Assembly: GCA_947178445.1 (NCBI GenBank) | Contig: CAMWYJ010000002.1 | Location: 96,479-160,478 of the forward strand | Direction: 5' to 3' | Source: an uncultured Clostridium sp. | GTDB taxonomy: Bacteria; Bacillota; Clostridia; Lachnospirales; Lachnospiraceae | DNA: 64,000 bases | Shown: in pieces, positions 1 to 64,000 of the stretch | Numbering within the stretch: the first letter of the stretch is position 1 | Layout: the number at the start of each line of letters is the position of its first letter | Notes under the pieces: generated by a model | What the model saw: the letters and a program-made list of their open reading frames with translations, nothing else | Told to the model about the DNA's origin: nothing | Database searches by the model: none | Position numbers and translations under genes: made by a program

Positions 1-288
1 AAAAATCATCAATATTCCCCCTAGCAGGAGCGCACCTCGCTTCACATATTTACTAAATTTTCTTTCCCTGTCAATCTTTTTTATCATATCCACATTCTCC
101 TTCAACATACTGTCTAAGGAAACCTCAAAACGTTCACTCATATCTACCAATGTCTGCAAATCGGGATAGCTTTTTTCCGTCTCCCAGTTAGAAACCGTCT
201 GCCTTGTGACAGCAAAAATAGAAGCAAACTCCTCCTGTGTCATCTCCTTTTCCTTCCGAATATTCAAAATACTCTCTCCTATCTTCAT
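1..288 (-). CDS. XRE-family helix-turn-helix transcriptional regulator (C-terminus runs off the window edge)
   Basis: Absent from the ORF track because there is no stop in the window. Minus-strand ATG at 288 is preceded by GGAGGA (295-300). My translation MKIGESILNIRKEKEMTQEEFASIFAVTRQTVSNWETEKSYPDLQTLVDMSERF is a canonical Cro/C1-type HTH. Confidence 0.8.
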   Translation of the reverse strand, partial: MKIGESILNIRKEKEMTQEEFASIFAVTRQTVSNWETEKSYPDLQTLVDMSERFEVSLDSMLKENVDMIKKIDRERKFSKYVKRGALLLGGILMIF

Positions 289-317
289 ACCATGTCCTCC
301 TTTTTAATTTAAATTTT

Positions 318-369
318 ATCTAAGTCATTGCGAAACTCCCTATTTCCAAAACCTAGTTTTGCAATGACC
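318..369. repeat. Foldback copy of the ATTGCGAAACTCC..AAAACCTAGTT element (related to the inverted repeats at 8951-9216)
   Basis: GTCATTGCGAAAC..GTTTTGCAATGAC forms a 12-13 bp stem. About 40 nt are roughly 85% identical to 8951-8992. It lies about 30 nt upstream of the XRE start codon. Confidence 0.5.
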
Positions 370-451
370 TACATAATTTTTATTCATTGCAATGTCATAA
401 ACCTATTATGTGGTACACAAAATGAAAAATCCAGCAAATCCTTTTTGCACA

Positions 452-483
452 AATAAAAAGAGACGCAAAGAATCTTTGCGTCC
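452..483 (-). terminator. Rho-independent terminator after the two-component operon
   Basis: GACGCAAAG-aat-CTTTGCGTC hairpin followed on the minus strand by TCTTTTTATTT. Confidence 0.7.
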
Positions 484-505
484 CAGTCAGCGGGTCAACA
501 AACCT

Positions 506-1756
506 CTACACCTTCTTCAAAAATAATGTCACCCGAAATCCTGTCTCCCCCTGATCACATATATTGCTACACTCCATGCCTCCATGCATCCGCTCCATAA
601 ACATATCAGCAAGATAGAGTCCAAGCCCAGAACCTGTTTTTCCCTTCGTATTACTTCCCCGGTAATACTTTTCCGTAACACACGACAGCTCTTCTTCCGA
701 TATCCCCTGTCCATAGTCCCTAAGCCGGATTAGGATTCCCTCTCGTTCCTCCACAAAGGAGACATCAATTGCAGTCCCCGCATATTTGTTGGAGTTGCTC
801 ACCACATTATCCAGGACTTGGGATAACCTTAATTTATCCATATAGACAAGGCACTCCGGTATTTCACCCTTTATCTGGATATTTCCATAAAATTTCAGCT
901 CATCTAATATTTCCTTAATCTGTAAGCTGCTTTCCTCTGACGGTTCTACCTTTAATACTTCCAACTCCTCCATCGCTGCCTGAAACAGATTTTCTACCAG
1001 TGCATCCATCACCTCTGCCTTTGCGGCAATGATATTAATCTTCTCTATCGTATCCGCATTTTTCTCCTTTATCAGCAACACTTCACAGGTTGCCTTTATC
1101 GTGGAAAGCGGTGTTTTAACATCATGGGACAATTCCGCCATCAGCTCCTTTTTACTCCGGTTTGCCTGATATTCGCTTTCCTTGGCACGCTTCAGTTCTT
1201 CCCTTAGCAAATCAAAGCTCTCTGTAAATGCTCCAAAAAAATTATTTTTGTTCATCGGAAGCGGCATATCAAAATTTCCCTTTGCAATCTCACCTGAAAA
1301 TCTCTGCAATCGCTTAAAGGGCGCAATAAAATGTGCATAAAAAATAAAGCAGAATACAATTCCTGCAAACAGTATCACTCCGCAGACAATTTCCAGCTTT
1401 ATCATCAAATCATGCTTCAATGCCTCATAAAGCTTTTCTCCATCGCTCCAAACTACTTTCCCCACAATCTCTTCCCTGCTTTTCAAGTCCAGAATAACCG
1501 CCTGTGAGCGCAAAGCCTCATTTAATCTTGTCTCATAATCTTTATCTGCGAAATATAAAATCTTACAGGCAAATCTCCGCTGTAACTCCTCTTTTTCCAC
1601 GGTCTCAGACAAGCCAGCTTCTATCTGCTTTAACTGCCCATTATAATATACCATATCCAGCGATGCCTGATTCTCCTCCTTGCACACCATATAAATTACT
1701 GCCATGATTCCCAGCAAAAGCACGACATAGGAAACCGCTATATATCTAATCTTCAT
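506..1756 (-). CDS. Sensor histidine kinase (TM-HAMP-HisKA-HATPase)
   Basis: N-terminal and second TM segments, H-box SHDVKTPLSTIKA, N-box NVVSNSNKYA, G-boxes DYGQGIS and GSGLGLYLA. Overlaps the upstream response regulator by 11 nt. Confidence 0.9.
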   Translation of the reverse strand: MKIRYIAVSYVVLLLGIMAVIYMVCKEENQASLDMVYYNGQLKQIEAGLSETVEKEELQRRFACKILYFADKDYETRLNEALRSQAVILDLKSREEIVGKVVWSDGEKLYEALKHDLMIKLEIVCGVILFAGIVFCFIFYAHFIAPFKRLQRFSGEIAKGNFDMPLPMNKNNFFGAFTESFDLLREELKRAKESEYQANRSKKELMAELSHDVKTPLSTIKATCEVLLIKEKNADTIEKINIIAAKAEVMDALVENLFQAAMEELEVLKVEPSEESSLQIKEILDELKFYGNIQIKGEIPECLVYMDKLRLSQVLDNVVSNSNKYAGTAIDVSFVEEREGILIRLRDYGQGISEEELSCVTEKYYRGSNTKGKTGSGLGLYLADMFMERMHGGMECSNICDQGETGFRVTLFLKKV

Positions 1757-2450
1757 CTTCTATCTCCAACATATATCCCGTCCCCCAGATTGTCTTTATC
1801 ATCTCAGGCTCGTTGGGATTATCCTCTAATTTTTCACGCAGCTTACGGATATGTACATTCAATGTACCATCACTGAAATAAGTATCTCCCCATACCACAT
1901 CAAACAGCGTTTCCTTGCTAACAATGGTATTTCTATGTTCAAAAAGACATTTTAACAGCTTAAATTCCTTTGCCTTCAAAACAACCTCTCTGCCCTTCAC
2001 AAATGCCTTTAAGGTCTCTTCCTCTAATCGAAAATTCCCACAGGAAAGGCCAGCACTGCCCACACACTCTGTTTGGCTCTGACCGCTTTTCATACGCTTC
2101 AGCATCACCTTTACCTTAGCCAGCAGTACACTTAACGTATACGGCTTTTTTATATAATCATCCCCACCGATATTTAATGCAATCAATACATCATCATCAC
2201 TCTGTCTCGCACTGATAAACAGGATTGGTATATCTGACTGCTCCCTGATTTTCTTACAAAGTGAAAATCCACTCTCCTCCTGCAGGTTAATATCCAATAG
2301 CAGAAGGTCTGCCGTATTCTCCTTTATAAAAGAAAAATATTTTGCCGGTGTATCCAGCCAGGCACAGGTTACATCAAATGCCTGAAAATATTCACATGTC
2401 ATTTTTGCCAAATCGGTCTCGTCATCTATGATTAAACAATTATAGTGCAT
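1746..2450 (-). CDS. OmpR-family response regulator (REC plus winged helix)
   Basis: Receiver motifs (IIDDE, LLLLDINL, KKP) and a C-terminal trans_reg_C pattern (EFKLLKCLFEH..VSKETL..VWG..TLNVHIRKLREKL). Confidence 0.9.
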   Translation of the reverse strand: MHYNCLIIDDETDLAKMTCEYFQAFDVTCAWLDTPAKYFSFIKENTADLLLLDINLQEESGFSLCKKIREQSDIPILFISARQSDDDVLIALNIGGDDYIKKPYTLSVLLAKVKVMLKRMKSGQSQTECVGSAGLSCGNFRLEEETLKAFVKGREVVLKAKEFKLLKCLFEHRNTIVSKETLFDVVWGDTYFSDGTLNVHIRKLREKLEDNPNEPEMIKTIWGTGYMLEIEDED

Positions 2451-2469
2451 GCCTGTTCTCCTTCTATAA

Positions 2470-2720
2470 AGCCCTTATATTCCTCCAGCGCTTTCTGATC
2501 CGTCATCGAATATTCCCAGAACATATTGAGCGCAGGAAATCAAAATAATGCTTCTGCAGCTCCTCCGCCTCCCGTTTTTCGCGTATCACGCAGTTCCATT
2601 CGTCAATTAAAAAGATAAACTGTCTGTTTTTTTGCCCTGCTTAAAAAATTCCTATGAAACATACCTCGATTTTTACAGCCAATCAGCCATGAGCAAAACT
2701 CTGTTCTCATTATATAAGAG
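2470..2720 (-). pseudogene. Frameshifted remnant, possibly of an AAA-ATPase-like (DUF1703-type) gene
   Basis: Three short minus-strand reading segments in three frames (..AKKQTVYLFN / IDEWNCVIREKREAEELQKHYFDFLRSI / MTDQKALEEYKGFIEGE). The FIDEW Walker-B-like piece resembles that family from memory only. Confidence 0.3.
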
Positions 2721-2764
2721 CGGTTGTAAATTAACAAGAGTAAACACACTTACCAAAAGTATAA

Positions 2765-3355
2765 TCATTTAAGATAACATATCACAACCTGCTTTCCATT
2801 ATTTTCTCCTATTTCCACTATATCATAATTCTTTTCGCAATACTCTCTGATACCAATAGTATCGGTCATCTTACGAATAAAAAACATCAACATAACCCTA
2901 TCTTTTTTCATGTCTTTTTGTATTAACAATATATTTTTACTTTTTTGTCCTTTATTTTGTTCGTTTAAGATTTTCAACAGTCTTAGTTCGTGAACTGTAT
3001 ATTTTTCAATCGTATCAAAGCTTAGAACAATAAATGTGTTTTTTTCAAATGTTCGAATATATTCTTTCTTCTCCTGATATCTTTTTCTATTTGTTGCGTT
3101 TTCAATCGTTCCAGCTATCCCTTGAATCACACCTGCAAGATAAATACAGCTCATAATCCACTGACTTCCATCATCCTCCATCAAAAAATGCAGCCATATC
3201 ATACTGTAAGACAGCATTACCAGCAGCATCCATCTTTCTGCTCCATAACGATTATATCTTATAACATTAGGCAGTACGCTAAACAGCATTTCGCAGATTA
3301 ACATTATTAATATAATGATTATTTTCATATAGATATGATCTTCCCTTTTCTCCAT
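2765..3355 (-). CDS. Hypothetical membrane protein (3 predicted TM plus a cytoplasmic C-domain)
   Basis: 196-aa ORF in a markedly AT-rich stretch with a hydrophobic N-terminal half. Alternative start at 3328 (MKIIII) has a better purine-rich SD. Confidence 0.6.
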   Translation of the reverse strand: MEKREDHIYMKIIIILIMLICEMLFSVLPNVIRYNRYGAERWMLLVMLSYSMIWLHFLMEDDGSQWIMSCIYLAGVIQGIAGTIENATNRKRYQEKKEYIRTFEKNTFIVLSFDTIEKYTVHELRLLKILNEQNKGQKSKNILLIQKDMKKDRVMLMFFIRKMTDTIGIREYCEKNYDIVEIGENNGKQVVICYLK

Positions 3356-3519
3356 CTAAATCGACAACCGCTGTTTCAAAATCCCGCTCATGGAATAAAT
3401 TTCTTGTGCAACTTCCAGCTCACTCATCTTTGTACAATACCCACTATTTTTAAATGATTTGGCTTTTGACAAACATTCCTTTTTACTAAGATATGTTATT
3501 AAAACACAGTTCCACCTTT

Positions 3520-3699
3520 TTACTTTTTAAAAACAAAAACACAGGCAATGAGTAAAACAATAAGAAACAACGTATTTATCTTCAATACTAAAGTATCATT
3601 AAAAAATATTTTTTCTCCTATGCTATAAGTAATGACCGCTCGCTCTATAATTGTTGTGCAAAGCATAACTACCATAATAATTTTTACTATTTTTTTCAT
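3520..3699 (-). CDS. Small hydrophobic protein (59 aa, 2 TM), candidate
   Basis: Hand-translated as MKKIVKIIMVVMLCTTIIERAVITYSIGEKIFFNDTLVLKINTLFLIVLLIACVFVFKK. It is just below the 60-aa track cutoff and has a weak SD. Confidence 0.35.
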   Translation of the reverse strand: MKKIVKIIMVVMLCTTIIERAVITYSIGEKIFFNDTLVLKINTLFLIVLLIACVFVFKK

Positions 3700-3833
3700 T
3701 TTACTAATTCCTGCTTCCTTTGAATCTTTACTAAATGTATTAAATGATTTTCCAATAATTCTTTCTTATTTTTATTCAACGAGTTTTCGATGCTAATCTG
3801 TATAATTCTTCTTTCTTGAGAAAAAGCGGAAAA

Positions 3834-4046
3834 TCAGGCATACAACCAATACACATCCAAAAAAACACATCCTATTGAGGAAACCAAATAATCTCTAACA
3901 ATATAATAGGATATAAATTCACCAAAATAGCAACTTGAAACAATCAATGATATTTTCTTTTTCATTCGATTGTTTTCTTTAAGGAATTCACTCAATTCTA
4001 TTATTCCTGCAAGAAGAATAATTATCATCAAATAGGTCTCATTCAT
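3834..4046 (-). CDS. Small membrane protein (70 aa)
   Basis: Internal ATG at 4046 (MNETYLMIIILLAG..) is preceded by GGGAGGGAAGAGA. The longer track ORF start at 4088 lacks an SD. Confidence 0.45.
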   Translation of the reverse strand: MNETYLMIIILLAGIIELSEFLKENNRMKKKISLIVSSCYFGEFISYYIVRDYLVSSIGCVFLDVYWLYA

Positions 4047-4227
4047 TCTCTTCCCTCCCTGCCGCTTACTCTTTAGGGAACTACCCATTGTCTAAAATCA
4101 CTAGGCTTCCTGCTTCATCTCCTCTGCAGCTACTCGAGTCCAAAATCTCATTTGTTGCAGACAACTTTTTGCAGGCTTATCCAATCTCTCCAATTCAATC
4201 CGTAATATCTTAAGCCAAAGATATGTA

Positions 4228-4282
4228 GTCATTACGCAACGCTACTGATGCTCATGCAGGTCATCAACCTTCGGTTGGTCAC
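4228..4282. repeat. GC-rich intergenic hairpin repeat (family copy A)
   Basis: CTGATGCTCATGCAGGTCATCAACCTTCGGTTGGTCAC nearly matches 29091-29138 and, in reverse complement, 9391-9415. Confidence 0.5.
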
Positions 4283-4284
4283 AA

Positions 4285-5859
4285 TTATAACAGCGGTGCC
4301 AGCGCTTTCGCAATGCACCCTGTCAATCTCATTCCCCATCCCTGCTTTAATACTGTTTCCATTGTTATCTCTGTGCATTGGTCCAGCGTCTGCCAAAAAT
4401 CCTCCTCAATATCAGAGATACATTTTGTATGGCACATATAGGTTGCACATTCAAAGTGATGGTAAAGGCTTCTATAATCCAGATTAATCGTGCCCACCAC
4501 CGCCTTTATGTCATCGCTGACAAATACCTTGGCATGGACAAAACCCGGTGTATATTCATAAATCTTCACCCCGGATTTTAATAAAGCATCATAATGTGTC
4601 TTGGCCAATGCATAGGGGATCCTTTTATCGGGGATTCCCGGCAGGATAATTCTCACATCAATCCCCCGCTCCGCGGCAAACTGGAGTGCCGCCTGCATCT
4701 CCCCATCCAAAATCAGGTACGGCGTCATAATATGCACATATCTACGGGACTGGTTTAAAATGTCCATATATACCCGCTCTCCCACTTTATCACGGTCCAG
4801 CGGATAGTCACCAAAGGGAAGTACATACCCCTTTGCCTCCTGTCGTTTCTCCACTGGAAAATGTATATATTTATCAAATTCCGGAACCTTCTCGTCCAGA
4901 TTCCACATCTGCAAAAACATCAGGGTAAAGCTTGCCACCGCCTCTCCCTTTAACATTACTGCAGTATCCTTCCAGTGTCCATACTTTTCCACATGGTTAA
5001 TATATTCATCTGCCAGATTCACACCGCCGTTAAATGCAGTGTGTCCGTCAATGACAAGAATCTTACGATGGTCGCGGTAATTATAATGTGTGGATACAAA
5101 AGGTGTCAGCGGTGCAAACATTTTGCACTGTATTCCAAGCTTTCTCAACCGCCTGGGATAGTCATGGGGCAGTGTAGAAAATTCACAGGTTCCGTCATAT
5201 AACACTCTGACCTCAACCCCCTCTGCCGCCTTTTTTGCCAGTATTTCCAAAATCTTCCCCCACATTACCCCTTCTTCTATGATAAAATATTCCAGAAAGA
5301 TAAAATGCTCCGCCTGTTCCAGCTGTATCAGTAATTCCTGAAATTTATCCTCCCCCAAAGGAAAATAATCCACCTCCGTATTTTGATAAACGGGGTAACA
5401 GCCTGTTCTTCCAATGTAGTGTGCCAGTGCAGTACTCTCCGGATTTTCTGCAGCCAGCTCCTGCAGGGTCTTGTCAGACTGCGGAAGACATTCCTTTGTC
5501 TCTCCAATCAACTGCTGTAGTCTTGCCTTGATTGCCCTGTGTCCGATATCCATTCTTGTATAAAGCAAAAAGATTGCACCGAATACAGGTAACAGCATAA
5601 TCACTATAAGCCATGTCAATTTCACATCTGATTCAAAGTCACAGTTAAACAGATAGATTACCATGATTGCCGTAAATAACACCGTACTTCCCATGATATG
5701 AGGAAGGAATTCACCAAACCACCAAAATGCACAAAGCAGGAAAAAAACCTGAATCACAAACAACACGAGAATCAATCCCAGACGACTGAACACAATGCGG
5801 ATTAAACCCTTCTTTCCTTTTTTCAACAGGTGCATTCCCACATTTTCTTCATTTTCCAT
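4285..5859 (-). CDS. cls: Cardiolipin synthase
   Basis: 524 aa with N-terminal TM helices and two PLD HKD motifs (HRKILVIDG.. and HAKVFVSDD..). Confidence 0.92.
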   Translation of the reverse strand: MENEENVGMHLLKKGKKGLIRIVFSRLGLILVLFVIQVFFLLCAFWWFGEFLPHIMGSTVLFTAIMVIYLFNCDFESDVKLTWLIVIMLLPVFGAIFLLYTRMDIGHRAIKARLQQLIGETKECLPQSDKTLQELAAENPESTALAHYIGRTGCYPVYQNTEVDYFPLGEDKFQELLIQLEQAEHFIFLEYFIIEEGVMWGKILEILAKKAAEGVEVRVLYDGTCEFSTLPHDYPRRLRKLGIQCKMFAPLTPFVSTHYNYRDHRKILVIDGHTAFNGGVNLADEYINHVEKYGHWKDTAVMLKGEAVASFTLMFLQMWNLDEKVPEFDKYIHFPVEKRQEAKGYVLPFGDYPLDRDKVGERVYMDILNQSRRYVHIMTPYLILDGEMQAALQFAAERGIDVRIILPGIPDKRIPYALAKTHYDALLKSGVKIYEYTPGFVHAKVFVSDDIKAVVGTINLDYRSLYHHFECATYMCHTKCISDIEEDFWQTLDQCTEITMETVLKQGWGMRLTGCIAKALAPLL

Positions 5860-5949
5860 TAAGCGTTCCTCCTTTGTTCACCAGCTTCCAAAACAGTCAA
5901 TCGGCACTCTTTCAGACTTTACAAAAATCCCCACGGCTGTATTCCAAAA

Positions 5950-6000
5950 CGTAAAAAGGCTGTCATTCCAACGATTGAAAAATCGTAATATTGACAGCCT
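5950..6000 (-). terminator. Terminator-like hairpin between the 431-aa gene and cls
   Basis: AGGCTGTCA..(26-nt loop with an inner ACGATT/AATCGT stem)..TGACAGCCT, followed on the minus strand by TTTTTACGTTTT. The large loop lowers confidence. Confidence 0.35.
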
Positions 6001-6212
6001 CCCCCCTATTTATTTTATAGCTTCTTTTTGTACTTGCACAGTTCATCTCAATAATGTCCGAAACACATCATCATATGGTGTATTTTTCATCTTAAGTACT
6101 TCTTCTTTATGCATATATTTTAACATCAAACAATGGCAAATACAATCTCTTTTCCTTTGGAGTTTTTACTATATCAAAAAAGTCGTTCCAAATACAATGT
6201 TTTTTCTTATCC

Positions 6213-7508
6213 CTATTTTTCTAGTGAAAAGCTCTTTAAATATGGTTCAAATACCCCTTCACTGTTATCCTCCTCCCTTGCACCCACAATATATACCTCA
6301 TCGCTGTTATTAGCACTATCCAAAATGTAATAAGTAAAAAATGCCCGCCGATTATCCACCGGAAATCTGCCTGACCATGCAACCTTATAGCCTTTCTGCT
6401 CTCCCAATACCACCGGCATATAAGAAAATGTTCCATACTTCCCTAAAGATTGTTCCAGCGCGCTGACAAAAGCCTTCGCCCCGAACTCTGAATTCTCATT
6501 CTTTAACTCTGCATTGGAAAAGTCAAAATATTCTCCTACCCCAAAATGTCCAAATACTTCAGCCAGATTGTTCTGCATATAGGATAACGGACTTTGGTCA
6601 AATTCCTTATCTCTTGTAAATTTTCCCAAAACCATACTCTTTCGAAAAGGGGCATCCTTTTTTACCTTTTCCTTCTCGGCACAAAAAATGAGATCTGCAG
6701 ATTCCCCTCCGTCATCCATCAACTTATGAACGAGTAATCCATGATATTCATCATACCCCTCCGGTACATCCATATATCCCGTAGTGGAATTCCCCACTCT
6801 TTTTCCCACTCCTGCCACCTGTGTACCTGGCTGCCTATTCCTCTTCAGTGAAAATGTTGTCAGATAATCCAGACAGTCTATGCCCTCCGGCTGATAGGAA
6901 GCAGTAATACAATGTATCACACCTTTTTTTTCCGGATCCTCTAAAATATATAACTGGTTATGATAGATTTTCCCTGCTTCTTCTATATTCCATTCACCAC
7001 TCATCCCTACTAAATCATTTACTTCAATAGGAGTTGCACTTGCATAGGAACCATCCTTCGCTATTATCGTATTTTCTTTCCACATCTGTTCGCTAAAATA
7101 GTCCCATGCATCATCTGCCCTTACTATTCTCTTCTTCTCGTCACACGAAAAATATTCCTGAAACCCTATTCCAATATAGGACTCCTGCTTTCTGTTTGGA
7201 GTCAGTATAGAAATCGTAATGCATGCCGTTCCTTCGGGATCATAAAAACGCACTCCCTCTCTGATCCCATCCTGACCACCGGCATAATTAGCATTCCCAC
7301 TGTCAAAAGAGCCTTTCATTACAAAGCCCTCCGGTACATCAATGTAACCATAAATATTATTTCCCACTCTTGGAGCCTTATCGGAATACTCTATTACCGT
7401 ATCATTATAATATGGCGTATATGCTAATATCCCCCATAAAACAAGCACTATCAGCAAAATACTGATAATTACAAGAAATATCCATACGGTTCCCTTTCTC
7501 TTTTCCAT
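6213..7508 (-). CDS. Membrane-anchored extracytoplasmic protein with an internal domain duplication
   Basis: 431 aa with an N-terminal TM (VWIFLVIISILLIVLVLWGIL). It has two similar modules, each opening RVGNNIYGYIDVPEGF / RVGNSTTGYMDVPEGY. I do not recognise the family. Confidence 0.7.
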   Translation of the reverse strand: MEKRKGTVWIFLVIISILLIVLVLWGILAYTPYYNDTVIEYSDKAPRVGNNIYGYIDVPEGFVMKGSFDSGNANYAGGQDGIREGVRFYDPEGTACITISILTPNRKQESYIGIGFQEYFSCDEKKRIVRADDAWDYFSEQMWKENTIIAKDGSYASATPIEVNDLVGMSGEWNIEEAGKIYHNQLYILEDPEKKGVIHCITASYQPEGIDCLDYLTTFSLKRNRQPGTQVAGVGKRVGNSTTGYMDVPEGYDEYHGLLVHKLMDDGGESADLIFCAEKEKVKKDAPFRKSMVLGKFTRDKEFDQSPLSYMQNNLAEVFGHFGVGEYFDFSNAELKNENSEFGAKAFVSALEQSLGKYGTFSYMPVVLGEQKGYKVAWSGRFPVDNRRAFFTYYILDSANNSDEVYIVGAREEDNSEGVFEPYLKSFSLEK

Positions 7509-7675
7509 TCATTCCTCATTCCTTCCACTCATACCGCATTCTGTCCATTCGTACCGCATTTTCCCACTCATGCCATATCGCTTCCATTCGTACCACATTC
7601 TCACCATCCATACCTGGTTTTTTCCACACATTTCGTCCATTCATTCCATATTTCGTCCGTTCATACCGCATTTGA
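7505..7675. repeat. Degenerate tandem array of about 20-bp units, about 8-9 copies (plus-strand consensus about CCAYTCRTACCRCATTYY)
   Basis: Units start at 7505, 7525, 7545, 7564, 7584, 7605, 7624, 7637 and 7657. The array abuts the start codon of the 6213-7508 gene and lies downstream of the anti-sigma gene. Confidence 0.8.
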
Positions 7676-7783
7676 CGGCTGCTGTGAGGATTACATACCC
7701 CGCTGCTTTACAGCACATCTTACTTAATGCCCGCTGCTTGCAGCAGAGTTGTTGACTCCCCTTTTTCTTTACAGTTCGTTATA

Positions 7784-8377
7784 TTAATTCCCTTTTTCCC
7801 ATAATGTGTATAAGATATTTCCATCCTTATCGCAATAATGCACTTTTGTTATCTCATTTTCTCCCTTATGGGTGGTATCATCTGCAAGCATGGTATAACA
7901 GGTTTGTTCCCACCATGCCAGCCTGAAATGGTCCGGAACATTTTCACCAATATAAAATTTTAAAACACCTTCACTGTCATCTACAATAATAATATCTCCT
8001 CTCGCACTCAAATTCTCACGCCGTAAATAAATACCATCCTCCATATGTACAACTTCCATATCTTTCATTAAATCATCGCCCACATAACTTACCGGTATCT
8101 CAGCTAATTGACACGCAAGATAGCCAGTGGCAATTACAATCAGTAAAAAAATGATGACGATCATCCTGAACAGAAGCTTTTTCCTGATTCTTTTAAACGG
8201 TTTAATATCTTTATCCTCTTCAATTAAGATATGACTCTGCATTCTTTCTAAAACTTCTTTACAATGCACACAATCGGATATATGATTTTCCAGCAGTTCT
8301 TTACTATCCTCGCTTAATACATTATCTACATACAACGGCATTAAATCATTGGCAATATTACAATTCATTTCTTTCAT
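7784..8377 (-). CDS. Anti-sigma factor (zf-HC2, single TM, extracytoplasmic domain)
   Basis: N-terminal HISDCVHCKEV zinc-finger anti-sigma motif, a central TM (LLFRMIVIIFLLIVIATGYL) and a 4-nt overlap with the upstream ECF sigma gene. Confidence 0.8.
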   Translation of the reverse strand: MKEMNCNIANDLMPLYVDNVLSEDSKELLENHISDCVHCKEVLERMQSHILIEEDKDIKPFKRIRKKLLFRMIVIIFLLIVIATGYLACQLAEIPVSYVGDDLMKDMEVVHMEDGIYLRRENLSARGDIIIVDDSEGVLKFYIGENVPDHFRLAWWEQTCYTMLADDTTHKGENEITKVHYCDKDGNILYTLWEKGN

Positions 8378-8928
8378 AACTGTCCTCCTCTTCTCTTTTT
8401 CCTATCATCTGTCTTATCCATCTCTTCTAAAGCATCACATATTTTCATTTTTGCCCGGTAATAAGTTACCCTTGCCCAGTTTTCTGTCTTATGATAAATT
8501 TCTGCAATCCTGCTATATGGCATCTCATGCAAAACCTTCAGTATAAAAACTTCTTTATACGGTTCCTCCATTTCGTCCAAAATCAGACGGATCTCCCTTG
8601 CTGATTCCGCATCTTCTATATCATCAAGTACCGGTTTTGCATAATCTGGGGTATTCAACAGCATATCCTCTATCCTGTCATTGGAAACCATACGCTTTTC
8701 TTTCCTTATGTAGTTCAAATAATCATTTTTTGCAATCTGGCACAGCCAGACACGGATGTCACAATCTCCACGAAATCTATATGCCGCCTGAATTGCTTTA
8801 TAAAAAGTATTCTGCGTGATTTCCTGTGCAATATCATTGTTACCGGATAGTGCTCTGGCGAAGCACAGCACGTCTTTATAGTATTTTTTATAGATAATAT
8901 CCATATCATTTTCACGTTTGTTCACCAT
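8374..8928 (-). CDS. ECF-type RNA polymerase sigma-70 factor
   Basis: Region 2 (DIAQEITQNTFYKA..) and region 4 (YSRIAEIYHKTENWARVTYYRAKMKI). Start reassigned to ATG 8928 (MVNKREND) behind GAGAGGTGAG, because the track ORF extension to 9087 reads through a repeat element. Confidence 0.85.
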   Translation of the reverse strand: MVNKRENDMDIIYKKYYKDVLCFARALSGNNDIAQEITQNTFYKAIQAAYRFRGDCDIRVWLCQIAKNDYLNYIRKEKRMVSNDRIEDMLLNTPDYAKPVLDDIEDAESAREIRLILDEMEEPYKEVFILKVLHEMPYSRIAEIYHKTENWARVTYYRAKMKICDALEEMDKTDDRKKRRGGQL

Positions 8929-8950
8929 CTCACCTCTCTTCCTTTTATTT

Positions 8951-9216
8951 ATTAGGTGATTGCGAAACTCCTTATTTTCAAAACCTAGTTGTACAATATA
9001 GACAATATCATAAGCAGGTGCTTTGGAGCCGCCGGTGCTTAGCGAGGTTTTTTCGAGCTTAGCTCCGTTGCGAGCGACAAGCAGCACAATGCCTGAATAC
9101 TTAGTGAGGCTTTGCCGAGCTTAGTAGGAAGGTATGCCTTGTGCTGCGTGCCTGCGTTGATTTGTCTATATTGTACAACGGATGTTAACGAAAACAGAGT
9201 TTCGCAATTGCCTAAT
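8951..9216. mobile_element. MITE-like element, 266 bp, with about 55-bp terminal inverted repeats and flanking TTATTT direct repeats
   Basis: Left end ATTAGGTGATTGCGAAACTC..GTTGTACAATATAGACAA versus reverse complement of the right end ATTAGGCAATTGCGAAACTC..GTTGTACAATATAGACAA. TTATTT occurs at 8945-8950 and 9217-9222. The core is non-coding with internal repeats (CTTAGCGAGG..GAGCTTAG twice). Confidence 0.55.
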
Positions 9217-9301
9217 TTATTTCAGGTACCTATTAATAAGACACATTACTTTTCATAGTATTACAAAAAAATTCATATTCCAGCCGGATTCTTTTATCAT
9301 G

Positions 9302-9415
9302 TGTCACCAATCTTCAAAGAAACTTCGTTTGTTGCAATAGTCGCCAAATGTATATACAAGTATCTACGCTTGGCTCGTTATCTGCACAAATTGATGACCT
9401 GCTTGCGCATCAGCG
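9302..9415. repeat. GC-rich intergenic hairpin repeat (family copy C, composite)
   Basis: GTCACCAA..TTGATGACCTGCTTGCGCATCAGCG is the reverse complement of copies A and B. It encloses a GTCGCCAAATG..CGCTTGGCTCGTT module that is also present at 22922-22958. Confidence 0.5.
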
Positions 9416-9430
9416 CAATTCATTTTATTG

Positions 9431-9466
9431 TAAAATACAAAGTCGGCGGTTGTCTAACCGCCGACA
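9431..9466 (-). terminator. Rho-independent terminator after the ABC exporter
   Basis: GTCGGCGGTT-gtct-AACCGCCGAC perfect 10-bp stem, followed on the minus strand by TTTGTATTTTA. Confidence 0.7.
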
Positions 9467-9520
9467 AAAATTGAAAAATCTATGCACTTTATCTGACAAA
9501 GCCAAACGACAGTCACTCTT

Positions 9521-11281
9521 CTACTGCCATTTATCCGCCATCGTATAAAATTCATAATACATTCCCTGCTTCTCCATCAGTTCATCATGGCTTCCTTCCT
9601 CCACAATTCCCTCCTGAGTAAGCACCAGAATCCGGTCAGAATTTCTGATACTGGATAATCTGTGGGCGATGGTAAGAGTTGTCCTGCCCTCTGACAATTC
9701 CACCAGAGACTTTGCCACCGCAAATTCACTCTCATTATCCAATGCCGAGGTTGCTTCATCTAAAATCAGAATCGGAGGATTTTTCAGGAATACTCTGGCA
9801 ATACTGATCCGCTGTTTTTGTCCACCTGACAGCTTTACCCCGCGCTCTCCGATATAGGTATCATATCCATCCTTTAACTCACCTATAAATTCATCTGCTC
9901 CTGCAAGCTTTGCTGCCTTTATCACCTGTTCCTTTGAAGCATCCGGTCTTCCATAGATGATATTGTCATATACCGTTCCTGAAAACAGGTATACGTCCTG
10001 CTGGACAATTCCGATATGCTGTCGCAGGCTTTTCAGTGTAAATTCTTTTATGTTCCTTCTGTCCAGACGGATACAGCCCGAATCAATATCGTAAAATCTC
10101 GGAATCAGGTTACAAAGCGTAGTCTTCCCACCGCCTGACGGACCAACGATCGCCACCCGTTCCCCCGCTTTGATGGAAAGATTCAAATTAGAAAATACTT
10201 CGTTATGGTCGTCGGGATACTCAAAGCTCACATTTTCAAACTCTATGTTTCCCGCTACCCTCTCTAATGGAACTGCACCCTCTTCATCAAAAATATCAAT
10301 ATCTGCATCCATAATCTGCAAAAAACGCTCAATGCCGGTCATTCCCCGCTGGAACTGCTCAGCAAACTCGATAATCCGCCTTATCGTAGCAATCAGTGTG
10401 GTAACATAGAGCATGTATGCCACCAAATCACCTGGTCCGATCAGTCCCTTCACCATAAAAATTCCGCCACCTATTACAACAGAGAGATACATGATACCGT
10501 CAAACATTCTGGTAGTCGTCTGAAATGCCGCCATATATTTGTAGCTCTCTTTTTTAATTTCAAAAAACCGCTGATTGTCGGTGGCAAATTTCTGATTCTC
10601 CATCTCTTCATTAGTAAATGCCTTTACCACCTTCTGTCCCAATAAGCTGTCCTCGATACGGGCATTTAACTCCCCTATCTGGTATCTCTGCTTGGAAAAC
10701 GCCATTTTCATCTTTCTGTTCAATGCCATACAGGTGAAAAACATTACAGGAACAATACAGAATATTATCAGGGTAAGCCAGAAATTGATTCCCGACAAAA
10801 TGATAAATCCTACCACAGCTTTAATTGCTGCAATGAAAAATTCCTCCGGACAGTGATGCGCAAATTCCGTCACATCAAACAAATCATTGGTAATCCGCCC
10901 CATAATCTGACCCACTTTGGTATTGCTGTAATAGGTATTGGAAAGCTTCTGCAGATGGGAATAGGCATCTGTCCTCATAGTCGTCTCTATCTTTGCCCCC
11001 ATCACATGACCTACATCCGCCATATAATAATTGGCTATGCTGTCCACAATGCGGAGAGCAAGATAGATTCCTCCTAAAATCAGTACTGTCCGGACAGACA
11101 ATGCTGCCAGATCCCGCAGCCCCTCATTGGTGATATACCTCATAATCAGTGGCAGTACCAGCTCACAGATGGTTGTCAGTGCTGCACAAAATAAATCCAG
11201 CGCCACCGTTCCTATATGTGGTTTGTAATATGGTAAAAACCGTTTCAAAAGCTCTGTTGTCTTATATTCTCTCGTATCCAT
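9521..11281 (-). CDS. ABC transporter, fused permease/ATP-binding (MsbA/exporter type)
   Basis: Six-TM N-domain, Walker A GPSGGGKTT, signature LSGGQKQR, Walker B ILILDEATSALD. ATG at 11281 (MDTREYK) follows GAGGT. The track start at 11302 is a TTG. Confidence 0.9.
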   Translation of the reverse strand: MDTREYKTTELLKRFLPYYKPHIGTVALDLFCAALTTICELVLPLIMRYITNEGLRDLAALSVRTVLILGGIYLALRIVDSIANYYMADVGHVMGAKIETTMRTDAYSHLQKLSNTYYSNTKVGQIMGRITNDLFDVTEFAHHCPEEFFIAAIKAVVGFIILSGINFWLTLIIFCIVPVMFFTCMALNRKMKMAFSKQRYQIGELNARIEDSLLGQKVVKAFTNEEMENQKFATDNQRFFEIKKESYKYMAAFQTTTRMFDGIMYLSVVIGGGIFMVKGLIGPGDLVAYMLYVTTLIATIRRIIEFAEQFQRGMTGIERFLQIMDADIDIFDEEGAVPLERVAGNIEFENVSFEYPDDHNEVFSNLNLSIKAGERVAIVGPSGGGKTTLCNLIPRFYDIDSGCIRLDRRNIKEFTLKSLRQHIGIVQQDVYLFSGTVYDNIIYGRPDASKEQVIKAAKLAGADEFIGELKDGYDTYIGERGVKLSGGQKQRISIARVFLKNPPILILDEATSALDNESEFAVAKSLVELSEGRTTLTIAHRLSSIRNSDRILVLTQEGIVEEGSHDELMEKQGMYYEFYTMADKWQ

Positions 11282-11294
11282 GATTACCTCACAG

Positions 11295-11849
11295 CTATAC
11301 AATATGGAAACATAATGCGTCTAAATAATTATAGATTATATCAGAGGGCAAATAGAATGTATACGGAGCCGTAAAGACAGCCATTGCCAATGCCACCTTT
11401 TTCCTCTGTTCCTGTGTCAATTCTGTCTTTTTAAGACAAAATTTGTAATTAAAAAGATAAATAAAGTAACCGCTAATAAGCACACATACAGTAACCCAAA
11501 GAAAGGACCAGATGCTGCCAAATGGATTGTATGCCACTGGGTCTATAATATTATAATACCACCATTCTCCAAAAGCGCTGTTTCTAATATAAATCAATTC
11601 CGCCAGAATCATCCCAAGAGCGCCAATAAAATCAGCCCCTAATCCGCATAGCCAGATTCTCAATATCGACTTTTTGGCCTGATATTTTCGATTAGGAATT
11701 TTGTAATATCCCATGACCAACACCAATACTACAAGATCAATCAGAAAATTTGCCGGCAAAACCACAAGCCATGTAATTGGAAAAATCCAAAGCAGCCAGA
11801 TTGGAAAAATAGCATCATACAACACGGTTGTCTTCACTGTTTTCTTCAT
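11295..11849 (-). CDS. Hypothetical polytopic membrane protein
   Basis: 184 aa with about 5 hydrophobic segments, immediately upstream of and nearly abutting the ABC exporter. Family not recognised. Confidence 0.6.
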   Translation of the reverse strand: MKKTVKTTVLYDAIFPIWLLWIFPITWLVVLPANFLIDLVVLVLVMGYYKIPNRKYQAKKSILRIWLCGLGADFIGALGMILAELIYIRNSAFGEWWYYNIIDPVAYNPFGSIWSFLWVTVCVLISGYFIYLFNYKFCLKKTELTQEQRKKVALAMAVFTAPYTFYLPSDIIYNYLDALCFHIV

Positions 11850-12150
11850 TATACTATCTCCTCCTTCACCCTTTTTCCATCTTCAATCTTTTTATTAAAA
11901 ACAATTCCAAACCAGAGGTCGCATACTATGAATAAAAGTATAACACAAGCGACACAAAATGATAAGCAGATTTCATGTTTCCTCCGCATGAATGTCAGTA
12001 AATGCATACAAAAGCATGGGTAAAAAAACACAAAAAATACTGACATTAATAGAACATAAAAATATCATCAGATAAAGTTCCCTTAACGTCAGCATTCTTT
12101 GAAATAATCTTTTGCGTCAAACACATCATGTTATGTCTTCTCAAACTGCA

Positions 12151-12798
12151 TCATCCATGATTCGGTCTTTTCTTTACCATTTGGGCATAATATGTAATCT
12201 CCGTCAAAAGCTTAACCTTCTCTTCCCTTGATGCTGTTCTCTCTGCTTTTGTAATAGCTGCCCCCTTCTCACTGGTAACATACTTCGGCTGTACGTTATT
12301 GAGTGTCAGTGTCAGCAAATCCCTGCGGCAGACAGGACAGGTACAAATCCCTAAACTATCAATGTATTCATCAATCTCCGATCGGATTACATCCTCCATG
12401 ACATTATGAACCATCCGATTACGGCTTACCCACAGCATATTGTCAATCCTTCTCTTTACGATATCTGGATTTAGCGGCTTTGAAATAATGTCATCAGCAC
12501 CAAGCTCAAAGACACCCGTAATATCCTCTATCCGATCTAACGATGTTAAAACCAGGACAGGAATATTTCTATGTACAGGATTACTCTCGATGCTTTTCAG
12601 CAGTTCTAATCCCTGTGCTGCCGGCACAGGCAAATCAATTATAATCAAATCAATCTCCCCAGCATTTTTTTCCAAATATAAAAGCCCCTCATCTTTGTTT
12701 TGAACCAGTATGCATTCGTAATCCACCTTTAACAAATCCTTCAGCATTTCCTGAACGGACTCGTTATTATCCACTAAAAGTATGTTTTTTTGTCGCAT
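12151..12798 (-). CDS. Response-regulator receiver domain fused to a ComFB-like domain
   Basis: REC motifs (LLVDNNES, LIIIDL, SKP) followed by GICTCPVCRRDLLTLTLNNVQPKYV, which matches my memory of the Cys-rich ComFB (PF10719) signature. Confidence 0.75.
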   Translation of the reverse strand: MRQKNILLVDNNESVQEMLKDLLKVDYECILVQNKDEGLLYLEKNAGEIDLIIIDLPVPAAQGLELLKSIESNPVHRNIPVLVLTSLDRIEDITGVFELGADDIISKPLNPDIVKRRIDNMLWVSRNRMVHNVMEDVIRSEIDEYIDSLGICTCPVCRRDLLTLTLNNVQPKYVTSEKGAAITKAERTASREEKVKLLTEITYYAQMVKKRPNHG

Positions 12799-12870
12799 CT
12801 TTCGTCCTCTTACCCCTTCTTAACACGTAATTTTTTCTACTCCGTCTCAACTGATATGCTATAGGCTATA

Positions 12871-12899
12871 ATTATAATACATTTCTTTCAAATCGTCAA
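12871..12899 (-). promoter_or_regulatory. Sigma-A-type promoter for the REC-ComFB gene
   Basis: Minus strand TTGACG-17 nt-TATAAT (-35 at 12894-12899, -10 at 12871-12876), about 70 nt upstream of the start codon. Confidence 0.6.
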
Positions 12900-12942
12900 A
12901 GTTACATGAAATATTATAAACGAAAGGGGGCAAATCCTCACT

Positions 12943-14217
12943 TTAGCACTGTGCCAGCGCCTGCCCGATATCTGCAATCAAATCTTCCTTATCCTCAAGA
13001 CCAACACTAATCCGGATAAGCTCAGCCGGTACACCAGCCTCCTTCAACTGCTCATCATTCATCTGGCGGTGAGTAGAAGAAGCAGGGTTTAAACAGCAGG
13101 TTCTCGCATCTGCAACATGCGTCTCAATCGCACCCATCTTTAAATTTTTCATAAAGGTACTTGCCGCTTCACGCCCGCCCTTTAAACCAAAGGATACCAC
13201 ACCACAGCTTCCATTTGGCAGATATTTCTGTGCCAATTCATAATATTTGTCACCTGGAAGGCTGCAGTAATTCACATAATCTACTTTGTCATGCTTTGAA
13301 AGATATTCTGCAACTGCCAGACCATTCTCACAGTGACGCTTCATGCGGACATGCAGGCTCTCCAAACCAAGATTCAGGATAAATGCATTCTGCGGACTCT
13401 GGATTGAACCCAAATCACGCATAAGCTGTGTCGTACATTTTGTGATAAATGCACCCTCATTTCCAAAACGCTCCGCATATGTAACACCGTGATAGCTCTC
13501 GTCCGGTGTTGTAAGTCCCGGATATTTATCGGCATGCGCCATCCAGTCAAACCTGCCACTGTCAACGATAGCACCGCCTACAGCAGCACCGTGTCCATCC
13601 ATATACTTCGTAGTAGAATGGACTACAATATCTGCGCCCCATTCAAACGGACGGCAGTTAACCGGTGTTGCAAAAGTATTATCTACAATCAGCGGCACTC
13701 CATGTGCATGAGCAACCTTTGCAAATTTCTCAATATCTAAAACCGTAAGGGCAGGATTTGCAATCGTCTCGCCAAACATCACCTTTGTATTTTCCTTGAA
13801 AGCAGCATTTAATTCCTCCTCTGTGGCATCCGGACTTACAAAGGTCACATCTATCCCCATACGCTTCATTGTTACAGAAATTAAATTAAAGGTTCCCCCA
13901 TAAATACTGCTCGAAGACACAATATGGTCACCGCATTCACAGATATTAAACAGAGCAAAGAAATTAGCCGCCTGTCCGCTGCTGGTAAGCATTGCCGCTG
14001 TACCACCTTCTAACTCGGCAATCTTTGCAGCAACATAATCATTTGTCGGGTTCTGAAGTCTTGTATAGAAATATCCACTTGCCTCTAAGTCAAACAGCTT
14101 ACCCATATCCTCACTGGTATCATACTTAAAGGTTGTGCTCTGCACGATTGGAATCTGGCGTGGTTCACCATTTCCCGGCGTATATCCACCTTGTACACAA
14201 ATACTGTTAATGTTCAT
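12943..14217 (-). CDS. metY: O-acetylhomoserine/O-acetylserine sulfhydrylase (PLP-dependent, Cys/Met metabolism family)
   Basis: 424 aa with family-typical blocks (YTRLQNPT, SSGQAA, HSTTKYMDGHG with the PLP lysine, THRQM). Confidence 0.88.
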   Translation of the reverse strand: MNINSICVQGGYTPGNGEPRQIPIVQSTTFKYDTSEDMGKLFDLEASGYFYTRLQNPTNDYVAAKIAELEGGTAAMLTSSGQAANFFALFNICECGDHIVSSSSIYGGTFNLISVTMKRMGIDVTFVSPDATEEELNAAFKENTKVMFGETIANPALTVLDIEKFAKVAHAHGVPLIVDNTFATPVNCRPFEWGADIVVHSTTKYMDGHGAAVGGAIVDSGRFDWMAHADKYPGLTTPDESYHGVTYAERFGNEGAFITKCTTQLMRDLGSIQSPQNAFILNLGLESLHVRMKRHCENGLAVAEYLSKHDKVDYVNYCSLPGDKYYELAQKYLPNGSCGVVSFGLKGGREAASTFMKNLKMGAIETHVADARTCCLNPASSTHRQMNDEQLKEAGVPAELIRISVGLEDKEDLIADIGQALAQC

Positions 14218-14227
14218 CTCAATATCC

Positions 14228-14334
14228 TCCTACTATAAATATTGAATTGCCCCCTCACCTTTGGCTCAGCGGCATGTCGTCAGAAGGCATGAAAAAATGC
14301 TCCGCATTTGCCTTCTTCCTACTATTGAATTGCC
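14228..14334. repeat. About 65-nt GC-rich insert flanked by an about 18-nt direct duplication in the metY leader
   Basis: TCCTACTAT(aaatat)TGAATTGCC at 14228-14251 and TCCTACTATTGAATTGCC at 14317-14334 bracket a hairpin-containing insert (GAAGGCA..TGCCTTC). Confidence 0.5.
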
Positions 14335-14428
14335 TTTTTACTGCCAAAAAAGCAGTATTTCTGATTCCCACTTATCATAGCATAAAACAGGAATGAAAAC
14401 ACTACCTTTTTTATTTGTCACAAACAAT

Positions 14429-14463
14429 CAAAAAAGGGCAGGTGGTATCATTTCCACCTGCCC
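14429..14463 (-). terminator. Rho-independent (bidirectional-looking) terminator
   Basis: GGGCAGGTGG-8 nt loop-CCACCTGCCC with a flanking A-run and T-run, directly after the stop of the 14477-16027 gene. Confidence 0.8.
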
Positions 14464-14476
14464 TTTGGCTTTTTTA

Positions 14477-16027
14477 TTATTCCTTCAAAATCACGATCCT
14501 GTCACCCGGTACCACATAATCCGAATCCAATTCATTCATACTCTTAATCTGTGCTACCGTTGTATAATACTGCTTTGCAATACTCCACAAAGTGTCATCC
14601 TTCTTTACCACATATCCAATCACGCCTGGCAATGCCTTCTTACGCTCTAAATTGATTGGCTTCACTTCCATGTCAAGCACCACTCTTGTACGCTCATTGG
14701 TAAATGCCAGCACATCCAATGATACCTCTGCCTTAATTTCAATCTGATTATCACTTAACTGCATAGCTGTTATCTGGTCAATAAATGGTACAATGGAATA
14801 GGTCACATCTTCCTGCATTCCCGGCACTTCAATTTCATAGGTAAAAGGAATATCAAAAGTAGTGGAACAAATGGCACCCTTTTCCTCCTTGTTAAGGTAG
14901 GTAATCTGTGTTCCTACCACCCCTTCTACTACAATACCCTTTTGAGACCGCTCTGTTTCATCAATTGACACAGCTCCCTCCACGTTACATATTTGAAGGA
15001 TACTATGCTGGCTCGGCATCATAACAAGATCTGTTACCTTTGTCTTTGCGCAATTGCGAAGCAGCAAATGCTGTACTGAAAAATCACGGCATTTAGGATT
15101 TAACTCCAGTTCTGTAGAATATGCATCCCGCAAAAGCTTCATATCCTCTCTGCCATAAAGCTTAATTTCCACCTTGAATTCCCCACTGATATCAATCAGC
15201 CGATCCTCACCATTTTCATCTGGAATGACCTTGATGTGGTACTGGTCAAGCGCAAGGACACTTCCCGAAATCATATCCTCATTTGCCATTTCCTCCTCTA
15301 ACCGTTTTTCAAACGGTACCTCCATGGTAAAGTACTGTATCGGCATTCCCTCCTCCTCTGCGGTATAAACAAGAAATATACACAATGTTCCCGTTACTAG
15401 CAGATAACCGTCTGCCGGCTTCATCTGGATACCTGTAACCGATAGGCTTTTCCAGATAACCTGATATATATTAGGCTTATTGGCTGGAATTTCCACCTGC
15501 TCCTCCACCTGCAGCAAATCCTTTCTCTGCAATTTCAGACACATCATGGAAAGGTTTCCGCCCAGTACCTCTGCTTCTGCATTGTCTTCAATATCCGTTA
15601 TCACCGTAAAATCTTCACTTTTCTTTACCTGATAGTCCATGCCAACCAATGCCTTTAAACTGATTTTTCGGGAATGAAGCATAGTTACAGTCAAATCATT
15701 TAAGCTGGCATGTACTTCTATGTAATCCTCCTCTGCTGTGCCATCTGCATTGACGTATTCTACAAATGGAACCTTCCCTTCTATACTGTCAAAAGCATTA
15801 TTTTCTTTGTCAGCACTATAGAGAATCTGATAATTCAATGTCCCTTTCATTTGAAAGCGGTCCACCATAGCCTGCATCTCGTCCACCACTACATTTCCCT
15901 TCACTAAAACGAGCCGTTCCATATCTAAATGGCTGTCTGGCACATTTATTGCATCATCTATTGTAAACTGCATTGTATTTCTGACCTTCCAGGTCGAATT
16001 GTGAATCTCTTTTTTAATAAACTCCAT
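14477..16027 (-). CDS. DUF3794-like protein with a C-terminal LysM domain (SipL-like spore coat morphogenetic protein)
   Basis: C-terminal YVVKKDDTLWSIAKQYYTTVAQIKSMNELDSDYVVPGDRIVILK is a clear LysM. The repeated beta-rich N-region and overall size resemble clostridial SipL, from memory. Confidence 0.6.
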   Translation of the reverse strand: MEFIKKEIHNSTWKVRNTMQFTIDDAINVPDSHLDMERLVLVKGNVVVDEMQAMVDRFQMKGTLNYQILYSADKENNAFDSIEGKVPFVEYVNADGTAEEDYIEVHASLNDLTVTMLHSRKISLKALVGMDYQVKKSEDFTVITDIEDNAEAEVLGGNLSMMCLKLQRKDLLQVEEQVEIPANKPNIYQVIWKSLSVTGIQMKPADGYLLVTGTLCIFLVYTAEEEGMPIQYFTMEVPFEKRLEEEMANEDMISGSVLALDQYHIKVIPDENGEDRLIDISGEFKVEIKLYGREDMKLLRDAYSTELELNPKCRDFSVQHLLLRNCAKTKVTDLVMMPSQHSILQICNVEGAVSIDETERSQKGIVVEGVVGTQITYLNKEEKGAICSTTFDIPFTYEIEVPGMQEDVTYSIVPFIDQITAMQLSDNQIEIKAEVSLDVLAFTNERTRVVLDMEVKPINLERKKALPGVIGYVVKKDDTLWSIAKQYYTTVAQIKSMNELDSDYVVPGDRIVILKE

Positions 16028-16098
16028 ACTGCCTCCTGCTCCTTAAAATGTTACTATCTTCTGTTTATTATTCTATGATAAAAGCTCCTAAAATATGA

Positions 16099-16518
16099 CT
16101 ACTTAAAATTTACCTCCAAGTCATATAATTCACATTTCACCGCAATCCATGGGTAGGTCACTTTATTATCCGCCAATATTCTATTTTCCTCAGAGATCAT
16201 TTCCGTATCCACAAATATAGCATTTTCTGTCAGATAAAGTTCATTCATTACCACATTTAAATCCATACGGTCCTGCGCGCCATACCCTACCACGATATAG
16301 AGGTAATCCTTTGTGCGATAAGTCAGCTTAAATGGCTCCTTTCTTTTTTCCTGAATAATCTCCTTAAGCTCCACTGGCAGCTTGCTCTCATCACAAATAG
16401 TGTAATCCAGATCTTTTACCTTCTTCTCATTTGTTTCCTCAAATTGACATCCGGTTAAAGCCGCCAGTAGAAAAACACCCAGCATTACCAGAAGAAAAAC
16501 TGCCCTTCTTTTTTTCAT
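16099..16518 (-). CDS. Lipoprotein, unknown function
   Basis: MKKRRAVFLLVMLGVFLLAALTGC signal peptide with a lipobox. ATG at 16518 follows GGAGAG. Confidence 0.6.
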   Translation of the reverse strand: MKKRRAVFLLVMLGVFLLAALTGCQFEETNEKKVKDLDYTICDESKLPVELKEIIQEKRKEPFKLTYRTKDYLYIVVGYGAQDRMDLNVVMNELYLTENAIFVDTEMISEENRILADNKVTYPWIAVKCELYDLEVNFK

Positions 16519-16636
16519 TCTATTTCTCTCCACCCGGCAAAAGCTTTTATTCATGTATATTTCCTTTTAGACAAAAAAATGCACCTTCCATCACCAATTT
16601 CAATATTCGATGACAGAAAGTGCATAGTCTATGAGC

Positions 16637-17254
16637 CTATTTAAACTGATGTGCTCCAAGGCTGTATTTCGCATTTCTTACATATCTCGAAAAGAATAAA
16701 TATTTTTTCATCTCTTTCTTCTTTCCATTAACCTTAATTGTTGTCGATCCATCTAACACCTCAATAGCAGCCTTGCGGCAAGACTTCATCTCACCCTTAA
16801 ACTTATGATTTTTATTCTGCTGGTCATAGGTGCTAAGTGCACGGGAAAGACTTCCATTTCTCACTGGAGAAAACTGTCCACTCTGATAAATTACCTCCTT
16901 AATGCTATTCGGGAACTTCTCGCTTTTTACACGATTCATAACCACAATTCCCACTGCCTTTTGTCCTGCATAGCTCTCGCCTCTTGCTTCACAATAAATA
17001 ATACTTGTCATATAGCGAAGCTCACTGGCTGTATATTTCTTTTTGTTATTCTTTTTCTTATTTTTCTTCGTGCTTTTTTTTGTAGCTTTCTTCTTAGCTT
17101 TCTTTGTAGTTTTCTTTGCATTTCTCTTAACAGTGCTGATGGTCTTGCTGTCTTTTGTAGTAGCTTTGGTTGTAGCAGCTGCCTCACACGGTAAACTGAG
17201 CATTATACATAATGCAACGGTAGCTACAATTACGGTTACTATTTTCTTGTTCAT
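16637..17254 (-). CDS. SleB/CwlJ-family cell wall hydrolase with a Lys-rich linker
   Basis: Signal peptide, KKxTKK low-complexity tract, then a Hydrolase_2-type block (IIYCEARGESYAGQKAVGIVVMNRV..PNSIKEVIYQSGQFSP). Confidence 0.75.
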   Translation of the reverse strand: MNKKIVTVIVATVALCIMLSLPCEAAATTKATTKDSKTISTVKRNAKKTTKKAKKKATKKSTKKNKKKNNKKKYTASELRYMTSIIYCEARGESYAGQKAVGIVVMNRVKSEKFPNSIKEVIYQSGQFSPVRNGSLSRALSTYDQQNKNHKFKGEMKSCRKAAIEVLDGSTTIKVNGKKKEMKKYLFFSRYVRNAKYSLGAHQFK

Positions 17255-17304
17255 AATTTTCGGTTTCTATTTCTATCCCGAAACCTCTCACTCCTTTTTT
17301 TGGT

Positions 17305-17440
17305 TTGTTACGAAATACGTTTCATATCCGAAACCATTTCGAAATCACTTTGTAACAGTTTCGTAACAATTATAGCATGAATTTCTATTATGTCAACCCT
17401 TTTTTTAAATTATGTCAACAATTTCCAGTATTATGTTAAC
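17305..17440. promoter_or_regulatory. Candidate operator cluster in the divergent intergenic region
   Basis: Perfect 11-bp inverted repeat TTGTTACGAAA (17305-17315) / TTTCGTAACAA (17359-17369), and three direct ATTATGT(C/T)AAC repeats at 17387, 17409 and 17430 (22- and 21-bp phasing). Confidence 0.4.
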
Positions 17441-17646
17441 ATTTTTTAATTTTTTCTTAAAATACGACAGAATTTGACTTGGTATTTCGTCATAAATTTT
17501 ACATTTTTGTAATATATTGGTTTTTGATTTGTATTACAAGTAGCATCTAAATATTAAATTACAATCAAAATCATGATAAGAACTTGCATTACCTCCTAAA
17601 ACACGATACAATAGTTGATAGAATGAATTATATAAGGAGGCTTCCT

Positions 17647-18294
17647 ATGACATTTAAGCATCAAACCACGAAAATTTACTCAAAATACAATAATTTGATA
17701 GCTATTGACGTAATTCCGGGACACTTTGCAACCAATCATTCCCATATCACACATTATATCGATATGTCTGTTCTAAAAGCCCGCCAGAGCATGGCAAGGG
17801 CTGCTGCAAAATCAATCGCAAATGAATATATGGCTTCAACTGTTATTGATACCATTGTATGCATGGATGGCACAGAGGTGATTGGCTCTTATCTTGCAGA
17901 AGAGCTTACCCATTCCGGTATCATGTCAATGAACCAGCACAAGGCTATGTACATAGTTACTCCAGAATTTAACTCTGTTGGACAGATGGTTTTCCGTGAT
18001 AACCTTCAACCAATGATCAAAGGAAAACACGTCTTATTCCTGCTGGCATCTGCCACAACAGGACGCACCATTGAGAGAAGCTTAGAATGTGTATCCTACT
18101 ATGGAGGGATCGTAGCCGGTATCTCTGCAATTTTCTCTGCAAATGAAGAGATTGCCGGACAGAAGATACATACTTTATTCCATGTTGAAGATATTCCTCA
18201 ATATAATACATACCCACACAATGCATGTCCTTTCTGTCAGGCTGGCAAAAAGATTGAGGCCATTGTTAACAGCTACGGATACTCTAAACTATAA
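17647..18294 (+). CDS. Phosphoribosyltransferase-domain protein (PyrE-like)
   Basis: ATG at 17647 follows AAGGAGG. The PRTase-like block is KGKHVLFLLASATTGRTI. Specific substrate not inferable. Confidence 0.55.
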   Translation: MTFKHQTTKIYSKYNNLIAIDVIPGHFATNHSHITHYIDMSVLKARQSMARAAAKSIANEYMASTVIDTIVCMDGTEVIGSYLAEELTHSGIMSMNQHKAMYIVTPEFNSVGQMVFRDNLQPMIKGKHVLFLLASATTGRTIERSLECVSYYGGIVAGISAIFSANEEIAGQKIHTLFHVEDIPQYNTYPHNACPFCQAGKKIEAIVNSYGYSKL

Positions 18295-18318
18295 AATATT
18301 ATTGTGTTTTAATCCAAA

Positions 18319-18368
18319 AATGGCTGCTACACGGAATATCGTTTTCCATGTGGCAGCCATTTCGTTTT
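18319..18368 (+). terminator. Rho-independent terminator
   Basis: ATGGCTGCTACA..TGTGGCAGCCAT stem followed by TTCGTTTT. Confidence 0.55.
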
Positions 18369-18673
18369 ACACGAATCACCTTACACTATGCTCATACCGT
18401 CATCATCCAATTCAAAATCTCCACAATAAATACAGCCGCTGAAATAAAACTGATTGCATAAATACATACATCTCCAATTATCTGTTTTACCCTTCTAATC
18501 TGTCTCGCTCTCTCCATAATATTCACCATACCCTTTCTCTTCCGGTTTCCTTTGAAACAATACCTTACATGTCCTGTAACTGTTCTAAATTCAGAATATC
18601 ACCACACCTTGACAGACTATGGCAAACACTATTTTATTTTTTAAAAACGGATTCTTAATTTTCTGTATTTTCT

Positions 18674-19456
18674 TTAATAAGAAGAATTTACCATCGGAAT
18701 TCCCACCTTTATATATGTTTTATCATTTTCCTCATCATAGGCCATCACAAGCTGCACATTTGTTTTCTCCCCTTTATGCATCAGGTAGGATGCCTCTTCT
18801 CTCCGATATCCATATACTGTATAGATCCCGTTCTCATTTATCGTCTCTACCAGCGAGGCATGCAGTACATCAAACAATCTATCAACCGTTTCCTCTGCGT
18901 TTACTATCAAATTCCCTGTCTGTTCCATCATAACTTCAAAATTTACAGTTGCCTTTACGCCAATCTCCTCGTAAATCCGTTTTACCATATCATAATATTC
19001 TTTTCCCTGCTTTACAGAATCTCTTGTATTTATACGGATTAAAATATACTGCTCCGCTTCTTCCTCCCCACCATTCTCATCCTCCGATACATTCCCCATA
19101 CTCACAAGCTGTAATACCACTTCCATCTTTTCTGTTCCGTGTATAAGCTCAAGCCTTTCATAGCTTTCCCCAGTTGAAGAATGTATGTCATAAGGCGCAG
19201 AAATCTCCAGCTTATCGGCAAGATTTTTAAGCATTTGCTCCTTTGTATCATCCGAAAGCTCCATTCTTCCAAAATAACCATATCCCGTTATCATTTCTTC
19301 TACTACATCATTTTCTACTACAGAAAATGCAGTCACTGCCTGTTCCTGCTTCTGTCTGCTTTGCTGGTAATTTACGAAAATCTGCAATGCAACGATGCTC
19401 CATACCAAAATTAAAAAGCTGATTTTTACTTTTCTGGTCACAAAAAATGCCCCCAA
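18674..19456 (-). CDS. YwmB-family (DUF1779-like) membrane-anchored protein
   Basis: N-terminal TM. The C-terminal NVQLVMAYDEENDKTYIKVGIPMVNSSY resembles the YwmB family ending, from memory. Confidence 0.5.
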   Translation of the reverse strand: MGAFFVTRKVKISFLILVWSIVALQIFVNYQQSRQKQEQAVTAFSVVENDVVEEMITGYGYFGRMELSDDTKEQMLKNLADKLEISAPYDIHSSTGESYERLELIHGTEKMEVVLQLVSMGNVSEDENGGEEEAEQYILIRINTRDSVKQGKEYYDMVKRIYEEIGVKATVNFEVMMEQTGNLIVNAEETVDRLFDVLHASLVETINENGIYTVYGYRREEASYLMHKGEKTNVQLVMAYDEENDKTYIKVGIPMVNSSY

Positions 19457-19491
19457 TCCTTTTTATTATAGGATTGACGGCATTTCAAATT

Positions 19492-20208
19492 CTATTCAAT
19501 ATTTTCCGGTCTTGTCTCCACAGGATCGCTTTTGGTCAACTCAAATGCAGATGAAATCTCCTGCTTTGATTCCTGGCTTTGCTGATGATAAGTCCATTCC
19601 TGTTCTTCTTGCATCATCCCCTCCTGTTTCCCTGTTTCCACAAGGGTAGGATTTTCTGTGGCTTCAAAAGAGGATTCTACTGGGCTTATTCCTGTTGTCT
19701 CTGAAGGATTTTCCATCTCCCCATATGTCACAAAGGATGGAGATGCTGTCTTGCCTGTTCGCCTGAACATATTTTTATATACCACATGAGTATCACAAAG
19801 CATATCATGAAACCCCTGCTTTTCCTTCTGAACAATCACCGCAAGATACCCAATATTGAGCAACGAAGACAAAAAACGTCCAACCGTCTCACGGTACAAT
19901 ACGTTCGTGAAGGTCCATTTTTTCTCACTGGTCACCTCAAGGTGAAACAGCATTTTTCCTATTGTCGTATGCGCAAAATAAGTCAACAGTACAAAATAAG
20001 CTGCAATTCCCACATATCCTAGCACATCCAGAAAGGAATATTCAAATATAAAATTACTTTTCAGGAAATTCACACCGCCGGATGCTGCGATTGAAAACGG
20101 TATTTTTACCATCCCCACCACAATCGATGCAATCAACATATCAATGCCATACGCAACGAACCGCACAAAGAATCCCGCATACGCCTTACTCTCCAACTGG
20201 CTCTGCAT
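19492..20208 (-). CDS. RDD-family membrane protein
   Basis: YAGFFVRFVAYGIDMLI .. RETVGRFLS .. GFHDMLCDTHVV layout of RDD domains, with an acidic/Gln-rich tail. Confidence 0.8.
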   Translation of the reverse strand: MQSQLESKAYAGFFVRFVAYGIDMLIASIVVGMVKIPFSIAASGGVNFLKSNFIFEYSFLDVLGYVGIAAYFVLLTYFAHTTIGKMLFHLEVTSEKKWTFTNVLYRETVGRFLSSLLNIGYLAVIVQKEKQGFHDMLCDTHVVYKNMFRRTGKTASPSFVTYGEMENPSETTGISPVESSFEATENPTLVETGKQEGMMQEEQEWTYHQQSQESKQEISSAFELTKSDPVETRPENIE

Positions 20209-21244
20209 AATACATTGGCACCCCGCTTCCTAAATTGTTCATCAAATCAACCAATACCTCTGACTCGGACTTCTCCTTCGCATTTGCCAAAGAGCCAAAG
20301 ATGCCTGCCAGATATCCATTCGCCCTTTGTGGTTCATAAAAGAACGAAACACCACTCTGCTCTTTTACATAATCGTCAAATTCCTCAGAGGTTTTGATGC
20401 CATCAATCAAACCGTTCTCCACGGCCTGTGTTGCAGTATAAATACGGCCATCCGCTAACTTCTTTACCTGGTCAACCGTCATGTTACGACCCTCTGCCAC
20501 GATTTCCACAAACCGTTCATAATACTCATCTACCACAGACTGATAAATGGCAAGCTGTTCATTGGTCATTGGTTTTCCGGCACTTCCCATATCCTTATTC
20601 TTTGCAGAAACAATGTTCACCTCTTTGATGCCAAGCTTTTCATATAGTCCGCTCATATCATAACTAGACATAATAACACCAATAGAACCTGTTGTCGTAA
20701 TGCGGTTTGCATACTGCTCATCTGAAGCAGATGCAATATAAACGCCGCCGGAGCAGCAATAGCTCTCCATATAAACCCAGATTGGACGTCCTGTTTTTTC
20801 CTTATACTGCTTAATCTTAAGATAAAGTTCATCTGCCTCATACACCGTTCCGCCCGGTGTATCCATCCGCAAAATCATGCCTTTATTGTGCCCATTATCA
20901 ATCAATTTATCTACATACTCCATCAGCAGATTATGGTCATATCCTATAGTCGTACCATAAATGCTTCCTGAATCTGAGCTTGCCTGAATGGTTCCCTCCA
21001 CCGGTACCACCGCAATAAAATCCTTATCCCCCGGCATATCTGCGAGTGCTAATGATTTGCCGCCATATAATTCTTCCATAAAGCTGTTCAAACCGGATTT
21101 ACCAGCACTTTCTTCACTTGCAGATAACTGCGAAGATATCGTATTTGTCACTACACTAATGACTCCCACCACCACAAAAATCACAGCAGCAAGAATCAAA
21201 CCCTTGGTTTGTTTGTCATTCATTTTATTCTCCTCTTTTTGCAC
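20186..21244 (-). CDS. sppA: Signal peptide peptidase SppA (S49, 36K type)
   Basis: N-terminal TM and S49 blocks (ILRMDTPGGTVYEA, CCSGGVYIASA, GSIGV, K-containing VNIVSAKNKD). Confidence 0.85.
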   Translation of the reverse strand: MQKEENKMNDKQTKGLILAAVIFVVVGVISVVTNTISSQLSASEESAGKSGLNSFMEELYGGKSLALADMPGDKDFIAVVPVEGTIQASSDSGSIYGTTIGYDHNLLMEYVDKLIDNGHNKGMILRMDTPGGTVYEADELYLKIKQYKEKTGRPIWVYMESYCCSGGVYIASASDEQYANRITTTGSIGVIMSSYDMSGLYEKLGIKEVNIVSAKNKDMGSAGKPMTNEQLAIYQSVVDEYYERFVEIVAEGRNMTVDQVKKLADGRIYTATQAVENGLIDGIKTSEEFDDYVKEQSGVSFFYEPQRANGYLAGIFGSLANAKEKSESEVLVDLMNNLGSGVPMYYAEPVGE

Positions 21245-21253
21245 AAAGCCTTC

Positions 21254-22801
21254 TTATAATGGAATATTTCCATGCTTCTTGTATGGTCTTGTTACATTCT
21301 TTGTCTTTAAAATATCGAGGGCAGACATAATCTTTATTCTCGTTTCATCCGGGCGGATTACCTCATCCACAAATCCACGTTTTGCTGCAATATAAGGATT
21401 TAAGAATTTCTCCTCGTATTCTTCAATCATCTCCGCACGCTTTGCTGCCGGATCCTCCGCTGCCTGAATCTGCCGACGCCCAATAATATTAACTGCGCCC
21501 TCCGCACCCATAACTGCAATTTCTGCAATTGGCCAGGCATATACGATATCTGCACCCATATGTTTCGAATTCATGGCAATATATGCACCCCCATACGCTT
21601 TACGCATGATAAGCGAAATTTTCGGAACGGTTGCTTCAGAGTATGCATATAAAATTTTTGCACCATGACGAATAATACCGTTATGCTCCTGCTCAGAACC
21701 TGGCAAAAATGCCGGAACATCAATCAGGGATACCAATGGGATATTAAAACAGTCACAAAAACGAATAAACCTTGCCATTTTGTCAGACGCATCGATATCT
21801 AAAGAGCCACCTTTAAAATTTGCCTGATTACAGACAAACCCAACCGTGTTACCATCCATCCTGCCAAACCCGGTTACTGCATTTTTTGCCCAGTTCTTCT
21901 GAACCTCAAAAAAACTCTCCCTGTCAATCATGGCATTGATTACCTCATGTACATCATAGCTCTTTTTCTTGTTGTCCGGAACAATATTTGTTAAGGCTTT
22001 ACATTTATCCACTGCCTTGCTTCCTGCTTTCACCGGAAGCGGCGACTGGTTATTATCCGGCAGATAAGAAAGCAGTTCCCTTACACCACCTAAACAATTC
22101 TTTTCACTCTTATACAAAAAATGTGCCACACCCGACTTAGTGGCATGCGTCATAGCACCACCTAACTCATCCGGTGTTAATTCCTCTCCAATTACGGTCT
22201 TAACCACTTGCGGACCGGTTATAAACATCTTACTGACTTCCTCCACCACGAAAATAAAGTCACAAATAGCAGGAGAGTAGCAGGCACCTCCGGAACATGG
22301 TCCCAAAATAACTGCTATCTGCGGAATCACACCAGATGCAATCGTATTTCTCTCAAAAATTCCGGAATATCCGCTTAACGAATCAATACCTTCCTCAATC
22401 CGGGCTCCACCACTATCATTAATCGTTACAATTGGGCATTTCATCCGAATTGCCATATCCTGCAAATGTACAATCTTTCTTGAATGATATTCCCCAAGAC
22501 TTCCTCCGATAACCGTAAAATCTTCAGACGATGCAAATACCGTTCTGCCATTCACCTTACCGTATCCGGTGACAACACCATCTCCTGGAATACGTTTCTT
22601 ATCCAGTCCGAAATCATCAATTCGGGATTCTGCCAAATCATTAACCTCTACAAACGTTCCCTCATCAAACAAAATCTCCAGACGTTCTCTTGCTGTTAAT
22701 TTGCCTTTTTCGTGCTGTTTCTCAATCGCTGCTTCTCCACCGCCAAGCCTTGCCTGACTTCTCCGATTTTCTAAATCTTCAATCGCTTCATTCCAATTCA
22801 T
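21254..22801 (-). CDS. Acyl-CoA carboxylase carboxyltransferase subunit (methylmalonyl-CoA decarboxylase alpha / PCC beta family)
   Basis: Two crotonase-like CT domains (GGSLGEYHSRKI.., GGAYIAMNSKHMGAD..). ATG at 22801 (MNWNEAIEDL) follows AGGAGGAAAG. Confidence 0.88.
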   Translation of the reverse strand: MNWNEAIEDLENRRSQARLGGGEAAIEKQHEKGKLTARERLEILFDEGTFVEVNDLAESRIDDFGLDKKRIPGDGVVTGYGKVNGRTVFASSEDFTVIGGSLGEYHSRKIVHLQDMAIRMKCPIVTINDSGGARIEEGIDSLSGYSGIFERNTIASGVIPQIAVILGPCSGGACYSPAICDFIFVVEEVSKMFITGPQVVKTVIGEELTPDELGGAMTHATKSGVAHFLYKSEKNCLGGVRELLSYLPDNNQSPLPVKAGSKAVDKCKALTNIVPDNKKKSYDVHEVINAMIDRESFFEVQKNWAKNAVTGFGRMDGNTVGFVCNQANFKGGSLDIDASDKMARFIRFCDCFNIPLVSLIDVPAFLPGSEQEHNGIIRHGAKILYAYSEATVPKISLIMRKAYGGAYIAMNSKHMGADIVYAWPIAEIAVMGAEGAVNIIGRRQIQAAEDPAAKRAEMIEEYEEKFLNPYIAAKRGFVDEVIRPDETRIKIMSALDILKTKNVTRPYKKHGNIPL

Positions 22802-22832
22802 GATTCTTTCCTCCTGGAACATCATTCTACCT

Positions 22833-22970
22833 CAGTCAAATACCCCGCAACAAGCTACGGGGCATGACCTAGCTTCTTTTAGTAAGTTCGCCCCAAGGGG
22901 CGGGGTATTTGACCCGCACGCAGTCGCCAAATGCAAACAAGCTTGCGCTTGGCTCGTTGCGTATGCGAGA
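22833..22970. repeat. GC-rich structured intergenic repeat (family copy D) in the carboxyltransferase 5' leader
   Basis: TCAAATACCCCGC..GCGGGGTATTTGA inverted repeat enclosing two small hairpins (CCCCG..CGGGG; CGCCCC..GGGGCG), followed by a GTCGCCAAATGC..CGCTTGGCTCGTT module shared with 9341-9379. Confidence 0.5.
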
Positions 22971-23109
22971 ATAAAAATGCTGTATCTCTACAATGCTTAC
23001 ATTACTTGTTGATTTTACAACAACTTTCTCCGGCTTGCAAGTATTATATAAAAGATAAACAATCGTCCTGTGCGATTTGAAACATCAAATCCTCCAAACC
23101 AAATGACAG

Positions 23110-24819
23110 CTAATCCTCTGATGTGACGGTTCTCATCCACTCTTCCAGAGTCGTAACCTGCAGCCCTGGCACAATCGCACCACCTTCCGTTGCATCATAT
23201 ACCGGCATTACCACATCTTCTTTCTTTACCCGTTTTTCTATCCATTTGTTATATATAATAAATAAACGGCTTGTAGGAACCGTTCCTCCGCCTATTGCAG
23301 AAACCTGCTGCATATCTGCTGTTTCACCCGCCATCCTTCTCGCCGTTCCGGCAGCATGGGCTAGATTATCCGTATATGCCAGATCCAAACCGATAAATGC
23401 AATGGATTTGCTGTTTAAATAAATACATACATCCAAAGCGGTGGTGCTGACAGAACCACCTGTTTCATATAAATGCCACCCTTTTTTCGCCGCCAGCTCC
23501 TCTGCCCGGTCATATCCATTTTGACAAATCAAATATTTCTTTCCCTGATAGTTTTGGGAATACCCCTTATAGGCTGTTGCCAAATAAAGCATAGGAACCT
23601 GGCTATCCTCCAACCCTTTGATATGACTATATATCCGGCTATTGGCATCTGTTACAATCATATAATCTACATCAATTCCAAGGCTTAAAAGCTTTCGAAA
23701 TGCAGTTTCTACTGACAAAATAACCATATTCGGCTTTTTTTCTTTTAATAATTCCACATTTTTGTCCAGAGATGGTCCGGCTGCCACAATAACTACATCC
23801 TTTCCCTCAAAGCTCTCCCGAAGCCCATCTACATACCCATCATATTGCCTGAAATTCTCCCGGCTGTTACTCTCAAACAAAGCAGCAACATTACGTTTAC
23901 CACTGTCACGAATGAAAAACATTTCCATCTGTTCACGAATCCGTTCATCCTGAATATGACGCAGGGAAGGATGATGTATTATTAAATTTTCCTGAATGTT
24001 TGAAAGCGTACCAATAATTTTTTGGAAATCAGGATCATACACAATAGAAAATCCCGGTAAAGCAAGAAAATAAGACATATCTACAGCTGACAGACAATGG
24101 TAAATAATATCCAGGTCGTTTTCATAAACTGTCAGCACAAGCCCCTCATCCAGCAGCAGTAATTCCCTGACATGATAGCCCAGACCCATACCCCAGATTA
24201 CATAGTTTTCACTCCCCGCCCGATAATAATATCTTGCAAAATCCGCAGCCTCAGCCATTGGAGCTACATTGCTGTGATAGTAATACATTCCCTGTTCGTC
24301 CTGTCCCGACATAGTAAAGGCACCGGAATTCGTATCCTCTAAACGATGCATTCCCTGCCATGTACCTGCTTCACTTTCTTTCTCATAACGTTCATGATAA
24401 GCTTTTAGCTGTTTCCACAAAACAGCATCCTTTTTTTCCAGGGCAGCCATATTATTTATCCACACATTCGGATCTGTACAAATGACATCATAACTGCGAA
24501 TTACACTCTGCAAGGATTGTAAAAATGGAATCAACTGAAGTTCCAGCAAATCTGCCAATAAGACATAGTCCTGATTTTCCTGTGCACTCAGCATATCTTG
24601 CAAAGATGCGCCTACTCCCTCCTGGCTCACGAATTCCATATCCCGGTTATAATAAGTAAGATCGGAAAAGACAGCCTCCAACATCGGCATCATAGAACCC
24701 GTTACCTGACCAAAGAGCCTCACCACACAATCATAATTTTGTGTGTGGCAGGCATAAATAATTCTATGAATATGCTCCTGCAGTTGTGTACTGATGTTGT
24801 AAATCTGTTGTTTTGTCAT
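23110..24819 (-). CDS. Motility-associated factor (Maf) family glycosyltransferase (DUF115/MptE-like)
   Basis: Central VVIVAAGPSLDKN..DYMIVTDAN..GGSVSTTALD blocks typical of Maf nonulosonate transferases. ATG at 24819 overlaps the upstream stop (ATGA) and follows GGAGAAGGAGAAAA. Confidence 0.8.
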   Translation of the reverse strand: MTKQQIYNISTQLQEHIHRIIYACHTQNYDCVVRLFGQVTGSMMPMLEAVFSDLTYYNRDMEFVSQEGVGASLQDMLSAQENQDYVLLADLLELQLIPFLQSLQSVIRSYDVICTDPNVWINNMAALEKKDAVLWKQLKAYHERYEKESEAGTWQGMHRLEDTNSGAFTMSGQDEQGMYYYHSNVAPMAEAADFARYYYRAGSENYVIWGMGLGYHVRELLLLDEGLVLTVYENDLDIIYHCLSAVDMSYFLALPGFSIVYDPDFQKIIGTLSNIQENLIIHHPSLRHIQDERIREQMEMFFIRDSGKRNVAALFESNSRENFRQYDGYVDGLRESFEGKDVVIVAAGPSLDKNVELLKEKKPNMVILSVETAFRKLLSLGIDVDYMIVTDANSRIYSHIKGLEDSQVPMLYLATAYKGYSQNYQGKKYLICQNGYDRAEELAAKKGWHLYETGGSVSTTALDVCIYLNSKSIAFIGLDLAYTDNLAHAAGTARRMAGETADMQQVSAIGGGTVPTSRLFIIYNKWIEKRVKKEDVVMPVYDATEGGAIVPGLQVTTLEEWMRTVTSED

Positions 24820-27203
24820 TTTTCTCCTTCTCTCCACTTCTCAAACCCAAGTTCCATATTAATTGTAATATCTGTACTTTCCCACATTTCATCAGAGCCC
24901 TCTGTGGTTTCTCCGACAAACAAAAGCGTACTGATATCTCCATCCGCTCCCTCTGGCAGGCAATATGAATACACATTTTTGTTATTTCCCTTATTTATAA
25001 GGATTTTCTCTCCTGTATCCGGTGCCACCAAATAGATATTACAATCCTTCTTTACCCCTGTATCTGACACCTCATCCTTTACTGCCAGTTCAATACTCTT
25101 AATGTTTATCTTTACGTCAAACTCACTATTATTAACAAGTGTTATATCATCTGAGAATATCTGTTCACGGTTTAAAATCTGCTGGGGGTCAATATGTATT
25201 GTAAATTGCTGTGGCATAAATACAGATACCAGTTCTGGTTTTTCCACTGTAATGGTCTGCTCTTTTACCGATACATTACCTGCATGATCGGTAACCGTCA
25301 CCACAACATCATACTCCCCTTCTTCTGTAAACGGCAGAGAAAACTCGTATTTTGACGGAACCTCTATCCCTTTATCAATCACTACCTCCTCTAAAAGAGT
25401 GAGATCACTTATATCATAAGATTCTCCATTTACACTGCATTCCACCTTCTCAATACCTGAAATAATATGCCCCTTATCAGCCACATCAACCCATAAGGTA
25501 TATGGTGTAGTACAAATGGCATCCTGCGCCATGGAAATCTCCGGTGCACTCTGTTCCATCAAATAGTATTTGGATATCACATCTGAAGCATTGCCTGCTT
25601 TATCGGTGCAATTCATCAAAATTCTTCCATAAAAGTCATCTGCAATTTGAATCCCTGCCTCATTAAAATGGTCAACTACATATAAAAGCTTGTCACCATA
25701 CACATAACAAAGCTTATCAATACCAGTTCCCGGAGTTCCATCCAAATCATCATCACAAGCAATATTCAGCTTTGAGTCATTCGTGCAATAAATCGTCTTG
25801 TTATCACCCTGCAGTTTATTAAGTCCCTCCTCATCAAAGGTCAGCACTGGCGATACCGTGTCTTTTGAATAGGTAAAATCCACACCCGTCGTCACTTGGC
25901 TCCCATTTGAAAAATACAATGTTACCTTCTCATCTGCTGCATCCTTTGTAAGTGTTACCGCACTGCCAAACTCTCCATCTTCACCTATCCGCACCTGGTT
26001 AAATCCCTTTATTCCCGTCGGTTCAATTGTTATATCCCCTACAAATGCCTCCACATCTGTACGCATACTGCCCCTTACCGTAAAATAACCGGCATTTGCC
26101 ACAATCTTCTGCTCTGCCTCTTCCGATTCCTGTTCTTCCTCCCCAGACTGTACATCTTCTTCCTGTGCCAACGCCTCTTCCTGCTCTGTTTCTTCTGTAT
26201 CCGATGCGTTCTCCTGGTCTTCAGACACTCCTACATCATCTGCCTCTTCCTCAGAAGACGGCAGTTCCTCATTTGACTCACTCTTCCTGCCACCACTTAC
26301 TGTTTTCTTCACTGCTGTGCGGGCTTTTCGCTCATCTTCCGACAGGCTCTTTTCAATGGGAGATGTAGGAAGGATTGCATTCCAGATATTCTTCTGAAAC
26401 TGTATGCTGGCAGTTATCCGCTTGTCTTTTTCCGTATTGTCCTGTGTTTGCTCCTCACTATCCTCTGTATTCCGGATATCTTCCTCATCGTCCTGCGCCT
26501 GTCCCTCGCTATCCTCTGTATTCCGGGGATCTTCCTCACCATCTTCCATGTTCCGGTTACTTTCCTCATCATCTATATTCTGTGTCTGCTCTTCACTGTC
26601 TGCTACATCCTGAACATTTTTTCCATTATCCTTCTCAGGCCTCGTCTCAAATACATCATTTAACAGGTAATCCGCTTTTGTCTGCTTTCCATCATAATTA
26701 AAGTCGATGGCATATCCAATCTCTACCGGATATTGATAAAGTACTTTCTCTTCATTGCCCAAAGGCTTTATTCCATTGTTTCTATATAATGCCTGCACCT
26801 GTGAGAGCGGAACTGGATTTTCTACAACCGCATTTCTGTCACTGGTCTGCGCAGGAGACACAACATTTCTTTTTACGCTGCCTTTCTTACTGGATGTTTG
26901 TTCCTGCTGATCATAATCCGTCTTTTCTGCAGCTACCTCGGAATTATGAATTTCAATACTTGCCGTTGTATTCTTATTTGTCACTGTATTGTGTTTCTTC
27001 ACCGATGCTGTACTCATCATCTGTTCTTCCGGAATGGAATGTGTCACGCCACTTCCCAAAAGTGATATCATCAAGAGAAGTACCAGCGTACCAGCACAAA
27101 TACCCTCTGCCAGCCTCTTTTTCATTACAATTGATAATCTTCTATTCAATGTCGCAAAAAATACATATATATATACGAATATCCGGGCAATTTTTTCACG
27201 CAT
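24816..27203 (-). CDS. Large membrane-anchored surface protein with an acidic repeat region and Ig-like C-terminal domains
   Basis: 795 aa with a TM near the N-terminus, an about 250-aa D/E/S/T-rich tract with 17-aa repeats (RNTEDSE.Q.QDDEEDI) and beta-rich modules (e.g. VVVTVTDHAGNVS). SD GGGAGGA lies before 27203. Confidence 0.7.
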   Translation of the reverse strand: MREKIARIFVYIYVFFATLNRRLSIVMKKRLAEGICAGTLVLLLMISLLGSGVTHSIPEEQMMSTASVKKHNTVTNKNTTASIEIHNSEVAAEKTDYDQQEQTSSKKGSVKRNVVSPAQTSDRNAVVENPVPLSQVQALYRNNGIKPLGNEEKVLYQYPVEIGYAIDFNYDGKQTKADYLLNDVFETRPEKDNGKNVQDVADSEEQTQNIDDEESNRNMEDGEEDPRNTEDSEGQAQDDEEDIRNTEDSEEQTQDNTEKDKRITASIQFQKNIWNAILPTSPIEKSLSEDERKARTAVKKTVSGGRKSESNEELPSSEEEADDVGVSEDQENASDTEETEQEEALAQEEDVQSGEEEQESEEAEQKIVANAGYFTVRGSMRTDVEAFVGDITIEPTGIKGFNQVRIGEDGEFGSAVTLTKDAADEKVTLYFSNGSQVTTGVDFTYSKDTVSPVLTFDEEGLNKLQGDNKTIYCTNDSKLNIACDDDLDGTPGTGIDKLCYVYGDKLLYVVDHFNEAGIQIADDFYGRILMNCTDKAGNASDVISKYYLMEQSAPEISMAQDAICTTPYTLWVDVADKGHIISGIEKVECSVNGESYDISDLTLLEEVVIDKGIEVPSKYEFSLPFTEEGEYDVVVTVTDHAGNVSVKEQTITVEKPELVSVFMPQQFTIHIDPQQILNREQIFSDDITLVNNSEFDVKINIKSIELAVKDEVSDTGVKKDCNIYLVAPDTGEKILINKGNNKNVYSYCLPEGADGDISTLLFVGETTEGSDEMWESTDITINMELGFEKWREGEK
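26450..26600 (-). repeat. In-frame 51-bp tandem repeat (about 3 units) encoding the acidic RNTEDSE repeat
   Basis: CTATCCTCTGTATTCCGG recurs at 26458 and 26509 (51-nt period), followed by a third degenerate unit. Confidence 0.6.
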
Positions 27204-27266
27204 GGCTTATCCTCCCTTCCTGATCTTACAAATACTTTCAGTATTCGTCACTTTTAAACCAATCTA

Positions 27267-28118
27267 TTAATATTGTCTCCTATGTGTATAAATCGAAAAA
27301 CCTGCCGTAAGCATTACAATATATACCACCACACCAAATATAATATGCACTGCCGTTATCTGCATATCCGGCCAGCACCATGTAAGCGGGGACACGGCTG
27401 TCAATATCTCCGTCTGCGTACCAATCTGTGAAATCTTATCTACAATGGCACCCTCCCGTCCGGTCAGCACCAGCAGCGCCGAAAAAAAACGCAAAAATGC
27501 CGGAATTCGGGAAACTAATAGCGGAATAATAAGAATTGCTACTATCGTATCACCTGACATATCTTTTTTTCCTTTACAAGCTGCCGCAAACAAGGCAATT
27601 ACAAGATATAGCATGCAGACTAAAAACAAAATACCATAATATTTTAATGCATTCCATATTCCCTGTGTATAACGGAGTATTGCTGCAGATACAACATTTA
27701 CCACAGCAAGAGAAAGGCAGCAAAGTACCATTTCCCCCATCCACACAAACCATTTTGCTGCGAAAAGTTCTCTCCGGCTGACTCCTGCATTGTGTAGGTA
27801 AACTATGGTTTCCAGACGTTCCTCCTCCGATATCGCCTGTGCCTGTTCCTTCATTATATTATAAATCAGGTAAAAAGGGTATGCCAGCATAAAAAACTGC
27901 CATACATTCAGCCATAAATGGCTGGTCCAGCTCCTAAGACAGAGCAGGTCCTTTAACATATCCGGCCATTTCATATAGTTGTTATTAAAATTCGGAAATA
28001 TTCCATCAACAGCCATACAAACCGCAAACAGTATAACAGAAAAAATAATCGGCCAGACAATATATTTTAACATCCTCTTCTTTTTTCTTGTAATCTCAAA
28101 ATATACAACTATATTCAT
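27267..28118 (-). CDS. ABC-2-type permease-like membrane protein
   Basis: 6 TM with an EEERLETIVYL..VSRRELFAAKW block like the ABC-2 E-x-ERE-GT-LE / SR motif. ATG at 28118 overlaps the upstream stop (ATGA). Confidence 0.65.
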   Translation of the reverse strand: MNIVVYFEITRKKKRMLKYIVWPIIFSVILFAVCMAVDGIFPNFNNNYMKWPDMLKDLLCLRSWTSHLWLNVWQFFMLAYPFYLIYNIMKEQAQAISEEERLETIVYLHNAGVSRRELFAAKWFVWMGEMVLCCLSLAVVNVVSAAILRYTQGIWNALKYYGILFLVCMLYLVIALFAAACKGKKDMSGDTIVAILIIPLLVSRIPAFLRFFSALLVLTGREGAIVDKISQIGTQTEILTAVSPLTWCWPDMQITAVHIIFGVVVYIVMLTAGFSIYTHRRQY

Positions 28119-28993
28119 TGCAGCCACCTTTCGTAATTTTCAAACAGCTCTTCCTCCATTGTAAGCTCTTCCACGTTAAAATTCCTGCATCCAGACATAC
28201 CAATGCGTATACCTAATTCTTTCATATCAGATTCCCTGTAAAGAAAGCGGAAACACTCCTTATTCCGGCTAAGTATCTCCATTTTTTCCCGCATGAAAGA
28301 GGCAATACTGCCTCCCCATAATGTGACCACCTTAGCAGGCAACGGCAGCTGATCCCTATTATACTGCCCGGCAATTTTACCATTTTCCAAAAAAATATAT
28401 TCATGGCAAGGTATTACCACTTCTTTATAACTTTGTGCGGCAATAACAATGCCAGATCCCCTTGAATACAGATTAACGATTTCCTTCAAAATGCGTCTAT
28501 AATCCTCCCGCTCCAGCATATCATAAGGACGATCTAACAGCAATAATGCCGGCTGTGCCATAACTGCCTGTATAATGGATACAAGCCGGTTATCTCCAAA
28601 AGTCATCTCCAGAAGCTGTTCATTCGCATTTATTCCAAAAAGAGATAAAAGCTTTTCTGCTGTTGCCTCCATCTGTTCACTCCCATTTGCAATTCCATGA
28701 ATAAAATCCCATACTGTCAAATCCGGATAACAGATGATATCATCCGGAACATATTGAATTCTCTTTGGATATGCTGCCACTTCCTCTTTTTTCATCCCGG
28801 GATATGTAATCTGACCCTTATCTGGCTGATATAACCCTGCTATCAGCTTTAAGATTTCCCCGGCACTGTCATCCTCAGAAATAAGCGCAGTAATCTGTTC
28901 TTTCTTTATTTGCAGAGAAATATCATTTAACAGCACATTCTGTTGTCCCTTTACTGTTACCTGACTACATCTGCATAATACTTCTTTTGACAT
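28115..28993 (-). CDS. Degenerate ABC ATPase-like protein (catalytic motifs lost)
   Basis: ABC fold layout, but Walker A is replaced by ALISEDDSAGEILK, the signature by TFGDNR, and Walker B is LLLLDRP (Arg in place of the catalytic Glu). ATG at 28993 follows GGAGGAATCAG. Confidence 0.65.
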   Translation of the reverse strand: MSKEVLCRCSQVTVKGQQNVLLNDISLQIKKEQITALISEDDSAGEILKLIAGLYQPDKGQITYPGMKKEEVAAYPKRIQYVPDDIICYPDLTVWDFIHGIANGSEQMEATAEKLLSLFGINANEQLLEMTFGDNRLVSIIQAVMAQPALLLLDRPYDMLEREDYRRILKEIVNLYSRGSGIVIAAQSYKEVVIPCHEYIFLENGKIAGQYNRDQLPLPAKVVTLWGGSIASFMREKMEILSRNKECFRFLYRESDMKELGIRIGMSGCRNFNVEELTMEEELFENYERWLQ

Positions 28994-29085
28994 CTGATTC
29001 CTCCAAAAAAGCCCATTTAAAAACACTAATATATACAAAATATCATAGAAAGTTGGTTATCGCAATACATTTTATTATTAATGAA

Positions 29086-29138
29086 GCTCGCTGATGCTCG
29101 CGCAGGTCATCAACCTCCACTTCGCTTCGGTTGGTGAC
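29086..29138. repeat. GC-rich intergenic hairpin repeat (family copy B)
   Basis: GCTCGCTGATGCTCGCGCAGGTCATCAACC..CGGTTGGTGAC. The stem GTCATCAACC/GGTTGGTGAC is shared with copies at 4245-4282 and 9302-9415. Confidence 0.5.
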
Positions 29139-29164
29139 ATTTTATCATAAGCACTTTCTCATGC

Positions 29165-29192
29165 TTAAAAAAGGGCTGCATAACAGCCCTTT
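29165..29192 (-). terminator. Rho-independent terminator after the flagellin gene
   Basis: Minus strand GGGCTG-TTAT-GCAGCCC followed by TTTTTT. Confidence 0.8.
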
Positions 29193-29214
29193 TCCCACTT
29201 ACATTTCTTTTCCG

Positions 29215-29967
29215 TTAATTCACCTGAATAATCTTTCTTTTCTGTTCCTCTTCTTGCATTCGTTTCTTCTGCATCTTAAGCTGTACCTGTTCTAAAATCT
29301 GATTCTTATACAAGTCGCTCATTTCTTTTGCCATATCGGTATCCCGAAGAGAACTAAATGTAGACTCCAGATTATATGACGTGTTCTGATTATTCATAAC
29401 CGTGTATGCCAGACGGTTCGACTGTGCCCCGATAGAAGACTGTGCCGATGTAACTTTCTTAAGTGCATTATCAATATCCCGAATATCAAACTTCTTTGTC
29501 ACATCAAAATCCGCAATTCCAAGCTCTTCTAAGGTTACATTCACAAGCTCCATCTCATGTCCCACTCCAGATGGGTTCGTTGCTAACTCCATCGTTGCCA
29601 TACTGCCATCTAAGAGCTTTAATCCATTAAACTGGGTATCCCTTGCAATACTTGTGATTCCCTTCTTGATCTGGTCAATCTCTGCCTGCATCATGGAAAG
29701 TTCGTCTTTGGAGTAGATTGCCGAATTAGATGCCTGCAATCCCAATTCCCGGATTCTGCTTAGGGAATCATACATAGAAGACAATGCACCATCTGCTACA
29801 TTTAAAACGCTATTGCCCTTCTCTGCATTCTCAGTTCCGATGTCATAACCGTTCTTCTGGCTCTTAATCTTCTCTGAAATAGATAATCCAGCCGCATCAT
29901 CCGCTGCACTGTTAATCTTATAACCACTGGATAAATTGTGGTAATTCTTATCAATACTAAGCGACAT
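29215..29967 (-). CDS. Flagellin-family protein, short and atypical (truncated N-terminal D0, divergent C-terminus)
   Basis: LSSGYKINSAADDAAGLSISEKIK and ..SIGAQSNRLAYT..LRDTDMAKEMSDLYKNQIL are flagellin N and C signatures. ATG at 29967 follows GAAGGAGG. In-frame stops prevent any N-terminal extension. Confidence 0.8.
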   Translation of the reverse strand: MSLSIDKNYHNLSSGYKINSAADDAAGLSISEKIKSQKNGYDIGTENAEKGNSVLNVADGALSSMYDSLSRIRELGLQASNSAIYSKDELSMMQAEIDQIKKGITSIARDTQFNGLKLLDGSMATMELATNPSGVGHEMELVNVTLEELGIADFDVTKKFDIRDIDNALKKVTSAQSSIGAQSNRLAYTVMNNQNTSYNLESTFSSLRDTDMAKEMSDLYKNQILEQVQLKMQKKRMQEEEQKRKIIQVN

Positions 29968-30152
29968 AGCTACACCTCCTTCTATGATTTGCCAAAACAT
30001 TTATTAAAGATATTTTAACATATCTTAAATCAATCATCAATCGAAAAATTCGGGAAAACAATTTATAATGCTTCTATTACAATCATATGCTGCAGCAGGT
30101 TGCTACTCTACCGCCAAAAAGAAAATCTTGAGGGAGTCGTCTGTTTTATACT

Positions 30153-30716
30153 TTAAATCCCCGTTAGATAATAAAACCCATTACGCATCTTTATATTGTC
30201 GTTTTGTTCAATTCTTTTTTCGGTAAGAATTTCCAATCTTTCCCACATTTCCTCCTGAAACAAACCAATACGCTGCTTTATAAATTCTTCATCATCAGAA
30301 AGAAACAACTGAACCATTGGGATAAAATCTACCCATCTATTCAAATACTTCTCACCTACAATAATATCAGCGGCTATTTGAGAGCCCCTGAAATAAACAT
30401 TTGATGTAACCAGCCTCATTCCTTTTTTAAGAGTATACATGTTTTGCATTTCATATGGAAATCTGAGAAGCAGTACTGCATCCATCTCATCTGAATATGC
30501 TGATATGATAAGAGGATTCAAAGAAGTTACAACTGCAGGCTGCGTATCGCCATGTGCTAAATATTGATTAATACGCTCAAACTGTCTGTTATAGTGTCCT
30601 TTCTTTAAAAATGGCACCTTCAATACATCGTCACGGAGCTTTTTAAATTTTCTTTTTGACAGGTGCACCTCTCCTGCATTTTGTGCAGAAGTTGTTGGAT
30701 CCATATAATTTTTCAT
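30153..30716 (-). CDS. Hypothetical protein
   Basis: 187-aa ORF with an AGGAGGGAAAC-type SD upstream of 30716. No motif recognised. Confidence 0.55.
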   Translation of the reverse strand: MKNYMDPTTSAQNAGEVHLSKRKFKKLRDDVLKVPFLKKGHYNRQFERINQYLAHGDTQPAVVTSLNPLIISAYSDEMDAVLLLRFPYEMQNMYTLKKGMRLVTSNVYFRGSQIAADIIVGEKYLNRWVDFIPMVQLFLSDDEEFIKQRIGLFQEEMWERLEILTEKRIEQNDNIKMRNGFYYLTGI

Positions 30717-30943
30717 AGTTTCCCTCCTTAAATTTATTGTTTATTATCAAAATCTTCAGCAATTTATTATTCGGTTCAATATGATTATTAATATATTTTT
30801 ATCATACCACAAAATGACCTTTTTCGCCTTACTCTTTTATTCCCTTAATTCTGATTTAAAATGAATATATTTGATATACTATATTAAGAAAACATTCCCA
30901 CAAAGTTTTCTTTAATTAAAATAATAAGAAAAGGAGATTGATT

Positions 30944-31483
30944 ATGAGAAAATCTAAACTATTCGCTCTATCTCTCACTATGCTATCTATATTTATGCTT
31001 ACAGGATGTGACGATGACAACAACAAGGATGCTAATTATCGTAAATTGGAAAGCAGAGTTGCACAGCTTGAACAAGATGTTGCCACACCGAAAAACACAG
31101 GAACAGATAATTCAACCAGCAACTTAGATGCGGAGTCCACTGACAACTCTGCCAACTCACCCAATACCATTTCTAATGAAGCTTTTTCCGACACGATTGA
31201 ATCTCTTACCAATGCTGTAGAGGAAGTAACAGCAAAAGCAGATTCTGCCACCCCTTCCGGAAATAAAGAGGAAAGCAAAACTCAGTTTTTTAACCTTAAA
31301 GATGAACTGGATCTCATTGAACGACGATTAGACACTTACGATGATTATATCGAAGCCCAATACAAACAGGGTAATCTTTCCTATGAAGATTATCGAAATC
31401 AGGAACATGCACTGGAAGATATAGAGGATAAATTGGATGCCTCCGAGGATCGTTTAGAACGAACCTTTGGAATTAATGATTAG
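30944..31483 (+). CDS. Lipoprotein with a coiled-coil/acidic C-terminal region
   Basis: MRKSKLFALSLTMLSIFMLTGC lipobox. ATG at 30944 follows AAAGGAGA. Confidence 0.65.
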   Translation: MRKSKLFALSLTMLSIFMLTGCDDDNNKDANYRKLESRVAQLEQDVATPKNTGTDNSTSNLDAESTDNSANSPNTISNEAFSDTIESLTNAVEEVTAKADSATPSGNKEESKTQFFNLKDELDLIERRLDTYDDYIEAQYKQGNLSYEDYRNQEHALEDIEDKLDASEDRLERTFGIND

Positions 31484-31510
31484 TTAAAACAAGGGGGACT
31501 AATTTTCTCC

Positions 31511-32059
31511 TTACTCCACAATGCGAGGTTGTCCAAACAAGCCTTTATATTCTACTTTCGTAAAATACTTCAATTCATATTGGGTTTCACCTCGTTTCAT
31601 AGCTTCATTAATCTCTGCGATTTCTTTCTGAATTTCATCTGCTGTTTTATACCAGCCTAAAATAATGTTGCGCTCTCCCCAGAAAGTAACCCCTTCAACA
31701 CCTAACAGCACATACGCAGGAGCTTTACCGTTACCAAAAACCTTTGATGATTTTACTGCCTGGCAAGCCACAATATGATTCTTATCAAAAGAAACAATTG
31801 TAATTTTTTCTGACGGTGCATAAACAACCGTTCTGTCCTGCCCTTCTATATTTCCAATATTGGATTGCTCCTTTACAAGATAGTCGATAGATACATTCAG
31901 TTTTTCAGAAAGCAAAATCAGTTTTTCAGTCTCAGGATACCCAGACTCTGACTCCCATTTTGAGATAGCCTGTCTTGATACATCCAACATCTCAGCTAAC
32001 TGCTCCTGCGTTATTCCTCTCTCTTTCCTAATAAGTCTTAAATTTTCTCCAAATGACAT
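31511..32059 (-). CDS. XRE-family HTH regulator with an uncharacterised C-terminal domain
   Basis: MSFGENLRLIRKERGITQEQLAEMLDVSRQAISKWESESGYPETEKLILLSEKLNVSIDYL is a canonical HTH_3. Confidence 0.8.
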   Translation of the reverse strand: MSFGENLRLIRKERGITQEQLAEMLDVSRQAISKWESESGYPETEKLILLSEKLNVSIDYLVKEQSNIGNIEGQDRTVVYAPSEKITIVSFDKNHIVACQAVKSSKVFGNGKAPAYVLLGVEGVTFWGERNIILGWYKTADEIQKEIAEINEAMKRGETQYELKYFTKVEYKGLFGQPRIVE

Positions 32060-32396
32060 GATTATACCTTCTCTCTTATTTTTTATAAGAAAATCTTACT
32101 TATTTTTTCTCATTTCAACCACCAACCTGCAGTTGCGTTTACGTAACGTGAAGTTGCAATTTTTATTTTTACTAGTTATCTCTTTTTGTTGATTCTATAT
32201 CAACTCAGTAACAGCATGTGCACCGACAACTAGCTTCGTCTCCGCAAAAACCAAACTTCAAAATTCTCATAATAATCATAGCACTTCCAGCAAAACTACT
32301 CAATAAAACAAGTTATGAAGTAATATAACTTGGCAAAAAGAATATTCTGCTCTGGTATACGTATATACGTTACTAATTGGTACAAACGTTTTTCTG

Positions 32397-32738
32397 GTGG
32401 ATTTTATTGATTTATCATTACAAATTGATTATAACGAAGAATTTCAGGAACTGATGGACTTTTTTAACGGAATGACACCGAGGGGAGCTTTCACCAATGC
32501 ATTACAGAAGGAGGTTTCCAGAGTGAAGGCGAGTCAGGAATGGAGGCGGGAATATATGACACCTAATGAATTGCTGTCAGATACTTCTGATTATCAGGAT
32601 AAATGGGATGTGGATTATATGTTGGTGGACGATACGTCCGAAGATTACATTCTCCTGCAGCAATATCACACATTAGCTGTTGCAAAGAGAGCCAGACTGA
32701 TGGGATATTTGCAGGCATTGTGTCAGCCAGAAAAGTGA
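32397..32738 (+). pseudogene. Possible C-terminal remnant of an Rpn/PD-(D/E)XK putative transposase family gene
   Basis: GTG-initiated ORF without a convincing SD. EEFQELMDFFNG..VSRVKASQEWRREYMT resembles the conserved C-terminal WRxEYMT region of that family, from memory. The N-terminal nuclease part is absent. Confidence 0.35.
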
Positions 32739-32755
32739 AAGTTCGACGCATTATA

Positions 32756-33388
32756 CTAGCTGTAACTCGTTCTATTATACCTCTCATACTGCTTTACAGC
32801 ACCTATATGTGGAGTATTATGATGATTCTCTTCGACTAAAACCATCCCACACTCATTACTTCCATGATCAATACCCGAATTCGGTATATGATGCCACACA
32901 TATCCAGACGTTTCCTCTGCTTTAATCGGTCTACCCTCAACCCTCAATTGCCGATATGCTTCTCTTTTATCTCCTTCTCTGCTACCTGTCATTGTAATCC
33001 AAACTTTTGACCTATCTATATACCCTCCATAACAAACAGCATCTGTAATCTGAAGAATAAGATTTTCCGGAATTTGCTCACTTGAATTCTTCCAATAATT
33101 GTGAATAAACGCTTCTGTGTCCTCCGCATCTTTAATCAATTCTTCCTGCATTTTAGCCCAATTTGGTATAAATTCATCATCACTCTTTTGTATCACCTTA
33201 GATATCCGCACATCCTGCATTTGTTGACACTGCAAAACCAATCTGTCACTTTGATTATAAATAACTCTTATATCCTTTGGAAAAATTCTATTCGATACAG
33301 AACCTTTCTCTCTCGCTTGATTATTTCTAAATATAGTTCCTTCATCTACAAGACCATAAACATTTTCTTTTTCCCTGCTTATATACAT
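32756..33388 (-). CDS. Protein with a C-terminal WHH-type HNH/EndoVII nuclease toxin domain
   Basis: GYVWHHIPNSG..CGMVLVEENHHNTPHIGA matches the W-H-H .. LV .. H .. H-x-G pattern of WHH polymorphic-toxin nuclease domains. No recognisable secretion or trafficking domain. Confidence 0.55.
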   Translation of the reverse strand: MYISREKENVYGLVDEGTIFRNNQAREKGSVSNRIFPKDIRVIYNQSDRLVLQCQQMQDVRISKVIQKSDDEFIPNWAKMQEELIKDAEDTEAFIHNYWKNSSEQIPENLILQITDAVCYGGYIDRSKVWITMTGSREGDKREAYRQLRVEGRPIKAEETSGYVWHHIPNSGIDHGSNECGMVLVEENHHNTPHIGAVKQYERYNRTSYS

Positions 33389-33627
33389 TCTATTCCTCCT
33401 GTAATAATTTGCAAAAACCCTTCATTGCCTATCTTTAAAAGTCCATCCGTTATTCCTAATAAAACCAAATCCTCTTAAGAGATTGTTTTGACTGGTTGCC
33501 TGCGTCACCAGATTAACTGCATATCCATCATCTTTTTCCTCAACCATACACCCACATGATTTTTATAACCGCTAAATCAACTATAACTCTGCTAATTAGA
33601 AAATTCACACGATTCCTTCGACAAATA

Positions 33628-33657
33628 TTGACACTTTTTTACAAATTATGGTAGAAT
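33628..33657 (+). promoter_or_regulatory. Sigma-A-type promoter with an extended -10
   Basis: TTGACA (33628-33633), 18-nt spacer ending in TGg, then TAGAAT (33652-33657). It lies about 115 nt upstream of the 33772 start. Confidence 0.55.
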
Positions 33658-33771
33658 ATCCGCACAACAGGGAAATTTTTCTGTTGCAGGGCTAAACTTT
33701 CATTCAAGTCAGTCCGATACAAAATATAAGGCATGGTATGTCTGAGTAATGACGAGGAGGATGAGGAGTTC

Positions 33772-34323
33772 ATGTCAAACGAATCAAGTCAGGAACGAAT
33801 CTCTCAAAAATTGTCTCAAGGCACAGAGAATAAGCCAAAAAACAATGTTCTTGTCATTGTGGTATGTTTTATCGTTGCCGCCATCGTAGTTACTGCTCTT
33901 GTATTAATTTTAACGAGACAGTCTGCTGATGCCGAGAAGCGTAACGTAGTTGTAACCCCTGATAATGTGGAAGAGGTTCTTTCCGATATGCAGAATCAAC
34001 AGGTTCAAGCAGGTACATATGAGGTTACAATGAATACAACATGGAATTTCGACAAAGGGGATTCTGCTTCCAGTAATGCCTATGTTGAAAATTCTACCGC
34101 AAATGCTAACAATGTGTATTTTGACATTGTCCGCTCTGACACAGAAGAGACAATTTACAAATCGCCTATCATACCATTAGGCAGCCATTTGGAAAATATT
34201 ACTTTGGATACCCCGTTGGACAAGGGGACTTACGATTGTGTACTGACCTATCATCTATTAGATGATAACGAGGAACCGATTAGTATGCTGAATATTAATC
34301 TATCCATTGTAATAGAGAATTAG
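33772..34323 (+). CDS. Membrane-anchored extracytoplasmic protein, unknown function
   Basis: ATG at 33772 (MSNESSQ) follows GAGGAG. Single TM (VLVIVVCFIVAAIVVTALVLIL) followed by a beta-rich domain. Confidence 0.6.
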   Translation: MSNESSQERISQKLSQGTENKPKNNVLVIVVCFIVAAIVVTALVLILTRQSADAEKRNVVVTPDNVEEVLSDMQNQQVQAGTYEVTMNTTWNFDKGDSASSNAYVENSTANANNVYFDIVRSDTEETIYKSPIIPLGSHLENITLDTPLDKGTYDCVLTYHLLDDNEEPISMLNINLSIVIEN

Positions 34324-34403
34324 GTGGCAGTAGGTACATTGTACCTGCAATATAACCACAAACGAAGACGTTTGTAAATTTAATGTTCAAGGAGGAATGT
34401 TTT

Positions 34404-35726
34404 ATGAAGAAATTTGGAAAGAGACTCATGGCTTTGACCATGGTGGGTGTATTAATGTGTGCACCTTTAACTGCATTTGCTACCGAAGTAGATGAGGAAT
34501 CCTCAGCACAGGGTAACATTACTGGTTCTGGTGACGTAGAAGGCATTGTGAACAAAGATGTATTTAAAGTTGTACTCCCTACCGTTGCTGCAGGTGATAC
34601 TACTTTTAATTTCATCTTAGACCCACAGGGATTAATTAAGGACACTGACGGATCAAAATACACTAATGCTACCTTTGATGCTGCTGCAAAAGGACTCTAT
34701 TTTGCAAATCCACAGGATGGCGGAAGCACCAAGTATATGGCTTCTAGTCCTGCACTTACCGCTACTAACAAAGGTACGGTTGACGTTGATGTTACTTTAA
34801 CTGCAACTGCTGATGCTGATTCTTTGAAGGATGCTGATAAGGGATATACAATCGGACTTGCTGCAGATGATACCTTTGCCAACGATAAGACTACTAGTGT
34901 ATATCTTGCTTTAGTTAGCGGAGATCAGACAGCCGCTTTGACCGCTGATGGTGCAACCATTACCGACACTTTAGCTGCTGCACCAAGCGATGCTTATGAA
35001 GTAACATATAATTCTACTAGCAGTAAGTACGAGTATGGTTTAACCGCTGCTGCTCAGGCTGCTGATTATACTGGATTTAAATCTTTAGACTTTAACTTAA
35101 CCGGTGCATGTAATACTGATGCAGATTGGGCTGTTGCAGAGGATGCTGCACCAAGCGTAAATGTTGCTTGGACATTGGAGAAGCATATTGATGAATTAAC
35201 TTATGATAAAATGAAAGGTGATACTTCTGCAATCACTGTTACAACATATGATGCTGTAAAATCTGCTAAGTTAGTTAAGTTCAATGGTGCTGCTAACACA
35301 AATCCATTAACTATAGGTACAAATTGTTCTGTATCTGGCACCTCGTTTACTTTACTTGCTGCATGGACTACTAAAATTACGGCTGAAACTGTTATCACAT
35401 TAACATTTGAAAATGGTCGGACCCAGACTCTTACGATTAATGTTATTGACCCTACAGCCACCCCTCTGCCATTGACTTATAATAGAAAAAGCGGTGATAC
35501 TTCTGCAATTTCTGTTACAACTTTTGCCGAGGTAAAATCTGCTAAGTTAGTTAAGTACAATGGTGCCGCTAACGCAAATCCATTAACTATAGGTACAAAT
35601 TGTTCTGTATCTGGCAAGACCTTTACTTTACTTGCTTCATGGGCTTCTAAGATTACAGCTGAAACTGTTATCACATTAACATTCGAAGATGGTCGGACTC
35701 AGACTCTTACTGTTAATGTACAATAA
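34404..35726 (+). CDS. Secreted Thr/Ala-rich surface protein with two tandem about 90-aa C-terminal repeats
   Basis: ATG at 34404 follows AAGGAGGAA. Signal peptide MKKFGKRLMALTMVGVLMCAPLTAFA. A WxL-like NVAWTLE motif precedes the repeats. Confidence 0.7.
   Translation: MKKFGKRLMALTMVGVLMCAPLTAFATEVDEESSAQGNITGSGDVEGIVNKDVFKVVLPTVAAGDTTFNFILDPQGLIKDTDGSKYTNATFDAAAKGLYFANPQDGGSTKYMASSPALTATNKGTVDVDVTLTATADADSLKDADKGYTIGLAADDTFANDKTTSVYLALVSGDQTAALTADGATITDTLAAAPSDAYEVTYNSTSSKYEYGLTAAAQAADYTGFKSLDFNLTGACNTDADWAVAEDAAPSVNVAWTLEKHIDELTYDKMKGDTSAITVTTYDAVKSAKLVKFNGAANTNPLTIGTNCSVSGTSFTLLAAWTTKITAETVITLTFENGRTQTLTINVIDPTATPLPLTYNRKSGDTSAISVTTFAEVKSAKLVKYNGAANANPLTIGTNCSVSGKTFTLLASWASKITAETVITLTFEDGRTQTLTVNVQ
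35196..35723 (+). repeat. In-frame tandem duplication (276-nt period, two units, high nucleotide identity by eye)
   Basis: Unit 1 starts at 35196 (LTYDKMKGDTSAITV..) and unit 2 at 35472 (LTYNRKSGDTSAISV..). Long identical runs include AAATCTGCTAAGTTAGTTAAGT and ATAGGTACAAATTGTTCTGTATCTGGCA. Confidence 0.85.
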
Positions 35727-35778
35727 TTTTATAAAATAGAACAAGTAACGAAATATATTTAACTTGTTTTCTCATTCT

Positions 35779-35819
35779 AACCGTACATCAGCGTATTTAT
35801 AGCCTGATGTACGGTTTTT
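35779..35819 (+). terminator. Rho-independent terminator
   Basis: AACCGTACATCAG-12 nt-CTGATGTACGGTT followed by TTTTT. Confidence 0.8.
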
Positions 35820-35963
35820 AACTGTAAACATTCTACAACTGTAAAGCGTTTCTACAAACAAAGGATTATGATATTTCAGAGATCTGTCGGAGCAGATGAT
35901 TATCTTTCTTTACCACAGTAGGATGCCGTAAATACTAGATATCGTTAAAGTACCGCATCTTAT

Positions 35964-36010
35964 CACAAAAATAAAGTGCATAAGTTGGTTACCAGTAACT
36001 TACACACTTT
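35964..36010 (-). terminator. Terminator at the distal end of the glycan island
   Basis: AAAGTG.ATAAGTT..AACTTA..CACTTT imperfect hairpin, followed on the minus strand by ATTTTTGTG. Confidence 0.5.
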
Positions 36011-36060
36011 ATATTAGACTCTTGTCAGTACAGACAGATCGTTTCGCCGCACCATAATAT

Positions 36061-37110
36061 TTATATTATCTTGTCCAAAAGATAATAATTATAATTCGCT
36101 TTTTTTAATATTTTTTCAGGAATCTCTATTTTATCAGAATAGAAACTGTTAATACTATTTTTCACCTTTTCATAAGATGCATTAAAAATATCCATACACC
36201 TTTCTGAATATCCAATTTGCTCATAATATAAACTTGTCTTTGCATATTGTACAGAAAAACTCATAACAGATTTTTTCAACGTACAACCAACAATCCCAAC
36301 ATGAAATTTTCCTGTTATTACGCAATCCACATTATCAATAATTGTTATCAACTGACTGACATCTCTATACTTAAAAGTCATACAACGGTTTTTAGGAAAA
36401 TGCCGAGCAAACTCTTTAATCTCAGCATAACCGGCATAACCACCTATACCATCTGCACCTATTACAAAAACAATATCATCCCGTGTAAAAAACAGTTCCC
36501 GTACAGCTTGATAAACCTTATCTAAGTATTCCTTAACATTTAAATAATGAATAAATATTACTTTTTTTCCAGAATAACTTTCTTTTATCTTTCGTGATTC
36601 AGCACATTCTTTAATAAAATTATGCGAAATGAGAGTTTGTGCTGTATCTGCCGTAACGTATATTTTCTTCTTACCAGCTCCAACTTTTTGTAATAATCTT
36701 TTACTTTTATAATCCCTTACAGAAATTAAAACAGCTCTTTTTGCAATCAGTCCTAACATCTTATCCAGTAGCGGATATTCATAAGGTCCTATTCCCTGTG
36801 CTAGTAATATAATTTTTTTCTTTAAAAAAACTGCCTTAATACCTGGATAATAATATCTGGTTACTCTCTGTATTGTTTTTTTCAGAGAACCTGAATACCA
36901 ATGTTCAATATAACCCAAGTACCCTCCTGGTATAAAAATAAAAAAATCACACTCATTAATCTCTTTTAAAGTTGTATCTTTGTTATAATCAACTATTTGT
37001 AAGTTATTATCATATTTCCGAAGATTATTTATCAATATCTGCCTTAATAAATCATCTCCAAAATTTCCCACTTCACATTGCAGCGCTCCACAAAGCATTA
37101 TCTTCCTCAT
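36061..37110 (-). CDS. Polysaccharide pyruvyl transferase family protein (CsaB/WcaK-like)
   Basis: 349 aa. N-terminal GALQCEVGNFGDDLL and the general layout are typical of PS_pyruv_trans proteins. Confidence 0.7.
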   Translation of the reverse strand: MRKIMLCGALQCEVGNFGDDLLRQILINNLRKYDNNLQIVDYNKDTTLKEINECDFFIFIPGGYLGYIEHWYSGSLKKTIQRVTRYYYPGIKAVFLKKKIILLAQGIGPYEYPLLDKMLGLIAKRAVLISVRDYKSKRLLQKVGAGKKKIYVTADTAQTLISHNFIKECAESRKIKESYSGKKVIFIHYLNVKEYLDKVYQAVRELFFTRDDIVFVIGADGIGGYAGYAEIKEFARHFPKNRCMTFKYRDVSQLITIIDNVDCVITGKFHVGIVGCTLKKSVMSFSVQYAKTSLYYEQIGYSERCMDIFNASYEKVKNSINSFYSDKIEIPEKILKKANYNYYLLDKII

Positions 37111-37135
37111 ATCGTATCCTTTCTATTTTCTAAAA

Positions 37136-37723
37136 TCATCTATTTGACCAATACTCTAAAATTTGTTGGACTTTCTCTTTTTGAAATTGCTCGGGTGTTA
37201 GAACATAATAATTAAATTCTGCATCACGTATTGTCACTGTTTTGATTTTTTCAAATCCAAGCTGCTTTGAAAACGAATTCATTACTCGATTATCCTTTTT
37301 ATTTTCATTGACCATTCGATTTAAATGCAAGATTTCAAATGCAAATTGTATCGTTAAATATTTTGCTTCAATTGCATATGGTGCTTCTTTGGCATAATTC
37401 TCATCAATAATACAACTACCTTCCTCACAGGAACCGTCACTGATATCATAAAGCCTTATCGTTCCAACCAAATTTCCCTTCTTATTATGTATTCCCCAAT
37501 AAATATCATCCTTCCGGATGCAGTATTTCTGATACCATATTCTTTGTTGTTCTAAAGTAATGTCTGACTCCTGATGTAAAAAATATTTATTTCTTTCCTG
37601 ATTTCTTAACATTACAATATCATTCAAATCTATTTCTCTAATTGGAATGAGATTACAAAAACTACCTTCTATAACATTTTGCTTATAACTAAATACTATT
37701 TCCTCAAGATTCATTTTCATCAC
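37136..37723 (-). CDS. GNAT-family N-acetyltransferase (RimJ/RimL-like)
   Basis: 195 aa with the Acetyltransf_3-type pattern (..NEN..NRVMNSFSKQLGFEKI..). Overlaps the upstream gene by 20 nt. Confidence 0.7.
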   Translation of the reverse strand: MMKMNLEEIVFSYKQNVIEGSFCNLIPIREIDLNDIVMLRNQERNKYFLHQESDITLEQQRIWYQKYCIRKDDIYWGIHNKKGNLVGTIRLYDISDGSCEEGSCIIDENYAKEAPYAIEAKYLTIQFAFEILHLNRMVNENKKDNRVMNSFSKQLGFEKIKTVTIRDAEFNYYVLTPEQFQKEKVQQILEYWSNR

Positions 37724-38099
37724 CTGATTCTAATAATTCAACCAAACCAATCTGTGACATTAAGAATACTACTTTTCTGTTATTGAATAAAATTGCACTC
37801 TTTTCATCAGATACTAAAACTGCACCACTCGCAATCCATTTCTCTTTTTCCTGTTCTATATTTGCCACTTCATAGCATGTATGATATAAATTAATATGTT
37901 TTTTGACAAATCTGCTAACAGCATTTCCTTCTATTAACTCCACTCTTCCAGAACCTTCTAATTCTAACATGCACAACCATGCATCCTGTAAAGGATCATA
38001 TATTTTTTCAGTTCTACTCACAATTACTGTAACCGTTTCTAAAAACTCTATTGTCTTATCTATATTATCCGTTGCAATTCCAACATGGTGTAATTTCAT
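37704..38099 (-). CDS. VOC-family protein (glyoxalase/methylmalonyl-CoA epimerase-like)
   Basis: MKLHHVGIATDNIDKTIEF start and about 130-aa size are typical of the VOC fold. Confidence 0.7.
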   Translation of the reverse strand: MKLHHVGIATDNIDKTIEFLETVTVIVSRTEKIYDPLQDAWLCMLELEGSGRVELIEGNAVSRFVKKHINLYHTCYEVANIEQEKEKWIASGAVLVSDEKSAILFNNRKVVFLMSQIGLVELLESGDENES

Positions 38100-38102
38100 T
38101 TT

Positions 38103-38339
38103 CTATCTTCCTTTACTTTCAATCAAACTAAGTAATTCTCCAACTGTAGCTAAACTTGCAATTTCCTCTGTTGTAAATTTTATGCCAAACTCCATTTCCA
38201 CTTCCATAATCATTTGAAAATGTGTTAATGAATCCCATCCTTCTATATCATCAGCTGTAATTCCCGGTGCAATTACCAACTCTTCGTCTTCAAATACTTC
38301 TCTAAATATTTCTTGTATTTTTTCTTCTATCTCGTTCAT
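38103..38339 (-). CDS. Acyl carrier protein
   Basis: 78 aa and acidic, with the phosphopantetheine attachment motif GWDSLTHFQ. Confidence 0.8.
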   Translation of the reverse strand: MNEIEEKIQEIFREVFEDEELVIAPGITADDIEGWDSLTHFQMIMEVEMEFGIKFTTEEIASLATVGELLSLIESKGR

Positions 38340-38342
38340 TTT

Positions 38343-40148
38343 CTAATCCTCCATAATATAAATTTGAAATACTGGTCTACTTTCTATATCATATTGGTAG
38401 ATCCTACTGTTTTTCTCTGTTTTTCCATCTTCAACATCTATTTCGCTAAAGCCCAATTGCGGATACAATTCTTTAACCAACACATTTTTTTCTGTAGGAA
38501 TGTATTCACCTATGACCTTATCACAATTGTGCTCATCTGCCCAATCATAAATATGTTGAAACACCAGATATTCTAATCCACGTTTTAATATTCGGCAACT
38601 CATAACCCATGTATCAATAAAACAGACGTTATCCTGCTTTTGCAAGATAACACAAGCAATACATCCATAATCACTAAATTTATCTTTTAATGAGACTGCT
38701 ATTAAACCATAATCCTCCCTGCCTAATAAACTTTCTATATAGGTATCCAAATACCTTCTTGTACGGACATTAAATTGGTTTGATTTATTTATTAACTGAA
38801 CAAACCTCTTTAACATTTTAGAAGTCACTTCTAAGATGTTTGCTTTCATTTCTAAAGCTTTCAAATATTCATCATAATTCAATGATATCTCCTGCAATTC
38901 TATCCTGGCACGATTCTTCTCATAAGTCTCTGCCCTGGCATAATCCTCTGGCGTTATTTGAAGCCACTCGAAAGCCCAAACTGCATCTAATGCGTTCACA
39001 TAATTTGCAGGATCCTCAGGTACATCAACCACTGTCACTTCAGGAAGATTCATTCGCACGATTTCCCTCTCCGCAGGATTATCATCAAAAAAAACCATAC
39101 TATCCAATCCTATATTTATTTCTTCAGCAATTTTTTTAATATTAGATGCCTTGTCCTGCCAGTTTGCCTGAAACGAAGCAAAATCATTTAAGGATAACGG
39201 CATTTTTTTATTATATTTAAAGGGCTGTTCTGCTATTTCCCTGTCATTTTTACTACATACAGCCAATAAAATTCCTCTGTTATTCAACTCTTTCAAATAT
39301 TTTTGAAATGTAAGATAAGACTCCCCTACAGCATCATTAACATCAATCCTTATCCCATCCCATCCTTCTTCTGCTACAATTCCACCCCATAATGTATTAT
39401 CCAAATCAAGTACTATACATTTTTTTATTTTTCCTCTCCACGCAACAATCAGCTTCACAAACATCTCCACAACATCTCCAATATACTGCAAAGAAAAAGA
39501 AACTTTACTTAATGCATACAGAGAACTATCAAACCAATTCTTTTTACCATAAAGCGAAGCTAAATACTCCAAATCAACTATTACAACATTATCAGAATGC
39601 TGTTGTGTTAATTCGATGTTCAACCGTTTTATAAAGTTATGTTGTGAAAATATATAATTTGCTTCAAGGTTGCCAAGTACTCTTTCGATCGGAATAACAA
39701 AATTTCCCTGTAATATCTTTGTCTGTGGTAAATATTTTTTAATGATGCCCCATATATTTTTATAATCGTCTATATAATATTTTATTAGTTTATTAATCCC
39801 ATCAATATCTTCATTATATTGTGGCAACTGGTTAATATCACGATAATCTGGCAATATAATTAGTATATCTGGCTGAAATTGAAAAAGAGCGGACTCTCCA
39901 TTCAAAACATCCATTTTAATCCCATTATATTCACCCTCATATATATCTGCACTTACCCCTTCTTTATAGAGTAAAAGTCTTAAAACTTGTACAAAATATT
40001 GAATGCTACATGATCCAAGAACCGCAACCTTTATATCAGAAGGCGTTGTATTCACAATATTTTTCACTTTTTTTGCAAGACGTAAAATACTACGATAGTC
40101 ACTCAAATGCAAGTTTTTTATTTCTTCCTGTACTTCTCTTATCTGCAT
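38343..40148 (-). CDS. FkbH-like HAD-IIIC phosphatase/acyl-loading protein
   Basis: HAD motif I VLDLDNTLWGG, CSKNDRE, FFDDNPAERE, and a C-terminal GNAT-like region; this is the FkbH-like domain layout. ATG at 40148 follows AGAGGTG. Confidence 0.75.
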   Translation of the reverse strand: MQIREVQEEIKNLHLSDYRSILRLAKKVKNIVNTTPSDIKVAVLGSCSIQYFVQVLRLLLYKEGVSADIYEGEYNGIKMDVLNGESALFQFQPDILIILPDYRDINQLPQYNEDIDGINKLIKYYIDDYKNIWGIIKKYLPQTKILQGNFVIPIERVLGNLEANYIFSQHNFIKRLNIELTQQHSDNVVIVDLEYLASLYGKKNWFDSSLYALSKVSFSLQYIGDVVEMFVKLIVAWRGKIKKCIVLDLDNTLWGGIVAEEGWDGIRIDVNDAVGESYLTFQKYLKELNNRGILLAVCSKNDREIAEQPFKYNKKMPLSLNDFASFQANWQDKASNIKKIAEEINIGLDSMVFFDDNPAEREIVRMNLPEVTVVDVPEDPANYVNALDAVWAFEWLQITPEDYARAETYEKNRARIELQEISLNYDEYLKALEMKANILEVTSKMLKRFVQLINKSNQFNVRTRRYLDTYIESLLGREDYGLIAVSLKDKFSDYGCIACVILQKQDNVCFIDTWVMSCRILKRGLEYLVFQHIYDWADEHNCDKVIGEYIPTEKNVLVKELYPQLGFSEIDVEDGKTEKNSRIYQYDIESRPVFQIYIMED

Positions 40149-40279
40149 TAGCACTGCACCTCTTCAAAATACATCTCTACTAAGTGTTTATCCAATTGAC
40201 CCCTTCATATATTACTGGAATATCTAGTCCCTCTCTTGTATCATATATATCATTCATATACATTACTTACAATAATATT

Positions 40280-40308
40280 ATTATATCCATTTAAACACTA
40301 TTTTTCAA
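40280..40308 (-). promoter_or_regulatory. Internal sigma-A promoter for the FkbH sub-operon
   Basis: Minus strand TTGAAA-17 nt-TATAAT (-35 at 40303-40308, -10 at 40280-40285) in the 212-bp gap. Confidence 0.6.
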
Positions 40309-40366
40309 GCATAAGTAAAACCAGAGCCGACCGTTGTTCTAGCGATTTATTACAATTTATCCTCAC

Positions 40367-41425
40367 CTATTGAATATCATCCTGCAAGCCTTCATTTACA
40401 ACATATGCCGCAATACGCCTGGCTCCATTTCCGTCAACTAATGACTGCATGCGTATAGATTTACTTTTCCGTTCCTCATAATGATTCTTGTAAAATAAAA
40501 GTGATTTCACACATTGCTCTATACATTTTTGATGATTCTGATAAGCATTACCGGCATACAGCATACAGCCAGCTTTTTCCCATACTACTGCTCCTTCCTG
40601 ATTCTCTGCCACTTCCAAACAGATAGAAGGAATTCCGCAGGCGCATAGCTCATAGGTAGTTGTTCCCGCTGCGGATACAGCAACATCACATTCACGCATC
40701 CAGCCAGCCATATTATCCACATTCTCATGCAGGCAGATATTGGAATGTAAACCTGCCAAGAGATGCAGCATCTCTTTATTCTGATTAAAACATCCAACAA
40801 TTACATGATACTCCAATTCCATCAATTCAGAATTCCTAAGCACAGCATCTAACAAATCACCCGCCACATTTAACTGATCTGTTCCTCCTGTTGTAATAAG
40901 TACTTTCCTGACCTGCGCATGCACCTCATAGGATTTCAAGGCAAATTCTTCTCTCAATGGAATATAACGACTTCCTATCAAAAAACGGGGATTTATACCC
41001 GTTAACTGATACACACTTTCATATAAATTTTCATCTGCAAAAGCACTATAATTAATCACAGTATCTACAGGATATGCAAACCGGCGCAAATCATCAATAT
41101 AAATTATTCTTGTATATTGTGATACCTTCTGTAAATATTCCTCTGTCACAAAATAGCTGTCCATAAGAAGAACCTCTACATGATGCTCTTTCACATAATC
41201 ACATAGCTTCTCTGTCTCCTGATCAAGCTCATTCCAAATAGTTTCTAATACATCCACGAAAAAGCCTTTTTGTTTGATTAACTTGCAGGGTCTGTCATCC
41301 GCCACCACAAAGGTAACCTCTGCTCCCATTTTCCGTATCTGCTCTGCAACAGACAAGCACCTCATAACATGTCCCGTTGCTATTATCTCATTACCATCGA
41401 CACGTATATATACATGATTTATCAT
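40367..41425 (-). CDS. pseG: UDP-2,4-diacetamido-2,4,6-trideoxy-beta-L-altropyranose hydrolase
   Basis: IRVDGNEIIATGHVMRCLSVAEQ N-terminus and a GT28-like C-half typical of PseG. Adjacent to pseC. Confidence 0.78.
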   Translation of the reverse strand: MINHVYIRVDGNEIIATGHVMRCLSVAEQIRKMGAEVTFVVADDRPCKLIKQKGFFVDVLETIWNELDQETEKLCDYVKEHHVEVLLMDSYFVTEEYLQKVSQYTRIIYIDDLRRFAYPVDTVINYSAFADENLYESVYQLTGINPRFLIGSRYIPLREEFALKSYEVHAQVRKVLITTGGTDQLNVAGDLLDAVLRNSELMELEYHVIVGCFNQNKEMLHLLAGLHSNICLHENVDNMAGWMRECDVAVSAAGTTTYELCACGIPSICLEVAENQEGAVVWEKAGCMLYAGNAYQNHQKCIEQCVKSLLFYKNHYEERKSKSIRMQSLVDGNGARRIAAYVVNEGLQDDIQ

Positions 41426-41444
41426 ATTACTATCTTTCCTACTA

Positions 41445-42584
41445 TTACATTTTCAATTGTTTTTCAACAATTTCGATTGTTTGCTCTACCACATAATCTA
41501 CCTGTTCCTCTGTCATACCTGCAAATAACGGAAGCGTAATCGCTCTGTCATAGAACTCCTCTGCATTCGGACAACAGACATCCTGATAACCATGTGTTTG
41601 ATAATATGGATGTTTATATACTGGAATATAATGTACATTTACTCCAATCCCAATTCTTCGCAGTTCCTCAAATACATTCTTCCTGATTGCTGCTGGAACC
41701 TGAACCATATATAGATGGTAGCTGCTTAAACAGTCCGGATGCTGGTAGGGTGTAACAATATTGGAATTACCTGCAAATCCTCTGTCATACCTGTCCGCTA
41801 ACTCTCTTCTATGTTTCGCAAAAGCGTCCAGCTTCTTCATCTGGGAAATCCCCAACGCACATTGGATATCGGTGATGCGGTAATTATATCCTAGTGCTAA
41901 CTGTTCATAATACCACGGACCATCATGGTTTTCTAAAAATTTCTCTTCTCTTGTAATTCCATGTGTATGATATAGTTTTAACTTCTCATACAAATCCTTA
42001 TCATTCGTTGTTACCATTCCGCCTTCTCCAGTTGTTACCGGCTTCACTGGATGAAAACTAAAGGTTGTCATATCGGATATGGTGCCAATTTTTCTTCCTT
42101 TATACTCACCACTAATAACCTGGGCACCATCCTCAATTACAATTAAATGATGCTTTTTTGCTATTTCAGTAATGGCATCCATTTCACAAGGCTGACCTGT
42201 GTAGTGAACAGGAATAATTGCTTTCGTCTTTGAAGTAATTTTACGTTCTATATCCTCTGGGTCAATATTATAAGTATCCTTCTTAATATCCGCAAATACT
42301 GGAGTTCCCCCACAATAAAGGACACAATTTGCTGACGCCGCAAAAGTAATTGGAGATGTAATCACTTCGTCACCCTGTCCGATTCCCGCTGCCAGACAGG
42401 CAATATGGAGTGCTGCTGTTCCATTTGATACGGCTACCGCATATTTAGCCCCTACATAATCTGCCACTATCTGCTCAAATTCAGCCACCTTTGGCCCCGT
42501 TGTAAGATAGTCGGAACGCAGTACATCCACAACCGCTTGTATATCTTCTTCATCTACTAATTGTCTTCCATATGGTATGAACAT
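41445..42584 (-). CDS. pseC: UDP-4-amino-4,6-dideoxy-N-acetyl-beta-L-altrosamine transaminase
   Basis: IPYGRQLVDEEDIQAVVDVLRSDYLTTGPKV start and a DegT-type PLP block (SFHPVKPVTTGEGG) are characteristic of PseC. Confidence 0.85.
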   Translation of the reverse strand: MFIPYGRQLVDEEDIQAVVDVLRSDYLTTGPKVAEFEQIVADYVGAKYAVAVSNGTAALHIACLAAGIGQGDEVITSPITFAASANCVLYCGGTPVFADIKKDTYNIDPEDIERKITSKTKAIIPVHYTGQPCEMDAITEIAKKHHLIVIEDGAQVISGEYKGRKIGTISDMTTFSFHPVKPVTTGEGGMVTTNDKDLYEKLKLYHTHGITREEKFLENHDGPWYYEQLALGYNYRITDIQCALGISQMKKLDAFAKHRRELADRYDRGFAGNSNIVTPYQHPDCLSSYHLYMVQVPAAIRKNVFEELRRIGIGVNVHYIPVYKHPYYQTHGYQDVCCPNAEEFYDRAITLPLFAGMTEEQVDYVVEQTIEIVEKQLKM

Positions 42585-42611
42585 ATATGCTTTCCTCCAT
42601 CTATATATAAC

Positions 42612-43940
42612 CTATCTCTTCTTCTTAAATCTGTCACCATAAAATGTCTCTGTTGTCAATCTGTATGAAACCGGTCTTTTATATGATTCCAAATTTTCTT
42701 TACAATATTTTCTTAATTGTTTGATATAATCCCTGTTATTATTTTTATCTTCTACACAAATATTGGCAATAACACTTTGTCCTGTAATTGGATTTGCCTC
42801 ACCATAAACATATACATCTTTCACTCCATCAAAAGATAATAAAACACTTTCTATCTCATTTGGATATACTTTTTCTCCGCCTACATTTATTAAATCTGTA
42901 GTTCGACCCAATATTTTAAGATAATCCCCTTTTACCTCAACCTTGTCCTTTGTATTAAACCAGCCCTCTTCATCAAATGGAGATGGGGCATTCAGGTAAC
43001 CTATCATTGCGGATCTGGCTTTTATATATAAAATATCATCTTCTATTTTTGTTTCGTATCCCATGCCGCCTATTTTCATCCAAAGAGAATCTGAACTTTC
43101 CGACTTCGTAGACATAATGCCAATTTCTGATAAGCCATAAGTTTGTTTTAATCTCACATCTGGCAGAATTTTATGCAATTGCTTTAACGTCGACTCCGGC
43201 ATTGGTTCTGTACCATATGATATCATCTTAAGGCTGGATAAATCATATTTCTCATAAACTCTGCTCAAAAGAATCATATTGATAAATGTCGGTGATGTCG
43301 GTAAAAGCTCTATATCATACTTCTCAATAATTCCACACACTTCTTCGGGACTTCTGGTTTTCAAGGTAGCAATCATACACCCGCTTGACAATGAATGCAT
43401 GATTGTATTAAATCCACCTATATGATCAAACAGCAAAAATGTAACTGTACGTAAACATTTTCCCGGCTGATTAAATTTTTCTATTAAATAAGTTAAATCA
43501 TGCAACGCTGCTTTTGGCTCTCCAGTTGTTCCAGATGAAAATAGTATTAACCCCGGAGCTTTTTTTTCAATCAAGCCACGCAGCATTTCATGTTTCACTT
43601 CATAGTCAGTTTTCCTAATCTCTATATCCTCTTGCAAATTGATGACATATTGACTTTCAGAAATTCTAATATAATTCTCTTTTCCTTTAATCGTTTTCGA
43701 TATAGGAACGATGATAACATCACGCTCTATTAAAGCAACCAAAAACGCAATTGACACAGGTGTAAACTCTGCTATAATAGAAACAACATTTCCTGAAGAA
43801 ATATTGTTCTCCTCCAATAACTTTGTAACCTTTTGATATTCCTCATAAATATCTCCAAAAGTATATTCTTTATTATCTGAAACTACAGCCAGTTTGTCCT
43901 TGTTCTCTCTTAATCGATCTAATATATAATCTATCTTCAT
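42612..43940 (-). CDS. AMP-dependent adenylating enzyme (acyl/aminoacyl-carrier-protein ligase-like)
   Basis: AMP-binding signature LFSSGTTGEPKA, YGLSE and GEKVYPNEIE. 442 aa (short C-domain). ATGA overlap with the upstream SDR. Confidence 0.82.
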   Translation of the reverse strand: MKIDYILDRLRENKDKLAVVSDNKEYTFGDIYEEYQKVTKLLEENNISSGNVVSIIAEFTPVSIAFLVALIERDVIIVPISKTIKGKENYIRISESQYVINLQEDIEIRKTDYEVKHEMLRGLIEKKAPGLILFSSGTTGEPKAALHDLTYLIEKFNQPGKCLRTVTFLLFDHIGGFNTIMHSLSSGCMIATLKTRSPEEVCGIIEKYDIELLPTSPTFINMILLSRVYEKYDLSSLKMISYGTEPMPESTLKQLHKILPDVRLKQTYGLSEIGIMSTKSESSDSLWMKIGGMGYETKIEDDILYIKARSAMIGYLNAPSPFDEEGWFNTKDKVEVKGDYLKILGRTTDLINVGGEKVYPNEIESVLLSFDGVKDVYVYGEANPITGQSVIANICVEDKNNNRDYIKQLRKYCKENLESYKRPVSYRLTTETFYGDRFKKKR

Positions 43941-44632
43941 CGATTCACCCCTCCTAAATATATAATCTGCCCTGTTATAAAGTCACTGCTAGGATTTAGG
44001 TAAAAGTCAATTACATTGATTATATCCTTAAACTCACCAAAACGATGAATTGCCTGGTTATCTAACAACTTATTCAATTTCTCTTCTGGTACTTTTGCAA
44101 TCAAATCTGTTTTTATTGGAGTTGGTCCTACAGCATTAACTGTAATACGAAACATTGCCAATTCTTTAGCCAATATTTTGGTCATGCTTTCAACTGCCGC
44201 TTTAGAAGAAGAATAGGCCATTTCTCCCTCTAAATTAAATGGTACTGCTACTGTTGAAAAATTAACAACTCTTGGATGCTCAGATTTCTTAAGCAAAGAG
44301 GCAAATGCTCGGATGCAAATCAGTCCTCCAAGATAATTGACCTCCATCAAATGCTTTGCAGTCTCGATAGGGGTCATCATAAAATGATTCATTGCTGCTA
44401 TTCCCGCATTGTTAATCAAAACGTCAACAAATTTGTAGTCTCTACGTACCTGCTTTGCAAAATCATTCACTTGCTTTTCATCACATACATCTACAACAAA
44501 ATGCCTGTACTGATCATGCACAATTTGACTTTCATGACGACTACACCCTATAACGGTATGCCCTTTCTCAAGATAATACTGAGCAATATTATATCCAATT
44601 CCTTTATGTGTACCTGTAATCACAATATTCAT
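43937..44632 (-). CDS. SDR-family oxidoreductase
   Basis: VITGTHKGIG cofactor motif, NNAG, YSSSKAA catalytic motif. Confidence 0.85.
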   Translation of the reverse strand: MNIVITGTHKGIGYNIAQYYLEKGHTVIGCSRHESQIVHDQYRHFVVDVCDEKQVNDFAKQVRRDYKFVDVLINNAGIAAMNHFMMTPIETAKHLMEVNYLGGLICIRAFASLLKKSEHPRVVNFSTVAVPFNLEGEMAYSSSKAAVESMTKILAKELAMFRITVNAVGPTPIKTDLIAKVPEEKLNKLLDNQAIHRFGEFKDIINVIDFYLNPSSDFITGQIIYLGGVNR

Positions 44633-44634
44633 TA

Positions 44635-44925
44635 TTATTCTACTTCCTTTATAAGTTCAGCAATAAATTCCTCTAATGTCTCAAATGAATAGAACGGACT
44701 TCTTTCTCTTGAAAAAGCCTTATCTGACACAATCCTTATATCCTTATCCAATTCATCTGAAATCCGTTCTTCAATAATCGTAATAAACGTAACAAACTCC
44801 ATAGAATCAATAGCGGCCTTTTTTCCTATCAACCTGACATCTTCGGAATATACCAGCTGTCTATCGTCATCCAATTGCTCATTTAATTCCTCAATAGAAT
44901 CCATTATAATCTCTTTAACCGTCAT
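44635..44925 (-). CDS. Carrier protein (ACP/PCP-like)
   Basis: 96 aa and acidic, with an IDSMEFVTFI Ser motif. Abuts the SDR and adenylase genes. Confidence 0.6.
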   Translation of the reverse strand: MTVKEIIMDSIEELNEQLDDDRQLVYSEDVRLIGKKAAIDSMEFVTFITIIEERISDELDKDIRIVSDKAFSRERSPFYSFETLEEFIAELIKEVE

Positions 44926-44964
44926 ACTCTTAACTCCTTACATACATATAATCACTTCACTCAC

Positions 44965-45366
44965 TTATGACTCTTTAATAAACTTTAGAAATTCATCGTA
45001 ATCTCTTATATAATCTTCTTCCTTATATACTTCGGAAGCCAAACACATTAGTACCGCATCTGCAGAAAAATCATACATTTCTCTCCACATATTATTAGGT
45101 ACATATAAGCCTTCATATGGCTTTTCCAGAAAAACTTTTTTCTTTTCTCTTCCGTTGTCCAATAATATCTTGCATGAACCATGAATACATATTAATATCT
45201 GCTCTAAAGTTTTATGTGCATGATATCCCCGAACTACACCTTCACCCGTATCATACATATAATAAACTCGTTTAATTTCAAAAGGAATATCATTAAATTC
45301 CTCTAAAGCAACAAGCTGTCCTCTCTCATCACCATGCTGCTGAAATTGATATTTTATAATCTGCAT
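44965..45366 (-). CDS. FdtA/WxcM-like cupin (sugar 3,4-ketoisomerase family)
   Basis: HGDERGQLVALE..PFEIKRVYYMYD..RGYHAHK..Q is the WxcM/FdtA signature. Confidence 0.78.
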   Translation of the reverse strand: MQIIKYQFQQHGDERGQLVALEEFNDIPFEIKRVYYMYDTGEGVVRGYHAHKTLEQILICIHGSCKILLDNGREKKKVFLEKPYEGLYVPNNMWREMYDFSADAVLMCLASEVYKEEDYIRDYDEFLKFIKES

Positions 45367-45434
45367 CTCATCTTCCTCTCTCTGCTAAAATTACTATCAA
45401 TCTTCCTATTTTTCATTCGATTTAACTCCTGTGT

Positions 45435-46523
45435 CTAAAAATTGTTAATTACTCTAATAACTTGTTTTATTTCATCTTCTGACATTCCTACCCATAATGG
45501 TAGAGACAATTCAGATTCTGCTATATACTCAGAAACAGGAAAGTCGCCCCTTTTATAATTCAAATCTTTATATGCCTCCTGCAAATGAACAGGTATCGGA
45601 TAATGAATCTGTGTCATAATGCCATTCTTCTGCAAATATTCCTGTAATTGTTGGCGTTCATCACAAAAAACTGTAAAAACATGCCACACATTATCCTTTT
45701 CTGAATACTGAGGTAACTTCAGCTTTGGATTATGAATATGCTCTATATACATCTGCGCAATTCTGCATCTCTCCAAATTCCAAGCCTCCAAACAAGCAAG
45801 CTTAACTCTCAAAACTGCTGCCTGTATCTCGTCCATACGGGAATTAAATCCTGCATAAATATGATGATACTTTTTCATGGAACCATAATTGCGTAATGCT
45901 TTCGCTTTATTATATAGATTCTCATCATTGGTTGTAATGGCTCCTGCATCTCCCAATGCGCCAAGATTCTTACCTGGGTAAAAACTAAATCCCGCAGCAT
46001 CTCCAACTGATCCTGCCATTTGGTTGTCCCTCACTGCACCATGTGCCTGCGCAGCATCTTCTATTACAATTAAATTGTATCTTCTTGACACCTCATTAAT
46101 TGCATCCATATCTGCCATTCTTCCATACAGATGCACTGCAATAACTGCCTTTGTACGCTCTGTTATTTTTTCTTCAATTAACCCGGGATCCATATTACAG
46201 GTATCTTCACATACATCTACCAACACAGGGGTCGCCCCTGCATAAGACACCGCTAATGCAGTTGCAATAAAAGTATTGGCCGGAACAAGTACTTCATCAC
46301 CCTTTCCTATCCCATATGCCTCTAAAATAATATGTAATGCATCTAACCCATTACCAACACCTAAACAATACCTGACTCCTATATAATCAGCATACTCCTT
46401 TTCAAATCTTTCCAGCTCTTCACCGAGAATATACCAGCTATTATCCAAAACAGAATTAATTGCCTGATTCATTTTCTGTCGAATGGGTGCATTGAGTTTT
46501 TCTAAGTTCAAATACGGTATCAT
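45435..46523 (-). CDS. DegT/DnrJ/EryC1-family sugar aminotransferase (FdtB-like)
   Basis: [13 protein letters not shown] start (ATG at 46523) and the PLP-lysine block [15 protein letters not shown]. Confidence 0.85.
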
Positions 46524-46527
46524 AAAA

Positions 46528-47340
46528 TCACTCTCCCATCCACATCGGCAAAAAATGTATAATACCATCTATGGCATCTTTATACTTCTTACATTTTAAT
46601 AATTCCTTTAATTGTGCATAAAAGAAAAACTTCCCTCTACTCTTTAAAAAAGATGAGTTATTTGATGTCCATAAGGATGTGCTGGAAATTCTATACCGTA
46701 CCAGCGTTTCATCTAACAGCACCACCTCATTTCCACTTACAATATAATTAAATAAAAACGGATAATCATCCAACATTGGATATCGAATATCGAATCCGCC
46801 AATCCCTTTAATATATTCTGTCAAATAAAAGTTACTTGCCGGTCCTGCTATAATATTCTCTATAATAATATTGTCATACTGCTCCTGCCATCCCATTTTA
46901 ATAATCTTATAACCTTTTTCAAAATACCGTTTCATTTCATTCACACGGGCGATATTGGAACCAAATGGCTCTACCTTGCAAAATACAGCATTTAGTGACT
47001 TCTCTTTTGCAAAATAATATTTTTTTTCAATTGCCTGCTCCAATAAAATATCATCTCCCGCTATTATCTGGATATATTTCCCCTGTGCCTGCCATATACC
47101 AATATTGCAATTCTTTGTCACTCCATGATTCTGTTTTGCTGAAAGTAATCTTGACTTCTCAAATCTTTTAGAGTTTGTCCGTAACCATTCTTTTACGATT
47201 TCAACCGTATTATCTGTTGAATGATCATCTGATACAATCAATTCCAAATTTTCATATGTTTGATTTTTGATACTTTCCAATGTTTCAATAATGGTTTTAC
47301 ATGAATTATATGTAACAACCACTACGCTAATAAGCTCCAC
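46528..47340 (-). CDS. Family 2 glycosyltransferase
   Basis: [28 protein letters not shown] motifs. Confidence 0.85.
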
Positions 47341-47370
47341 TCATATCACCTGCCATTGTATAAAATTTCC

Positions 47371-47874
47371 CTATATTTCAAATACAACCTCTTCCAAAGA
47401 AATTACTGTAGTTTTTGTTTTCTTAGATAACAGCTCTTTTATCTCATCATATGCGAAAGTTGCTGTTACAACAATCACATCGACTGTTTCTATTTCATCA
47501 TCTATTGTAATCATTTTAAGTTCCGGATCAGTACAAACCGCATTTTGATCAATTGCATATCTTACCTCAATATTAGTCTGTTTTAAATCCTCATATAACC
47601 GGCTGCCCATTCCGCCCATTCCATATATGGCAATCGTTTTATATCCATTTCGTATAAAATATTCTTCCAATGACCGACCTTCCTGCTTTATTGCCATCCA
47701 TTGATTCAGCATATTATAATAACCCCTAAATTTATCAACATCCTTATTGGCAGTCTCTGCCAATTTTTTCACTGCTATTCCCATTATTGCTACACCACCA
47801 ATGAAACCTGCTGCTAATGATACTCCAAATCCCTTTTTCACTATTGATTTCCTCCTCTTTATCTTCTTTTCCAA
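47371..47874 (-). CDS. Membrane-anchored protein with a Rossmann-like domain, unknown function
   Basis: N-terminal TM, then TIAIYGMGGMGSRLYEDL. Similar in style to the N-terminus of the 630-aa protein at 58184-60076. Confidence 0.5.
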   Translation of the reverse strand: MEKKIKRRKSIVKKGFGVSLAAGFIGGVAIMGIAVKKLAETANKDVDKFRGYYNMLNQWMAIKQEGRSLEEYFIRNGYKTIAIYGMGGMGSRLYEDLKQTNIEVRYAIDQNAVCTDPELKMITIDDEIETVDVIVVTATFAYDEIKELLSKKTKTTVISLEEVVFEI

Positions 47875-48831
47875 TTATACTACTACAGTTCCGTACACAA
47901 TCCCACAAGAAAGCCCAACACCAAATCCACACAGTAATACCCTGTTTTTCCCATCCTGAAGCAATTCAGAGTTCACAGTAAGTGTTACCGGAATAGAAGC
48001 GCCAGCTGTATTACCATACTCTCCGTAAGATGTCAGTACTTTATCTCTATTCAGGCCACAAAAATCTGCTACATTGTCCACAATATACTTTTGTGCCTGA
48101 TGAAATACATAATAATCAATATCTTCATCCGTAAGCTTCGCCCGTTCCATAAATTCCTTCACATAGCCCACAACCTGACTAATTGTATAATGAAACACTT
48201 CCATACCATCCATGTGAAAATAATCGTTATGATCTTTCATAAATATTTTATCATACTTCTGTCCCATAGATTTCTGCATATAGAATATCTTATTATCTGG
48301 TACAACCTCAAGACCGGTTGCTGTTCCTGCGTCACTAAACATCATCTTTGACTGGATATCATCCTCTTTCAGGCATTGTGTTACCGTGTCTCCTACCAAC
48401 AAAAGCATCTTACTTCCTAATTCCATACTGGCCAACAGACTACTCACAATATGTAATCCTACTGTATATCCAGAACATCCCAGATTCACATCAAATACAA
48501 TACAGTTTTCCCCAATATCAAGCCGCTTCTGAATAATAAAGGCTGTTGACGGCATGACACAACTTGGAGTCTGCGTAATTAAAATAATTCCTCTAATCTC
48601 GTCTTTACTCCATTGTAATCTTGCAAGCAGACGCTTTGCAGCTTCCACACACATATCCTCAGCGGACTCGTCGTCTTCTGCCACGTAACACGATTGAATA
48701 CCTGTAAGTTTTATCTGACTTGCCACTTTACGCTCACCAAGCTGTTTATTATATTCACAATTATCAATTTTTCTTTTCGGAACTACTGTCTCAATTCCCC
48801 GGATTGCTATATTGTTATACTCGCTAAACAT
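47875..48831 (-). CDS. KASIII (FabH)-like 3-oxoacyl-ACP synthase/acyltransferase
   Basis: Cys-His-Asn triad contexts LGCSGY, VFHQAQ and YGNTAGASIP. Confidence 0.8.
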   Translation of the reverse strand: MFSEYNNIAIRGIETVVPKRKIDNCEYNKQLGERKVASQIKLTGIQSCYVAEDDESAEDMCVEAAKRLLARLQWSKDEIRGIILITQTPSCVMPSTAFIIQKRLDIGENCIVFDVNLGCSGYTVGLHIVSSLLASMELGSKMLLLVGDTVTQCLKEDDIQSKMMFSDAGTATGLEVVPDNKIFYMQKSMGQKYDKIFMKDHNDYFHMDGMEVFHYTISQVVGYVKEFMERAKLTDEDIDYYVFHQAQKYIVDNVADFCGLNRDKVLTSYGEYGNTAGASIPVTLTVNSELLQDGKNRVLLCGFGVGLSCGIVYGTVVV

Positions 48832-48875
48832 ATTTCACTCTCCGATTTTTCTTCCTATCCATCTACATTTCCTAT

Positions 48876-49622
48876 TTAGTATTCTATACCACCACTGACT
48901 ACAACTAATTCACCAGTCATAAATTTTGCATTATCTGATAATAAAAACTCTGCCAGATATGCTATTTGTTCTGCTTCTATAATTCCCAAAGGCTGCCATG
49001 TCTGTGCTGATTCCAGATAATTCTCAATCTCCTGAACTCCAACCATCAACATTGTCGTTTTTACACAGGCGGGAAGAATTGCATTCACTCGAATCTTTCT
49101 CCTCATAAATTCCTTTGACATCGTTTTGACTACAGAATTTACCGCTGCTTTTGAGGCCGAATACTGTGACTGACCTTTGCTATTAAGCACGGATGCAATA
49201 GAAGAAATTGCAACCAGGGAACTTCCGTCATTAGAATATTTTTTCATGGAAAAATACTTACCTAATTCAAACAATGCAAAACAATTTATTCTCATTGCCT
49301 GTTCCATTTCTTCAATATTATTTGTTTTTATCACACTAGTAAATGTAACACCGGCACAATGCACTAATCCATCTAACTTTAAGCTGTTTTCTTTACAATA
49401 GCGGAATATATCTTCCATATTTTCCAAATCCATTAAATCATATGAAAACGGAAAAATATGGTCAGGATTTTCCTGATGCAGCTTTTCCAGCCGCTCCTTA
49501 TTCCTTGCAACTGCTACAATCTTTGCCCCTGCCATGACCAACTGTTTCGTTATCGCCTCTCCAATGCCTGAAGTTGCTCCAGTCACTAATATTATTTTGC
49601 TGTCCATATTTGTATCTAACAT
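48876..49622 (-). CDS. SDR-family ketoreductase (FabG-like)
   Basis: VTGATSGIGEA and YSASKAA motifs. Confidence 0.85.
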   Translation of the reverse strand: MLDTNMDSKIILVTGATSGIGEAITKQLVMAGAKIVAVARNKERLEKLHQENPDHIFPFSYDLMDLENMEDIFRYCKENSLKLDGLVHCAGVTFTSVIKTNNIEEMEQAMRINCFALFELGKYFSMKKYSNDGSSLVAISSIASVLNSKGQSQYSASKAAVNSVVKTMSKEFMRRKIRVNAILPACVKTTMLMVGVQEIENYLESAQTWQPLGIIEAEQIAYLAEFLLSDNAKFMTGELVVVSGGIEY

Positions 49623-49692
49623 ATCACATTCCCCATTCTATCATCCACATATAACGCAGTCCTCATTGGCATTGACAAATGCCTATACTTCT

Positions 49693-50709
49693 TTAATATG
49701 AATAGATCCGATCCGTCTCTAACATTTTCAAACACATATTGCTATCAATGCTCATATATACTGCACTCCATGCCAGTCCCACTCCAAATCCACACATTAA
49801 TACCCTTGCTCCATCCACAAATTTATCTTGATTAATACACATTGTTAATGGAATAGATGCACTGGAAGTATTACCATAATCCTTATAGGAAACCAGCATC
49901 TTTTCGTCAGGAATATTCATTATATCTTTCATATTATCTAAAATCATTTTCTGAGCCTGATGAAAAACATAATAGTCAATATCTTCATCCGTTATATGTA
50001 TATCACTCATAAACTTCTGAATGCTATCCACCACATCATTAATTGCAAATGAAAAAACAGCATCCCCTTTCATCCTTGGCAACTGTCCAAACGCTTTGCT
50101 AATATCCATACAACCTTCTGCATTTACATATTGCATACCATATATCTTGGGTGCATCAGATTTTTCTATGGCAGTCGCAGATATAGCAGACCCAAACAGC
50201 AGCCAGTCAGAGATATGTTCCTCCCATTCTCCATTTTGCTTCCATTCAGGATTATATTTACAAAGATCTCCCGCCAGCAGGATTGCTCTGTCTCCAGTAT
50301 TCTGCAGCAAATTCGCTATCGTCTGAATCCCCGTTGTATAACCTGAACAGCCCAGATTAATATCAAATACTGTCATTTCTTTTTTAAAATGAAAGGCTTT
50401 GTGTACAAACATGGCCGTAGCAGGTAAAAACATGTCCTGAGATTGTGTGACTAATATGAGAATATCTATACTATCCGCACTCCAGCCTGTTTCATCCAAA
50501 AGCTGCCGGACTGCTTCAATTGCCAAATCAGAGGTTTTTTGTTCTCCCCAAATTACTCTTCTTCGTTCAATACCAGTGAGTTTAACATGTCTTTTAAGCT
50601 TCTTTTCACCCATAATCTCTGCATATTGAGCTTGGTTACATTCCTCCTCACATTCAGGTACCGCTGTTACAATCCCTTTAATTGCAATATCATCAAATAC
50701 AGTTAACAT
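49693..50709 (-). CDS. KASIII (FabH)-like 3-oxoacyl-ACP synthase/acyltransferase, second paralogue
   Basis: LGCSGY, VFHQAQ and YGNTSSASIP triad contexts. Confidence 0.8.
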   Translation of the reverse strand: MLTVFDDIAIKGIVTAVPECEEECNQAQYAEIMGEKKLKRHVKLTGIERRRVIWGEQKTSDLAIEAVRQLLDETGWSADSIDILILVTQSQDMFLPATAMFVHKAFHFKKEMTVFDINLGCSGYTTGIQTIANLLQNTGDRAILLAGDLCKYNPEWKQNGEWEEHISDWLLFGSAISATAIEKSDAPKIYGMQYVNAEGCMDISKAFGQLPRMKGDAVFSFAINDVVDSIQKFMSDIHITDEDIDYYVFHQAQKMILDNMKDIMNIPDEKMLVSYKDYGNTSSASIPLTMCINQDKFVDGARVLMCGFGVGLAWSAVYMSIDSNMCLKMLETDRIYSY

Positions 50710-50724
50710 GAAAACTATCCACCT

Positions 50725-50943
50725 TTACTCTAAATAATCACAAATATCCTTTACTGTCTGGAAACTCTTTAATTCCTCCACTGTAATGGACTTGTTGTAT
50801 AACTTTTTAATAGTGGCCATCAAAGATAATTTTGTAAGAGAATCCCATTCCTCAACATCCTCCAGATTTGCGTTGATATCTAATTCTCCCTCATCCAACT
50901 CCATTAAGTCCTCCAACAATACAATCTTTTCCTCTGTCGTCAT
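50725..50943 (-). CDS. Acyl carrier protein
   Basis: 72 aa and acidic, with an EWDSLTKLSL attachment motif. Confidence 0.8.
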   Translation of the reverse strand: MTTEEKIVLLEDLMELDEGELDINANLEDVEEWDSLTKLSLMATIKKLYNKSITVEELKSFQTVKDICDYLE

Positions 50944-51050
50944 AATAAATTCCTCGCTTTCTTATATTCTTCCATTTGACAAAACATCTCTATTAAATAA
51001 GCCAATGGATTATTTTAATATTTCTTTTCAATAGCACACCATAATATGCG

Positions 51051-51632
51051 TTATAGTACCAGCATATCTTCTAACGATTCTTCATCAATAAAGCTCCTCG
51101 CTATCTTTGCTATTCTACTGTTCTCATCCCACATCCGTAAAGGATAACTAAACTGGTACACATCATGTTTTACTCCATCTAATATCACATGATCTTTTAG
51201 AATTTTCTCTACTGTACCACCCATCCGGATCTGCATGTTCAATGCATCTTTATTGGTGTCAACAACCTCTGCACATATTTTCTCCACCTTCAAACATGTA
51301 TATTCAATGACACCAATCATATAATACATGATTGTTCCATATCCCATCATCTGATAAGTTTCATCAATCAAATAATTTCCATTCGTCACCGTATGCTCTT
51401 TTGGATTCACTTCATATTGAAACACACCAAATGGTTCATTATCTAAGAAAAAAACAAATAACCCTCTATTTGGATCCATTTTCAATTTATCTATATATTT
51501 TCTATGTTCCTCCTCTGTAATAATATGTGTTTGGAACATATTTCTACGGACAAATTCCTGATTTCTCCATATACGGATATCCGCTATTGTTTTCTCATCC
51601 AATCTATTCAACTCCACTGCTCTGAACTTCAT
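51051..51632 (-). CDS. pseH: GNAT acetyltransferase, PseH-like
   Basis: ATG at 51632 (MKFRAVEL) follows GGGGGGAG. IRIWRNQEFVRRNMFQTHIITEEEHRKYIDKL resembles the PseH N-terminal pattern. Lies directly downstream of pseI. Confidence 0.65.
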   Translation of the reverse strand: MKFRAVELNRLDEKTIADIRIWRNQEFVRRNMFQTHIITEEEHRKYIDKLKMDPNRGLFVFFLDNEPFGVFQYEVNPKEHTVTNGNYLIDETYQMMGYGTIMYYMIGVIEYTCLKVEKICAEVVDTNKDALNMQIRMGGTVEKILKDHVILDGVKHDVYQFSYPLRMWDENSRIAKIARSFIDEESLEDMLVL

Positions 51633-51646
51633 AGCTCCCCCCACTC

Positions 51647-52696
51647 TTATTCTACCATATTCCACGACAAGGGAGTGCCTTTTTTTAAGTCTGTACGGGC
51701 AGTACTTCCCAATATTTTATCGTAATACATCGTATGCAGCCCCTTTCCCGGACGAATCGACTTTATATTATCTGGTGTAAATTTTTCTCCTTTTTTCATA
51801 TCTTTTACTACGTACAAAGAGCGTGTTCCATTGCGGGCACCTTTCTGATTATCCGTTAACTCAAAGGTAGTTTTTCCCAGTGCGTCTTCCAAATTGCGAA
51901 TCTGCCGAATCATATCTGTAAATTCCTCTATTTCCATAGAAAATGCAGCATCCGGTCCTCCATCCTCCCTTTTGATTGTAACATGCTTTTCTATTATCTT
52001 TGCACCCAAGGCAACCGCCCCCAATGCAACTTCACTACCCAACGTATGGTCTGATAATCCTACCATACAATCAAATGTATTCTTCATCAATGGTATCGCC
52101 TTTAAATTCATATCCCCATAAGGACATGGATAAGCCGAAGTGCATTTCAGTAAAACGACATTTTCATTTCCCTCTTCCTTACAAACTGCTAAGGCTCTTT
52201 CTATATCCTCCAAATAAGCCGTACCTGTCGATATAATAACCGGTTTCCCTGTTCTGGCAATCCTTTGAAGCATCGGTATATCATTTATTTCATAAGATGC
52301 CACCTTAAATGCTGGCATGTTTATTTCACACATAAAATCAACTGCGGTCAAATCAAAGGGGGAAGAAAAACAGCTTAAGCCAAGACTATTCGCATATTTT
52401 ACTAAATCCTCCTGCCATTCCCACGGTGTATATGCTTTCTGATATAAACTATATAAAGTCTCTCCATCCCACAATCCACCATGTATTTGAAATTCAGGAT
52501 TATTACAATCTATTGTAATTGTATCTGCTGTATAGGTTTGCAGTTTCACTGCATCCGTACCAGAATCCTTTAACCGATATATAATTTCCTTTGCTCTATC
52601 AAAGCTCATCAAATGATTGGCTGACATTTCTGCAATAACATATACTGGTGAAGTCTCACTTATCATACGATTGTCAATGTGAATCTCTTTCTTCAA
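51647..52696 (-). CDS. pseI: Pseudaminic acid synthase (NeuB family with a SAF domain)
   Basis: IAEMSANH, KLQTY, VGLSDHT and C-terminal IRPG.GL SAF blocks. Its context with pseH, pseF, pseG, pseC and pseB argues for Pse rather than Neu or Leg. Confidence 0.85.
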   Translation of the reverse strand: MKKEIHIDNRMISETSPVYVIAEMSANHLMSFDRAKEIIYRLKDSGTDAVKLQTYTADTITIDCNNPEFQIHGGLWDGETLYSLYQKAYTPWEWQEDLVKYANSLGLSCFSSPFDLTAVDFMCEINMPAFKVASYEINDIPMLQRIARTGKPVIISTGTAYLEDIERALAVCKEEGNENVVLLKCTSAYPCPYGDMNLKAIPLMKNTFDCMVGLSDHTLGSEVALGAVALGAKIIEKHVTIKREDGGPDAAFSMEIEEFTDMIRQIRNLEDALGKTTFELTDNQKGARNGTRSLYVVKDMKKGEKFTPDNIKSIRPGKGLHTMYYDKILGSTARTDLKKGTPLSWNMVE

Positions 52697-52731
52697 CTAA
52701 ATGACCTCCCTGTTTCATAAAATTAAAATTT

Positions 52732-53412
52732 TTATGTAATCTCAAATCTATTAAGAATATTTTCTTTTCCATGTCCCGGAAAAACAATTGTATCTTTTGA
52801 AAGTCCTTCCAGAAATGGTTTTGTAATGAGCCGATACTCTTTTTTACTTCCTCCTGGCAATCTTGTAATAACGGCATTATCCGCTACAAGGCTATCTCCC
52901 GTAAACACATATTGTTCTTCCACCAATATACATATACTTCCTTTGGAATGACCTGGTGTTTCTATCAATTGAATATCTAGCCCCTGCCATTCAAAGCCAT
53001 ATCTTCCATCAAATCCGATATCTGCATAGCATGAATAATTTTCATCAAAAACTTCTTCCGCTATTCTTACTGTTTCTGCATCTTTGTCTATTAACAGGCT
53101 TTTAAAATATGCAGATAAATTTTTCAAAGGATCTGTTAAATATTCTTTTGCATGATTCCCACATAAAACAGTACAAGACCAATGCTCTCTAAAAAAATTC
53201 ACACCCGATATATGATCAAAATGTTCATGTGTCAATATGATCCATATTTCCTCAACTGTCTTCTGTTCCAAAAATTCTACCGCATCTTGACAAATATGAG
53301 GATCAATAATTAATGCAGATTTATTCTTAACGATTAAATACATATTAGAATTAATCGGTTCCAAAATATATTTATGTATTTCCAGTTCATTTACCTTGAA
53401 TTCACTTAACAT
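52732..53412 (-). CDS. MBL-fold metallo-hydrolase
   Basis: THEHFDH motif and downstream TPGHSKGS. Overlaps pseF by 11 nt. Confidence 0.8.
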   Translation of the reverse strand: MLSEFKVNELEIHKYILEPINSNMYLIVKNKSALIIDPHICQDAVEFLEQKTVEEIWIILTHEHFDHISGVNFFREHWSCTVLCGNHAKEYLTDPLKNLSAYFKSLLIDKDAETVRIAEEVFDENYSCYADIGFDGRYGFEWQGLDIQLIETPGHSKGSICILVEEQYVFTGDSLVADNAVITRLPGGSKKEYRLITKPFLEGLSKDTIVFPGHGKENILNRFEIT

Positions 53413-54109
53413 TTTCTGATACCATTATTTTATATTTCATTTCTGCAATCTGCCAGTCTTCTTCGTTATCTATATCCTGAACCTCTAATTCTGAAACAAT
53501 CAGCGGAAGGGATTTTTTAATTTTTACATCATTTAATACATTGTCTACCCTCATAACATAGAATTGTCCACAATCATGATAAACAGGCTCCAAGTCCTGA
53601 GAACGGCTGCTGGCATACTCTGGAAACTGGTACTGAAGAAAATTCTCCTGAATCACAAATGCTCTCTGTGGCGGAAAAGAAAAACGGACAACTGGCGTTA
53701 CTGCATCTGCATGCTCACTTTCCATCAATTCAACTGCCTCTTTAAGCTTCTTCGCTGTTACAAATGGTGCTGTCGGATAAATGCAAACTGCTATGTCAAA
53801 ATGCTGTCCCCGTTTTTCATATTCCGTAAATACTTCCTTCAATACATCATTCGTACCGGCATAATCATTTGAAGTTTCTTCACTCCGCATAAAAGGGACA
53901 TTTGCTCCAAACTTTCTTGCAATTTCTGCAATCTCTTCGTCATCCGTAGACACCATTACCTCATCAAACAAACCGGAAGCAAGTGCCGCTTCAATAGAAT
54001 ATTGTATAATGGGTTTGCCGCAAAACTCTTTAATATTTTTTCTTGGTATTCTTTTACTGCCTCCCCGGGCAGTAATTACTGCTATTGATTTACTCATATC
54101 TCCATTCAT
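53402..54109 (-). CDS. pseF: Pseudaminic acid cytidylyltransferase
   Basis: AVITARGGSKRIPRKNIKEFCGKPIIQYSIEAA..VSTDDEEIA is the CMP-nonulosonate synthetase signature. An alternative start at 54097 is possible. Confidence 0.8.
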   Translation of the reverse strand: MNGDMSKSIAVITARGGSKRIPRKNIKEFCGKPIIQYSIEAALASGLFDEVMVSTDDEEIAEIARKFGANVPFMRSEETSNDYAGTNDVLKEVFTEYEKRGQHFDIAVCIYPTAPFVTAKKLKEAVELMESEHADAVTPVVRFSFPPQRAFVIQENFLQYQFPEYASSRSQDLEPVYHDCGQFYVMRVDNVLNDVKIKKSLPLIVSELEVQDIDNEEDWQIAEMKYKIMVSENVK

Positions 54110-54170
54110 CCACCCTTTAAAACTATAGTCTTTCGGATTTTCCGGTTTTTATTTTCTGCAAATCTGATCA

Positions 54171-56255
54171 TTACACTGGATTAAGAACTGTTTCCAACAA
54201 ATCATTCTCCATTAAAATATCAATAATAGAAATCAACTCTTCTGTTGATACACCAATGATATCACTAATTTTGATCAAATCATTTTTTCCATCTGCATAA
54301 GTTAAAAAATTCGTCATATTCCGTGTTGAGGAAGCACTACCCTTCTGGCTTAAAGTAGAATATAAACCTCTCTTTCCTAGCTGAGGTTCACAATAACACT
54401 TTACTTTATAATGATAATTGTACTCTAATGTTTGAATGCATTTTTTCATTAATATAAACGCACCTTCCAGCCCTTCTTCTGAAATTAAATCCAGATTATC
54501 TTCAGAAGTATGGTATTCCGGATACTCCCCGTATTTTGAACGACAAACTGCGCAAACAGGCAGGTCAATACCTGGCGCATTAAATTGTCTTTCATCTGAA
54601 CCTCTCTGCAGAAAACTATATTTTTTATAATTTGGATAATGATATGACAATACATTCTGTAATAATCTATCCGTTAATGTATTTGCATATTTACTTTCTA
54701 CATAAGAATATTCCCGATTATCACCTACGCAGGATAATACAAAGCCCGCAATAACCTTTTCTTTCAAATTTTGATTCTCATAATTTTTACTCAACCAGGC
54801 AATTGATCCAATTGTCTCTGGTACAAAAATAAACCGATAACTGTATCTACGATGCTTTAATCCTGCAATATACTTGGCAAGAAAAGTTGCTACGGCAGGA
54901 CCTGAACATTCATTATTAGCCATAGATGGGTGACACAAATATGTAGAAATCAAGATTTCCTCTTTTAATTCTCCTGGAAAATATGCTTCACCATAGCTCA
55001 AAGAACCATTGTCTTTAAAATCGCTTTTTATCACTAAATGATATTTTCCTTCTTCCAATGAATCAAATTGTCTTTTACTCATGCAGAATCCTGATCGTGT
55101 TTCATAATAAGATGTCACATACGGAATGGCATCTGGCTGCTCTTCCTGCACATATACATATTTATCCAGTTCCTTCAAATCTACCCACATATCTATTGGT
55201 GCCGAGTACCCTACCACATGTAAATTATTTTTTTTAAAATCTACTATTTTTTCTCCTTTTTCATTCTCAATATAAGCCTTCTCTATATTCCATTCATCAG
55301 GCACTTCCCAATCATACACCTTTGTTCCTGATTTTATTTCAAACAACTCTAACTGGGATAAATATGATTTTACAATCTGTAATCGATTCCTTAATCCCTC
55401 ACCAGTAATACTACTGCATAACGTATACAGCTCTTTCGCCATTCCATACATTAATGTACCTACTGACAGTGAATTGCCCTGTCCGATATGAGTGCAGACC
55501 TTTCTAGCCATATTACTTAAAATATCTTCTTTTATAATTGGATAGGTTTTAGCAAAATCAATCTTAGCAAACTTCAAACCATTAATATATATATTATCTT
55601 GTGCTCCCTTTTTTATAAAGTCATCCTCGAAAAAATCGACTTCTTCAATGACTTCATACCAATAAGAACGCACAAGCATAGAATAAACTCTTTTATCAGT
55701 ATTTCCAAATTCATCCGTATAATCTGCTCTAAAATTTTTCATATATCTATATGGTACATTTTTCATCAACTGCTCTTCCACAAAATGAACAAATGTAAAA
55801 GAATGTTTGAATTCTACATTAATAATTATATTTGTAACATGATTCTCCAAAAAATAGGCAAATGGCGAATCATGACCAAATGCACTCTTATTATCCATCC
55901 CACACAATAATTCCTGATCTCGTCCCCACACCGCAAATGAATATATAGGATGTTTCGTCCTCTTAAAATCTGATCTTTCTAATGCAGTTTGAGATAATGC
56001 CCCAACTTGAGAAGAAGTATTCTTATAATCAAATGCCTCCCCCTTACACCAATCCCAATTATAAGTGGGAAAAATTACCGTACCTTCCTCTCCTACTGCA
56101 TCAATAAATGCATCTATCAAATCATTTAAATCAACGTTTTCTTCATGTTCTCTACATATTTTTACCAAAGATTTTACAGCAGAACTGACAAAAATCTTAT
56201 CACCTTTCTCTATGCCTAAAGATATTGGAATATCTTGTAATTTTATATAGTCCAT
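54171..56255 (-). CDS. Fusion protein: AAC(3)-like N-acetyltransferase domain plus DUF4910/M28 aminopeptidase-like domain
   Basis: The N-terminus (LGIEKGDKIFVSS..AVGEEGTVIFPTYNW) resembles the aminoglycoside N3-acetyltransferase fold. The C-terminal about 400 aa (..CHPSMANNECSGPAV..YRFIFVPETIGS..) resembles aminopeptidase-like DUF4910 proteins, from memory. Confidence 0.55.
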   Translation of the reverse strand: MDYIKLQDIPISLGIEKGDKIFVSSAVKSLVKICREHEENVDLNDLIDAFIDAVGEEGTVIFPTYNWDWCKGEAFDYKNTSSQVGALSQTALERSDFKRTKHPIYSFAVWGRDQELLCGMDNKSAFGHDSPFAYFLENHVTNIIINVEFKHSFTFVHFVEEQLMKNVPYRYMKNFRADYTDEFGNTDKRVYSMLVRSYWYEVIEEVDFFEDDFIKKGAQDNIYINGLKFAKIDFAKTYPIIKEDILSNMARKVCTHIGQGNSLSVGTLMYGMAKELYTLCSSITGEGLRNRLQIVKSYLSQLELFEIKSGTKVYDWEVPDEWNIEKAYIENEKGEKIVDFKKNNLHVVGYSAPIDMWVDLKELDKYVYVQEEQPDAIPYVTSYYETRSGFCMSKRQFDSLEEGKYHLVIKSDFKDNGSLSYGEAYFPGELKEEILISTYLCHPSMANNECSGPAVATFLAKYIAGLKHRRYSYRFIFVPETIGSIAWLSKNYENQNLKEKVIAGFVLSCVGDNREYSYVESKYANTLTDRLLQNVLSYHYPNYKKYSFLQRGSDERQFNAPGIDLPVCAVCRSKYGEYPEYHTSEDNLDLISEEGLEGAFILMKKCIQTLEYNYHYKVKCYCEPQLGKRGLYSTLSQKGSASSTRNMTNFLTYADGKNDLIKISDIIGVSTEELISIIDILMENDLLETVLNPV

Positions 56256-56273
56256 AACTTAATATCCCCTTGT

Positions 56274-56687
56274 CTAATTTATATTTTTACTTAAATTCGG
56301 TAATTTAACCAAAGCTTCTCCCTCGATTACCTTAACCCCTTGTCCATTGAACACATCTGTACGCAATTTCGCTTTTCCCTTTTCTAAAAATTCAATAATT
56401 TCTATTTGGAATTCAACTTCTTCATTCACATATACTGGACTTGAAAATTTTAAATTTTGTCCCATATATATAGTCCCTTCCCCAGGAAACTGTGTTCCCA
56501 AAATTGCAGATATTAGAGATGCACTTATCATTCCATGTGCTATACATTTTCCAAACGGTCCCGATTTTGCAACATTTTCATTCAAATGAAGAGGATTATT
56601 ATCTCCTGAAATTCTTGCAAAATCTTCCACCAATTCCTTAGATATCAATTTTTTAACTCGTATCATATCGCCCAAAGAATACTCCAT
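56274..56687 (-). CDS. MaoC-like (R)-specific hydratase/dehydratase (hot-dog fold)
   Basis: FARISGDNNPLHLN and AHGM motifs; 137 aa. Confidence 0.75.
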   Translation of the reverse strand: MEYSLGDMIRVKKLISKELVEDFARISGDNNPLHLNENVAKSGPFGKCIAHGMISASLISAILGTQFPGEGTIYMGQNLKFSSPVYVNEEVEFQIEIIEFLEKGKAKLRTDVFNGQGVKVIEGEALVKLPNLSKNIN

Positions 56688-56739
56688 TTACCTCATACAC
56701 TCCTATGGTAACATTCCCATCGTAACAAATGGATCTCTG

Positions 56740-57723
56740 TTACATCTCTGTAATCTTTTTCTTTAACTCATCTACTGTAAGCCACTCCTTGTTCGTTCCT
56801 GAACTATATTCAAATCCCTGTTCCACCAATTTGCCTCCAGAAATAATCTCCTTGTCCCACCATTCAAAATGAGGATAGATAATAAAATGTTCTTCATACT
56901 CATATGTCGTCATAGAATCCTCTCTAGTAACCATGACTTCGTGCAATTTTTCACCTTCTCTAATACCAACTTCGGGCATACTGCAGCCCGGCAGCATCGC
57001 TTGAGCTAAATCCGTAATTTTAAAGGATGGTATCTTAGAAATAAAGGTTTCTCCACCCTTTGCATCCTGCAACGCTTTAATTACCAATTCCACCCCTTGT
57101 TCCAAATCAATCCAGAATCTTGTCATTCGATAATCGGTAATCGGCAATTCTGTTCCTCCATTATCAATAATATTTTTAAAAAATGGAATAACAGAACCAC
57201 GGCTGCCTGCAACATTACCATATCGGACAACCGAAAAATTCAAATCCCTGTTTCCTGTATAAGCATTAGCAGCAATAAATAATTTATCCGATACCAGTTT
57301 CGTACCACCATATAAATTAATGGGATTCACTGCCTTGTCCGTAGAAAGTGCCACTACTCTTTGAACCGAATCTGAATCAAGCACTGCATCTACAACATTC
57401 ATGGCACCATTAATATTGGTTTTGACCGCCTCAATCGGATTATATTCGCATGCAGGAACCTGCTTCATCGCTGCCGCATGGATTACATAATCTACTCCCT
57501 TTAACGCCCTTTTTAGTCGATCTTTATCACGCACATCGCCAATAAAAAATCTTAGAATATCTTTATATTCTTTGTACTTGTTTGCCATAACAAACTGTTT
57601 GTATTCATCTCTAGAATAGATTATAATTTTTCTAGGTGTATAATTTTTTAATACATATTCTACAAAATGATTGCCAAAAGAACCAGTTCCACCCGTAATT
57701 AATATTGCTTTTCCGTTTAGCAT
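56740..57723 (-). CDS. pseB: UDP-N-acetylglucosamine 4,6-dehydratase (inverting)
   Basis: ILITGGTGSFG, IIIYSRDEYKQ, HAAAMKQVP, YGGTKLVSDKLF and VRYGNVAGSRGSVIPFF closely follow the FlaA1/PseB pattern. Confidence 0.9.
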   Translation of the reverse strand: MLNGKAILITGGTGSFGNHFVEYVLKNYTPRKIIIYSRDEYKQFVMANKYKEYKDILRFFIGDVRDKDRLKRALKGVDYVIHAAAMKQVPACEYNPIEAVKTNINGAMNVVDAVLDSDSVQRVVALSTDKAVNPINLYGGTKLVSDKLFIAANAYTGNRDLNFSVVRYGNVAGSRGSVIPFFKNIIDNGGTELPITDYRMTRFWIDLEQGVELVIKALQDAKGGETFISKIPSFKITDLAQAMLPGCSMPEVGIREGEKLHEVMVTREDSMTTYEYEEHFIIYPHFEWWDKEIISGGKLVEQGFEYSSGTNKEWLTVDELKKKITEM

Positions 57724-58183
57724 GACATATCCTCCATTATTCTTATCTGTTCCAAGTACTCCATATAAACACTCAAAATTTCCCTAATGTAATAATTTTT
57801 CCATTTTTCTTACGCATTAGGAATAAAACACACAACAGGTTCTGCTTCCCGAAAAAAAGCAGATATTTTATAACTTCTTTTATTCGATCGACATCATGCA
57901 ATTGCTTTAGAATAGTTAACTATGTAAACTTTTACATTGTTCCATATATTTATTCCATTAATTTAATATCAAAAAAACTTGGTTCAGCTTCAACTTTAAA
58001 AAAATTTTCTTCAAAACACCTAAGTTACACATATCTATTAAGTATACAACAAATACTCTTCAAAATCAATAATCTGTATACCGCCTCTATCATCCAGTAT
58101 ATCCATAAATATACAATCTCTTGTATTTTCTATCTATACTACTTATCCCACTCTGAACCAATCTATAATGTCTTCAATTTTAA

Positions 58184-60076
58184 TTAAAAGCCTCTCGCCT
58201 TAAGAATTCTTTTTACATTTTTATAAACTGCAGGTTCATTTTGGGCAATTATTCCCACTATCTCTTCAACTCCCGGCATTTCACAAATCTCTTTTACAGA
58301 TAAACCAATCCACTTCGTCTGATCACATTCAGTAAATGGTGTTCTTATATCATAATGTCTAAGAAAATAATATGCCATATATGCATTTTCTATATTCTGA
58401 CATATTGCAGACTGTGAATGTTGCAAATAATATTGAATTTTATCAAAGTAATCCTGTTTGCTATGTGCTTTATATGCAATATCAATATCATCATAATACA
58501 CATTTGTATGCAGGATTACATTTTTCCCCATAAGAACCGATTCAATACCGGTTGTAGATGTATATGGTAAAACTAATTTGCATGCTTCGATATATTGATA
58601 AGTATTTACTTTAGCAGCTGCATCAGCAAAGAAAATTCTTTCTGGATATTGTAATAATATTGGTAGTTCTTTATCACATCTGGCATATAAAAATTCTCGA
58701 TCTCCATATTGTGCCGGATGTTCCCTTACCATAACAGTTGCATTTGTATTTTTCATAAGAAACTCTAACGTCTCTTTTAGCCATTCTATCTCATTTTCAA
58801 ATAAATTATTTCGACCTAGTGCTGCAGAATCCCAGAATATATTAAGCGGAATCACTACATCATATGGTCTCTCAATTTCCCCTCCTTTTACTATTTGAAA
58901 ATTGTAACCAACATTACCTTTAACACTATCTCTACGCTGATTAAAATCTTCTTTAGCCAACGTGGCAATATCTTTTCTCTCCTGCTCTGTAAAAGCATTT
59001 TCATTAATAAGTGTAGCGATTTCCTGCCTATGTGTAGATACCCCTGTCGTTCCGTATATTGTTATACCAATCTTATCACCATCATAAGTAGATACTCGCA
59101 TTCCCATTTTTTTTCCGAGATATGTATATACACACCGATGTCTATGTATCCCCGTATAGACATTAATTGTGTCATATGCACTGTTTTCTAAAAAGTATTT
59201 AATATGCCTCATTGTTTCATTTAAAAGATTTTCTGCGATTAAAATCCTATTTGCTTCTCTCGGTAAAAAAACTTCATCTCTACGAGAATTTAACCATTTT
59301 ACAACAATTGGTGCAAATTTATGAGACATTGCCAAATCCTCATCATCCAAATCCGTGCACTTTTCCTCATCAATATATGCAACACCTATATCTGGACATT
59401 TTTCCTGTAAAATATTTACAATGTAGTCTATATATATTTTTGCAACAGCTTCGACTCCCTCAAAATAGATATAACTATCAAAGCTCTTTAACGTATCAAT
59501 AATTAATGTAGATTGGTATCCATTATACCGCAAAACTAAACTTTGAGCCATCGCATACCATGTTATATGTTGGACCATTTCTCCTAGACATACAATACCA
59601 ATTTTTTTTCCTTCTTTAACAGGAATATTAGAAAAATATCCATCGGGTATCCGCTCCAGAAAATCTATAAAATCATATGCATCTTTTTCGAACTTTTTAA
59701 TCCGAAAATATGCAACAAATTCATTATATATATCATAATAGTCAGCCTCATCAATCCCATATTCCTGTAACTGTTCTCTAATAGCCATTACATGCTTACT
59801 CAAAATCAAAACAATGTAACTTCCTTTTTTCATTTCTTTTAAAATTTGTGGTGAACGAATTGGTTTTCCGTAAAGTTCTGTCCCTTGCTTTGCCTTGTTA
59901 TTATCCAAAAAACAAAGAACCTCATACCGATATAGTAAACTTTCCATCAAAATCTCTGCTGCAGTTCCACCACCAAAACAGATCAAATCTTTTCCTTTAT
60001 TTTTCTCAATGATCGATTCAATATATTCCATATTGATATGTTGCTTTGCATCATAAATTTCTTCTCTCATAAACAT
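58184..60076 (-). CDS. Large uncharacterised protein, possible GT-B-type (KpsS/sialyltransferase-like) glycosyltransferase
   Basis: 630 aa with a Rossmann-like N-terminus (LICFGGGTAAE..CFLDNN). The C-half has VIPLNIFWDSAAL, REHP and PYTSTTG motifs reminiscent of capsule/nonulosonate transferases. Assignment is weak. Confidence 0.4.
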   Translation of the reverse strand: MFMREEIYDAKQHINMEYIESIIEKNKGKDLICFGGGTAAEILMESLLYRYEVLCFLDNNKAKQGTELYGKPIRSPQILKEMKKGSYIVLILSKHVMAIREQLQEYGIDEADYYDIYNEFVAYFRIKKFEKDAYDFIDFLERIPDGYFSNIPVKEGKKIGIVCLGEMVQHITWYAMAQSLVLRYNGYQSTLIIDTLKSFDSYIYFEGVEAVAKIYIDYIVNILQEKCPDIGVAYIDEEKCTDLDDEDLAMSHKFAPIVVKWLNSRRDEVFLPREANRILIAENLLNETMRHIKYFLENSAYDTINVYTGIHRHRCVYTYLGKKMGMRVSTYDGDKIGITIYGTTGVSTHRQEIATLINENAFTEQERKDIATLAKEDFNQRRDSVKGNVGYNFQIVKGGEIERPYDVVIPLNIFWDSAALGRNNLFENEIEWLKETLEFLMKNTNATVMVREHPAQYGDREFLYARCDKELPILLQYPERIFFADAAAKVNTYQYIEACKLVLPYTSTTGIESVLMGKNVILHTNVYYDDIDIAYKAHSKQDYFDKIQYYLQHSQSAICQNIENAYMAYYFLRHYDIRTPFTECDQTKWIGLSVKEICEMPGVEEIVGIIAQNEPAVYKNVKRILKARGF

Positions 60077-60097
60077 AACTCCTATTCATCTTATATA

Positions 60098-61246
60098 TCA
60101 CTGTTTTTCAAGAATTGCCTGTACTACCGCTTTTGCCGCATTCCCCGTTTCCTTTGAACCAATTTCACAATGATAATCAATTAATTGTGCCTGGTATTTT
60201 TCCTCATCAAAAGAACAAATATGTTCAATTAACTCTTGTTCATTTTTACTTACACTATATGGCAACTCAAAATAATTAACATAAAAATCTCTTTCTATAC
60301 CATATGCTTCTATATCTTCTGCATATAAAAAAATGGGCTTTTTCATTATGGAAAACTCACTTATGACACTTGAATAATCTGAAATCAAAACATCCGCCCC
60401 TGCCAGCAACTCCTGCATGTCATCATATCCTGAAGCATTTAAAATTCTGTCATTATAAGATAATTCCTGCGATTTTTCCTCCATTGTTGGGTGCAGTCTT
60501 TTTAACATATACCATTCTCCACCAAATCGCTTTTTCAAAGCCTGCAAAATAGAAGCACCCTGTAATTGAATCTGATCTGTTTTCCTGCCCTTTCGATAAG
60601 TAGGTGCATATATTACAATCTTACTATCCTCAGGTAATTTAAAACTCTCTCGAATGATTGGAACATATTTTTCCCAACCCTGTACTAAAATATCATTTCT
60701 TGGTGCCCCACATTCTAAAATTTTCCCAGTATATAAGAAAGCACGTCTATATATCTCACTCCGCAGCGTTCCATTAGAAACCATAATGTCCACAATTTTA
60801 TTCATATGACGAGAGGTATGCTCATAGGGTTTATTATGAAAATTCGCTGGATTATCGGCACCAATCTTTTTAATAGGACCAGCCCCACCATGCCAGGTTT
60901 CAACAAAAAATTGTCCTTTACGCTTACGGTGATACCATAATTTCCGTTGATTGTCTACCCAAACGGCAGCTGTTGCTAACTCGTATATGGCTTCATTACT
61001 ATCCCACATTACCGTTCTTATACCTGCCGGAAATTCTTTCGTTTCTTTCTTTACAATCCATACAATATCCCACTGAGGATCCCTTCTCATTAACTCCAAA
61101 GCAATGTATTTGGGATTACATCCGAATCCATTACCATTATAATTGCAAAACACTGCTTTTTTCGGTTCAATTGGCATTCTACGATACCAATAATAATGTA
61201 AAGCAATTCTATATTCCTTCATTCGTTCACTCAATTTCATCATCAT
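60098..61246 (-). CDS. CDP-glycerol glycerophosphotransferase family protein (TagB/TagF-like)
   Basis: WHGG, YAPTYR and LISDYSSVISEF motifs. The start lies among ATGATGATG overlapping the upstream stop. Confidence 0.8.
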   Translation of the reverse strand: MMMKLSERMKEYRIALHYYWYRRMPIEPKKAVFCNYNGNGFGCNPKYIALELMRRDPQWDIVWIVKKETKEFPAGIRTVMWDSNEAIYELATAAVWVDNQRKLWYHRKRKGQFFVETWHGGAGPIKKIGADNPANFHNKPYEHTSRHMNKIVDIMVSNGTLRSEIYRRAFLYTGKILECGAPRNDILVQGWEKYVPIIRESFKLPEDSKIVIYAPTYRKGRKTDQIQLQGASILQALKKRFGGEWYMLKRLHPTMEEKSQELSYNDRILNASGYDDMQELLAGADVLISDYSSVISEFSIMKKPIFLYAEDIEAYGIERDFYVNYFELPYSVSKNEQELIEHICSFDEEKYQAQLIDYHCEIGSKETGNAAKAVVQAILEKQ

Positions 61247-61676
61247 TGACCTCTCTAACCGCATCCTTCTCTTTATCTTTTAAAAATGTTGAAGAAATCC
61301 CCTTTGTATATGTTAAATATACAACTTCTGCATTGTATTTTTTCAAATCAATCTGAGTCTGATTCCATCTTGAATCTCCCCGCCAATCATCACCAATAAA
61401 TATTGCTTCAAATTGAAACTGTTTCCATTGTTGCACTTTATCCAAACTATTTACAATTTCACATTGATCAACATAAATAATTGAACGAACAATTTCTGCA
61501 CGATCTTCCTCTTTTACAACCGTTTGTTTGTGTTTGTAATTTTGAACCAATTGATCTGAATTAACTCCAACAATTAAGTATTCACATTCTGCCTTTGCCT
61601 GTTTTAATAAATTTAAATGTCCAATATGAAACATATCAAACACACCTTGGGTATATCCAATTTTATATTTTTTCAT
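61227..61676 (-). CDS. Cytidylyltransferase-family protein (second TagD-like paralogue)
   Basis: GYTQGVFDMFHIGHLNLLKQAK (HxGH) and C-terminal ISST. 149 aa, with a C-terminal extension relative to its neighbour. Confidence 0.8.
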   Translation of the reverse strand: MKKYKIGYTQGVFDMFHIGHLNLLKQAKAECEYLIVGVNSDQLVQNYKHKQTVVKEEDRAEIVRSIIYVDQCEIVNSLDKVQQWKQFQFEAIFIGDDWRGDSRWNQTQIDLKKYNAEVVYLTYTKGISSTFLKDKEKDAVREVNDDEIE

Positions 61677-61684
61677 ATATCCTC

Positions 61685-62074
61685 CTACATCTTCAAATCA
61701 CTCTTAATCTTTGTCGTAGATATCTCCGGTGTTCTATCCAAATAAACCACTTCACAATAAGGCTTCAAAAAATCAAACTTCCCTTCCCAGTCATTTCCCA
61801 TGACAAATGTATCCACCTTAAATTCTTGAACATCCGATATTTTTTGTTCCCAGTTTTCCTCCGGTATCACCAAATCCACATATCGAATCGCTTCTAGCAA
61901 ACGCTTTCGTTCCTCATAGGAAAAGTATGTTACCTTTCCCTTCATCTCACTGTTAAATTCATCCGTAGACAACGCTACAATCAGATAATCGCCTAATGCC
62001 TTTGCACGCTGCAACAGATTGATGTGCCCATAATGTAATAAATCAAAGGTCCCGTATGTTATTATTTTTTTCAT
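61685..62074 (-). CDS. tagD: Glycerol-3-phosphate cytidylyltransferase
   Basis: MKKIITYGTFDLLHYGHINLLQRAKALGDYLIVALSTDEFN..RTPEISTT is near-canonical TagD; 129 aa. Confidence 0.88.
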   Translation of the reverse strand: MKKIITYGTFDLLHYGHINLLQRAKALGDYLIVALSTDEFNSEMKGKVTYFSYEERKRLLEAIRYVDLVIPEENWEQKISDVQEFKVDTFVMGNDWEGKFDFLKPYCEVVYLDRTPEISTTKIKSDLKM

Positions 62075-62088
62075 CTTCTGACTCCGTT

Positions 62089-63387
62089 CTAATTTTTAAT
62101 ATTTTGTATTTCTTCCACTAAATCCCTGCTGATGTATTTCTCAGTCATGTCATATAGCTTCTTTTGCAATACCCTTCTTGCTTCCTTATATTCATCTATA
62201 CCTTTTGTAATATCTAACAATGCCTGTTCCAACTCAGCCTGATTTCCTGCTTTTACACCTGGTGTATATTCCTCATAATCAAAATACATCTCCCTGGAAT
62301 CCTCCAGATAAGTCTCCAAATCATAATCAAAAAAAAGAATCGGTTTTTCTGCAAACAGATAGTCAAAATAAATCGACGAGTAATCCGTTATCAATGCATC
62401 CGATATTGGTATAAACACATACGGATCCGTGTCTGCGTCAATATTCACAATATTTCCCTTTTCAATTGCCAGAAACTGTTCCTTTAGCTTTGACTTTGGA
62501 TGCAGCTTTGTACAAAAAATCAAGTGGTTTTCCTGCAAAAAGCAGTTAAAGCTCTCCAAATCCATCTTATCAAAGAATTCTATTTCACTATTCCGAAATG
62601 TTGGCATATAATAAATCATTTTATTCTCTGTATCCTTGTCCAACAACTCCTGTATTCTGTCTAATGTACGTTGTTCTGTCTCCGTATAAAGATTCTCAAT
62701 ACATTCAAATGCAAAGCTGTCAATCCTTGGATATCCTGCTGTGGAAACATTTTTCGTTCGAAACGCCGAACCAAAAATCGGTTTCATAAATTCTGACGTG
62801 GCAAGTATATGATGAGATGGTTTCTCATCTGACAACCGCCTTGGAAAAGCTTTAAACGCCTCCCAGCCATTCTTAGGATGTCTCACTTGGTCAAATACAT
62901 TATCTGCCTGTATCTTTTTAAGGGGAACGCCATGCCACATATTAAATTTCACTGCCCCACCACTTAACCAGAAATGAATATCCTTTGAATAATTATCGAA
63001 CAGATACACCTTACCTCTCAATGCATACCAGATCCCCTTTAAGGAATGATAATCATACGCTTCATAACCATTCTCATTTAAAAAACTGACAATTCCCTTG
63101 TCATGACTAATCCATATCGGACGAATCCCTTTACAATTCTCATCCTCGGTAAAGGCATGTCCCGCCTTTTTCCAATCCGCTATACCAGTCTTTACCTGTT
63201 CGGATGCCCTGTCACTGTGCTGGCTTACATACAGATAAAGATATCTGGGATTATCCGCAAACCGCCGCCCAAAGGTGGAACCAAACAACCAGATATGCTT
63301 GTCTCTGGGAAATAAAAAAGATAACCAATAGATTGGCAAAAGCAGAAGCTGTCCCCAGTACTTCATCCCATTGATTATCTGTTTCAT
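62089..63387 (-). CDS. CDP-glycerol glycerophosphotransferase family protein (TagF-like)
   Basis: MWHG, YMPTFR and LITDYSSIYFDY motifs. First gene of the island (SD GGAGGAGGA before 63387). Confidence 0.8.
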   Translation of the reverse strand: MKQIINGMKYWGQLLLLPIYWLSFLFPRDKHIWLFGSTFGRRFADNPRYLYLYVSQHSDRASEQVKTGIADWKKAGHAFTEDENCKGIRPIWISHDKGIVSFLNENGYEAYDYHSLKGIWYALRGKVYLFDNYSKDIHFWLSGGAVKFNMWHGVPLKKIQADNVFDQVRHPKNGWEAFKAFPRRLSDEKPSHHILATSEFMKPIFGSAFRTKNVSTAGYPRIDSFAFECIENLYTETEQRTLDRIQELLDKDTENKMIYYMPTFRNSEIEFFDKMDLESFNCFLQENHLIFCTKLHPKSKLKEQFLAIEKGNIVNIDADTDPYVFIPISDALITDYSSIYFDYLFAEKPILFFDYDLETYLEDSREMYFDYEEYTPGVKAGNQAELEQALLDITKGIDEYKEARRVLQKKLYDMTEKYISRDLVEEIQNIKN

Positions 63388-63543
63388 GCTATATATCCTC
63401 CTCCGTGAGTCTTTGTAATATCATATTATTACACACTATAAAATGACATCTACATGTATTATATCGGTAGAATTGTTCTTTTTATTAATATTTCTGCCAT
63501 TTCGTCAAAGGCATTTCCTTCTATATGGAATTCTCACTATTCC

Positions 63544-63895
63544 TCATCGCCCTAGTTCATATATATCAGAAATTTCCTTGCCACTATTTAATTCTTCCAG
63601 TAGCGCTTTCCTCTCTTGCGCTTGATCCACATCATTTTGTAATTCGCTTGAAATAATTCCATTCATTATTTCCTCTTCCAAGCTTTGCAATAGTTCTGTG
63701 CCATACGGTATTGTAAAATTCAAAAAGAGCATTGTGTCCCGCTGCAAAATGTTTACCAGTGAACAGGAGGGGTTTATTCCCATCTATAAGTTTTTGGATT
63801 CCGAAAAAGTTTATAGCTATGAAGATTTGATTGTCTTTTGCCAGCAATATGGCATTGTTGGCAAGAGCCATGCAGTCAGATTTAGAAGATTTTGA
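63544..63895. pseudogene. Decayed coding remnant, strand ambiguous
   Basis: Two minus-strand ORFs in different frames join sensibly (..KHFAAGHNALFEF / TIPYGTELLQSLEEEIMNG..). A plus-strand ORF also overlaps. No family recognised. Confidence 0.3.
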
Positions 63896-63940
63896 ACATT
63901 ATTACCGAACACTGGGACATAAGATTGACGGCGGATAGTA

Positions 63941-63990
63941 AATGCTCCCATATAAGCAAGCTTCATTCCTCTCACTTATATGGGAGCATT
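63941..63990. repeat. Perfect 16-bp inverted repeat (hairpin) without a U-tract
   Basis: AATGCTCCCATATAAG-18 nt-CTTATATGGGAGCATT. Confidence 0.6.
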
Positions 63991-64000
63991 ACTATTCCCC

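Follow-up and report, generated by a model that had tools for sequence, protein, structure and literature searches.

A Maf flagellin transferase gene overlapping a proposed, separately conserved envelope module with a degenerate ABC ATPase in a Lachnospiraceae genome

Four neighbouring genes of an uncultured Clostridium sp. (Lachnospiraceae) encode an ABC ATPase-like protein (the pseudo-ATPase), an ABC-2-type permease, an exported protein of 795 amino acids and a Maf-type transferase. The explanation given slightly better than even chances here is that they belong to two systems, fused by chance into one operon in this genome: a standard flagellin glycosylation system and a separately conserved envelope module. 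The module would comprise the pseudo-ATPase, the permease, the 795-aa protein as an Ig-like stalk, and two further exported proteins, p196 and p447. It probably has a role tied to the flagellum or to locally made glycans on the outer face of the membrane, and the 795-aa protein is probably not a substrate of the Maf. The window, meaning the whole stretch of 64,000 nucleotides that was analysed, and its features are listed in Table 1.

Table 1. Features of the window, with positions counted from its first letter
Feature	Position	Strand	Basis or remark
Maf-type flagellin nonulosonic-acid transferase, 569 aa	23110..24819	-	start overlaps stop of 795-aa gene (ATGA)
795-aa exported protein	24816..27203	-	N-terminal anchor, two acidic disordered linkers, 37-aa island, 420-aa Ig-like C-terminal block
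Two 51-bp direct repeats	26430..26531	-	encode RNTEDSE 17-aa repeat within acidic linker 1; family D2
ABC-2-type permease, 283 aa	27267..28118	-	start overlaps stop of pseudo-ATPase gene (ATGA)
Pseudo-ATPase, 292 aa	28115..28993	-	ABC nucleotide-binding fold and C-terminal regulatory-type domain; five catalytic motifs all replaced
Sigma-A-type promoter candidate for four-gene transcript	29037..29065	-	TTGCGA, 17 nt, TATTTT, TG upstream; proposed from the letters alone
Intrinsic terminator hairpin and U-run, 3' of flagellin gene	29160..29195	-	RNA fold -19.2 kcal/mol, z = -3.6
Short flagellin, 261 aa, expected Maf substrate	29215..30000	-	Flagellin_N 1.3e-28, Flagellin_C 1.7e-13
p196, membrane-anchored small beta-domain protein, conserved module partner	33733..34323	+	homologues beside module
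p447, exported beta-rich protein with C-terminal CBM_X2-like domain, conserved module partner	34383..35726	+	CBM_X2 6.2e-7; homologues adjoin module
Pse-type nonulosonic-acid biosynthesis/modification cluster, supplying Maf	36061..57723	-	domain matches

All four genes lie co-directionally on the minus strand. An earlier note on this DNA had described this arrangement together with two ATGA start/stop overlaps, and direct reading of the sequence bears it out: one overlap is found at 28118-28115, between the pseudo-ATPase and permease genes, and the other at 24819-24816, between the 795-aa and Maf genes. The start codons chosen for the four genes match the start positions of homologues, and the ATG of the pseudo-ATPase gene is preceded by GGAGG at 29004-29000. 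The promoter candidate upstream of it is almost unchanged in two relatives' loci, L007 and L030, despite a different upstream gene in each. A search for a sigma-28-type promoter pattern found nothing before the pseudo-ATPase gene in 16 loci, nor before the flagellin gene; all boxes seen were sigma-A-like. The hairpin 3' of the flagellin gene was missed by a consensus terminator scan and confirmed by folding. ATGA overlaps are frequent in operons and nothing unusual in themselves, and a start/stop overlap in a single genome is not evidence for functional coupling.

The Maf gene is the ordinary part of the arrangement. Its identification in the earlier note holds, as the protein scores above the cut-off for both the MptE-like and the Maf N-terminal domains (PF01973, 123.5 bits, cut-off 34.6; PF20157, 33.1 bits, cut-off 23.5). 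The Pse cluster contains NeuB, CTP_transf_3, PseB-like, two DegT, GT28_C and GNAT genes as well as AMP-binding, KASIII, SDR and FkbH genes; those for NeuB, the cytidylyltransferase, the PseB-like protein, DegT and GT28_C are found at 40-58 kb, placing a CMP-nonulosonic-acid pathway nearby. As one part of the favoured explanation, and with the same slightly better than even chances, the Maf, the adjacent flagellin and the upstream Pse cluster are predicted to form an ordinary system for flagellin pseudaminylation in the cytoplasm. In its two domains and its place beside a flagellin gene and a Pse cluster this Maf is like other Maf transferases; it differs in the translational overlap with a gene for a large exported protein, which is seen in this genome only.

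This overlap of the 795-aa and Maf genes was found in no other locus examined; the coupling to Maf is not conserved. In relatives, Maf is found behind a flagellin gene, a toxin-antitoxin pair or three glycosyltransferase genes, or it lies upstream, or there is no Maf within 10 kb. L007, the closest relative, has lost most of the 795-aa gene and keeps a remnant of 45 residues, and in L011 the gene is absent; both loci retain Maf and the ABC pair. L030, in turn, has a homologue of the 795-aa protein that is 73% identical, without Maf or flagellin within 10 kb. Judged from these gene orders, the tight link between the 795-aa gene and Maf is local to this genome and not general.

The 795-aa protein itself has a hydrophobic anchor at residues 30-58, in line with the transmembrane anchor noted earlier. 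Its AF2 model has disorder at residues 50-129, 176-254 and 301-364, followed by a beta-rich part (374-795, pLDDT ~90) for which Foldseek finds tandem Ig-like folds such as the BIg domains of SiiE; the beta-rich C-terminal part of the earlier description is thereby confirmed. The same architecture is found in 40 homologues. The earlier note had described the protein as rich in Ser/Thr and acidic residues, with an acidic tract of about 250 aa. The tract is shorter, ~185 aa (residues 190-375), and consists of two linkers around a conserved 37-aa island; it is indeed acidic (D+E 33%), but not notably rich in Ser and Thr (S+T 15.6%). The 17-aa RNTEDSE repeats and the 51-bp DNA repeats behind them are present, although only as two copies (26430-26480 and 26481-26531, 78% identical) and one degenerate copy in a repeat search; Tandem Repeats Finder did not report the 51-bp repeat. 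The tract is predicted to be extracytoplasmic because it is placed after an N-in membrane anchor. Serine-rich repeat glycoproteins such as GspB and Fap1 are also large surface proteins with a low-complexity tract, encoded beside a glycosyltransferase gene. An identity of this type was rejected for the 795-aa protein: its tract has the wrong, acidic composition, its C-terminus (...FEKWREGEK) has no LPXTG, and there are no accessory Sec genes (SecA2/SecY2) in the window.

One of two proposals in the earlier note was that the overlapping Maf naturally modifies the 795-aa protein as a substrate other than flagellin, in which case Pse would be transferred onto Ser/Thr of the tract before export. 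The overlap itself and the presence of the Pse cluster within the same island speak for this, as does the Ser+Thr content of the linkers, which reaches 11-32% across homologues. Furthermore, H. pylori and C. jejuni are reported to contain Pse-modified proteins other than flagellin (bioRxiv 10.1101/2025.07.13.664564), and engineered acceptors are tolerated by the Maf of C. botulinum (PMC11339370). However, the synteny gives the proposal no support: the coupling is seen in this window alone, L007 and L011 have lost the 795-aa gene but not Maf, and L030 keeps a 73% identical homologue with no Maf or flagellin nearby. The tract is predicted to be exported whereas Maf is cytoplasmic, and the Pse-modified proteins reported besides flagellin belong to the cytoplasm or the flagellum. 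The tract's Ser and Thr residues are flanked by Asp and Glu, unlike reported Maf sites, which have hydrophobic neighbours (PMC11339370). This explanation is regarded as highly improbable.

The pseudo-ATPase of the ABC pair matches the ABC nucleotide-binding domain (PF00005) at 53.5 bits, against a cut-off of 25, and is modelled by AF2 with a pLDDT of 94.9, including a C-terminal domain at residues 220-292 (pLDDT >90). Foldseek retrieves ABC nucleotide-binding domains at E ~1e-18 (4rvc, E 7e-19); the best full-length matches are NosF (TM 0.70-0.76) and ABCA nucleotide-binding plus regulatory domains, with the EcsA model 9a6w_B as the second-best structural match. A sequence search of solved structures gave generic ABC matches only. 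The earlier note had reported an ABC fold that has lost Walker A, the signature and the Walker B glutamate. All of this stands, and the Q-loop Gln and the H-loop His are lost too. In place of a Walker A of the form GxxGxGK[ST] the protein has SEDDSAGE, without the Lys-Ser/Thr, and its Q-loop (YVPDD), signature (TFGDNR), Walker B (LLLLDRP) and H-loop (AAQSY) are likewise replaced; aligned canonical relatives have YVPSE, SLGNKK, LLILDEP and SSHNL. Having lost all five of these elements, the pseudo-ATPase should be unable to run an ATP cycle. Its remodelled pocket may still bind nucleotide.

Such losses could reflect a decaying gene, but this is ruled out by a dN/dS of 0.089 against L007 (Maf, 0.114) and by the conservation of the replacement motifs themselves (SEDxSAG, YVPDD, TFEQNR and LLLL[D/N]RP) in ~54 clusters. 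The pseudo-ATPase is, on this comparison of sequences, conserved and under selection. The family, which shares the tail EELTxEEEL..Y.RW, has three grades of motif loss. Canonical relatives have GPNGAGKST, SLGNKK, DEP and SSH; an intermediate grade keeps GxDDAGKT and DEP but neither the signature nor the H-loop His; in the window grade every catalytic motif is gone. When metagenomes were scanned for the intermediate grade, the matches were all generic ABC ATPases of 23-30% identity that lack the C-terminal domain. Among the sequences found, the family is almost confined to Lachnospiraceae, which account for nearly all named source records. The permease is weaker in its family match (PF12730, 23.5 bits, under the cut-off of 27; E = 5.9e-5), and its six hydrophobic segments fit the approximately six membrane helices of ABC-2 (type V) permeases. 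A homologue of it lies directly downstream of the ATPase-like gene in all loci with readable downstream sequence except L113, where no permease gene was called beside the ATPase-like gene. Its dN/dS is 0.143.

The pair has further regular company. Homologues of p196 adjoin the module in 14 of the 30 relatives' loci retrieved, including the distant L111 and L112, where identity is 41-49%. In the window, p196 and p447 are encoded 5-8 kb from the four genes and on the opposite strand. In most loci of the window grade the Ig-like protein, p196 and p447 co-occur with the ABC pair, and L111 and L112 also hold all three, with the five genes co-directional there. Going by gene content, the conserved unit is the pseudo-ATPase with the ABC-2 permease, usually together with the Ig-like protein, p196 and p447. 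Searched against Pfam, the partners gave weak CBM_X2 and Ig-like matches only and no family names. It could be asked whether the module just travels, as an unrelated passenger, in a hypervariable surface island, e.g. a phage-receptor mask or other fast-evolving cargo, with its position near flagellar genes being meaningless. The module does evolve far faster than its neighbours (27-57% identity, against 89-97% for mmdA), its partners are gained and lost between species, and toxin-antitoxin pairs, gene remnants and a WHH nuclease-like gene make the island a mosaic. Against this, nine proteins of the region had no match in PADLOC at E <= 0.01, and the flagellar neighbourhood recurs in deeply divergent grades with different gene orders. 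An unrelated passenger is considered very unlikely.

Flagellin or Maf genes are found beside the pair in L001, L003, L005, L007, L011, L013-L015, L025 and L026, and Maf with Pse genes is found near it in L027-L029. In L112 the neighbourhood is FliD-FliS-FlgN with two flagellins, and in L113 it is FlgN-FliS-FliD-FlaG-CsrA-FliW-FlgL-FlgK-FlgM; both are flagellar loci without Maf. In all three grades, down to 25% identity, the neighbours of the pair repeatedly include flagellin, Maf, FliD/FliS or flagellin-glycan genes; the intermediate grade was sampled in three contexts. The association is one of position. Much of the synteny comes from close relatives in which the genes occupy a common chromosomal site, upstream of mmdA (89-97% identical), and therefore the association partly reflects inheritance and is not independent evidence. 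No flagellar gene is within reach in L008, L009, L024, L030 and L111, which have rml, Wzx/Wzy, other glycan genes or a polysaccharide deacetylase gene instead. The recurrence of the pair in flagellar and flagellin-glycosylation loci is what makes a flagellum- or glycan-linked role probable.

The same recurrence bears on the other proposal of the earlier note, a membrane complex of all four proteins that organises flagellin glycosylation. The repeated placement beside flagellin, Maf, FliD/FliS and glycan genes in all grades is in its favour; the set of genes is a different one, and the association is positional. In a revised form, a membrane platform made of the pseudo-ATPase and permease, and perhaps also of the 795-aa protein, would recruit Maf or glycan enzymes to the membrane near the flagellar export gate and thereby organise flagellin glycosylation. 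The pocket, remodelled yet conserved, and the C-terminal domain are conceivable binding sites for a partner or a nucleotide sugar, and in L011 the pair stands directly between the PAPS-synthesis genes and flagellin-Maf (CysQ-CysD-CysNC, pair, flagellin, Maf, all co-directional) without an Ig-like partner. Yet three of the five conserved partners face outward, for which a cytoplasmic scaffold has no need, several loci lack Maf or flagellin, the flagellar loci L112 and L113 are Maf-less, and no sigma-28-type promoter was found. Such a platform is considered unlikely.

Another possibility is that the pair exports a lipid-linked glycopolymer of the island in the manner of TagGH/TarGH or Wzm-Wzt, with a Wzy_C ligase or the Ig-like proteins acting outside and the 795-aa protein maybe being glycosylated extracellularly. 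The pair is of ABC-2 type, it clusters with TagF-like, LicD, IspD/TarI-like, Bac_transf and Wzx genes, a Wzy_C gene is directly upstream of it in six loci, and the window has two TagF-like genes and one Capsule_synth-like gene. But transport needs an ATP cycle; the window grade is without any catalytic motif, and neither signature nor H-loop His survives even in the grade that is preserved best. Wzy_C is absent from the window, and TagF-like genes are also part of flagellin-glycan pathways that are purely cytoplasmic, as in the C. difficile locus. An exporter is given the same low chance as the recruiting platform.

Under the favoured explanation of two fused systems, the ABC-2 dimer with its dead cap would be a static, non-hydrolysing membrane platform similar to NosDFY, on which the anchored and exported partners might dock as NosD does on NosY. 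The acidic linkers would push the four Ig-like domains of the 795-aa protein through and beyond the cell wall, and the module would ride in flagellar glycosylation islands. A bolder version can be formulated, in which the ABC-2 pair and three exported beta-sandwich partners are an unrecognised, flagellum-associated envelope machine of Lachnospiraceae that lost ATP hydrolysis stepwise and became a nucleotide-free scaffold, connecting Ig-like proteins that span the wall with the glycosylated filament or the machinery for flagellin glycosylation, and with the 795-aa protein maybe co-modified by Maf. This version is considered unlikely. In the literature searched, neither an ABC-2 pair within flagellin glycosylation islands nor a homodimeric ABC subunit with complete degeneration was described. 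The flagellins of Lachnospiraceae are major targets of the immune system in the gut, and to our knowledge the ways in which these bacteria decorate or present the flagella are poorly understood. A conserved, selected and unnamed envelope module of five proteins is a testable handle on their flagellar glycosylation loci. The ATPase-like family, moreover, is a natural series from a near-canonical to a fully dead ATPase in one gene context, which could reveal what an ABC-2 scaffold does without ATP.

Several known systems resemble parts of this module. TarGH/TagGH and Wzm-Wzt are also ABC-2 permease/ATPase pairs inside glycan clusters with TagF-like, LicD or Wzy_C genes; their ATPases are intact, whereas here the window grade has no motif left, no grade of motif loss has kept the signature or the H-loop, and there is no carbohydrate-binding domain of the Wzt type. 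EcsAB of Bacillus subtilis, which acts with RasP, is an ABC-2-like pair thought to work via a membrane partner and not as a classical pump. EcsA is close in structure to the pseudo-ATPase, but it keeps its motifs, and here there is no linked gene for a site-2 protease or an EcsC-like protein. NosDFY(L), which matures nitrous-oxide reductase, likewise combines a six-helix ABC-2 permease with a nucleotide-binding subunit that has a C-terminal regulatory domain, and NosF is the best full-length structural match. There, an exported beta-rich partner docks on the permease, which for the present module is proposed by analogy. NosF, however, has intact motifs and is active as an ATPase, NosD is a beta-helix and not Ig-like, the role is in copper delivery, and at the sequence level only the generic ABC fold is common to both; given the dead motifs, an ATP-driven coupling of the NosDFY type appears unlikely here. 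Finally, ABC proteins with degenerate sites, such as ABCG5/G8, have also lost catalytic residues while the fold is intact and selection is retained. The known cases retain one working site in a heterodimer (PMC7756502), whereas the subunit described here comes from a single gene and presumably forms a homodimer in which both sites are dead.

The ATPase-like, permease, 795-aa and Maf genes are co-directional on the minus strand and carry two ATGA overlaps, both read directly in the sequence and both as described in the earlier note; going 5' to 3' the order is flagellin, hairpin, ATPase-like, permease, 795-aa protein, Maf, and the housekeeping gene mmdA is the downstream neighbour of the four-gene block. 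The chosen start codons match those of homologues. The promoter search gave sigma-A-like candidates and no sigma-28 pattern, and the candidate listed below is near-identical in two related loci, L007 (the closest relative) and L030. In L007 a 1144-aa ORF, hybrid sensor histidine kinase-like by sequence, stands where the window has flagellin, and the promoter-like sequence before the ATPase-permease pair is kept despite this different upstream gene. Immediately before the window flagellin, a 187-aa ORF gave no Pfam or NCBIfam match and no homologue among the related loci. Further on, a 113-aa ORF is made up of leftovers from an HTH gene and a 296-aa gene, both still whole in the related locus L005, and the 210-aa protein beside it carries a weak WHH nuclease motif; the stretch has the look of a variable part of the island in decay.

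Features of the window and of related loci (L handles), with their coordinates
Locus	Feature	Position	Strand	Remark
Window	Flagellin, 261 aa	30000-29215	minus	Flagellin_N + Flagellin_C
Window	Strong hairpin + U-run	29195-29160	minus	-19.2 kcal/mol, z = -3.6
Window	Promoter candidate, sigma-A-like	29065-29037		TTGCGA, 17 nt, TATTTT
Window	ATPase-like gene	28993-28115	minus	GGAGG before ATG
Window	ABC-2-type permease	28118-27267	minus	ATGA overlap with ATPase-like gene, 28118-28115
Window	795-aa protein gene	27203-24816	minus	63-nt gap after permease gene
Window	Maf	24819-23110	minus	ATGA overlap with 795-aa gene, 24819-24816
Window	187-aa ORF	30153-30716
Window	113-aa remnant ORF and adjacent 210-aa protein gene	32397-33388
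Window	p196	33733-34323		membrane-anchored small beta protein
Window	p447	34383-35726		exported beta-rich protein, CBM_X2-like end
Window	Acyl-modification genes and 694-aa fusion gene	42612-50709, 54171-56255
Window	Capsule_synth and TagF-like genes	58184-63387
L001	Wzy_C gene	4725-6218		497 aa
L003	Toxin-antitoxin pair	10229-10886
L004	Toxin-antitoxin pair	5835-6492
L007	1144-aa ORF	325-3759
L008	2638-aa ORF	1994-9910
L011	PAPS-synthesis genes	6093-9738
L025	GT2-Maf fusion	19561-22281		906 aa

The ATPase-like protein passed PF00005 at 53.5 bits and has a confidently predicted fold (pLDDT 94.9), and its aligned motifs uphold the claim of an ABC-fold protein without Walker A, signature and Walker B glutamate. 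A profile search gathered 71 clusters that score 270 bits or more and stand well apart from ordinary ABC ATPases, which reach no more than 131 bits, and a wider set came from an exhaustive HMMER search; nearly all names and record titles lead to Lachnospiraceae and relatives. The aligned motifs fall into three grades of loss, with a common C-terminal tail, EELTxEEEL..Y.RW, and the substituted residues are themselves conserved in the family. In comparison with L007 the pseudo-ATPase has a dN/dS of 0.089, the permease 0.143, Maf 0.114 and mmdA 0.032; the pseudo-ATPase is conserved and under purifying selection. The predicted structure comprises a type V nucleotide-binding domain and a C-terminal regulatory-type domain. 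Its best full-length structural matches are NosF (TM 0.70-0.76) and ABCA proteins, with an EcsA model ranked second.

Catalytic motifs of the pseudo-ATPase grades and of canonical relatives
Group	Walker A	Q-loop	Signature	Walker B	H-loop
Canonical relatives	GPNGAGKST		SLGNKK	LLILDEP	SSHNL
Intermediate grade (~75 clusters)	GxDDAGKT		TYQENK	LLILDEP	AxEKY
L020 type	GPxNAGKT		SYEQNK	D(E/N)P	ASRDY
Window type (~54 clusters)	SEDxSAG		TFEQNR	LLLL(D/N)RP	AAExY
Window protein	SEDDSAGE	YVPDD	TFGDNR	LLLLDRP	AAQSY

In the synteny comparison, which covered 33 loci carrying a family member, a conserved module was found around this protein. A permease homologue comes next after the ATPase-like gene wherever downstream sequence is readable, with the sole exception of L113, where none was called. 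In most window-grade loci the pair is followed by a homologue of the 795-aa protein, whose C-terminal block (about 420 aa) is constant and whose linkers vary in length; it is absent in L011, and in L007 only a 45-residue remnant is left of it. Two further genes, p196 and p447, turn up with the module in 14 of the 30 loci fetched from relatives. In two intermediate-grade loci, L111 and L112 (Roseburia sp.), all five module genes run in one direction, with p196 at 41-49% identity and, in L112, p447 at 45%; the product of the third gene there resembles the final Ig-like domains of the 795-aa protein. Pfam scans and homologue searches gave none of the partner proteins a family or a name, and a literature search found no paper describing the arrangement. 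That the module is an unrelated passenger of the island is very unlikely.

Some loci carry additional genes directly before the module. Six loci (L001, L002, L013, L024, L025, L026), all in one clade of the module, have a Wzy_C gene (O-antigen ligase/polymerase-like; 64-100% identity among the six) immediately before the pair; this gene, absent from the window, could serve outer-face glycan transfer in that clade. In L008 the place is taken by a non-repetitive 2638-aa ORF, with no Pfam match and no homologue in the other fetched loci.

Flagellin or Maf lies near most window-grade loci, many of which are not independent because they occupy a common chromosomal position before mmdA; the recurrence of flagellar genes across grades, with differing gene orders, is stronger evidence. 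In the intermediate grade, FliD-FliS-FlgN and two flagellins are encoded within 8 kb in L112, and L113 adjoins a FlgN-FliS-FliD-FlaG-CsrA-FliW-FlgL-FlgK-FlgM operon. In the L020 grade the pair sits inside a cluster for Pse, acyl modification and glycosyltransferases, with Maf at the cluster end. The exceptions have the pair beside rml genes, a Wzx/Wzy cluster or other glycan genes. A role for the pair as a cytoplasmic glycosylation platform is unlikely, and so is a degenerate glycopolymer exporter.

In the window, a Pse-type nonulosonic-acid cluster lies upstream at 36-58 kb (NeuB, cytidylyltransferase, PseB-like, two DegT, GT28_C, GNATs and acyl-modification genes); with flagellin, Maf and the Pse pathway in one region, this is therefore an ordinary flagellin glycosylation set. 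The acyl-modification load is unusual (an AMP-binding enzyme, two KASIII-like proteins, two SDRs, FkbH), and the cluster also encodes a 694-aa protein in which an aminoglycoside N-acetyltransferase-like domain is fused to DUF4910; this suggests a heavily derivatised nonulosonic acid. Two TagF-like glycerophosphotransferases and a protein with a Capsule_synth (KpsC/S-like) domain are encoded where the island ends; they may act on the flagellin glycan or make a polymer of their own. In L011 the pair stands alone between PAPS-synthesis genes (CysQ-like, CysD-like, CysN/C-like) and flagellin-Maf, all in one co-directional block, suggesting that this species sulfates its flagellin glycan. In L025 an N-terminal GT2 domain is fused to Maf.

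The earlier note had proposed, as one of two options, that the 795-aa protein is a non-flagellin Maf substrate on account of their coupling. Among the compared loci the overlap occurs in the window only, and the position of Maf relative to the module is variable. Flagellin lies between the two genes in L005, L006, L010 and L013; an MNT/HEPN-type toxin-antitoxin pair (nucleotidyltransferase and substrate-binding genes) lies exactly between them in L003 and L004, with a similar gap in L014; an HTH gene, flagellin and three glycosyltransferases separate them in L001 and L025; and in L026 Maf is upstream of the module. Maf is absent from the flanks of L008, L009 and L024 (4-10 kb of sequence fetched per side). 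It is also absent near the module in L030, whose Ig-like protein is 73% identical.

The protein itself has, as claimed, a single N-terminal hydrophobic anchor (residues 30-58) and a beta-rich C-terminal block (374-795, pLDDT about 90), which matches tandem Ig-like domains, e.g. SiiE; disorder is predicted at 50-129, 176-254 and 301-364. The tract is indeed acidic (D+E 33%), but covers about 185 aa rather than 250, is interrupted by a conserved 37-aa island and, at 15.6% S+T, hardly deserves the label Ser/Thr-rich; the 51-bp repeats are present as two copies at 78% identity and a degenerate third. The tract lies behind an N-in anchor and is therefore exported; Maf, by contrast, is a cytoplasmic enzyme. 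Its Ser/Thr sit among Asp and Glu, whereas hydrophobic residues flank reported Maf sites (PMC11339370), and the non-flagellin Pse-proteins reported so far, being cytoplasmic or flagellar (bioRxiv 10.1101/2025.07.13.664564), also count against this reading. With the coupling local, a Maf substrate is highly improbable.

The observation behind the earlier note thus holds, and its interpretation in part only. Gene structure, motif loss, purifying selection, family structure, the conserved module and the shifting place of Maf are observed; for the function, gene position and protein anatomy are the guide. Together with its dead cap, the ABC-2 dimer probably forms a static membrane platform on which the anchored and exported beta-sandwich proteins would dock, and acidic linkers may push the Ig-like domains through the wall, in the service of the flagellum or of island glycans on the outer face. 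The module is conserved, unnamed and interestingly placed, and of moderate interest. The proposed docking follows the example of NosDFY. An ABC-2 system with exported partners is of a known kind; the fully degenerate nucleotide-binding subunit is the new part.

Follow-up and report, generated by a model that had tools for sequence, protein, structure and literature searches.

In solved flagellar filaments, both D0 helices of flagellin make up the inner tube. The question raised by this locus is what a flagellin does whose N-terminal D0 helix is nearly gone and whose C-terminal one has been recoded. The gene lies on the minus strand of the window, that is, the whole stretch of 64,000 nucleotides that was analysed, and occupies positions 29215–29967 including the stop codon (start ATG at 29967, stop at 29215–29217). 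It encodes a short flagellin paralogue of 250 aa, which matches both the Flagellin_N and the Flagellin_C profile of Pfam. The first-pass annotation, which was made from the letters of the DNA and its open reading frames, held that a strong Shine-Dalgarno sequence precedes this ATG and that in-frame stops limit any upstream extension, and both statements are correct. AGGAGG is read at 29975–29980 on the minus strand, 7 nt 5′ of the ATG, and the sole upstream in-frame start, the ATG at 30000, directly follows an in-frame TAA (30001–30003), with codons that run through the ribosome-binding site. Due to this TAA, no more than 25 residues are possible before the invariant Gly of the LSSG motif.

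The conserved block begins at residue 12 of the query, as had been noted, and 14 residues stand ahead of the invariant Gly when counted from the ATG at 29967. A search for similarly truncated homologues, which the first-pass annotation had proposed, found 14–27 residues before this Gly at 39 family loci, compared with 32–36 in all 68 canonical flagellins from many phyla; at many of the family loci a full N-terminus is ruled out by an in-frame stop. The earlier estimate that about 18 N-terminal residues are missing relative to Bacillus subtilis Hag was borne out by alignment to PDB 5wjt and related entries, in which query residue 6 pairs with residue 24 of Hag. The proposed profile alignments likewise showed partial coverage at both ends: residues 4–122 match positions 20–137 of the 139 in Flagellin_N (E 2e-28; 99.6 bits against a cut-off of 26.6), and residues 164–232 match positions 3–71 of the 86 in Flagellin_C (E 1.6e-13; 51.2 bits against a cut-off of 23). 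In AlphaFold2 models, the N-terminal helix covers residues 5–13 in the query and residues 2–31 in a canonical control, the 271-aa flagellin from the same genome, so that about nine predicted helical residues are left of some 30 in the N-terminal D0 helix. Since the D0 of the canonical control is modelled as poorly as that of the query (pLDDT below 50 at residues 1–19 and 48–70 over residues 210–250), pLDDT at the termini is uninformative and only the helix lengths (9 versus 30) were used. The remnant of the N-terminal D0, as delimited by residue counts and the AlphaFold2 model, comprises residues 1–11 (MSLSIDKNYHN; 29935–29967, minus strand), and the family consensus at this place is a Ser/Ile/Gly-rich peptide, MSISSISS..NY.

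At the other end, the C-terminus had been described as non-canonical and rich in Lys, Glu and Gln. It is indeed highly charged, with 50% charged residues among the last 20 of the query and a family median of 35%, versus a median of 5% in canonical flagellins (n = 68), and the query does not match the canonical D0-C core motif ..ML(A/S)QANQ..Q.(V/L)L.LL(R/Q/G). However, it is not a random Lys/Glu/Gln tail, as this description could suggest, but a full-length D0-C helix with a conserved motif of its own, LEQYRLxMQKK..EE..(L/I)(F/L/I), in place of the near-universal LAQANQ..LSLL. The canonical residues L256, A257, Q258, A259, N260 and Q261, each 88–100% conserved, read Q-K-K-x-M-E in the family. 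The length of the tail is ordinary, with 14 residues past the alignment compared to 12 in the Roseburia hominis filament flagellin 9hpz. Based on the family motif and on pN/pS, the D0-C helix is recoded in its distal half, which comprises residues 225–250 (LEQVQLKMQKKRMQEEEQKRKIIQVN; 29218–29295, minus strand); the last 25 codons show a pN of 0.07–0.10 against a pS of 0.26–0.90. This half is, with high confidence, the part that would pair with the N-terminal D0 helix.

Between these two ends, the D1 body of the family is almost certainly complete and includes the LSSGxxINxAxDDAAGL spoke and D1 start, the LQRIRELxxQ segment and the D1 loop. There is similarly little doubt that D0 is vestigial, its N-terminal part being the short Ser/Ile/Gly-rich peptide and its distal C-terminal part having changed from hydrophobic to charged. 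Of the 88 positions that are at least 85% conserved in canonical flagellins, 45 are changed or lost in the family. These cluster in D0-N and in the LAQANQ block of D0-C, the whole of which is affected. The AlphaFold2 model reaches a mean pLDDT above 80 over approximately residues 31–200, in keeping with the helical-bundle fold of D1, and its best Foldseek matches are flagellar filament structures (TM-score 0.77 to 9hpz). None of the NCBIfam models reaches its cut-off, the best being PRK12804 (Hag) with 152.9 bits against 352. The hook-associated protein 3, FlgL, was considered and rejected as an identity (TIGR02550, 97.1 bits against a cut-off of 127.2); a separate FlgL-like gene is located on contig C14 of the same genome.

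Short flagellins of this architecture are not confined to the query genome. About 85–90 representative clusters at 50% identity share it, and in a flagellin tree a single branch, supported at 100/100 and with a stem of 0.88 substitutions per site, separates the family from all canonical flagellins. All named members belong to the Lachnospiraceae, and we conclude that this is a Lachnospiraceae-specific, monophyletic flagellin paralogue family which is restricted to flagellated gut and rumen members. Of the 150 Lachnospiraceae genera sampled, 77 gave some flagellin match and around 19 carry the family, which is roughly a quarter of the flagellated ones. A mouse isolate, "Clostridia bacterium B91_16_CH_BP", seems to be a carrier in culture. 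A first search detected further flagellin matches in 18 of the 19 carrier genera, the remaining one (G075) also has a canonical flagellin, and FlhA was present in all five carriers tested. With canonical flagellins in every carrier genome checked, the paralogue is very probably always an extra copy. Two double flagellins, P0123 (1101 aa) and P0185 (1086 aa), carry protease or VWA inserts and were set aside as non-members. In the papers covered by our literature searches we found no description of the short-flagellin family.

The first-pass annotation had also offered the option of a decaying gene. Such a non-functional remnant would fit with the short length relative to the Pfam and NCBIfam models and with scores below every NCBIfam equivalog cut-off. 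However, comparison with a 95%-identical orthologue yields a dN/dS of 0.04 at a dS of 0.70, and the values obtained range from 0.03 to 0.08 with the tail included, which makes strong purifying selection highly likely. The reading frame is intact and is accompanied by the Shine-Dalgarno sequence, a promoter-like site and a terminator-like hairpin, and the architecture is kept across many Lachnospiraceae genera. The selection and conservation data effectively refute decay.

The sequences around the gene suggest how it may be expressed. A sigma-A-type promoter-like site is found at 30012–30040 on the minus strand (TTGATG, a spacer of 17 nt, and TAAAAT with an extended −10 TG), which is a consensus match only. 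A consensus scan for the sigma-28/sigma-D type TAAA..CCGATA found no CCGATA in the 220 nt 5′ of the query gene. By the same kind of scan, the sigma-28 −10 element CCGATA occurs in one of 39 family genes versus 14 of 23 canonical flagellin genes from Lachnospiraceae and other Bacillota, while 18 of the 39 and one of the 23, respectively, have a sigma-A site that matches in at least 10 of 12 bases. The upstream regions of the family thus look sigma-A-like rather than sigma-28-like. Directly 3′ of the stop codon, an intrinsic-terminator-like hairpin (GGGAAAAGGGCUG-UUA-UGCAGCCCUUUUUU) lies at 29165–29195 on the minus strand; it folds with −19.2 kcal/mol (z −4.1), and none of 200 shuffled sequences folds as well. 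Together, the promoter-like site and this hairpin suggest that the gene is monocistronic. Its codon adaptation index, a proxy for expression calculated with translation and glycolysis genes as the reference set, is moderate at 0.649 (top 11.5% of genes) and close to those of FliD and FlhA; the 271-aa canonical flagellin, the major one, reaches 0.744 (top 1.1%). A self-trained index was replaced by this set, since its iteration converged on AT-rich, probably mobile genes. The doubt that had been expressed about a filament-forming role is thus upheld: with its short D0-N helix, the changes at 45 of the 88 conserved positions and its lower codon adaptation, the protein is not a canonical filament former, and we consider it very unlikely to be the major filament subunit.

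Flagellar genes and canonical flagellins, for which a check of the genome had been recommended, are both present: the genome encodes FlhA, two FliS proteins, FliW, FlaG, FliD and FlgL in addition to the canonical flagellins. In a whole-genome search with profiles for flagellin, FliS, FliW, FlaG, FliD and FlhA, the gene itself gave the only match in the window, in agreement with the earlier remark that no other flagellar structural genes occur there. The gene is nevertheless not isolated, as it is flanked by a Maf-type flagellin glycosyltransferase and by a flagellin sugar pathway. The Maf gene (23113–24837, minus strand; MptE-like domain 1e-35, Maf_flag10_N 5e-08) is located four genes downstream. 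On the other side, genes for a nonulosonic-acid sugar pathway of the pseudaminic/legionaminic type extend over 41448–57723 on the minus strand as a flagellin glycosylation island. They include two DegT aminotransferases (41448–42584 and 45438–46568), a NeuB-family synthase (51650–52696) and a PseB-like dehydratase (56743–57723), all on the same strand. Maf and sugar-pathway genes also flank the gene in all five examined relatives with at least 65% identity, Maf adjoining the orthologue, and Maf is likely to be the enzyme that modifies the short flagellin. This linkage is a feature of the query's clade only; in other clades, housekeeping genes or flaG stand alongside, and in three genera the gene directly follows flaG and is apparently co-transcribed with it. 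Two other candidate partners were rejected. A FliD_C-like gene of about 430 aa is convergent to the orthologue at two loci but is not a specific partner, since 55 of 150 Lachnospiraceae genomes have it, most of them without the short flagellin. Secretion via an adjacent ABC pair was dismissed, as that neighbourhood is unique to the query genome.

We tentatively favour, at a probability of roughly 40%, an accessory flagellin which is exported by flagellar secretion, is probably glycosylated and does not form a canonical inner tube. Such a protein would have a sigma-A-type promoter to itself and be transcribed as a single gene, whereas the canonical flagellins of these bacteria mostly have sigma-28-type promoters. 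Recognition by the flagellar type III export apparatus may be kept through the spoke, the D1 start and the disordered N-terminus, and in the query's clade the D1 loop would probably be O-glycosylated by the neighbouring Maf; in Clostridium botulinum, a Maf protein glycosylates the D1 loop without the need for D0 (PMC11339370). The protein would then leave the cell, be unable to build the canonical D0 inner tube, and be set free or stay in loose contact with the filament instead of polymerising as its core, comparable to Campylobacter FlaC and to the flagellin-homologous proteins of Vibrio. One observation speaks against export. The chaperone FliS contacts flagellin mainly at D0-C, where the counterparts of Hag Q297 and R304 matter for function (PMC6070490), and recoding of exactly this contact region may impair any export that depends on the chaperone. 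Furthermore, sigma-A-type expression, which would be uncoupled from completion of the hook, would be unusual for an export substrate and could equally fit a cytoplasmic role. Polymerisation probably constrains the D1 surface of flagellins, and this surface is strongly conserved in the family, which would be compatible with a minor structural role as well.

A minor structural flagellin, present at low stoichiometry or confined to a special place in the filament (beside the hook, at its tip, or on its outside as a decoration), is the first alternative to be weighed against an exported, unassembled protein. It would be held in place by D1 contacts despite its small D0 and would carry glycans as the other subunits do. 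D1 shows high conservation, which extends to the LQRIRELxxQ and FNGxxLLDG segments common to filament formers, and filament flagellins are the best structural matches. The position within flagellin glycosylation islands beside Maf and a codon adaptation near that of FliD and FlhA point in the same direction. Moreover, there are precedents for minor flagellins that depend on another sigma factor than the major one, in Campylobacter and Helicobacter (FlaB), Caulobacter and Shewanella. On the other hand, the D0-N helix is nearly gone and the LAQANQ..LSLL core of D0-C is now charged, although both helices form the inner tube in solved filaments, and the stem branch of 0.88 substitutions per site points to a shift in function. 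We regard this possibility as rather unlikely.

Alternatively, the protein could remain in the cytoplasm as a regulator or decoy, a constitutively made look-alike that titrates FliW, FliS, the C-terminal domain of FlhA or Maf without being assembled, and thereby tunes flagellin translation, export or filament length. The sigma-A-like rather than sigma-28-like promoter, the short 5′ leader and the lack of polymerisation elements would agree with such a role. FliW covers residues 11–34, 50–72 and 240–260 of Hag (PMC6070490), and the latter two segments, equivalent to residues 32–54 and 184–204 of the query, are kept at least in part; N199 is kept in 60 of 62 family members. The location of flaG immediately before the gene in three genera also fits, as FlaG caps filament length by competing with FliS–flagellin complexes for FlhA (PMC11536152). 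However, the protein has lost half of the N-terminal FliW footprint (Hag 11–34), and its D0-C is recoded where FliS would make contact; a conserved, disordered Ser/Ile/Gly-rich N-terminus and a site in a glycosylation island would be superfluous for a cytoplasmic decoy, and stoichiometric titration is costly. We judge this role unlikely. Still less probable, in our estimate, is a further reading, in which a constitutive, sigma-A-driven flagellin that is competent for export and incompetent for polymerisation serves the machinery of flagellar export and homeostasis as a dedicated non-polymerising client. It might engage FliW, FliS or FlhA ahead of late flagellin synthesis, as a sentinel whose export would indicate an open gate, or might act together with FlaG to compete with or cap growing filaments and so set their length. 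As a by-product, a monomeric, glycosylated, low-D0 flagellin in the gut would represent a naturally "silent" TLR5 ligand, with the D1 epitope for TLR5 kept and the D0 elements for signalling missing.

Several known systems can be compared with the family. With the canonical short flagellins of Bacillota (Hag, 9hpz and the 271-aa flagellin of its own genome) it shares the D1 fold, a size of about 250–300 aa without D2/D3, the Pfam domains, 39–40% identity and the motifs LSSGxxINxAxDDAAGL, LQRxREL and FNGxxLL. It differs from them in its long branch, sigma-A-like upstream regions, lower codon adaptation and charged MQKK..EE tail. In its role, an accessory exported flagellin would resemble FlaC of Campylobacter jejuni, a homologue of about 250 aa without D2/D3 which exists in addition to the structural flagellins and is secreted via the flagellum without being assembled into it (PMC4863622; PMC5466977). 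The query, too, is an extra paralogue without D2/D3 in a genome with structural flagellins and a flagellar export apparatus. FlaC, however, has been described with D0–D1 domains and is FliS-dependent (PMC4863622; PMC5466977), whereas the family, which belongs to another phylum, retains only a vestige of D0-N and is recoded in the region that FliS contacts; the likeness proposed here is one of function. Another possible analogy is provided by FlaE and FlaF of Vibrio, likewise extra flagellin paralogues of an unrelated lineage. They are described as expressed, excreted through the flagellin channel, absent from the filament and active outside the cell in the biofilm matrix, and the abstract and outline of that paper mention no terminal truncation (PMC6692518). 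A matrix role for the Lachnospiraceae family would be speculative.

If the short flagellin is exported and unassembled, it would constitute a Gram-positive counterpart of FlaC and the flagellin-homologous proteins of Vibrio as well as a natural experiment on what D0 contributes to export, to chaperone binding and to glycosylation. Should it act as a regulator, it would be a new player in flagellin homeostasis or in the control of filament length. Databases label every family member plain "flagellin", and annotation-based counts of flagellins would take them as ordinary subunits. In the gut, the flagellins of Lachnospiraceae are major antigens for the immune system; antibodies are directed at them in Crohn's disease, and as TLR5 ligands they are of the "silent" type. 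Judged by its sequence, the paralogue appears to lack what a filament core and D0-dependent signalling through TLR5 require, while keeping the D1 epitope. In these respects it recalls the FlaB-like "silent" flagellins of Roseburia hominis, which are also Lachnospiraceae paralogues with a divergent D0 and a retained nD1 epitope for TLR5. The FlaB-like proteins are poorly detected in filament preparations (Clade 1, bioRxiv 10.1101/2025.07.18.665615; Clasen et al., bioRxiv 10.1101/2022.04.12.488020), the numbering of RhFlaB reaches at least 478, and the N-terminal D0 sequence of this group has been analysed (same preprints). Identity with the R. hominis FlaB proteins was rejected, as these are long (at least 478) and form a separate family. 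The likely FlaB counterpart in the query genome is a 460-aa gene on contig C14, which has 32 residues before the Gly of LSSG and a sigma-28-like promoter.

The short flagellin of the window is encoded on the minus strand, from ATG 29967 to the stop codon at 29215-29217 (250 aa), and an AGGAGG can be read in the sequence 7 nt upstream of the start. The only alternative upstream in-frame start, ATG 30000, comes immediately after an in-frame TAA, and a reading frame opened there would run through the ribosome-binding site, in agreement with the coordinates, upstream stop and Shine-Dalgarno sequence described in the first-pass annotation. At the domain level the protein is a flagellin: Pfam Flagellin_N (residues 4-122, profile positions 20-137 of 139) and Flagellin_C (residues 164-232, profile positions 3-71 of 86) both clearly exceed their thresholds, and this alignment, which the annotation had proposed, makes the loss measurable at both ends. 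None of the curated NCBIfam flagellin and FlgL models reaches its cut-off. In alignments to solved structures, residue 6 pairs with B. subtilis Hag residue 24, confirming the offset of 18 N-terminal residues given in the first-pass annotation, and residues 7-236 match residues 25-258 of 9hpz, the filament flagellin of Roseburia hominis (270 aa). Based on these two alignments, the C-terminus, earlier flagged as non-canonical, is indeed foreign and charged in sequence but normal in length. Measured against the testable features of canonical, filament-forming flagellins, the protein has too short a D0-N, no canonical D0-C motif and no predicted sigma-28 promoter, and it stays below the curated cut-offs.

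A protein search revealed more than 100 clusters at 90% identity (248-263 aa, 50-95% identical to the short flagellin), all of which share the short N-terminus and an MQKK-type C-terminus. The suggested search for similarly truncated homologues was likewise productive, as about 85-90 clusters (50% identity) with this architecture ranked above the first canonical flagellins when 1.84 billion representative proteins were searched by profile. We compared the N-termini of 39 loci of this family with those of 68 canonical flagellins from Bacillota, Actinomycetota, Planctomycetota, Pseudomonadota, Bdellovibrionota and other phyla, choosing start codons by the best Shine-Dalgarno sequence. Family members carry 14-27 residues ahead of the invariant LSSG glycine (bar one locus with a doubtful start choice), compared with 32-36 in canonical flagellins (again bar one with a doubtful start), and at over 20 family loci an in-frame stop rules out a full-length N-terminus. 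Conservation across the family extends to a C-terminal motif, LEQYRLxMQKKxxEE..(L)(F/L). In a maximum-likelihood tree, whose groups were set by the C-terminal motif while the termini also sit in the alignment, a branch supported at 100/100 sets the family apart; at 0.88 substitutions per site, it exceeds the distances separating canonical flagellins of different phyla. The family is under strong purifying selection: dN/dS is 0.04 between the short flagellin and a 95%-identical orthologue (dS 0.70) and 0.03-0.08 for more distant orthologues, and the C-terminal tail is likewise constrained. We therefore rejected the decaying gene that the first-pass annotation had considered, and a pseudogene is hardly credible. 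Overall, the comparison shows a functional accessory paralogue of single origin whose D1 is intact and whose D0 is vestigial.

All named members belong to Lachnospiraceae-type genomes from rumen, mouse gut or human gut, almost all of which are metagenome-assembled, and every member carries the database name 'flagellin'. No paper describing the family was found in the literature searched, and the R. hominis FlaB-like 'silent' clade is distinct from it. We classify the family as non-canonical flagellin paralogues of a form without prior description in that literature. Two longer proteins of the representative library, P0169 (458 aa) and P0177 (481 aa), combine the same short N-terminus with a long central insert; P0169, whose insert is rich in Ala and Asn, also ends in a QKMRQEQQ-type C-terminus. 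The hallmark of the family is therefore the vestigial D0 and not small size. P0123 (1101 aa) and P0185 (1086 aa) were rejected as members, since each consists of two flagellin units in one polypeptide, one with an HExxH (flagellinolysin/collagenase-like) insert and the other with a VWA domain, which could reflect the fusion of two gene calls or true tandem flagellins.

Of 88 positions each kept in at least 85% of canonical flagellins, the family keeps 43, while 45 are changed or lost. Retained are LSSGxxINxAxDDAAGLxI, LQR..L of the N-terminal D1, FNG..LL, the VS..R..GA..N segment of the C-terminal D1, and N222, S228, D232 and D234. The losses comprise the N-terminal D0 positions, several ND1a positions (e.g. 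Q74 to N, A62 to G, G149 to A) and the entire D0-C block L-A-Q-A-N-Q, which is 88-100% conserved in canonical flagellins. In the family, Ser, Ile, Gly and Asn are frequent among residues 2-10, and charged residues make up a median of 35% of the last 20 positions (50% in the short flagellin) versus 5% in canonical flagellins. In established filament structures D0-N and D0-C pair as an antiparallel coiled coil, so that the deleted N-terminal and recoded C-terminal residues would be partners; both changes would then amount to a single, coherent loss affecting the distal half of D0. AlphaFold2 predicts D1 of the short flagellin confidently, with an N-terminal helix of 9 residues versus 30 in a canonical control; pLDDT within D0 is uninformative, as it is also low in the control. 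We infer that the short flagellin is unable to build the canonical inner tube.

The genome of the window is fully flagellated. A check for flagellar genes and canonical flagellins, also proposed earlier, located FlhA on contig C11 and, on contig C14, a late-gene cluster with a 271-aa canonical flagellin, FliS, FliD, FlaG, FliW and FlgL. Contig C14 also holds a 460-aa flagellin resembling the FlaB-like class and a divergent second FliS-like gene directly downstream of it (L001:44-511; Pfam FliS, E 1.1e-12), which may be its dedicated chaperone. The major 271-aa flagellin (C14:234-1091) lies at the contig end, and a 93% identical 274-aa copy, P0310, indicates that the assembly may have split two flagellin genes arranged in tandem. 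Among 150 Lachnospiraceae genera sampled, 76 have flagellin matches and about 19 the family; 18 of these 19 carriers showed extra flagellin matches in the first search, a further search also found a canonical flagellin in the remaining one (G075), and FlhA was present in all five carriers tested.

CCGATA(T/A) occurs upstream of 14 of 23 canonical flagellins (Lachnospiraceae and other Bacillota), typically 13-15 nt downstream of a TAAAGT-like -35 and 110-170 nt upstream of the gene, versus one of 39 family genes, which lacks a -35. Conversely, sigma-A matches of at least 10 of 12 bases precede 18 of 39 family genes versus one of 23 canonical flagellins. By consensus matching, the short flagellin has a promoter-like site (TTGATG, 17 nt, TG-n-TAAAAT), and these motif comparisons show it to lie outside the predicted sigma-28 pattern. 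It looks monocistronic because a strong hairpin directly follows its stop codon. In codon adaptation, measured against translation and glycolysis genes, the 271-aa flagellin ranks in the top 1.1% and the short flagellin in the top 11.5%, close to FlhA (10.0%), FliD (8.9%) and the 460-aa flagellin (13.8%). The analysis shows that the short flagellin is not the major subunit.

Neighbourhoods of family genes differ among loci. In three genera (L020, L021, L026) the order comEC-holA-flaG-short flagellin, with 5-16 nt between the last two genes, suggests co-transcription with the gene for FlaG, a filament-length regulator, at sites separate from the main flagellar loci. All five examined relatives with 65% identity or more carry the gene within a flagellin glycosylation island, and in three of them the flagellin glycosyltransferase Maf adjoins it or is close. 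In the window, the gene sits between Maf (23113-24837) and nonulosonic-acid pathway genes.

Our leading reading, to which we tentatively assign a probability of about 40%, is that the short flagellin would be exported through the flagellar type III system, then released or loosely associated without core assembly and, in this clade, glycosylated by Maf. Three arguments speak for it: the spoke and the beginning of D1 are retained, the disordered, Ser/Ile-rich N-terminus is conserved, and the genomic setting is one of glycosylation. In Salmonella FliC, the export signal lies in the corresponding segment. Maf of C. botulinum glycosylates the D1 loop and does not need D0 (PMC11339370), and export without assembly has precedents in FlaC (PMC4863622; PMC5466977) and the Vibrio flagellin-homologous proteins (PMC6692518). 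Against this reading, the main FliS contact is D0-C, which is recoded here, and one FliW footprint has lost half of its residues (PMC6070490). Moreover, sigma-A-type expression is also compatible with a role in the cytoplasm. Of the rival readings, a minor structural subunit appears rather unlikely, and we consider improbable a protein that stays in the cytoplasm and titrates FliW, FliS, FlhA or FlaG-linked length control (PMC11536152).

The family keeps the nD1 TLR5 segment and lacks D0, which TLR5 signalling requires according to published work (PMC5578693; Clasen et al.); the short flagellin is therefore predicted to bind TLR5 but to signal poorly.

Directly upstream of the short flagellin, a 187-aa minus-strand ORF (30153-30716) has no Pfam match, no tblastn match in its own genome other than itself, and clusters with no neighbour protein of the other 19 family loci compared. 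Furthermore, a FliD_C-like gene of about 430 aa adjoins the rplJ-rplL/nusG ribosomal cluster in the window's own genome (C21:46590-47891) and at two other loci (L006:9014-10312 and L018:8808-10160). It occurs in 55 of 150 Lachnospiraceae genomes, besides the 659-aa FliD of the flagellar cluster, and is convergent to the short flagellin gene in two loci.

Follow-up and report, generated by a model that had tools for sequence, protein, structure and literature searches.

Partial precedents for the locus described here exist in Aeromonas, Campylobacter, Geobacillus and C. acetobutylicum. In Aeromonas, ACP or fatty-acid-type genes sit among the pseudaminic acid (pse) genes (PMC7874193). The Campylobacter flagellin glycosylation locus has FkbH, Cj1295 and Cj1296-7 genes (PMC7099621, PMC3068675); cj1302 is its FkbH-domain gene (PMC7099621), and Cj1295 is needed for 5-N-(2,3-di-O-methylglyceroyl)-pseudaminic acid (PMC3068675). 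Geobacillus flagellin islands contain fdt genes and tagD (PMC5109656), and C. acetobutylicum CA_C2195 (PDB 3k9t) lies in a DUF4910-Maf-NAT-ACP-HAD neighbourhood, adjoining Maf, an N-acetyltransferase, an ACP and a HAD fusion (PMC4000134). An earlier note on the DNA analyzed here, which knew of no precedent for its gene combination, thus overstated this point. The analyzed stretch (64,000 nucleotides, the window) comes from an uncultured gut- or rumen-type Lachnospiraceae known solely as a MAG. We consider it probable that positions 36061–63387 form the hypervariable core of an island for flagellin O-glycosylation, and this judgement includes the pathway and mosaic origin proposed below.

As the earlier note had described, this region consists of about 30 co-directional genes with small gaps or overlaps: it holds 30 ORFs, all on the minus strand, which make up 95.6% of it and, two larger gaps aside, are spaced by -41 to +107 bp. 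Only these two gaps exceed 200 bp, one of 212 bp (40155–40366) and one of 460 bp 5' of pseB (57724–58183). In the former, a scan of the coding strand gave its top score to TTGAAA-17-TATAAT (40308-40280, minus strand; 11/12 match), a promoter consensus also reported earlier, and by this consensus match the site is a putative sigma-70-type promoter. The 460-bp gap is a possible internal promoter region; sigma-70-like matches in it were weak (9/12) and no Rfam family match was found there. In the intergenic region 5' of the first gene (63388–64000; the contig runs on past 64000), TAAT-N15-aCCGATAT at approximately 63480–63461 is a weak sigma-D-like match. The island is also more AT-rich than its flanks, as had been noticed, with a GC content of 0.348 against 0.402 in window positions 1–30000 and 0.409 in the 5.9 kb past the window's right end, and the low GC is limited to the stretch between both flagellin/Maf flanks.

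Domains were called with Pfam and NCBIfam, and equivalog cut-offs were taken from NCBIfam. The presence of the six pse genes (B, C, H, G, I, and F) was confirmed by equivalog models. PseB, the inverting UDP-GlcNAc 4,6-dehydratase (56740–57723; TIGR03589, 531 bits versus a cut-off of 408), the CMP-pseudaminic acid synthetase PseF (53402–54109; TIGR03584, 290.7 versus 205.7), the pseudaminic acid synthase PseI (51647–52696; TIGR03586, 469.5 versus 340), the aminotransferase PseC (41445–42584; TIGR03588, 511.9 versus 423.5) and the UDP-sugar hydrolase PseG (40367–41425; TIGR03590, 205 versus 153.6) all exceed their cut-offs, and the PseH-like GNAT N-acyltransferase (51051–51665) scores exactly at it (TIGR03585, 93.1 bits). 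The enzyme identities are established by these models, and PseB, PseC, the PseH-type GNAT, PseG, PseI, and PseF would together convert UDP-GlcNAc to CMP-pseudaminic acid. An MBL-fold hydrolase (52732–53412; Pfam Lactamase_B), glyoxalase-II-like with weak GloB similarity and a possible thioesterase, has no counterpart among 80 anchored loci.

The genes on either side of the island bear on the acceptor of the glycan. Downstream lie a flagellin-like protein (29215–30000, minus strand; Pfam Flagellin_N and Flagellin_C), with 40% identity to the canonical flagellin immediately past the window end, and Maf1, a flagellin nonulosonate transferase of the motility-associated-factor type (23110–24837, minus strand; Pfam MptE-like and Maf_flag10_N; NCBIfam PseD domain, E 3e-23). 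Upstream, locus L090, from the same contig, is 100% identical to window positions 48184–64000 (15.8 kb) and runs 5.9 kb further; past 64000 it carries the co-directional series flagellin-DUF8042-Maf2-CTP_transf_3 (cytidylyltransferase)-NeuB/cupin, immediately upstream of the first island gene. Because flagellin and Maf flank both island sides, the acceptor, which had been left undecided between flagellin and a wall polymer, is almost certainly flagellin. A wall polymer is almost certainly not the acceptor, even though TagF-, Capsule_synth-, and pyruvyl-transferase-family genes are commoner with wall polymers and capsules, an ABC-2-type transporter is encoded at 27267–29038, and the flagellin-like gene downstream is atypical at its termini and stands 6 kb away from the island, behind unrelated genes for an HTH regulator, a WHH nuclease fragment, and a CBM_X2 protein. 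Against these points, the window contains no TagO/TagA/LCP/flippase-type gene, the TagF and "CsaB-like" genes fall below the teichoic-acid and CsaB equivalog cut-offs, and the flagellin-Maf flanks enclose the island.

With flagellin as acceptor, the Maf enzymes would link the nonulosonate to its Ser/Thr residues, and several island genes may extend the glycan. TagF2, a 432-aa protein of the CDP-glycerol glycerophosphotransferase family (62089–63387; Pfam Glyphos_transf, 191.6 bits), is the first gene of the low-GC stretch and has orthologues in the same place, after Maf-NeuB/cupin, in L088 (57%) and L091 (53%). TagF1 (60098–61264; 388 aa; Glyphos_transf, 253 bits) is 25% identical to TagF2, and no orthologue of it was found among the related loci sampled. 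The two predicted TagF genes thus held as Glyphos_transf proteins, both scoring below the TarF/TarB/TarL cut-offs. Only one of the two predicted TagD genes did: TagD2 (61685–62074) is a glycerol-3-phosphate cytidylyltransferase, which makes CDP-glycerol (TIGR01518, 199.5 bits versus 165.4), whereas TagD1 (61227–61676; Pfam CTP_transf_like), a cytidylyl/adenylyl-transferase-family protein 36% identical to TagD2, reaches 75.8 bits with this model, below the cut-off, and was rejected as a second such enzyme in favour of a related nucleotidyltransferase. TagD2 would make CDP-glycerol, and the TagF-like enzymes would then add glycerol phosphate. The 630-aa protein Cap630 (58184–60076; C2185-like_N plus Capsule_synth, the latter 27.2 bits versus 20) has homologues carrying PF22674 and PF05159. 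Its AF2 model (pLDDT 94.1) has the CMP-Kdo transferases KpsC and WbbB as top PDB neighbours; R451/H453/P454 and S507/T508/G510/E512 are invariant, and in L028, L088, L089, L091, and L092 the next gene downstream encodes PseB or a Leg-type dehydratase. For a KpsC/WbbB relative, KpsS1, pseudaminic acid transferase activity has been proven (PMC12887879). Cap630 is a candidate CMP-nonulosonate (pseudaminic acid) glycosyltransferase that would add a further nonulosonate. The last gene of the island encodes a polysaccharide pyruvyl-transferase-family protein (36061–37110; Pfam PS_pyruv_trans, 101.5 bits; CsaB model, 58.6 versus 213.1), which has no counterpart among the related loci sampled and may cap the glycan.

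The three ACPs listed earlier were all recovered, 2 of them by Pfam (ACP1 and ACP2) and the third, p96, by profile and structure model. ACP2 (50725–50943; Pfam PP-binding, WDSL motif) opens a cassette with KASIII-2 (49693–50709; Pfam ACP_syn_III_C), the FabG-like ketoreductase SDR2 (48876–49622; Pfam adh_short and KR; its top NCBIfam matches, FabG and acetoacetyl-CoA reductase, stay below cut-off) and KASIII-1 (47875–48831; Pfam); the Cys-His-Asn triad is intact in both KASIII proteins. In L085 and L086 the same cassette likewise opens with an ACP2 orthologue (68–84% identical), and both loci also hold orthologues of KASIII-2 (69–73%) and KASIII-1 (68–78%); they differ from the island in an FkbH-ACP pair between SDR2 and KASIII-1. 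The adjoining cassette encodes p167, a 167-aa relative of the C2185-like_N domain and conserved partner of GT2-FdtB-FdtA (47371–47874), a soluble 270-aa GT2 glycosyltransferase (46528–47340; Pfam Glycos_transf_2; 61% in L086), an FdtB-like DegT aminotransferase, the second sugar aminotransferase of the island (45435–46568; DegT, 403 bits; PseC model, 256.6 versus 423.5; 35% identical to PseC), and an FdtA-like 3,4-ketoisomerase of the cupin type (44965–45366; Pfam FdtA, 180.9 bits) with counterparts 90–94% identical in L086 and L089. Orthologues of p167 (158–159 aa, 49–50% identical) occur in L086, where PF22674 is annotated weakly, and in L089, with no Pfam match on record; p167 and Cap630 had been left uninterpreted in the earlier reading. 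The divergent carrier protein p96 (44635–44925) gave no Pfam match. Its family profile matches the ACP 2l4b (E 4e-4), Asp40-Ser41 is invariant where helix 2 begins, and the top Foldseek PDB neighbours of its four-helix AF2 model (pLDDT 93.5) are ACPs. It is encoded beside the FabG-like reductase SDR1 (43937–44632; Pfam; NCBIfam below cut-off) and an adenylate-forming enzyme (42612–43940; Pfam AMP-binding and AMP-binding_C), which passed no NCBIfam equivalog and probably loads an acid onto p96.

These would be two further carrier-protein lines: ACP2-KASIII-SDR-KASIII would yield a 3-oxo or 3-hydroxy short acyl-ACP, and the adenylase-SDR-p96 line would provide a second acyl group, destined for N7 of pseudaminic acid or for an FdtA/FdtB-made 3-amino-3,6-dideoxyhexose transferred by GT2. 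Because curated equivalog models were not passed, the substrates of the accessory enzymes are guesses. A relation of the inserted genes to pseudaminic acid tailoring fits their position, since variable cassettes fill the same slots, PseB-PseF and PseI-PseC, in related loci. An N-acylated 3-amino-3,6-dideoxyhexose, rather than pseudaminic acid groups, is an equally possible product of the KASIII and Fdt cassettes, because these also occur elsewhere without pse genes, in loci with a Neu/Leg-type pathway or with no pse genes inside 10 kb. This also weakens the earlier proposal that all of the approximately 20 accessory genes remodel the nonulosonate, which finds support for at least the glyceroyl-type module described below but not for the whole set by placement alone.

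Judged by synteny and identity, the island is a mosaic, its cassettes being found in other bacteria as well. The scaffold flagellin-Maf-NeuB/cupin-TagF-…-Cap630-PseB is found in other Lachnospiraceae, as in L091 (flagellin-DUF8042-Maf-CTP_transf_3-NeuB/cupin-TagF-...-Cap630-PseB-PseF-...-PseI-PseC) and L088 (Maf-NeuB/cupin-...-TagF-...-TagD-like fusion-Cap630-PseB-AMP-ACP-NAT-DUF4910-...-PseF-PseI-formyltransferase-PseC), and the ACP-KASIII-SDR-KASIII and p167-GT2-FdtB-FdtA cassettes recur, together or singly, at 60–94% identity. This synteny and identity indicate that the island stems from shuffling of cassettes common to Lachnospiraceae flagellin islands. Scaffold and cassettes thus recur, as the synteny search proposed earlier was meant to establish, but the full combination was absent from every other locus sampled.

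One module, of a described type, contains an FkbH-family glyceryl-ACP loading enzyme (38343–40154; Pfam FkbH_N and HAD; TIGR01686, 293 bits versus 146.7), ACP1 (38103–38339; PP-binding), carrier partner of both this enzyme and the fusion protein named below, a VOC/glyoxalase-fold protein (37704–38099; Glyoxalase_4) that is distantly methylmalonyl-CoA-epimerase-like (TIGR03081, 35 bits, below cut-off), a second GNAT N-acyltransferase distantly related to PseH (37136–37723; Acetyltransf_3; PseH model, 24.9 bits, below cut-off), a MaoC-like (R)-hydratase/dehydratase (56274–56687; MaoC_dehydratas) and a 694-aa fusion of an AAC(3)-like N-acyltransferase with a DUF4910/DUF2172/HTH_47 aminopeptidase-like half (54171–56255; Pfam Antibiotic_NAT, DUF4910, DUF2172, HTH_47). 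The fusion had been listed as an extra acyltransferase domain, which is correct for its AAC(3) part and missed the other half; residues 261–688 match 3k9t (E 6e-107). The remaining earlier assignments (2 KASIII, 2 SDRs, MaoC, adenylase, FkbH, VOC, FdtA/FdtB-like genes, MBL, GT2, second GNAT, and pyruvyltransferase-family protein) were confirmed by Pfam/NCBIfam.

Relatives of the AAC(3)-DUF4910 fusion occur in at least 598 species-level genomes. Among the 80 anchored loci, at least 3 pse genes are present in 31, FkbH in 11 and an ACP1-like gene in 27; the fusion gene is adjoined by the ACP1-like gene in 27/80 and by the MaoC-like gene in 22/80, and MaoC and AAC(3)-DUF4910 form one fused protein in P0015. 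VOC comes after FkbH(-ACP) in L018, L059, L060, and L071, and after the ACP1-like gene in L035, where FkbH was not detected. Four loci, from Lysinibacillus antri, Aneurinibacillus terranovensis, and one MAG each of Clostridium and Bacillota, share the arrangement flagellin-Maf-pse-AAC(3)/DUF4910-FkbH-(ACP-)VOC, and in 2 of them an ACP1-like gene was detected between FkbH and VOC. Beside pse genes, Maf, and flagellin, the module occurs in Bacilli, Clostridia, and one gammaproteobacterium, and it is common to many Firmicutes flagellin islands.

From this conserved synteny and the Campylobacter Cj1295/Cj1296-7/Cj1302 system, we infer a glyceroyl N-acyl tailoring route. FkbH would put a glyceryl unit on ACP1, where the VOC protein may epimerise it; the metallopeptidase-like DUF4910 half of the fusion, a proposed N-deacetylase/N-acyl exchange enzyme of the Cj1296-7 plus Cj1295 type, would first strip the resident N-acetyl group, and the GNAT or the AAC(3)-like domain would pass glyceryl to the sugar amine. 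Because no O-methyltransferase is encoded within the island, an unmethylated N-glyceroyl group is expected. FkbH-ACP-VOC-GNAT with MaoC and AAC(3)-DUF4910 resembles the Campylobacter jejuni type, which is tied genetically to N-glyceroyl pseudaminic acid (PMC3068675, PMC7099621), a likeness to Cj1295, Cj1296-7, and Cj1302 that rests on common Pfam/PIRSF families and the literature. The island would thus be an elaborate, unusually large form of an already known flagellar sugar-decoration system.

The island at 36061-63387 comprises 30 ORFs, all of them intact and on the minus strand, tightly packed and in many cases overlapping (95.6% coding). Spacings between them range from -41 to +107 bp, with the exception of two gaps of 212 bp (40155-40366) and 460 bp (57724-58183), and the coding strand of the 212-bp gap carries TTGAAA-17-TATAAT, the top promoter-like site of our scan. 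The GC content of the island is 0.348, compared with 0.402 at window positions 1-30000 and 0.409 in the 5.9 kb past the right end; because both flanks are higher in GC, the dip has a boundary on each side. These ORF, spacing and GC counts bear out the layout described in the earlier note (about 30 co-directional genes, 2 gaps above 200 bp, AT-richness, and a promoter-like site), and an HMM check with Pfam and NCBIfam confirmed nearly every one of its domain calls. The right flank was available from L090 (GCA_029060975.1, contig JAIDSY010000017.1), a locus 100% identical to window 48184-64000 that extends 5.9 kb beyond it. An assembly artefact was rejected, as identical proteins are recorded from several sources and assemblies. 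Our repeat search found no IS elements or bounding repeats, the only repeats being the paralogue pairs KAS1/KAS2 (the 2 KASIII) and PseC/FdtB, and no regulatory RNA was matched by Rfam in the island gaps. A GA-cis RNA was found further left in the window (14239-14323, minus strand; Rfam, 59.4 bits against a gathering score of 34.7), just upstream of a Cys/Met-metabolism PLP enzyme gene (12943-14217). SipL and other sporulation genes, also further left in the window, indicate that the host, a Lachnospiraceae MAG, is a spore-forming member of the Clostridia.

The statement that all 6 pse genes are present held when their products were scored against NCBIfam equivalog models. PseB (531 bits against a cut-off of 408), PseC (512 against 424), PseG (205 against 154), PseI (470 against 340), and PseF (291 against 206) are clearly past their cut-offs, and PseH (51051-51665) falls exactly on it (93.1 against 93.1 bits), which makes it the weakest of the 6 assignments. 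Flagellar genes lie on both sides of this pathway. Past the window end and directly upstream of TagF2, the first gene of the island, L090 carries co-directional genes for a canonical 274-aa flagellin (L090 575-1399), a DUF8042 protein, a 619-aa Maf (Maf2, approximately 3 kb upstream of TagF2), a nonulosonate cytidylyltransferase, and a NeuB-cupin fusion. The downstream flank holds a flagellin-like gene (29215-30000), an ABC pair, a 795-aa ORF (24816-27203, minus strand), and a second Maf, Maf1 (23110-24837), which matches the PseD domain model with an E of 3e-23. As judged from this sequence context, the stretch most probably forms the hypervariable core of a locus for Maf-dependent flagellin glycosylation, in which the order of the pse backbone is conserved and cassettes for alternative acyl groups or extra sugars fill fixed slots.

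Several features of these flanks deserve separate mention. The flagellin-like protein encoded at 29215-30000 (minus strand, 261 aa) has Flagellin_N and Flagellin_C domains with non-canonical termini (MFWQIIEGG... and ...KKRMQEEEQKRKIIQVN). Compared with the canonical flagellin upstream of the island it reaches only 40% identity, and it is possibly a divergent or non-filament paralogue. The 795-aa ORF, which overlaps the start of Maf1, had no Pfam match, no meaningful PDB sequence match, and no homologue in any fetched locus. Between the flagellin-like gene and the island, 6 kb (30153-35726) of mixed-strand genes unrelated to glycosylation and of intermediate GC (0.368) include those for an XRE-type HTH regulator (31511-32059) and for a protein that carries a WHH nuclease toxin domain (32756-33388), as well as a gene at 34383-35726 whose product contains CBM_X2 and which includes a 276-bp tandem duplication (35195-35719). 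On the other side, the genes between Maf2 and TagF2 (L090 3607-5880) encode a 244-aa CTP_transf_3 protein that shares 34% identity with PseF and a 498-aa NeuB-cupin fusion that shares 27% with PseI. This pair is also found in the related locus L091, and the fusion in L088 as well, which suggests that the same flagellum carries a second ulosonic acid, distinct from the first. A strict sigma-D (sigma-28) pattern gave a single match in our scan, at chance level and outside the island. The sequence TAAT-N15-aCCGATAT at 63461-63480 (minus strand), approximately 75 bp upstream of the TagF2 start, has a perfect -10 and 3 of 4 positions of the -35 and is the only intergenic, properly oriented site of the CCGATAT type. 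It bears a weak resemblance to a sigma-D/sigma-28 flagellar promoter and may be a chance match, since CCGATAT is frequent across the window; no sigma-D-like motif was found upstream of the flagellin-like gene.

We then considered how the pseudaminic acid itself might be modified. The 694-aa product of the gene at 54171-56255 joins, according to Pfam, an AAC(3)-like N-acyltransferase and a DUF4910/DUF2172/HTH_47 aminopeptidase-like protein in one fusion, and residues 261-688 of this fusion match the C. acetobutylicum structure 3k9t (E 6e-107). FkbH passes TIGR01686 (293 against 147 bits), and the gene of the carrier protein ACP1 lies 3 bp downstream of it. In C. jejuni, Cj1295, whose family description places it in the same PIRSF family as the fusion, is required for 5-N-(2,3-di-O-methylglyceroyl) pseudaminic acid on flagellin, with the N-acetyltransferase Cj1296/7 encoded alongside (PMC3068675). 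Of the other genes in that locus, cj1301 bears the annotation 'epimerase' and cj1302 codes for an FkbH domain (PMC7099621). T. forsythia makes a pseudaminic acid with an unmethylated N-glyceroyl at N7, and the enzymes that add glyceroyl or hydroxybutyryl to pseudaminic acid are still unknown (PMC5378307). By analogy, glyceryl-ACP would be the acyl donor for the set formed by FkbH, ACP1, VOC, GNAT, MaoC, and the fusion. The DUF4910 domain of the fusion would strip the resident N-acetyl group, a removal that Hitchen et al. hypothesised for Cj1295, and the AAC(3) domain or the GNAT could then re-acylate the sugar. Because none of the 30 island proteins contains a methyltransferase domain, the predicted product is an unmethylated N-glyceroyl pseudaminic acid.

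To follow this module in other genomes we used an alignment of the AAC(3)-DUF4910 fusion as the anchor. Relatives occur in at least 598 species-level genomes, of which 80 loci were fetched with 10 kb around the anchor, so that absence of a gene means absence within that range. Within approximately 10 kb of the anchor, at least 3 pse genes were found in 31 of the 80 loci, an ACP1-like gene in 27, MaoC in 22, and FkbH in 11; a KASIII, distant in sequence, was found in 2, and a TagF, TagD, FdtA, MBL, or pyruvyl-transferase homologue in none (0/80). Four loci, from Lysinibacillus antri, Aneurinibacillus terranovensis, a Clostridium MAG, and a Bacillota MAG, repeat the order flagellin-Maf-pse-AAC(3)/DUF4910-FkbH-(ACP-)VOC; in 2 of the 4 an ACP1-like gene was detected between FkbH and VOC, and a gammaproteobacterial MAG shows a pse-FkbH-fusion arrangement. 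Together with the C. acetobutylicum neighbourhood of 3k9t, this recurring order indicates that the glyceroyl-type module is widespread and tied to flagellin islands. The proposal that the inserted genes remodel the nonulosonate itself is thus supported for the FkbH/ACP1/VOC/GNAT, MaoC, and AAC(3)-DUF4910 set, by its recurrence at flagellin islands; for the KASIII and adenylase lines it does not carry over in the same way, their target being either N7 of pseudaminic acid or the FdtA/FdtB sugar.

The anchor also occurs outside such islands. In L003/L004 (10001-12744) three genes, for the fusion, an ACP1-like carrier (80 aa, 40-50% identity to ACP1), and MaoC, make up a cassette of their own that adjoins rpsF-ssb-rpsR, with an AMP-binding enzyme nearby and no nonulosonate genes within 10 kb. 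The same arrangement is present in L006-L031, many of them rumen or gut Lachnospiraceae MAGs.

Both KASIII of the window keep the Cys-His-Asn triad in an alignment with E. coli FabH, with agreeing motif positions. The third carrier protein, p96 (44635-44925), has no Pfam match and belongs to a family of approximately 1,600 representative sequences with an invariant Asp-Ser; the family profile matches an ACP structure (E 4e-4). Its predicted model (pLDDT 93.5) is a four-helix bundle in which the serine starts helix 2, and its nearest PDB folds are ACPs, so that model, profile, and invariant Asp-Ser support its assignment as a third carrier protein. A single-protein scan of the genome collection with KASIII-2 gave no relative. 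Close homologues of KASIII-2 lie in loci with the order ACP2-KAS2-SDR2-(FkbH'-ACP')-KAS1-p167-GT2-FdtB-FdtA, collinear with the window at 50-90% identity, where SDR2 is a FabG-like reductase, p167 the product of the 167-aa gene at 47371-47874, and FkbH'-ACP' an FkbH-ACP pair proper to the relatives' cassette (SDR-FkbH'-ACP'-KASIII in L085 and L086). The window has no such pair between SDR2 and KAS1, which are only 44 bp apart, and its own FkbH, which is of the FkbH-ACP-VOC type, shares only 31-33% identity with FkbH'. A tetronate-type FkbH, ACP, and FabH-like cassette was rejected, as the FkbH-ACP of the window is separate from its KASIII genes. Among KASIII-2 homologues at approximately 40% identity, many are approximately 560 aa long and some are annotated as KASIII-SDR fusions, which means that the pairing of KASIII and ketoreductase also exists as a single polypeptide.

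The KASIII and adenylase lines may target either N7 of pseudaminic acid or the amino sugar of FdtA/FdtB. According to the second reading, both lines N-acylate an FdtA/FdtB 3-amino-3,6-dideoxyhexose, a second sugar of the glycan added via GT2, and only FkbH/DUF4910 remodels the nonulosonate; it would be a sub-step compatible with a flagellin island, and we consider its chances to be a little short of even. The collinear KASIII-p167-GT2-FdtB-FdtA block of L086 and L087, pse-free within 10 kb, speaks for it, as do L085, where the KASIII cassette sits inside a Maf/NeuB/NeuC-type island and precedes GT2 and a DegT gene, and L089, where p167-GT2-FdtB-FdtA has moved alone to a position upstream of Cap630-PseB; fdt genes are also known in Geobacillus flagellin islands (PMC5109656). 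However, the window contains neither rmlA/rmlB for the dTDP-4-keto-6-deoxyglucose precursor nor an FdtC-type N-acyltransferase, and its cassette occupies the PseI-PseC slot, beginning right after the PseH-like GNAT; in L088 this slot is taken by a formyltransferase, likely an N7-acylating enzyme. N-hydroxybutyryl pseudaminic acids, moreover, are known (PMC5378307). Two observations concern the relatives of this cassette. FdtA (44965-45366) is 90-94% identical to L086 17372-17767 and L089 6603-6992 (94% for the latter), whereas neighbouring genes are only 40-65% identical, a sign of either very recent exchange of this small cupin gene or strong constraint on it among gut Lachnospiraceae. In L086/L087 (1-3110) the KASIII cassette lies beside phosphonate genes (a PEP mutase and cytidylyltransferase-like fusion, and an NTP-transferase/TPP-decarboxylase fusion), a hint that glycans of this island family may carry phosphonate.

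The glycerophosphate-type genes and Cap630, a 630-aa protein (58184-60076), raise the question of the acceptor, for which the earlier note had named flagellin and a wall polymer as candidates. Its count of 2 TagD and 2 TagF was right in part. TagD2 (61685-62074) scores 199.5 bits against 165.4 on TIGR01518 and is a bona fide glycerol-3-phosphate cytidylyltransferase, and the Glyphos_transf domain is present in both TagF; the second copy, TagD1, fails the same model (75.8 bits), and the TagF-like proteins reach at best 159 and 104 bits, below the TagB/TagF/TarF/TarL cut-offs of 500-1000, so that only the general Glyphos_transf model assigns them. Similarly, the CsaB-like pointer to a wall polymer was lost, the pyruvyl transferase lying far below the CsaB cut-off (58.6 against 213.1 bits) and matching only the general PS_pyruv_trans model. 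A Pfam scan of the ORFs of the 64-kb window revealed no TagO/WecA-type initiating transferase, TagA, LCP ligase, Wzx/Wzy, or SLH protein. A wall teichoic acid operon was therefore rejected, TagB/TagF-level equivalogs, TagO, TagA, and LCP all being absent from the ORFs scanned. A metagenome scan with TagF1 returned only 2 short, uninformative contigs.

Cap630 belongs to a small family (67 matches) with a C2185-like_N plus Capsule_synth architecture (PF05159, 27.2 against 20 bits). A PDB sequence search found nothing, and the best Foldseek matches of its model (pLDDT 94) were 8fux, 6mgc, 6mgd, 8csb, and 5fa0 (E 1e-7 to 6e-6), with target TM-scores of approximately 0.5 for KpsC and 0.4 for WbbB, both CMP-Kdo transferases. 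H453-P454 and S507-T508...E512 are invariant within the family and may correspond to the catalytic and CMP-binding motifs of KpsC/WbbB. KpsS1, a relative of KpsC and WbbB, is a proven pseudaminic acid transferase (PMC12887879). The Cap630 gene immediately precedes that of PseB in L088, L089, L091, the window, and L028, the locus of Anaerosporobacter mobilis DSM 15930 with the order Cap630-PseB-AMP-DUF4910-PseF-PseI-PseC-PseG; in L092 it lies upstream of a Leg-type cluster. From its modelled fold and this genomic coupling to the CMP-nonulosonate pathway, Cap630 is a candidate non-Maf nonulosonate transferase.

An alternative is that the acceptor is not flagellin and that the island as a whole, or only its TagD/TagF/Cap630/pyruvyl-transferase part, makes a teichoic- or capsule-like wall polymer of pseudaminic acid and glycerol phosphate. 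The 2 Glyphos_transf proteins, the bona fide TagD, the KpsC-like Capsule_synth fold, and PS_pyruv_trans would all fit such a polymer, a transporter of ABC-2 type is encoded 7-9 kb downstream (27267-29038, the ABC pair, whose ABC2_membrane_4 type does not identify it as TagGH), and L092 has its Cap630 homologue by the Leg-type cluster with no flagellin within 10 kb. Against these stand the lack of initiation, ligation, and flippase types in the scanned window, the low TagF and CsaB scores, and the place of TagF2 in its relatives. L088 and L091 share the scaffold (flagellin)-Maf-NeuB/cupin-TagF2 orthologue (57% and 53% identity)-...-Cap630-PseB-[variable cassette]-PseF-PseI-[variable]-PseC, with TagF2 in the same slot after flagellin-Maf-NeuB/cupin; the variable cassettes are AMP-ACP-NAT-DUF4910 and a formyltransferase in L088, and MaoC, a PglD-like acyltransferase, HpcH-type lyases, and a carboxyltransferase in L091. 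In addition, flagellin islands of Geobacillus are already known to contain tagD (PMC5109656). We consider the wall polymer very unlikely. Flagellin keeps its place as the most probable acceptor by the Maf and flagellin genes on both flanks, and, as far as gene order and family scores allow, TagD/TagF form part of a scaffold conserved among flagellin islands rather than of a wall teichoic acid pathway.

It could also be that part of the island is debris, that is, transferred cassettes of which some are incomplete or silent, the product being a plain or singly modified pseudaminic acid. The KASIII cassette without its relatives' FkbH'-ACP' pair (SDR2 and KAS1 being 44 bp apart) can be read in this way, as can the low GC, the 90-94% identity of FdtA across loci as a sign of recent transfer, and TagD1, TagF1, MBL, and the pyruvyl transferase, which lack counterparts in the related loci sampled. 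However, all 30 ORFs are intact, tightly packed, often overlapping, and 95.6% coding, catalytic triads and carrier serines are kept, and IS elements and bounding repeats were not detected. We find debris distinctly unlikely, and retain the reading of a flagellin glycosylation island. In its boldest form, to which we assign a low probability, the flagellin of this clade of gut Lachnospiraceae would bear a teichoic-acid-like chain instead of one sugar: Maf would add N-glyceroyl and/or N-hydroxyacyl pseudaminic acid, the TagF-like proteins and Cap630, as a KpsC-like transferase family not recognised before, would extend it with glycerol phosphate and more nonulosonate, the 3 carrier lines would supply N-acyl groups other than acetyl, and the fusion would be a general 'N-acetyl off, acyl-ACP on' exchanger. 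Throughout, functions beyond family membership are inferred; the organism itself is available only as a MAG.

Lachnospiraceae flagellins are dominant gut antigens, and some variants bind TLR5 but signal weakly. In the literature searched, we found no Lachnospiraceae flagellin glycan structure, no link between flagellin, a glycerophosphotransferase, and nonulosonic acid, and no description of the full gene combination, the recurrent TagF and Cap630 scaffold in Lachnospiraceae, Cap630 as a nonulosonate transferase, or the AAC(3)-DUF4910 fusion as a widespread acyl-ACP-linked exchange enzyme. The island offers candidates for the open enzymology of acyl transfer (FkbH-ACP-VOC-GNAT, the fusion as an N-acyl exchanger, and Cap630 as a non-Maf nonulosonate transferase) and illustrates cassette swapping as a route of flagellin-island diversification; its value is that of a rich example and a source of enzyme hypotheses, with no new principle. 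The idea that the island has no known precedent is overstated: each ingredient has one, and the phenomenon is already documented in Campylobacter (PMC7099621, PMC3068675), Aeromonas (PMC7874193), Geobacillus (PMC5109656), and Clostridium (PMC13317340).

In the Campylobacter locus, as in the window, pse genes are interleaved with a DUF2172/DUF4910-type aminopeptidase-like protein, an N-acetyltransferase, an FkbH-domain protein, and an 'epimerase' (PMC3068675, PMC7099621), and Maf and flagellin genes are in one locus. In the window, by contrast, the NAT and DUF4910 parts are fused in one 694-aa protein, the O-methyltransferase and the phase-variable poly-G tracts are missing, and TagD/TagF, the KpsC-like Cap630, FdtA/FdtB/GT2, MBL, and a pyruvyl transferase are added, in a Gram-positive spore former. 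The link to the C. jejuni proteins is one of shared families and literature. The C. jejuni locus presumably also holds the carrier proteins acpP2 and acpP3, the fabH paralogue fabH2, and an adenylating enzyme. Between pseBC and pseFGHI, and not far from Maf, the Aeromonas group II polar flagellin islands encode an ACP, a 3-oxoacyl-ACP reductase, an AMP-dependent synthetase, and glycosyltransferases (PMC7874193), and the adenylase-SDR-ACP trio of the window (42612-44925) matches this set in composition; they differ by luxC/luxE-type genes and the lack of FkbH, DUF4910, KASIII, TagF, and Cap630, and their glycan is a heptasaccharide with pseudaminic acid at its base.

Among Gram-positive systems, C. 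acetobutylicum CA_C2191-2199 (the locus of 3k9t) has the DUF4910 protein beside an NDP-sugar epimerase/dehydratase, Maf, an aminosugar N-acetyltransferase, an ACP, an FkbH-like N-acetyltransferase plus HAD-phosphatase protein, and a glyoxylase, neighbours that were listed in 2014 only as 'modified polysaccharide biosynthesis', without a link to glyceroyl pseudaminic acid (PMC4000134); this locus is far smaller, and KASIII, Fdt, and TagF modules were not reported for it. The Clostridium flagellar hypervariable regions are likewise Gram-positive flagellin loci with Pse/Leg genes, compositionally distinct and highly variable (PMC13317340), and the Geobacillus flagellin islands share fdtB/fdtC or tagD (PMC5109656). 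A text search of these 2 papers found no mention of ACP/KASIII/FkbH or TagF-type genes, and the island of the window is flanked by 2 flagellin/Maf sets instead of by flgB and fliD. Finally, Cap630 shares Capsule_synth and a KpsC/WbbB-like fold with the retaining transferases KpsC/KpsS (GT107), WbbB (GT99), and KpsS1 (GT118), and resembles this group in its genomic coupling to a CMP-nonulosonate pathway; its invariant His-Pro and Ser-Thr...Glu may have equivalents there. Its identity to the solved KpsC/WbbB structures is only 12-15%, at a TM of approximately 0.5, and it differs from them by an extra N-terminal C2185-like Rossmann domain and by its location in Firmicutes flagellin islands instead of Gram-negative capsule loci.
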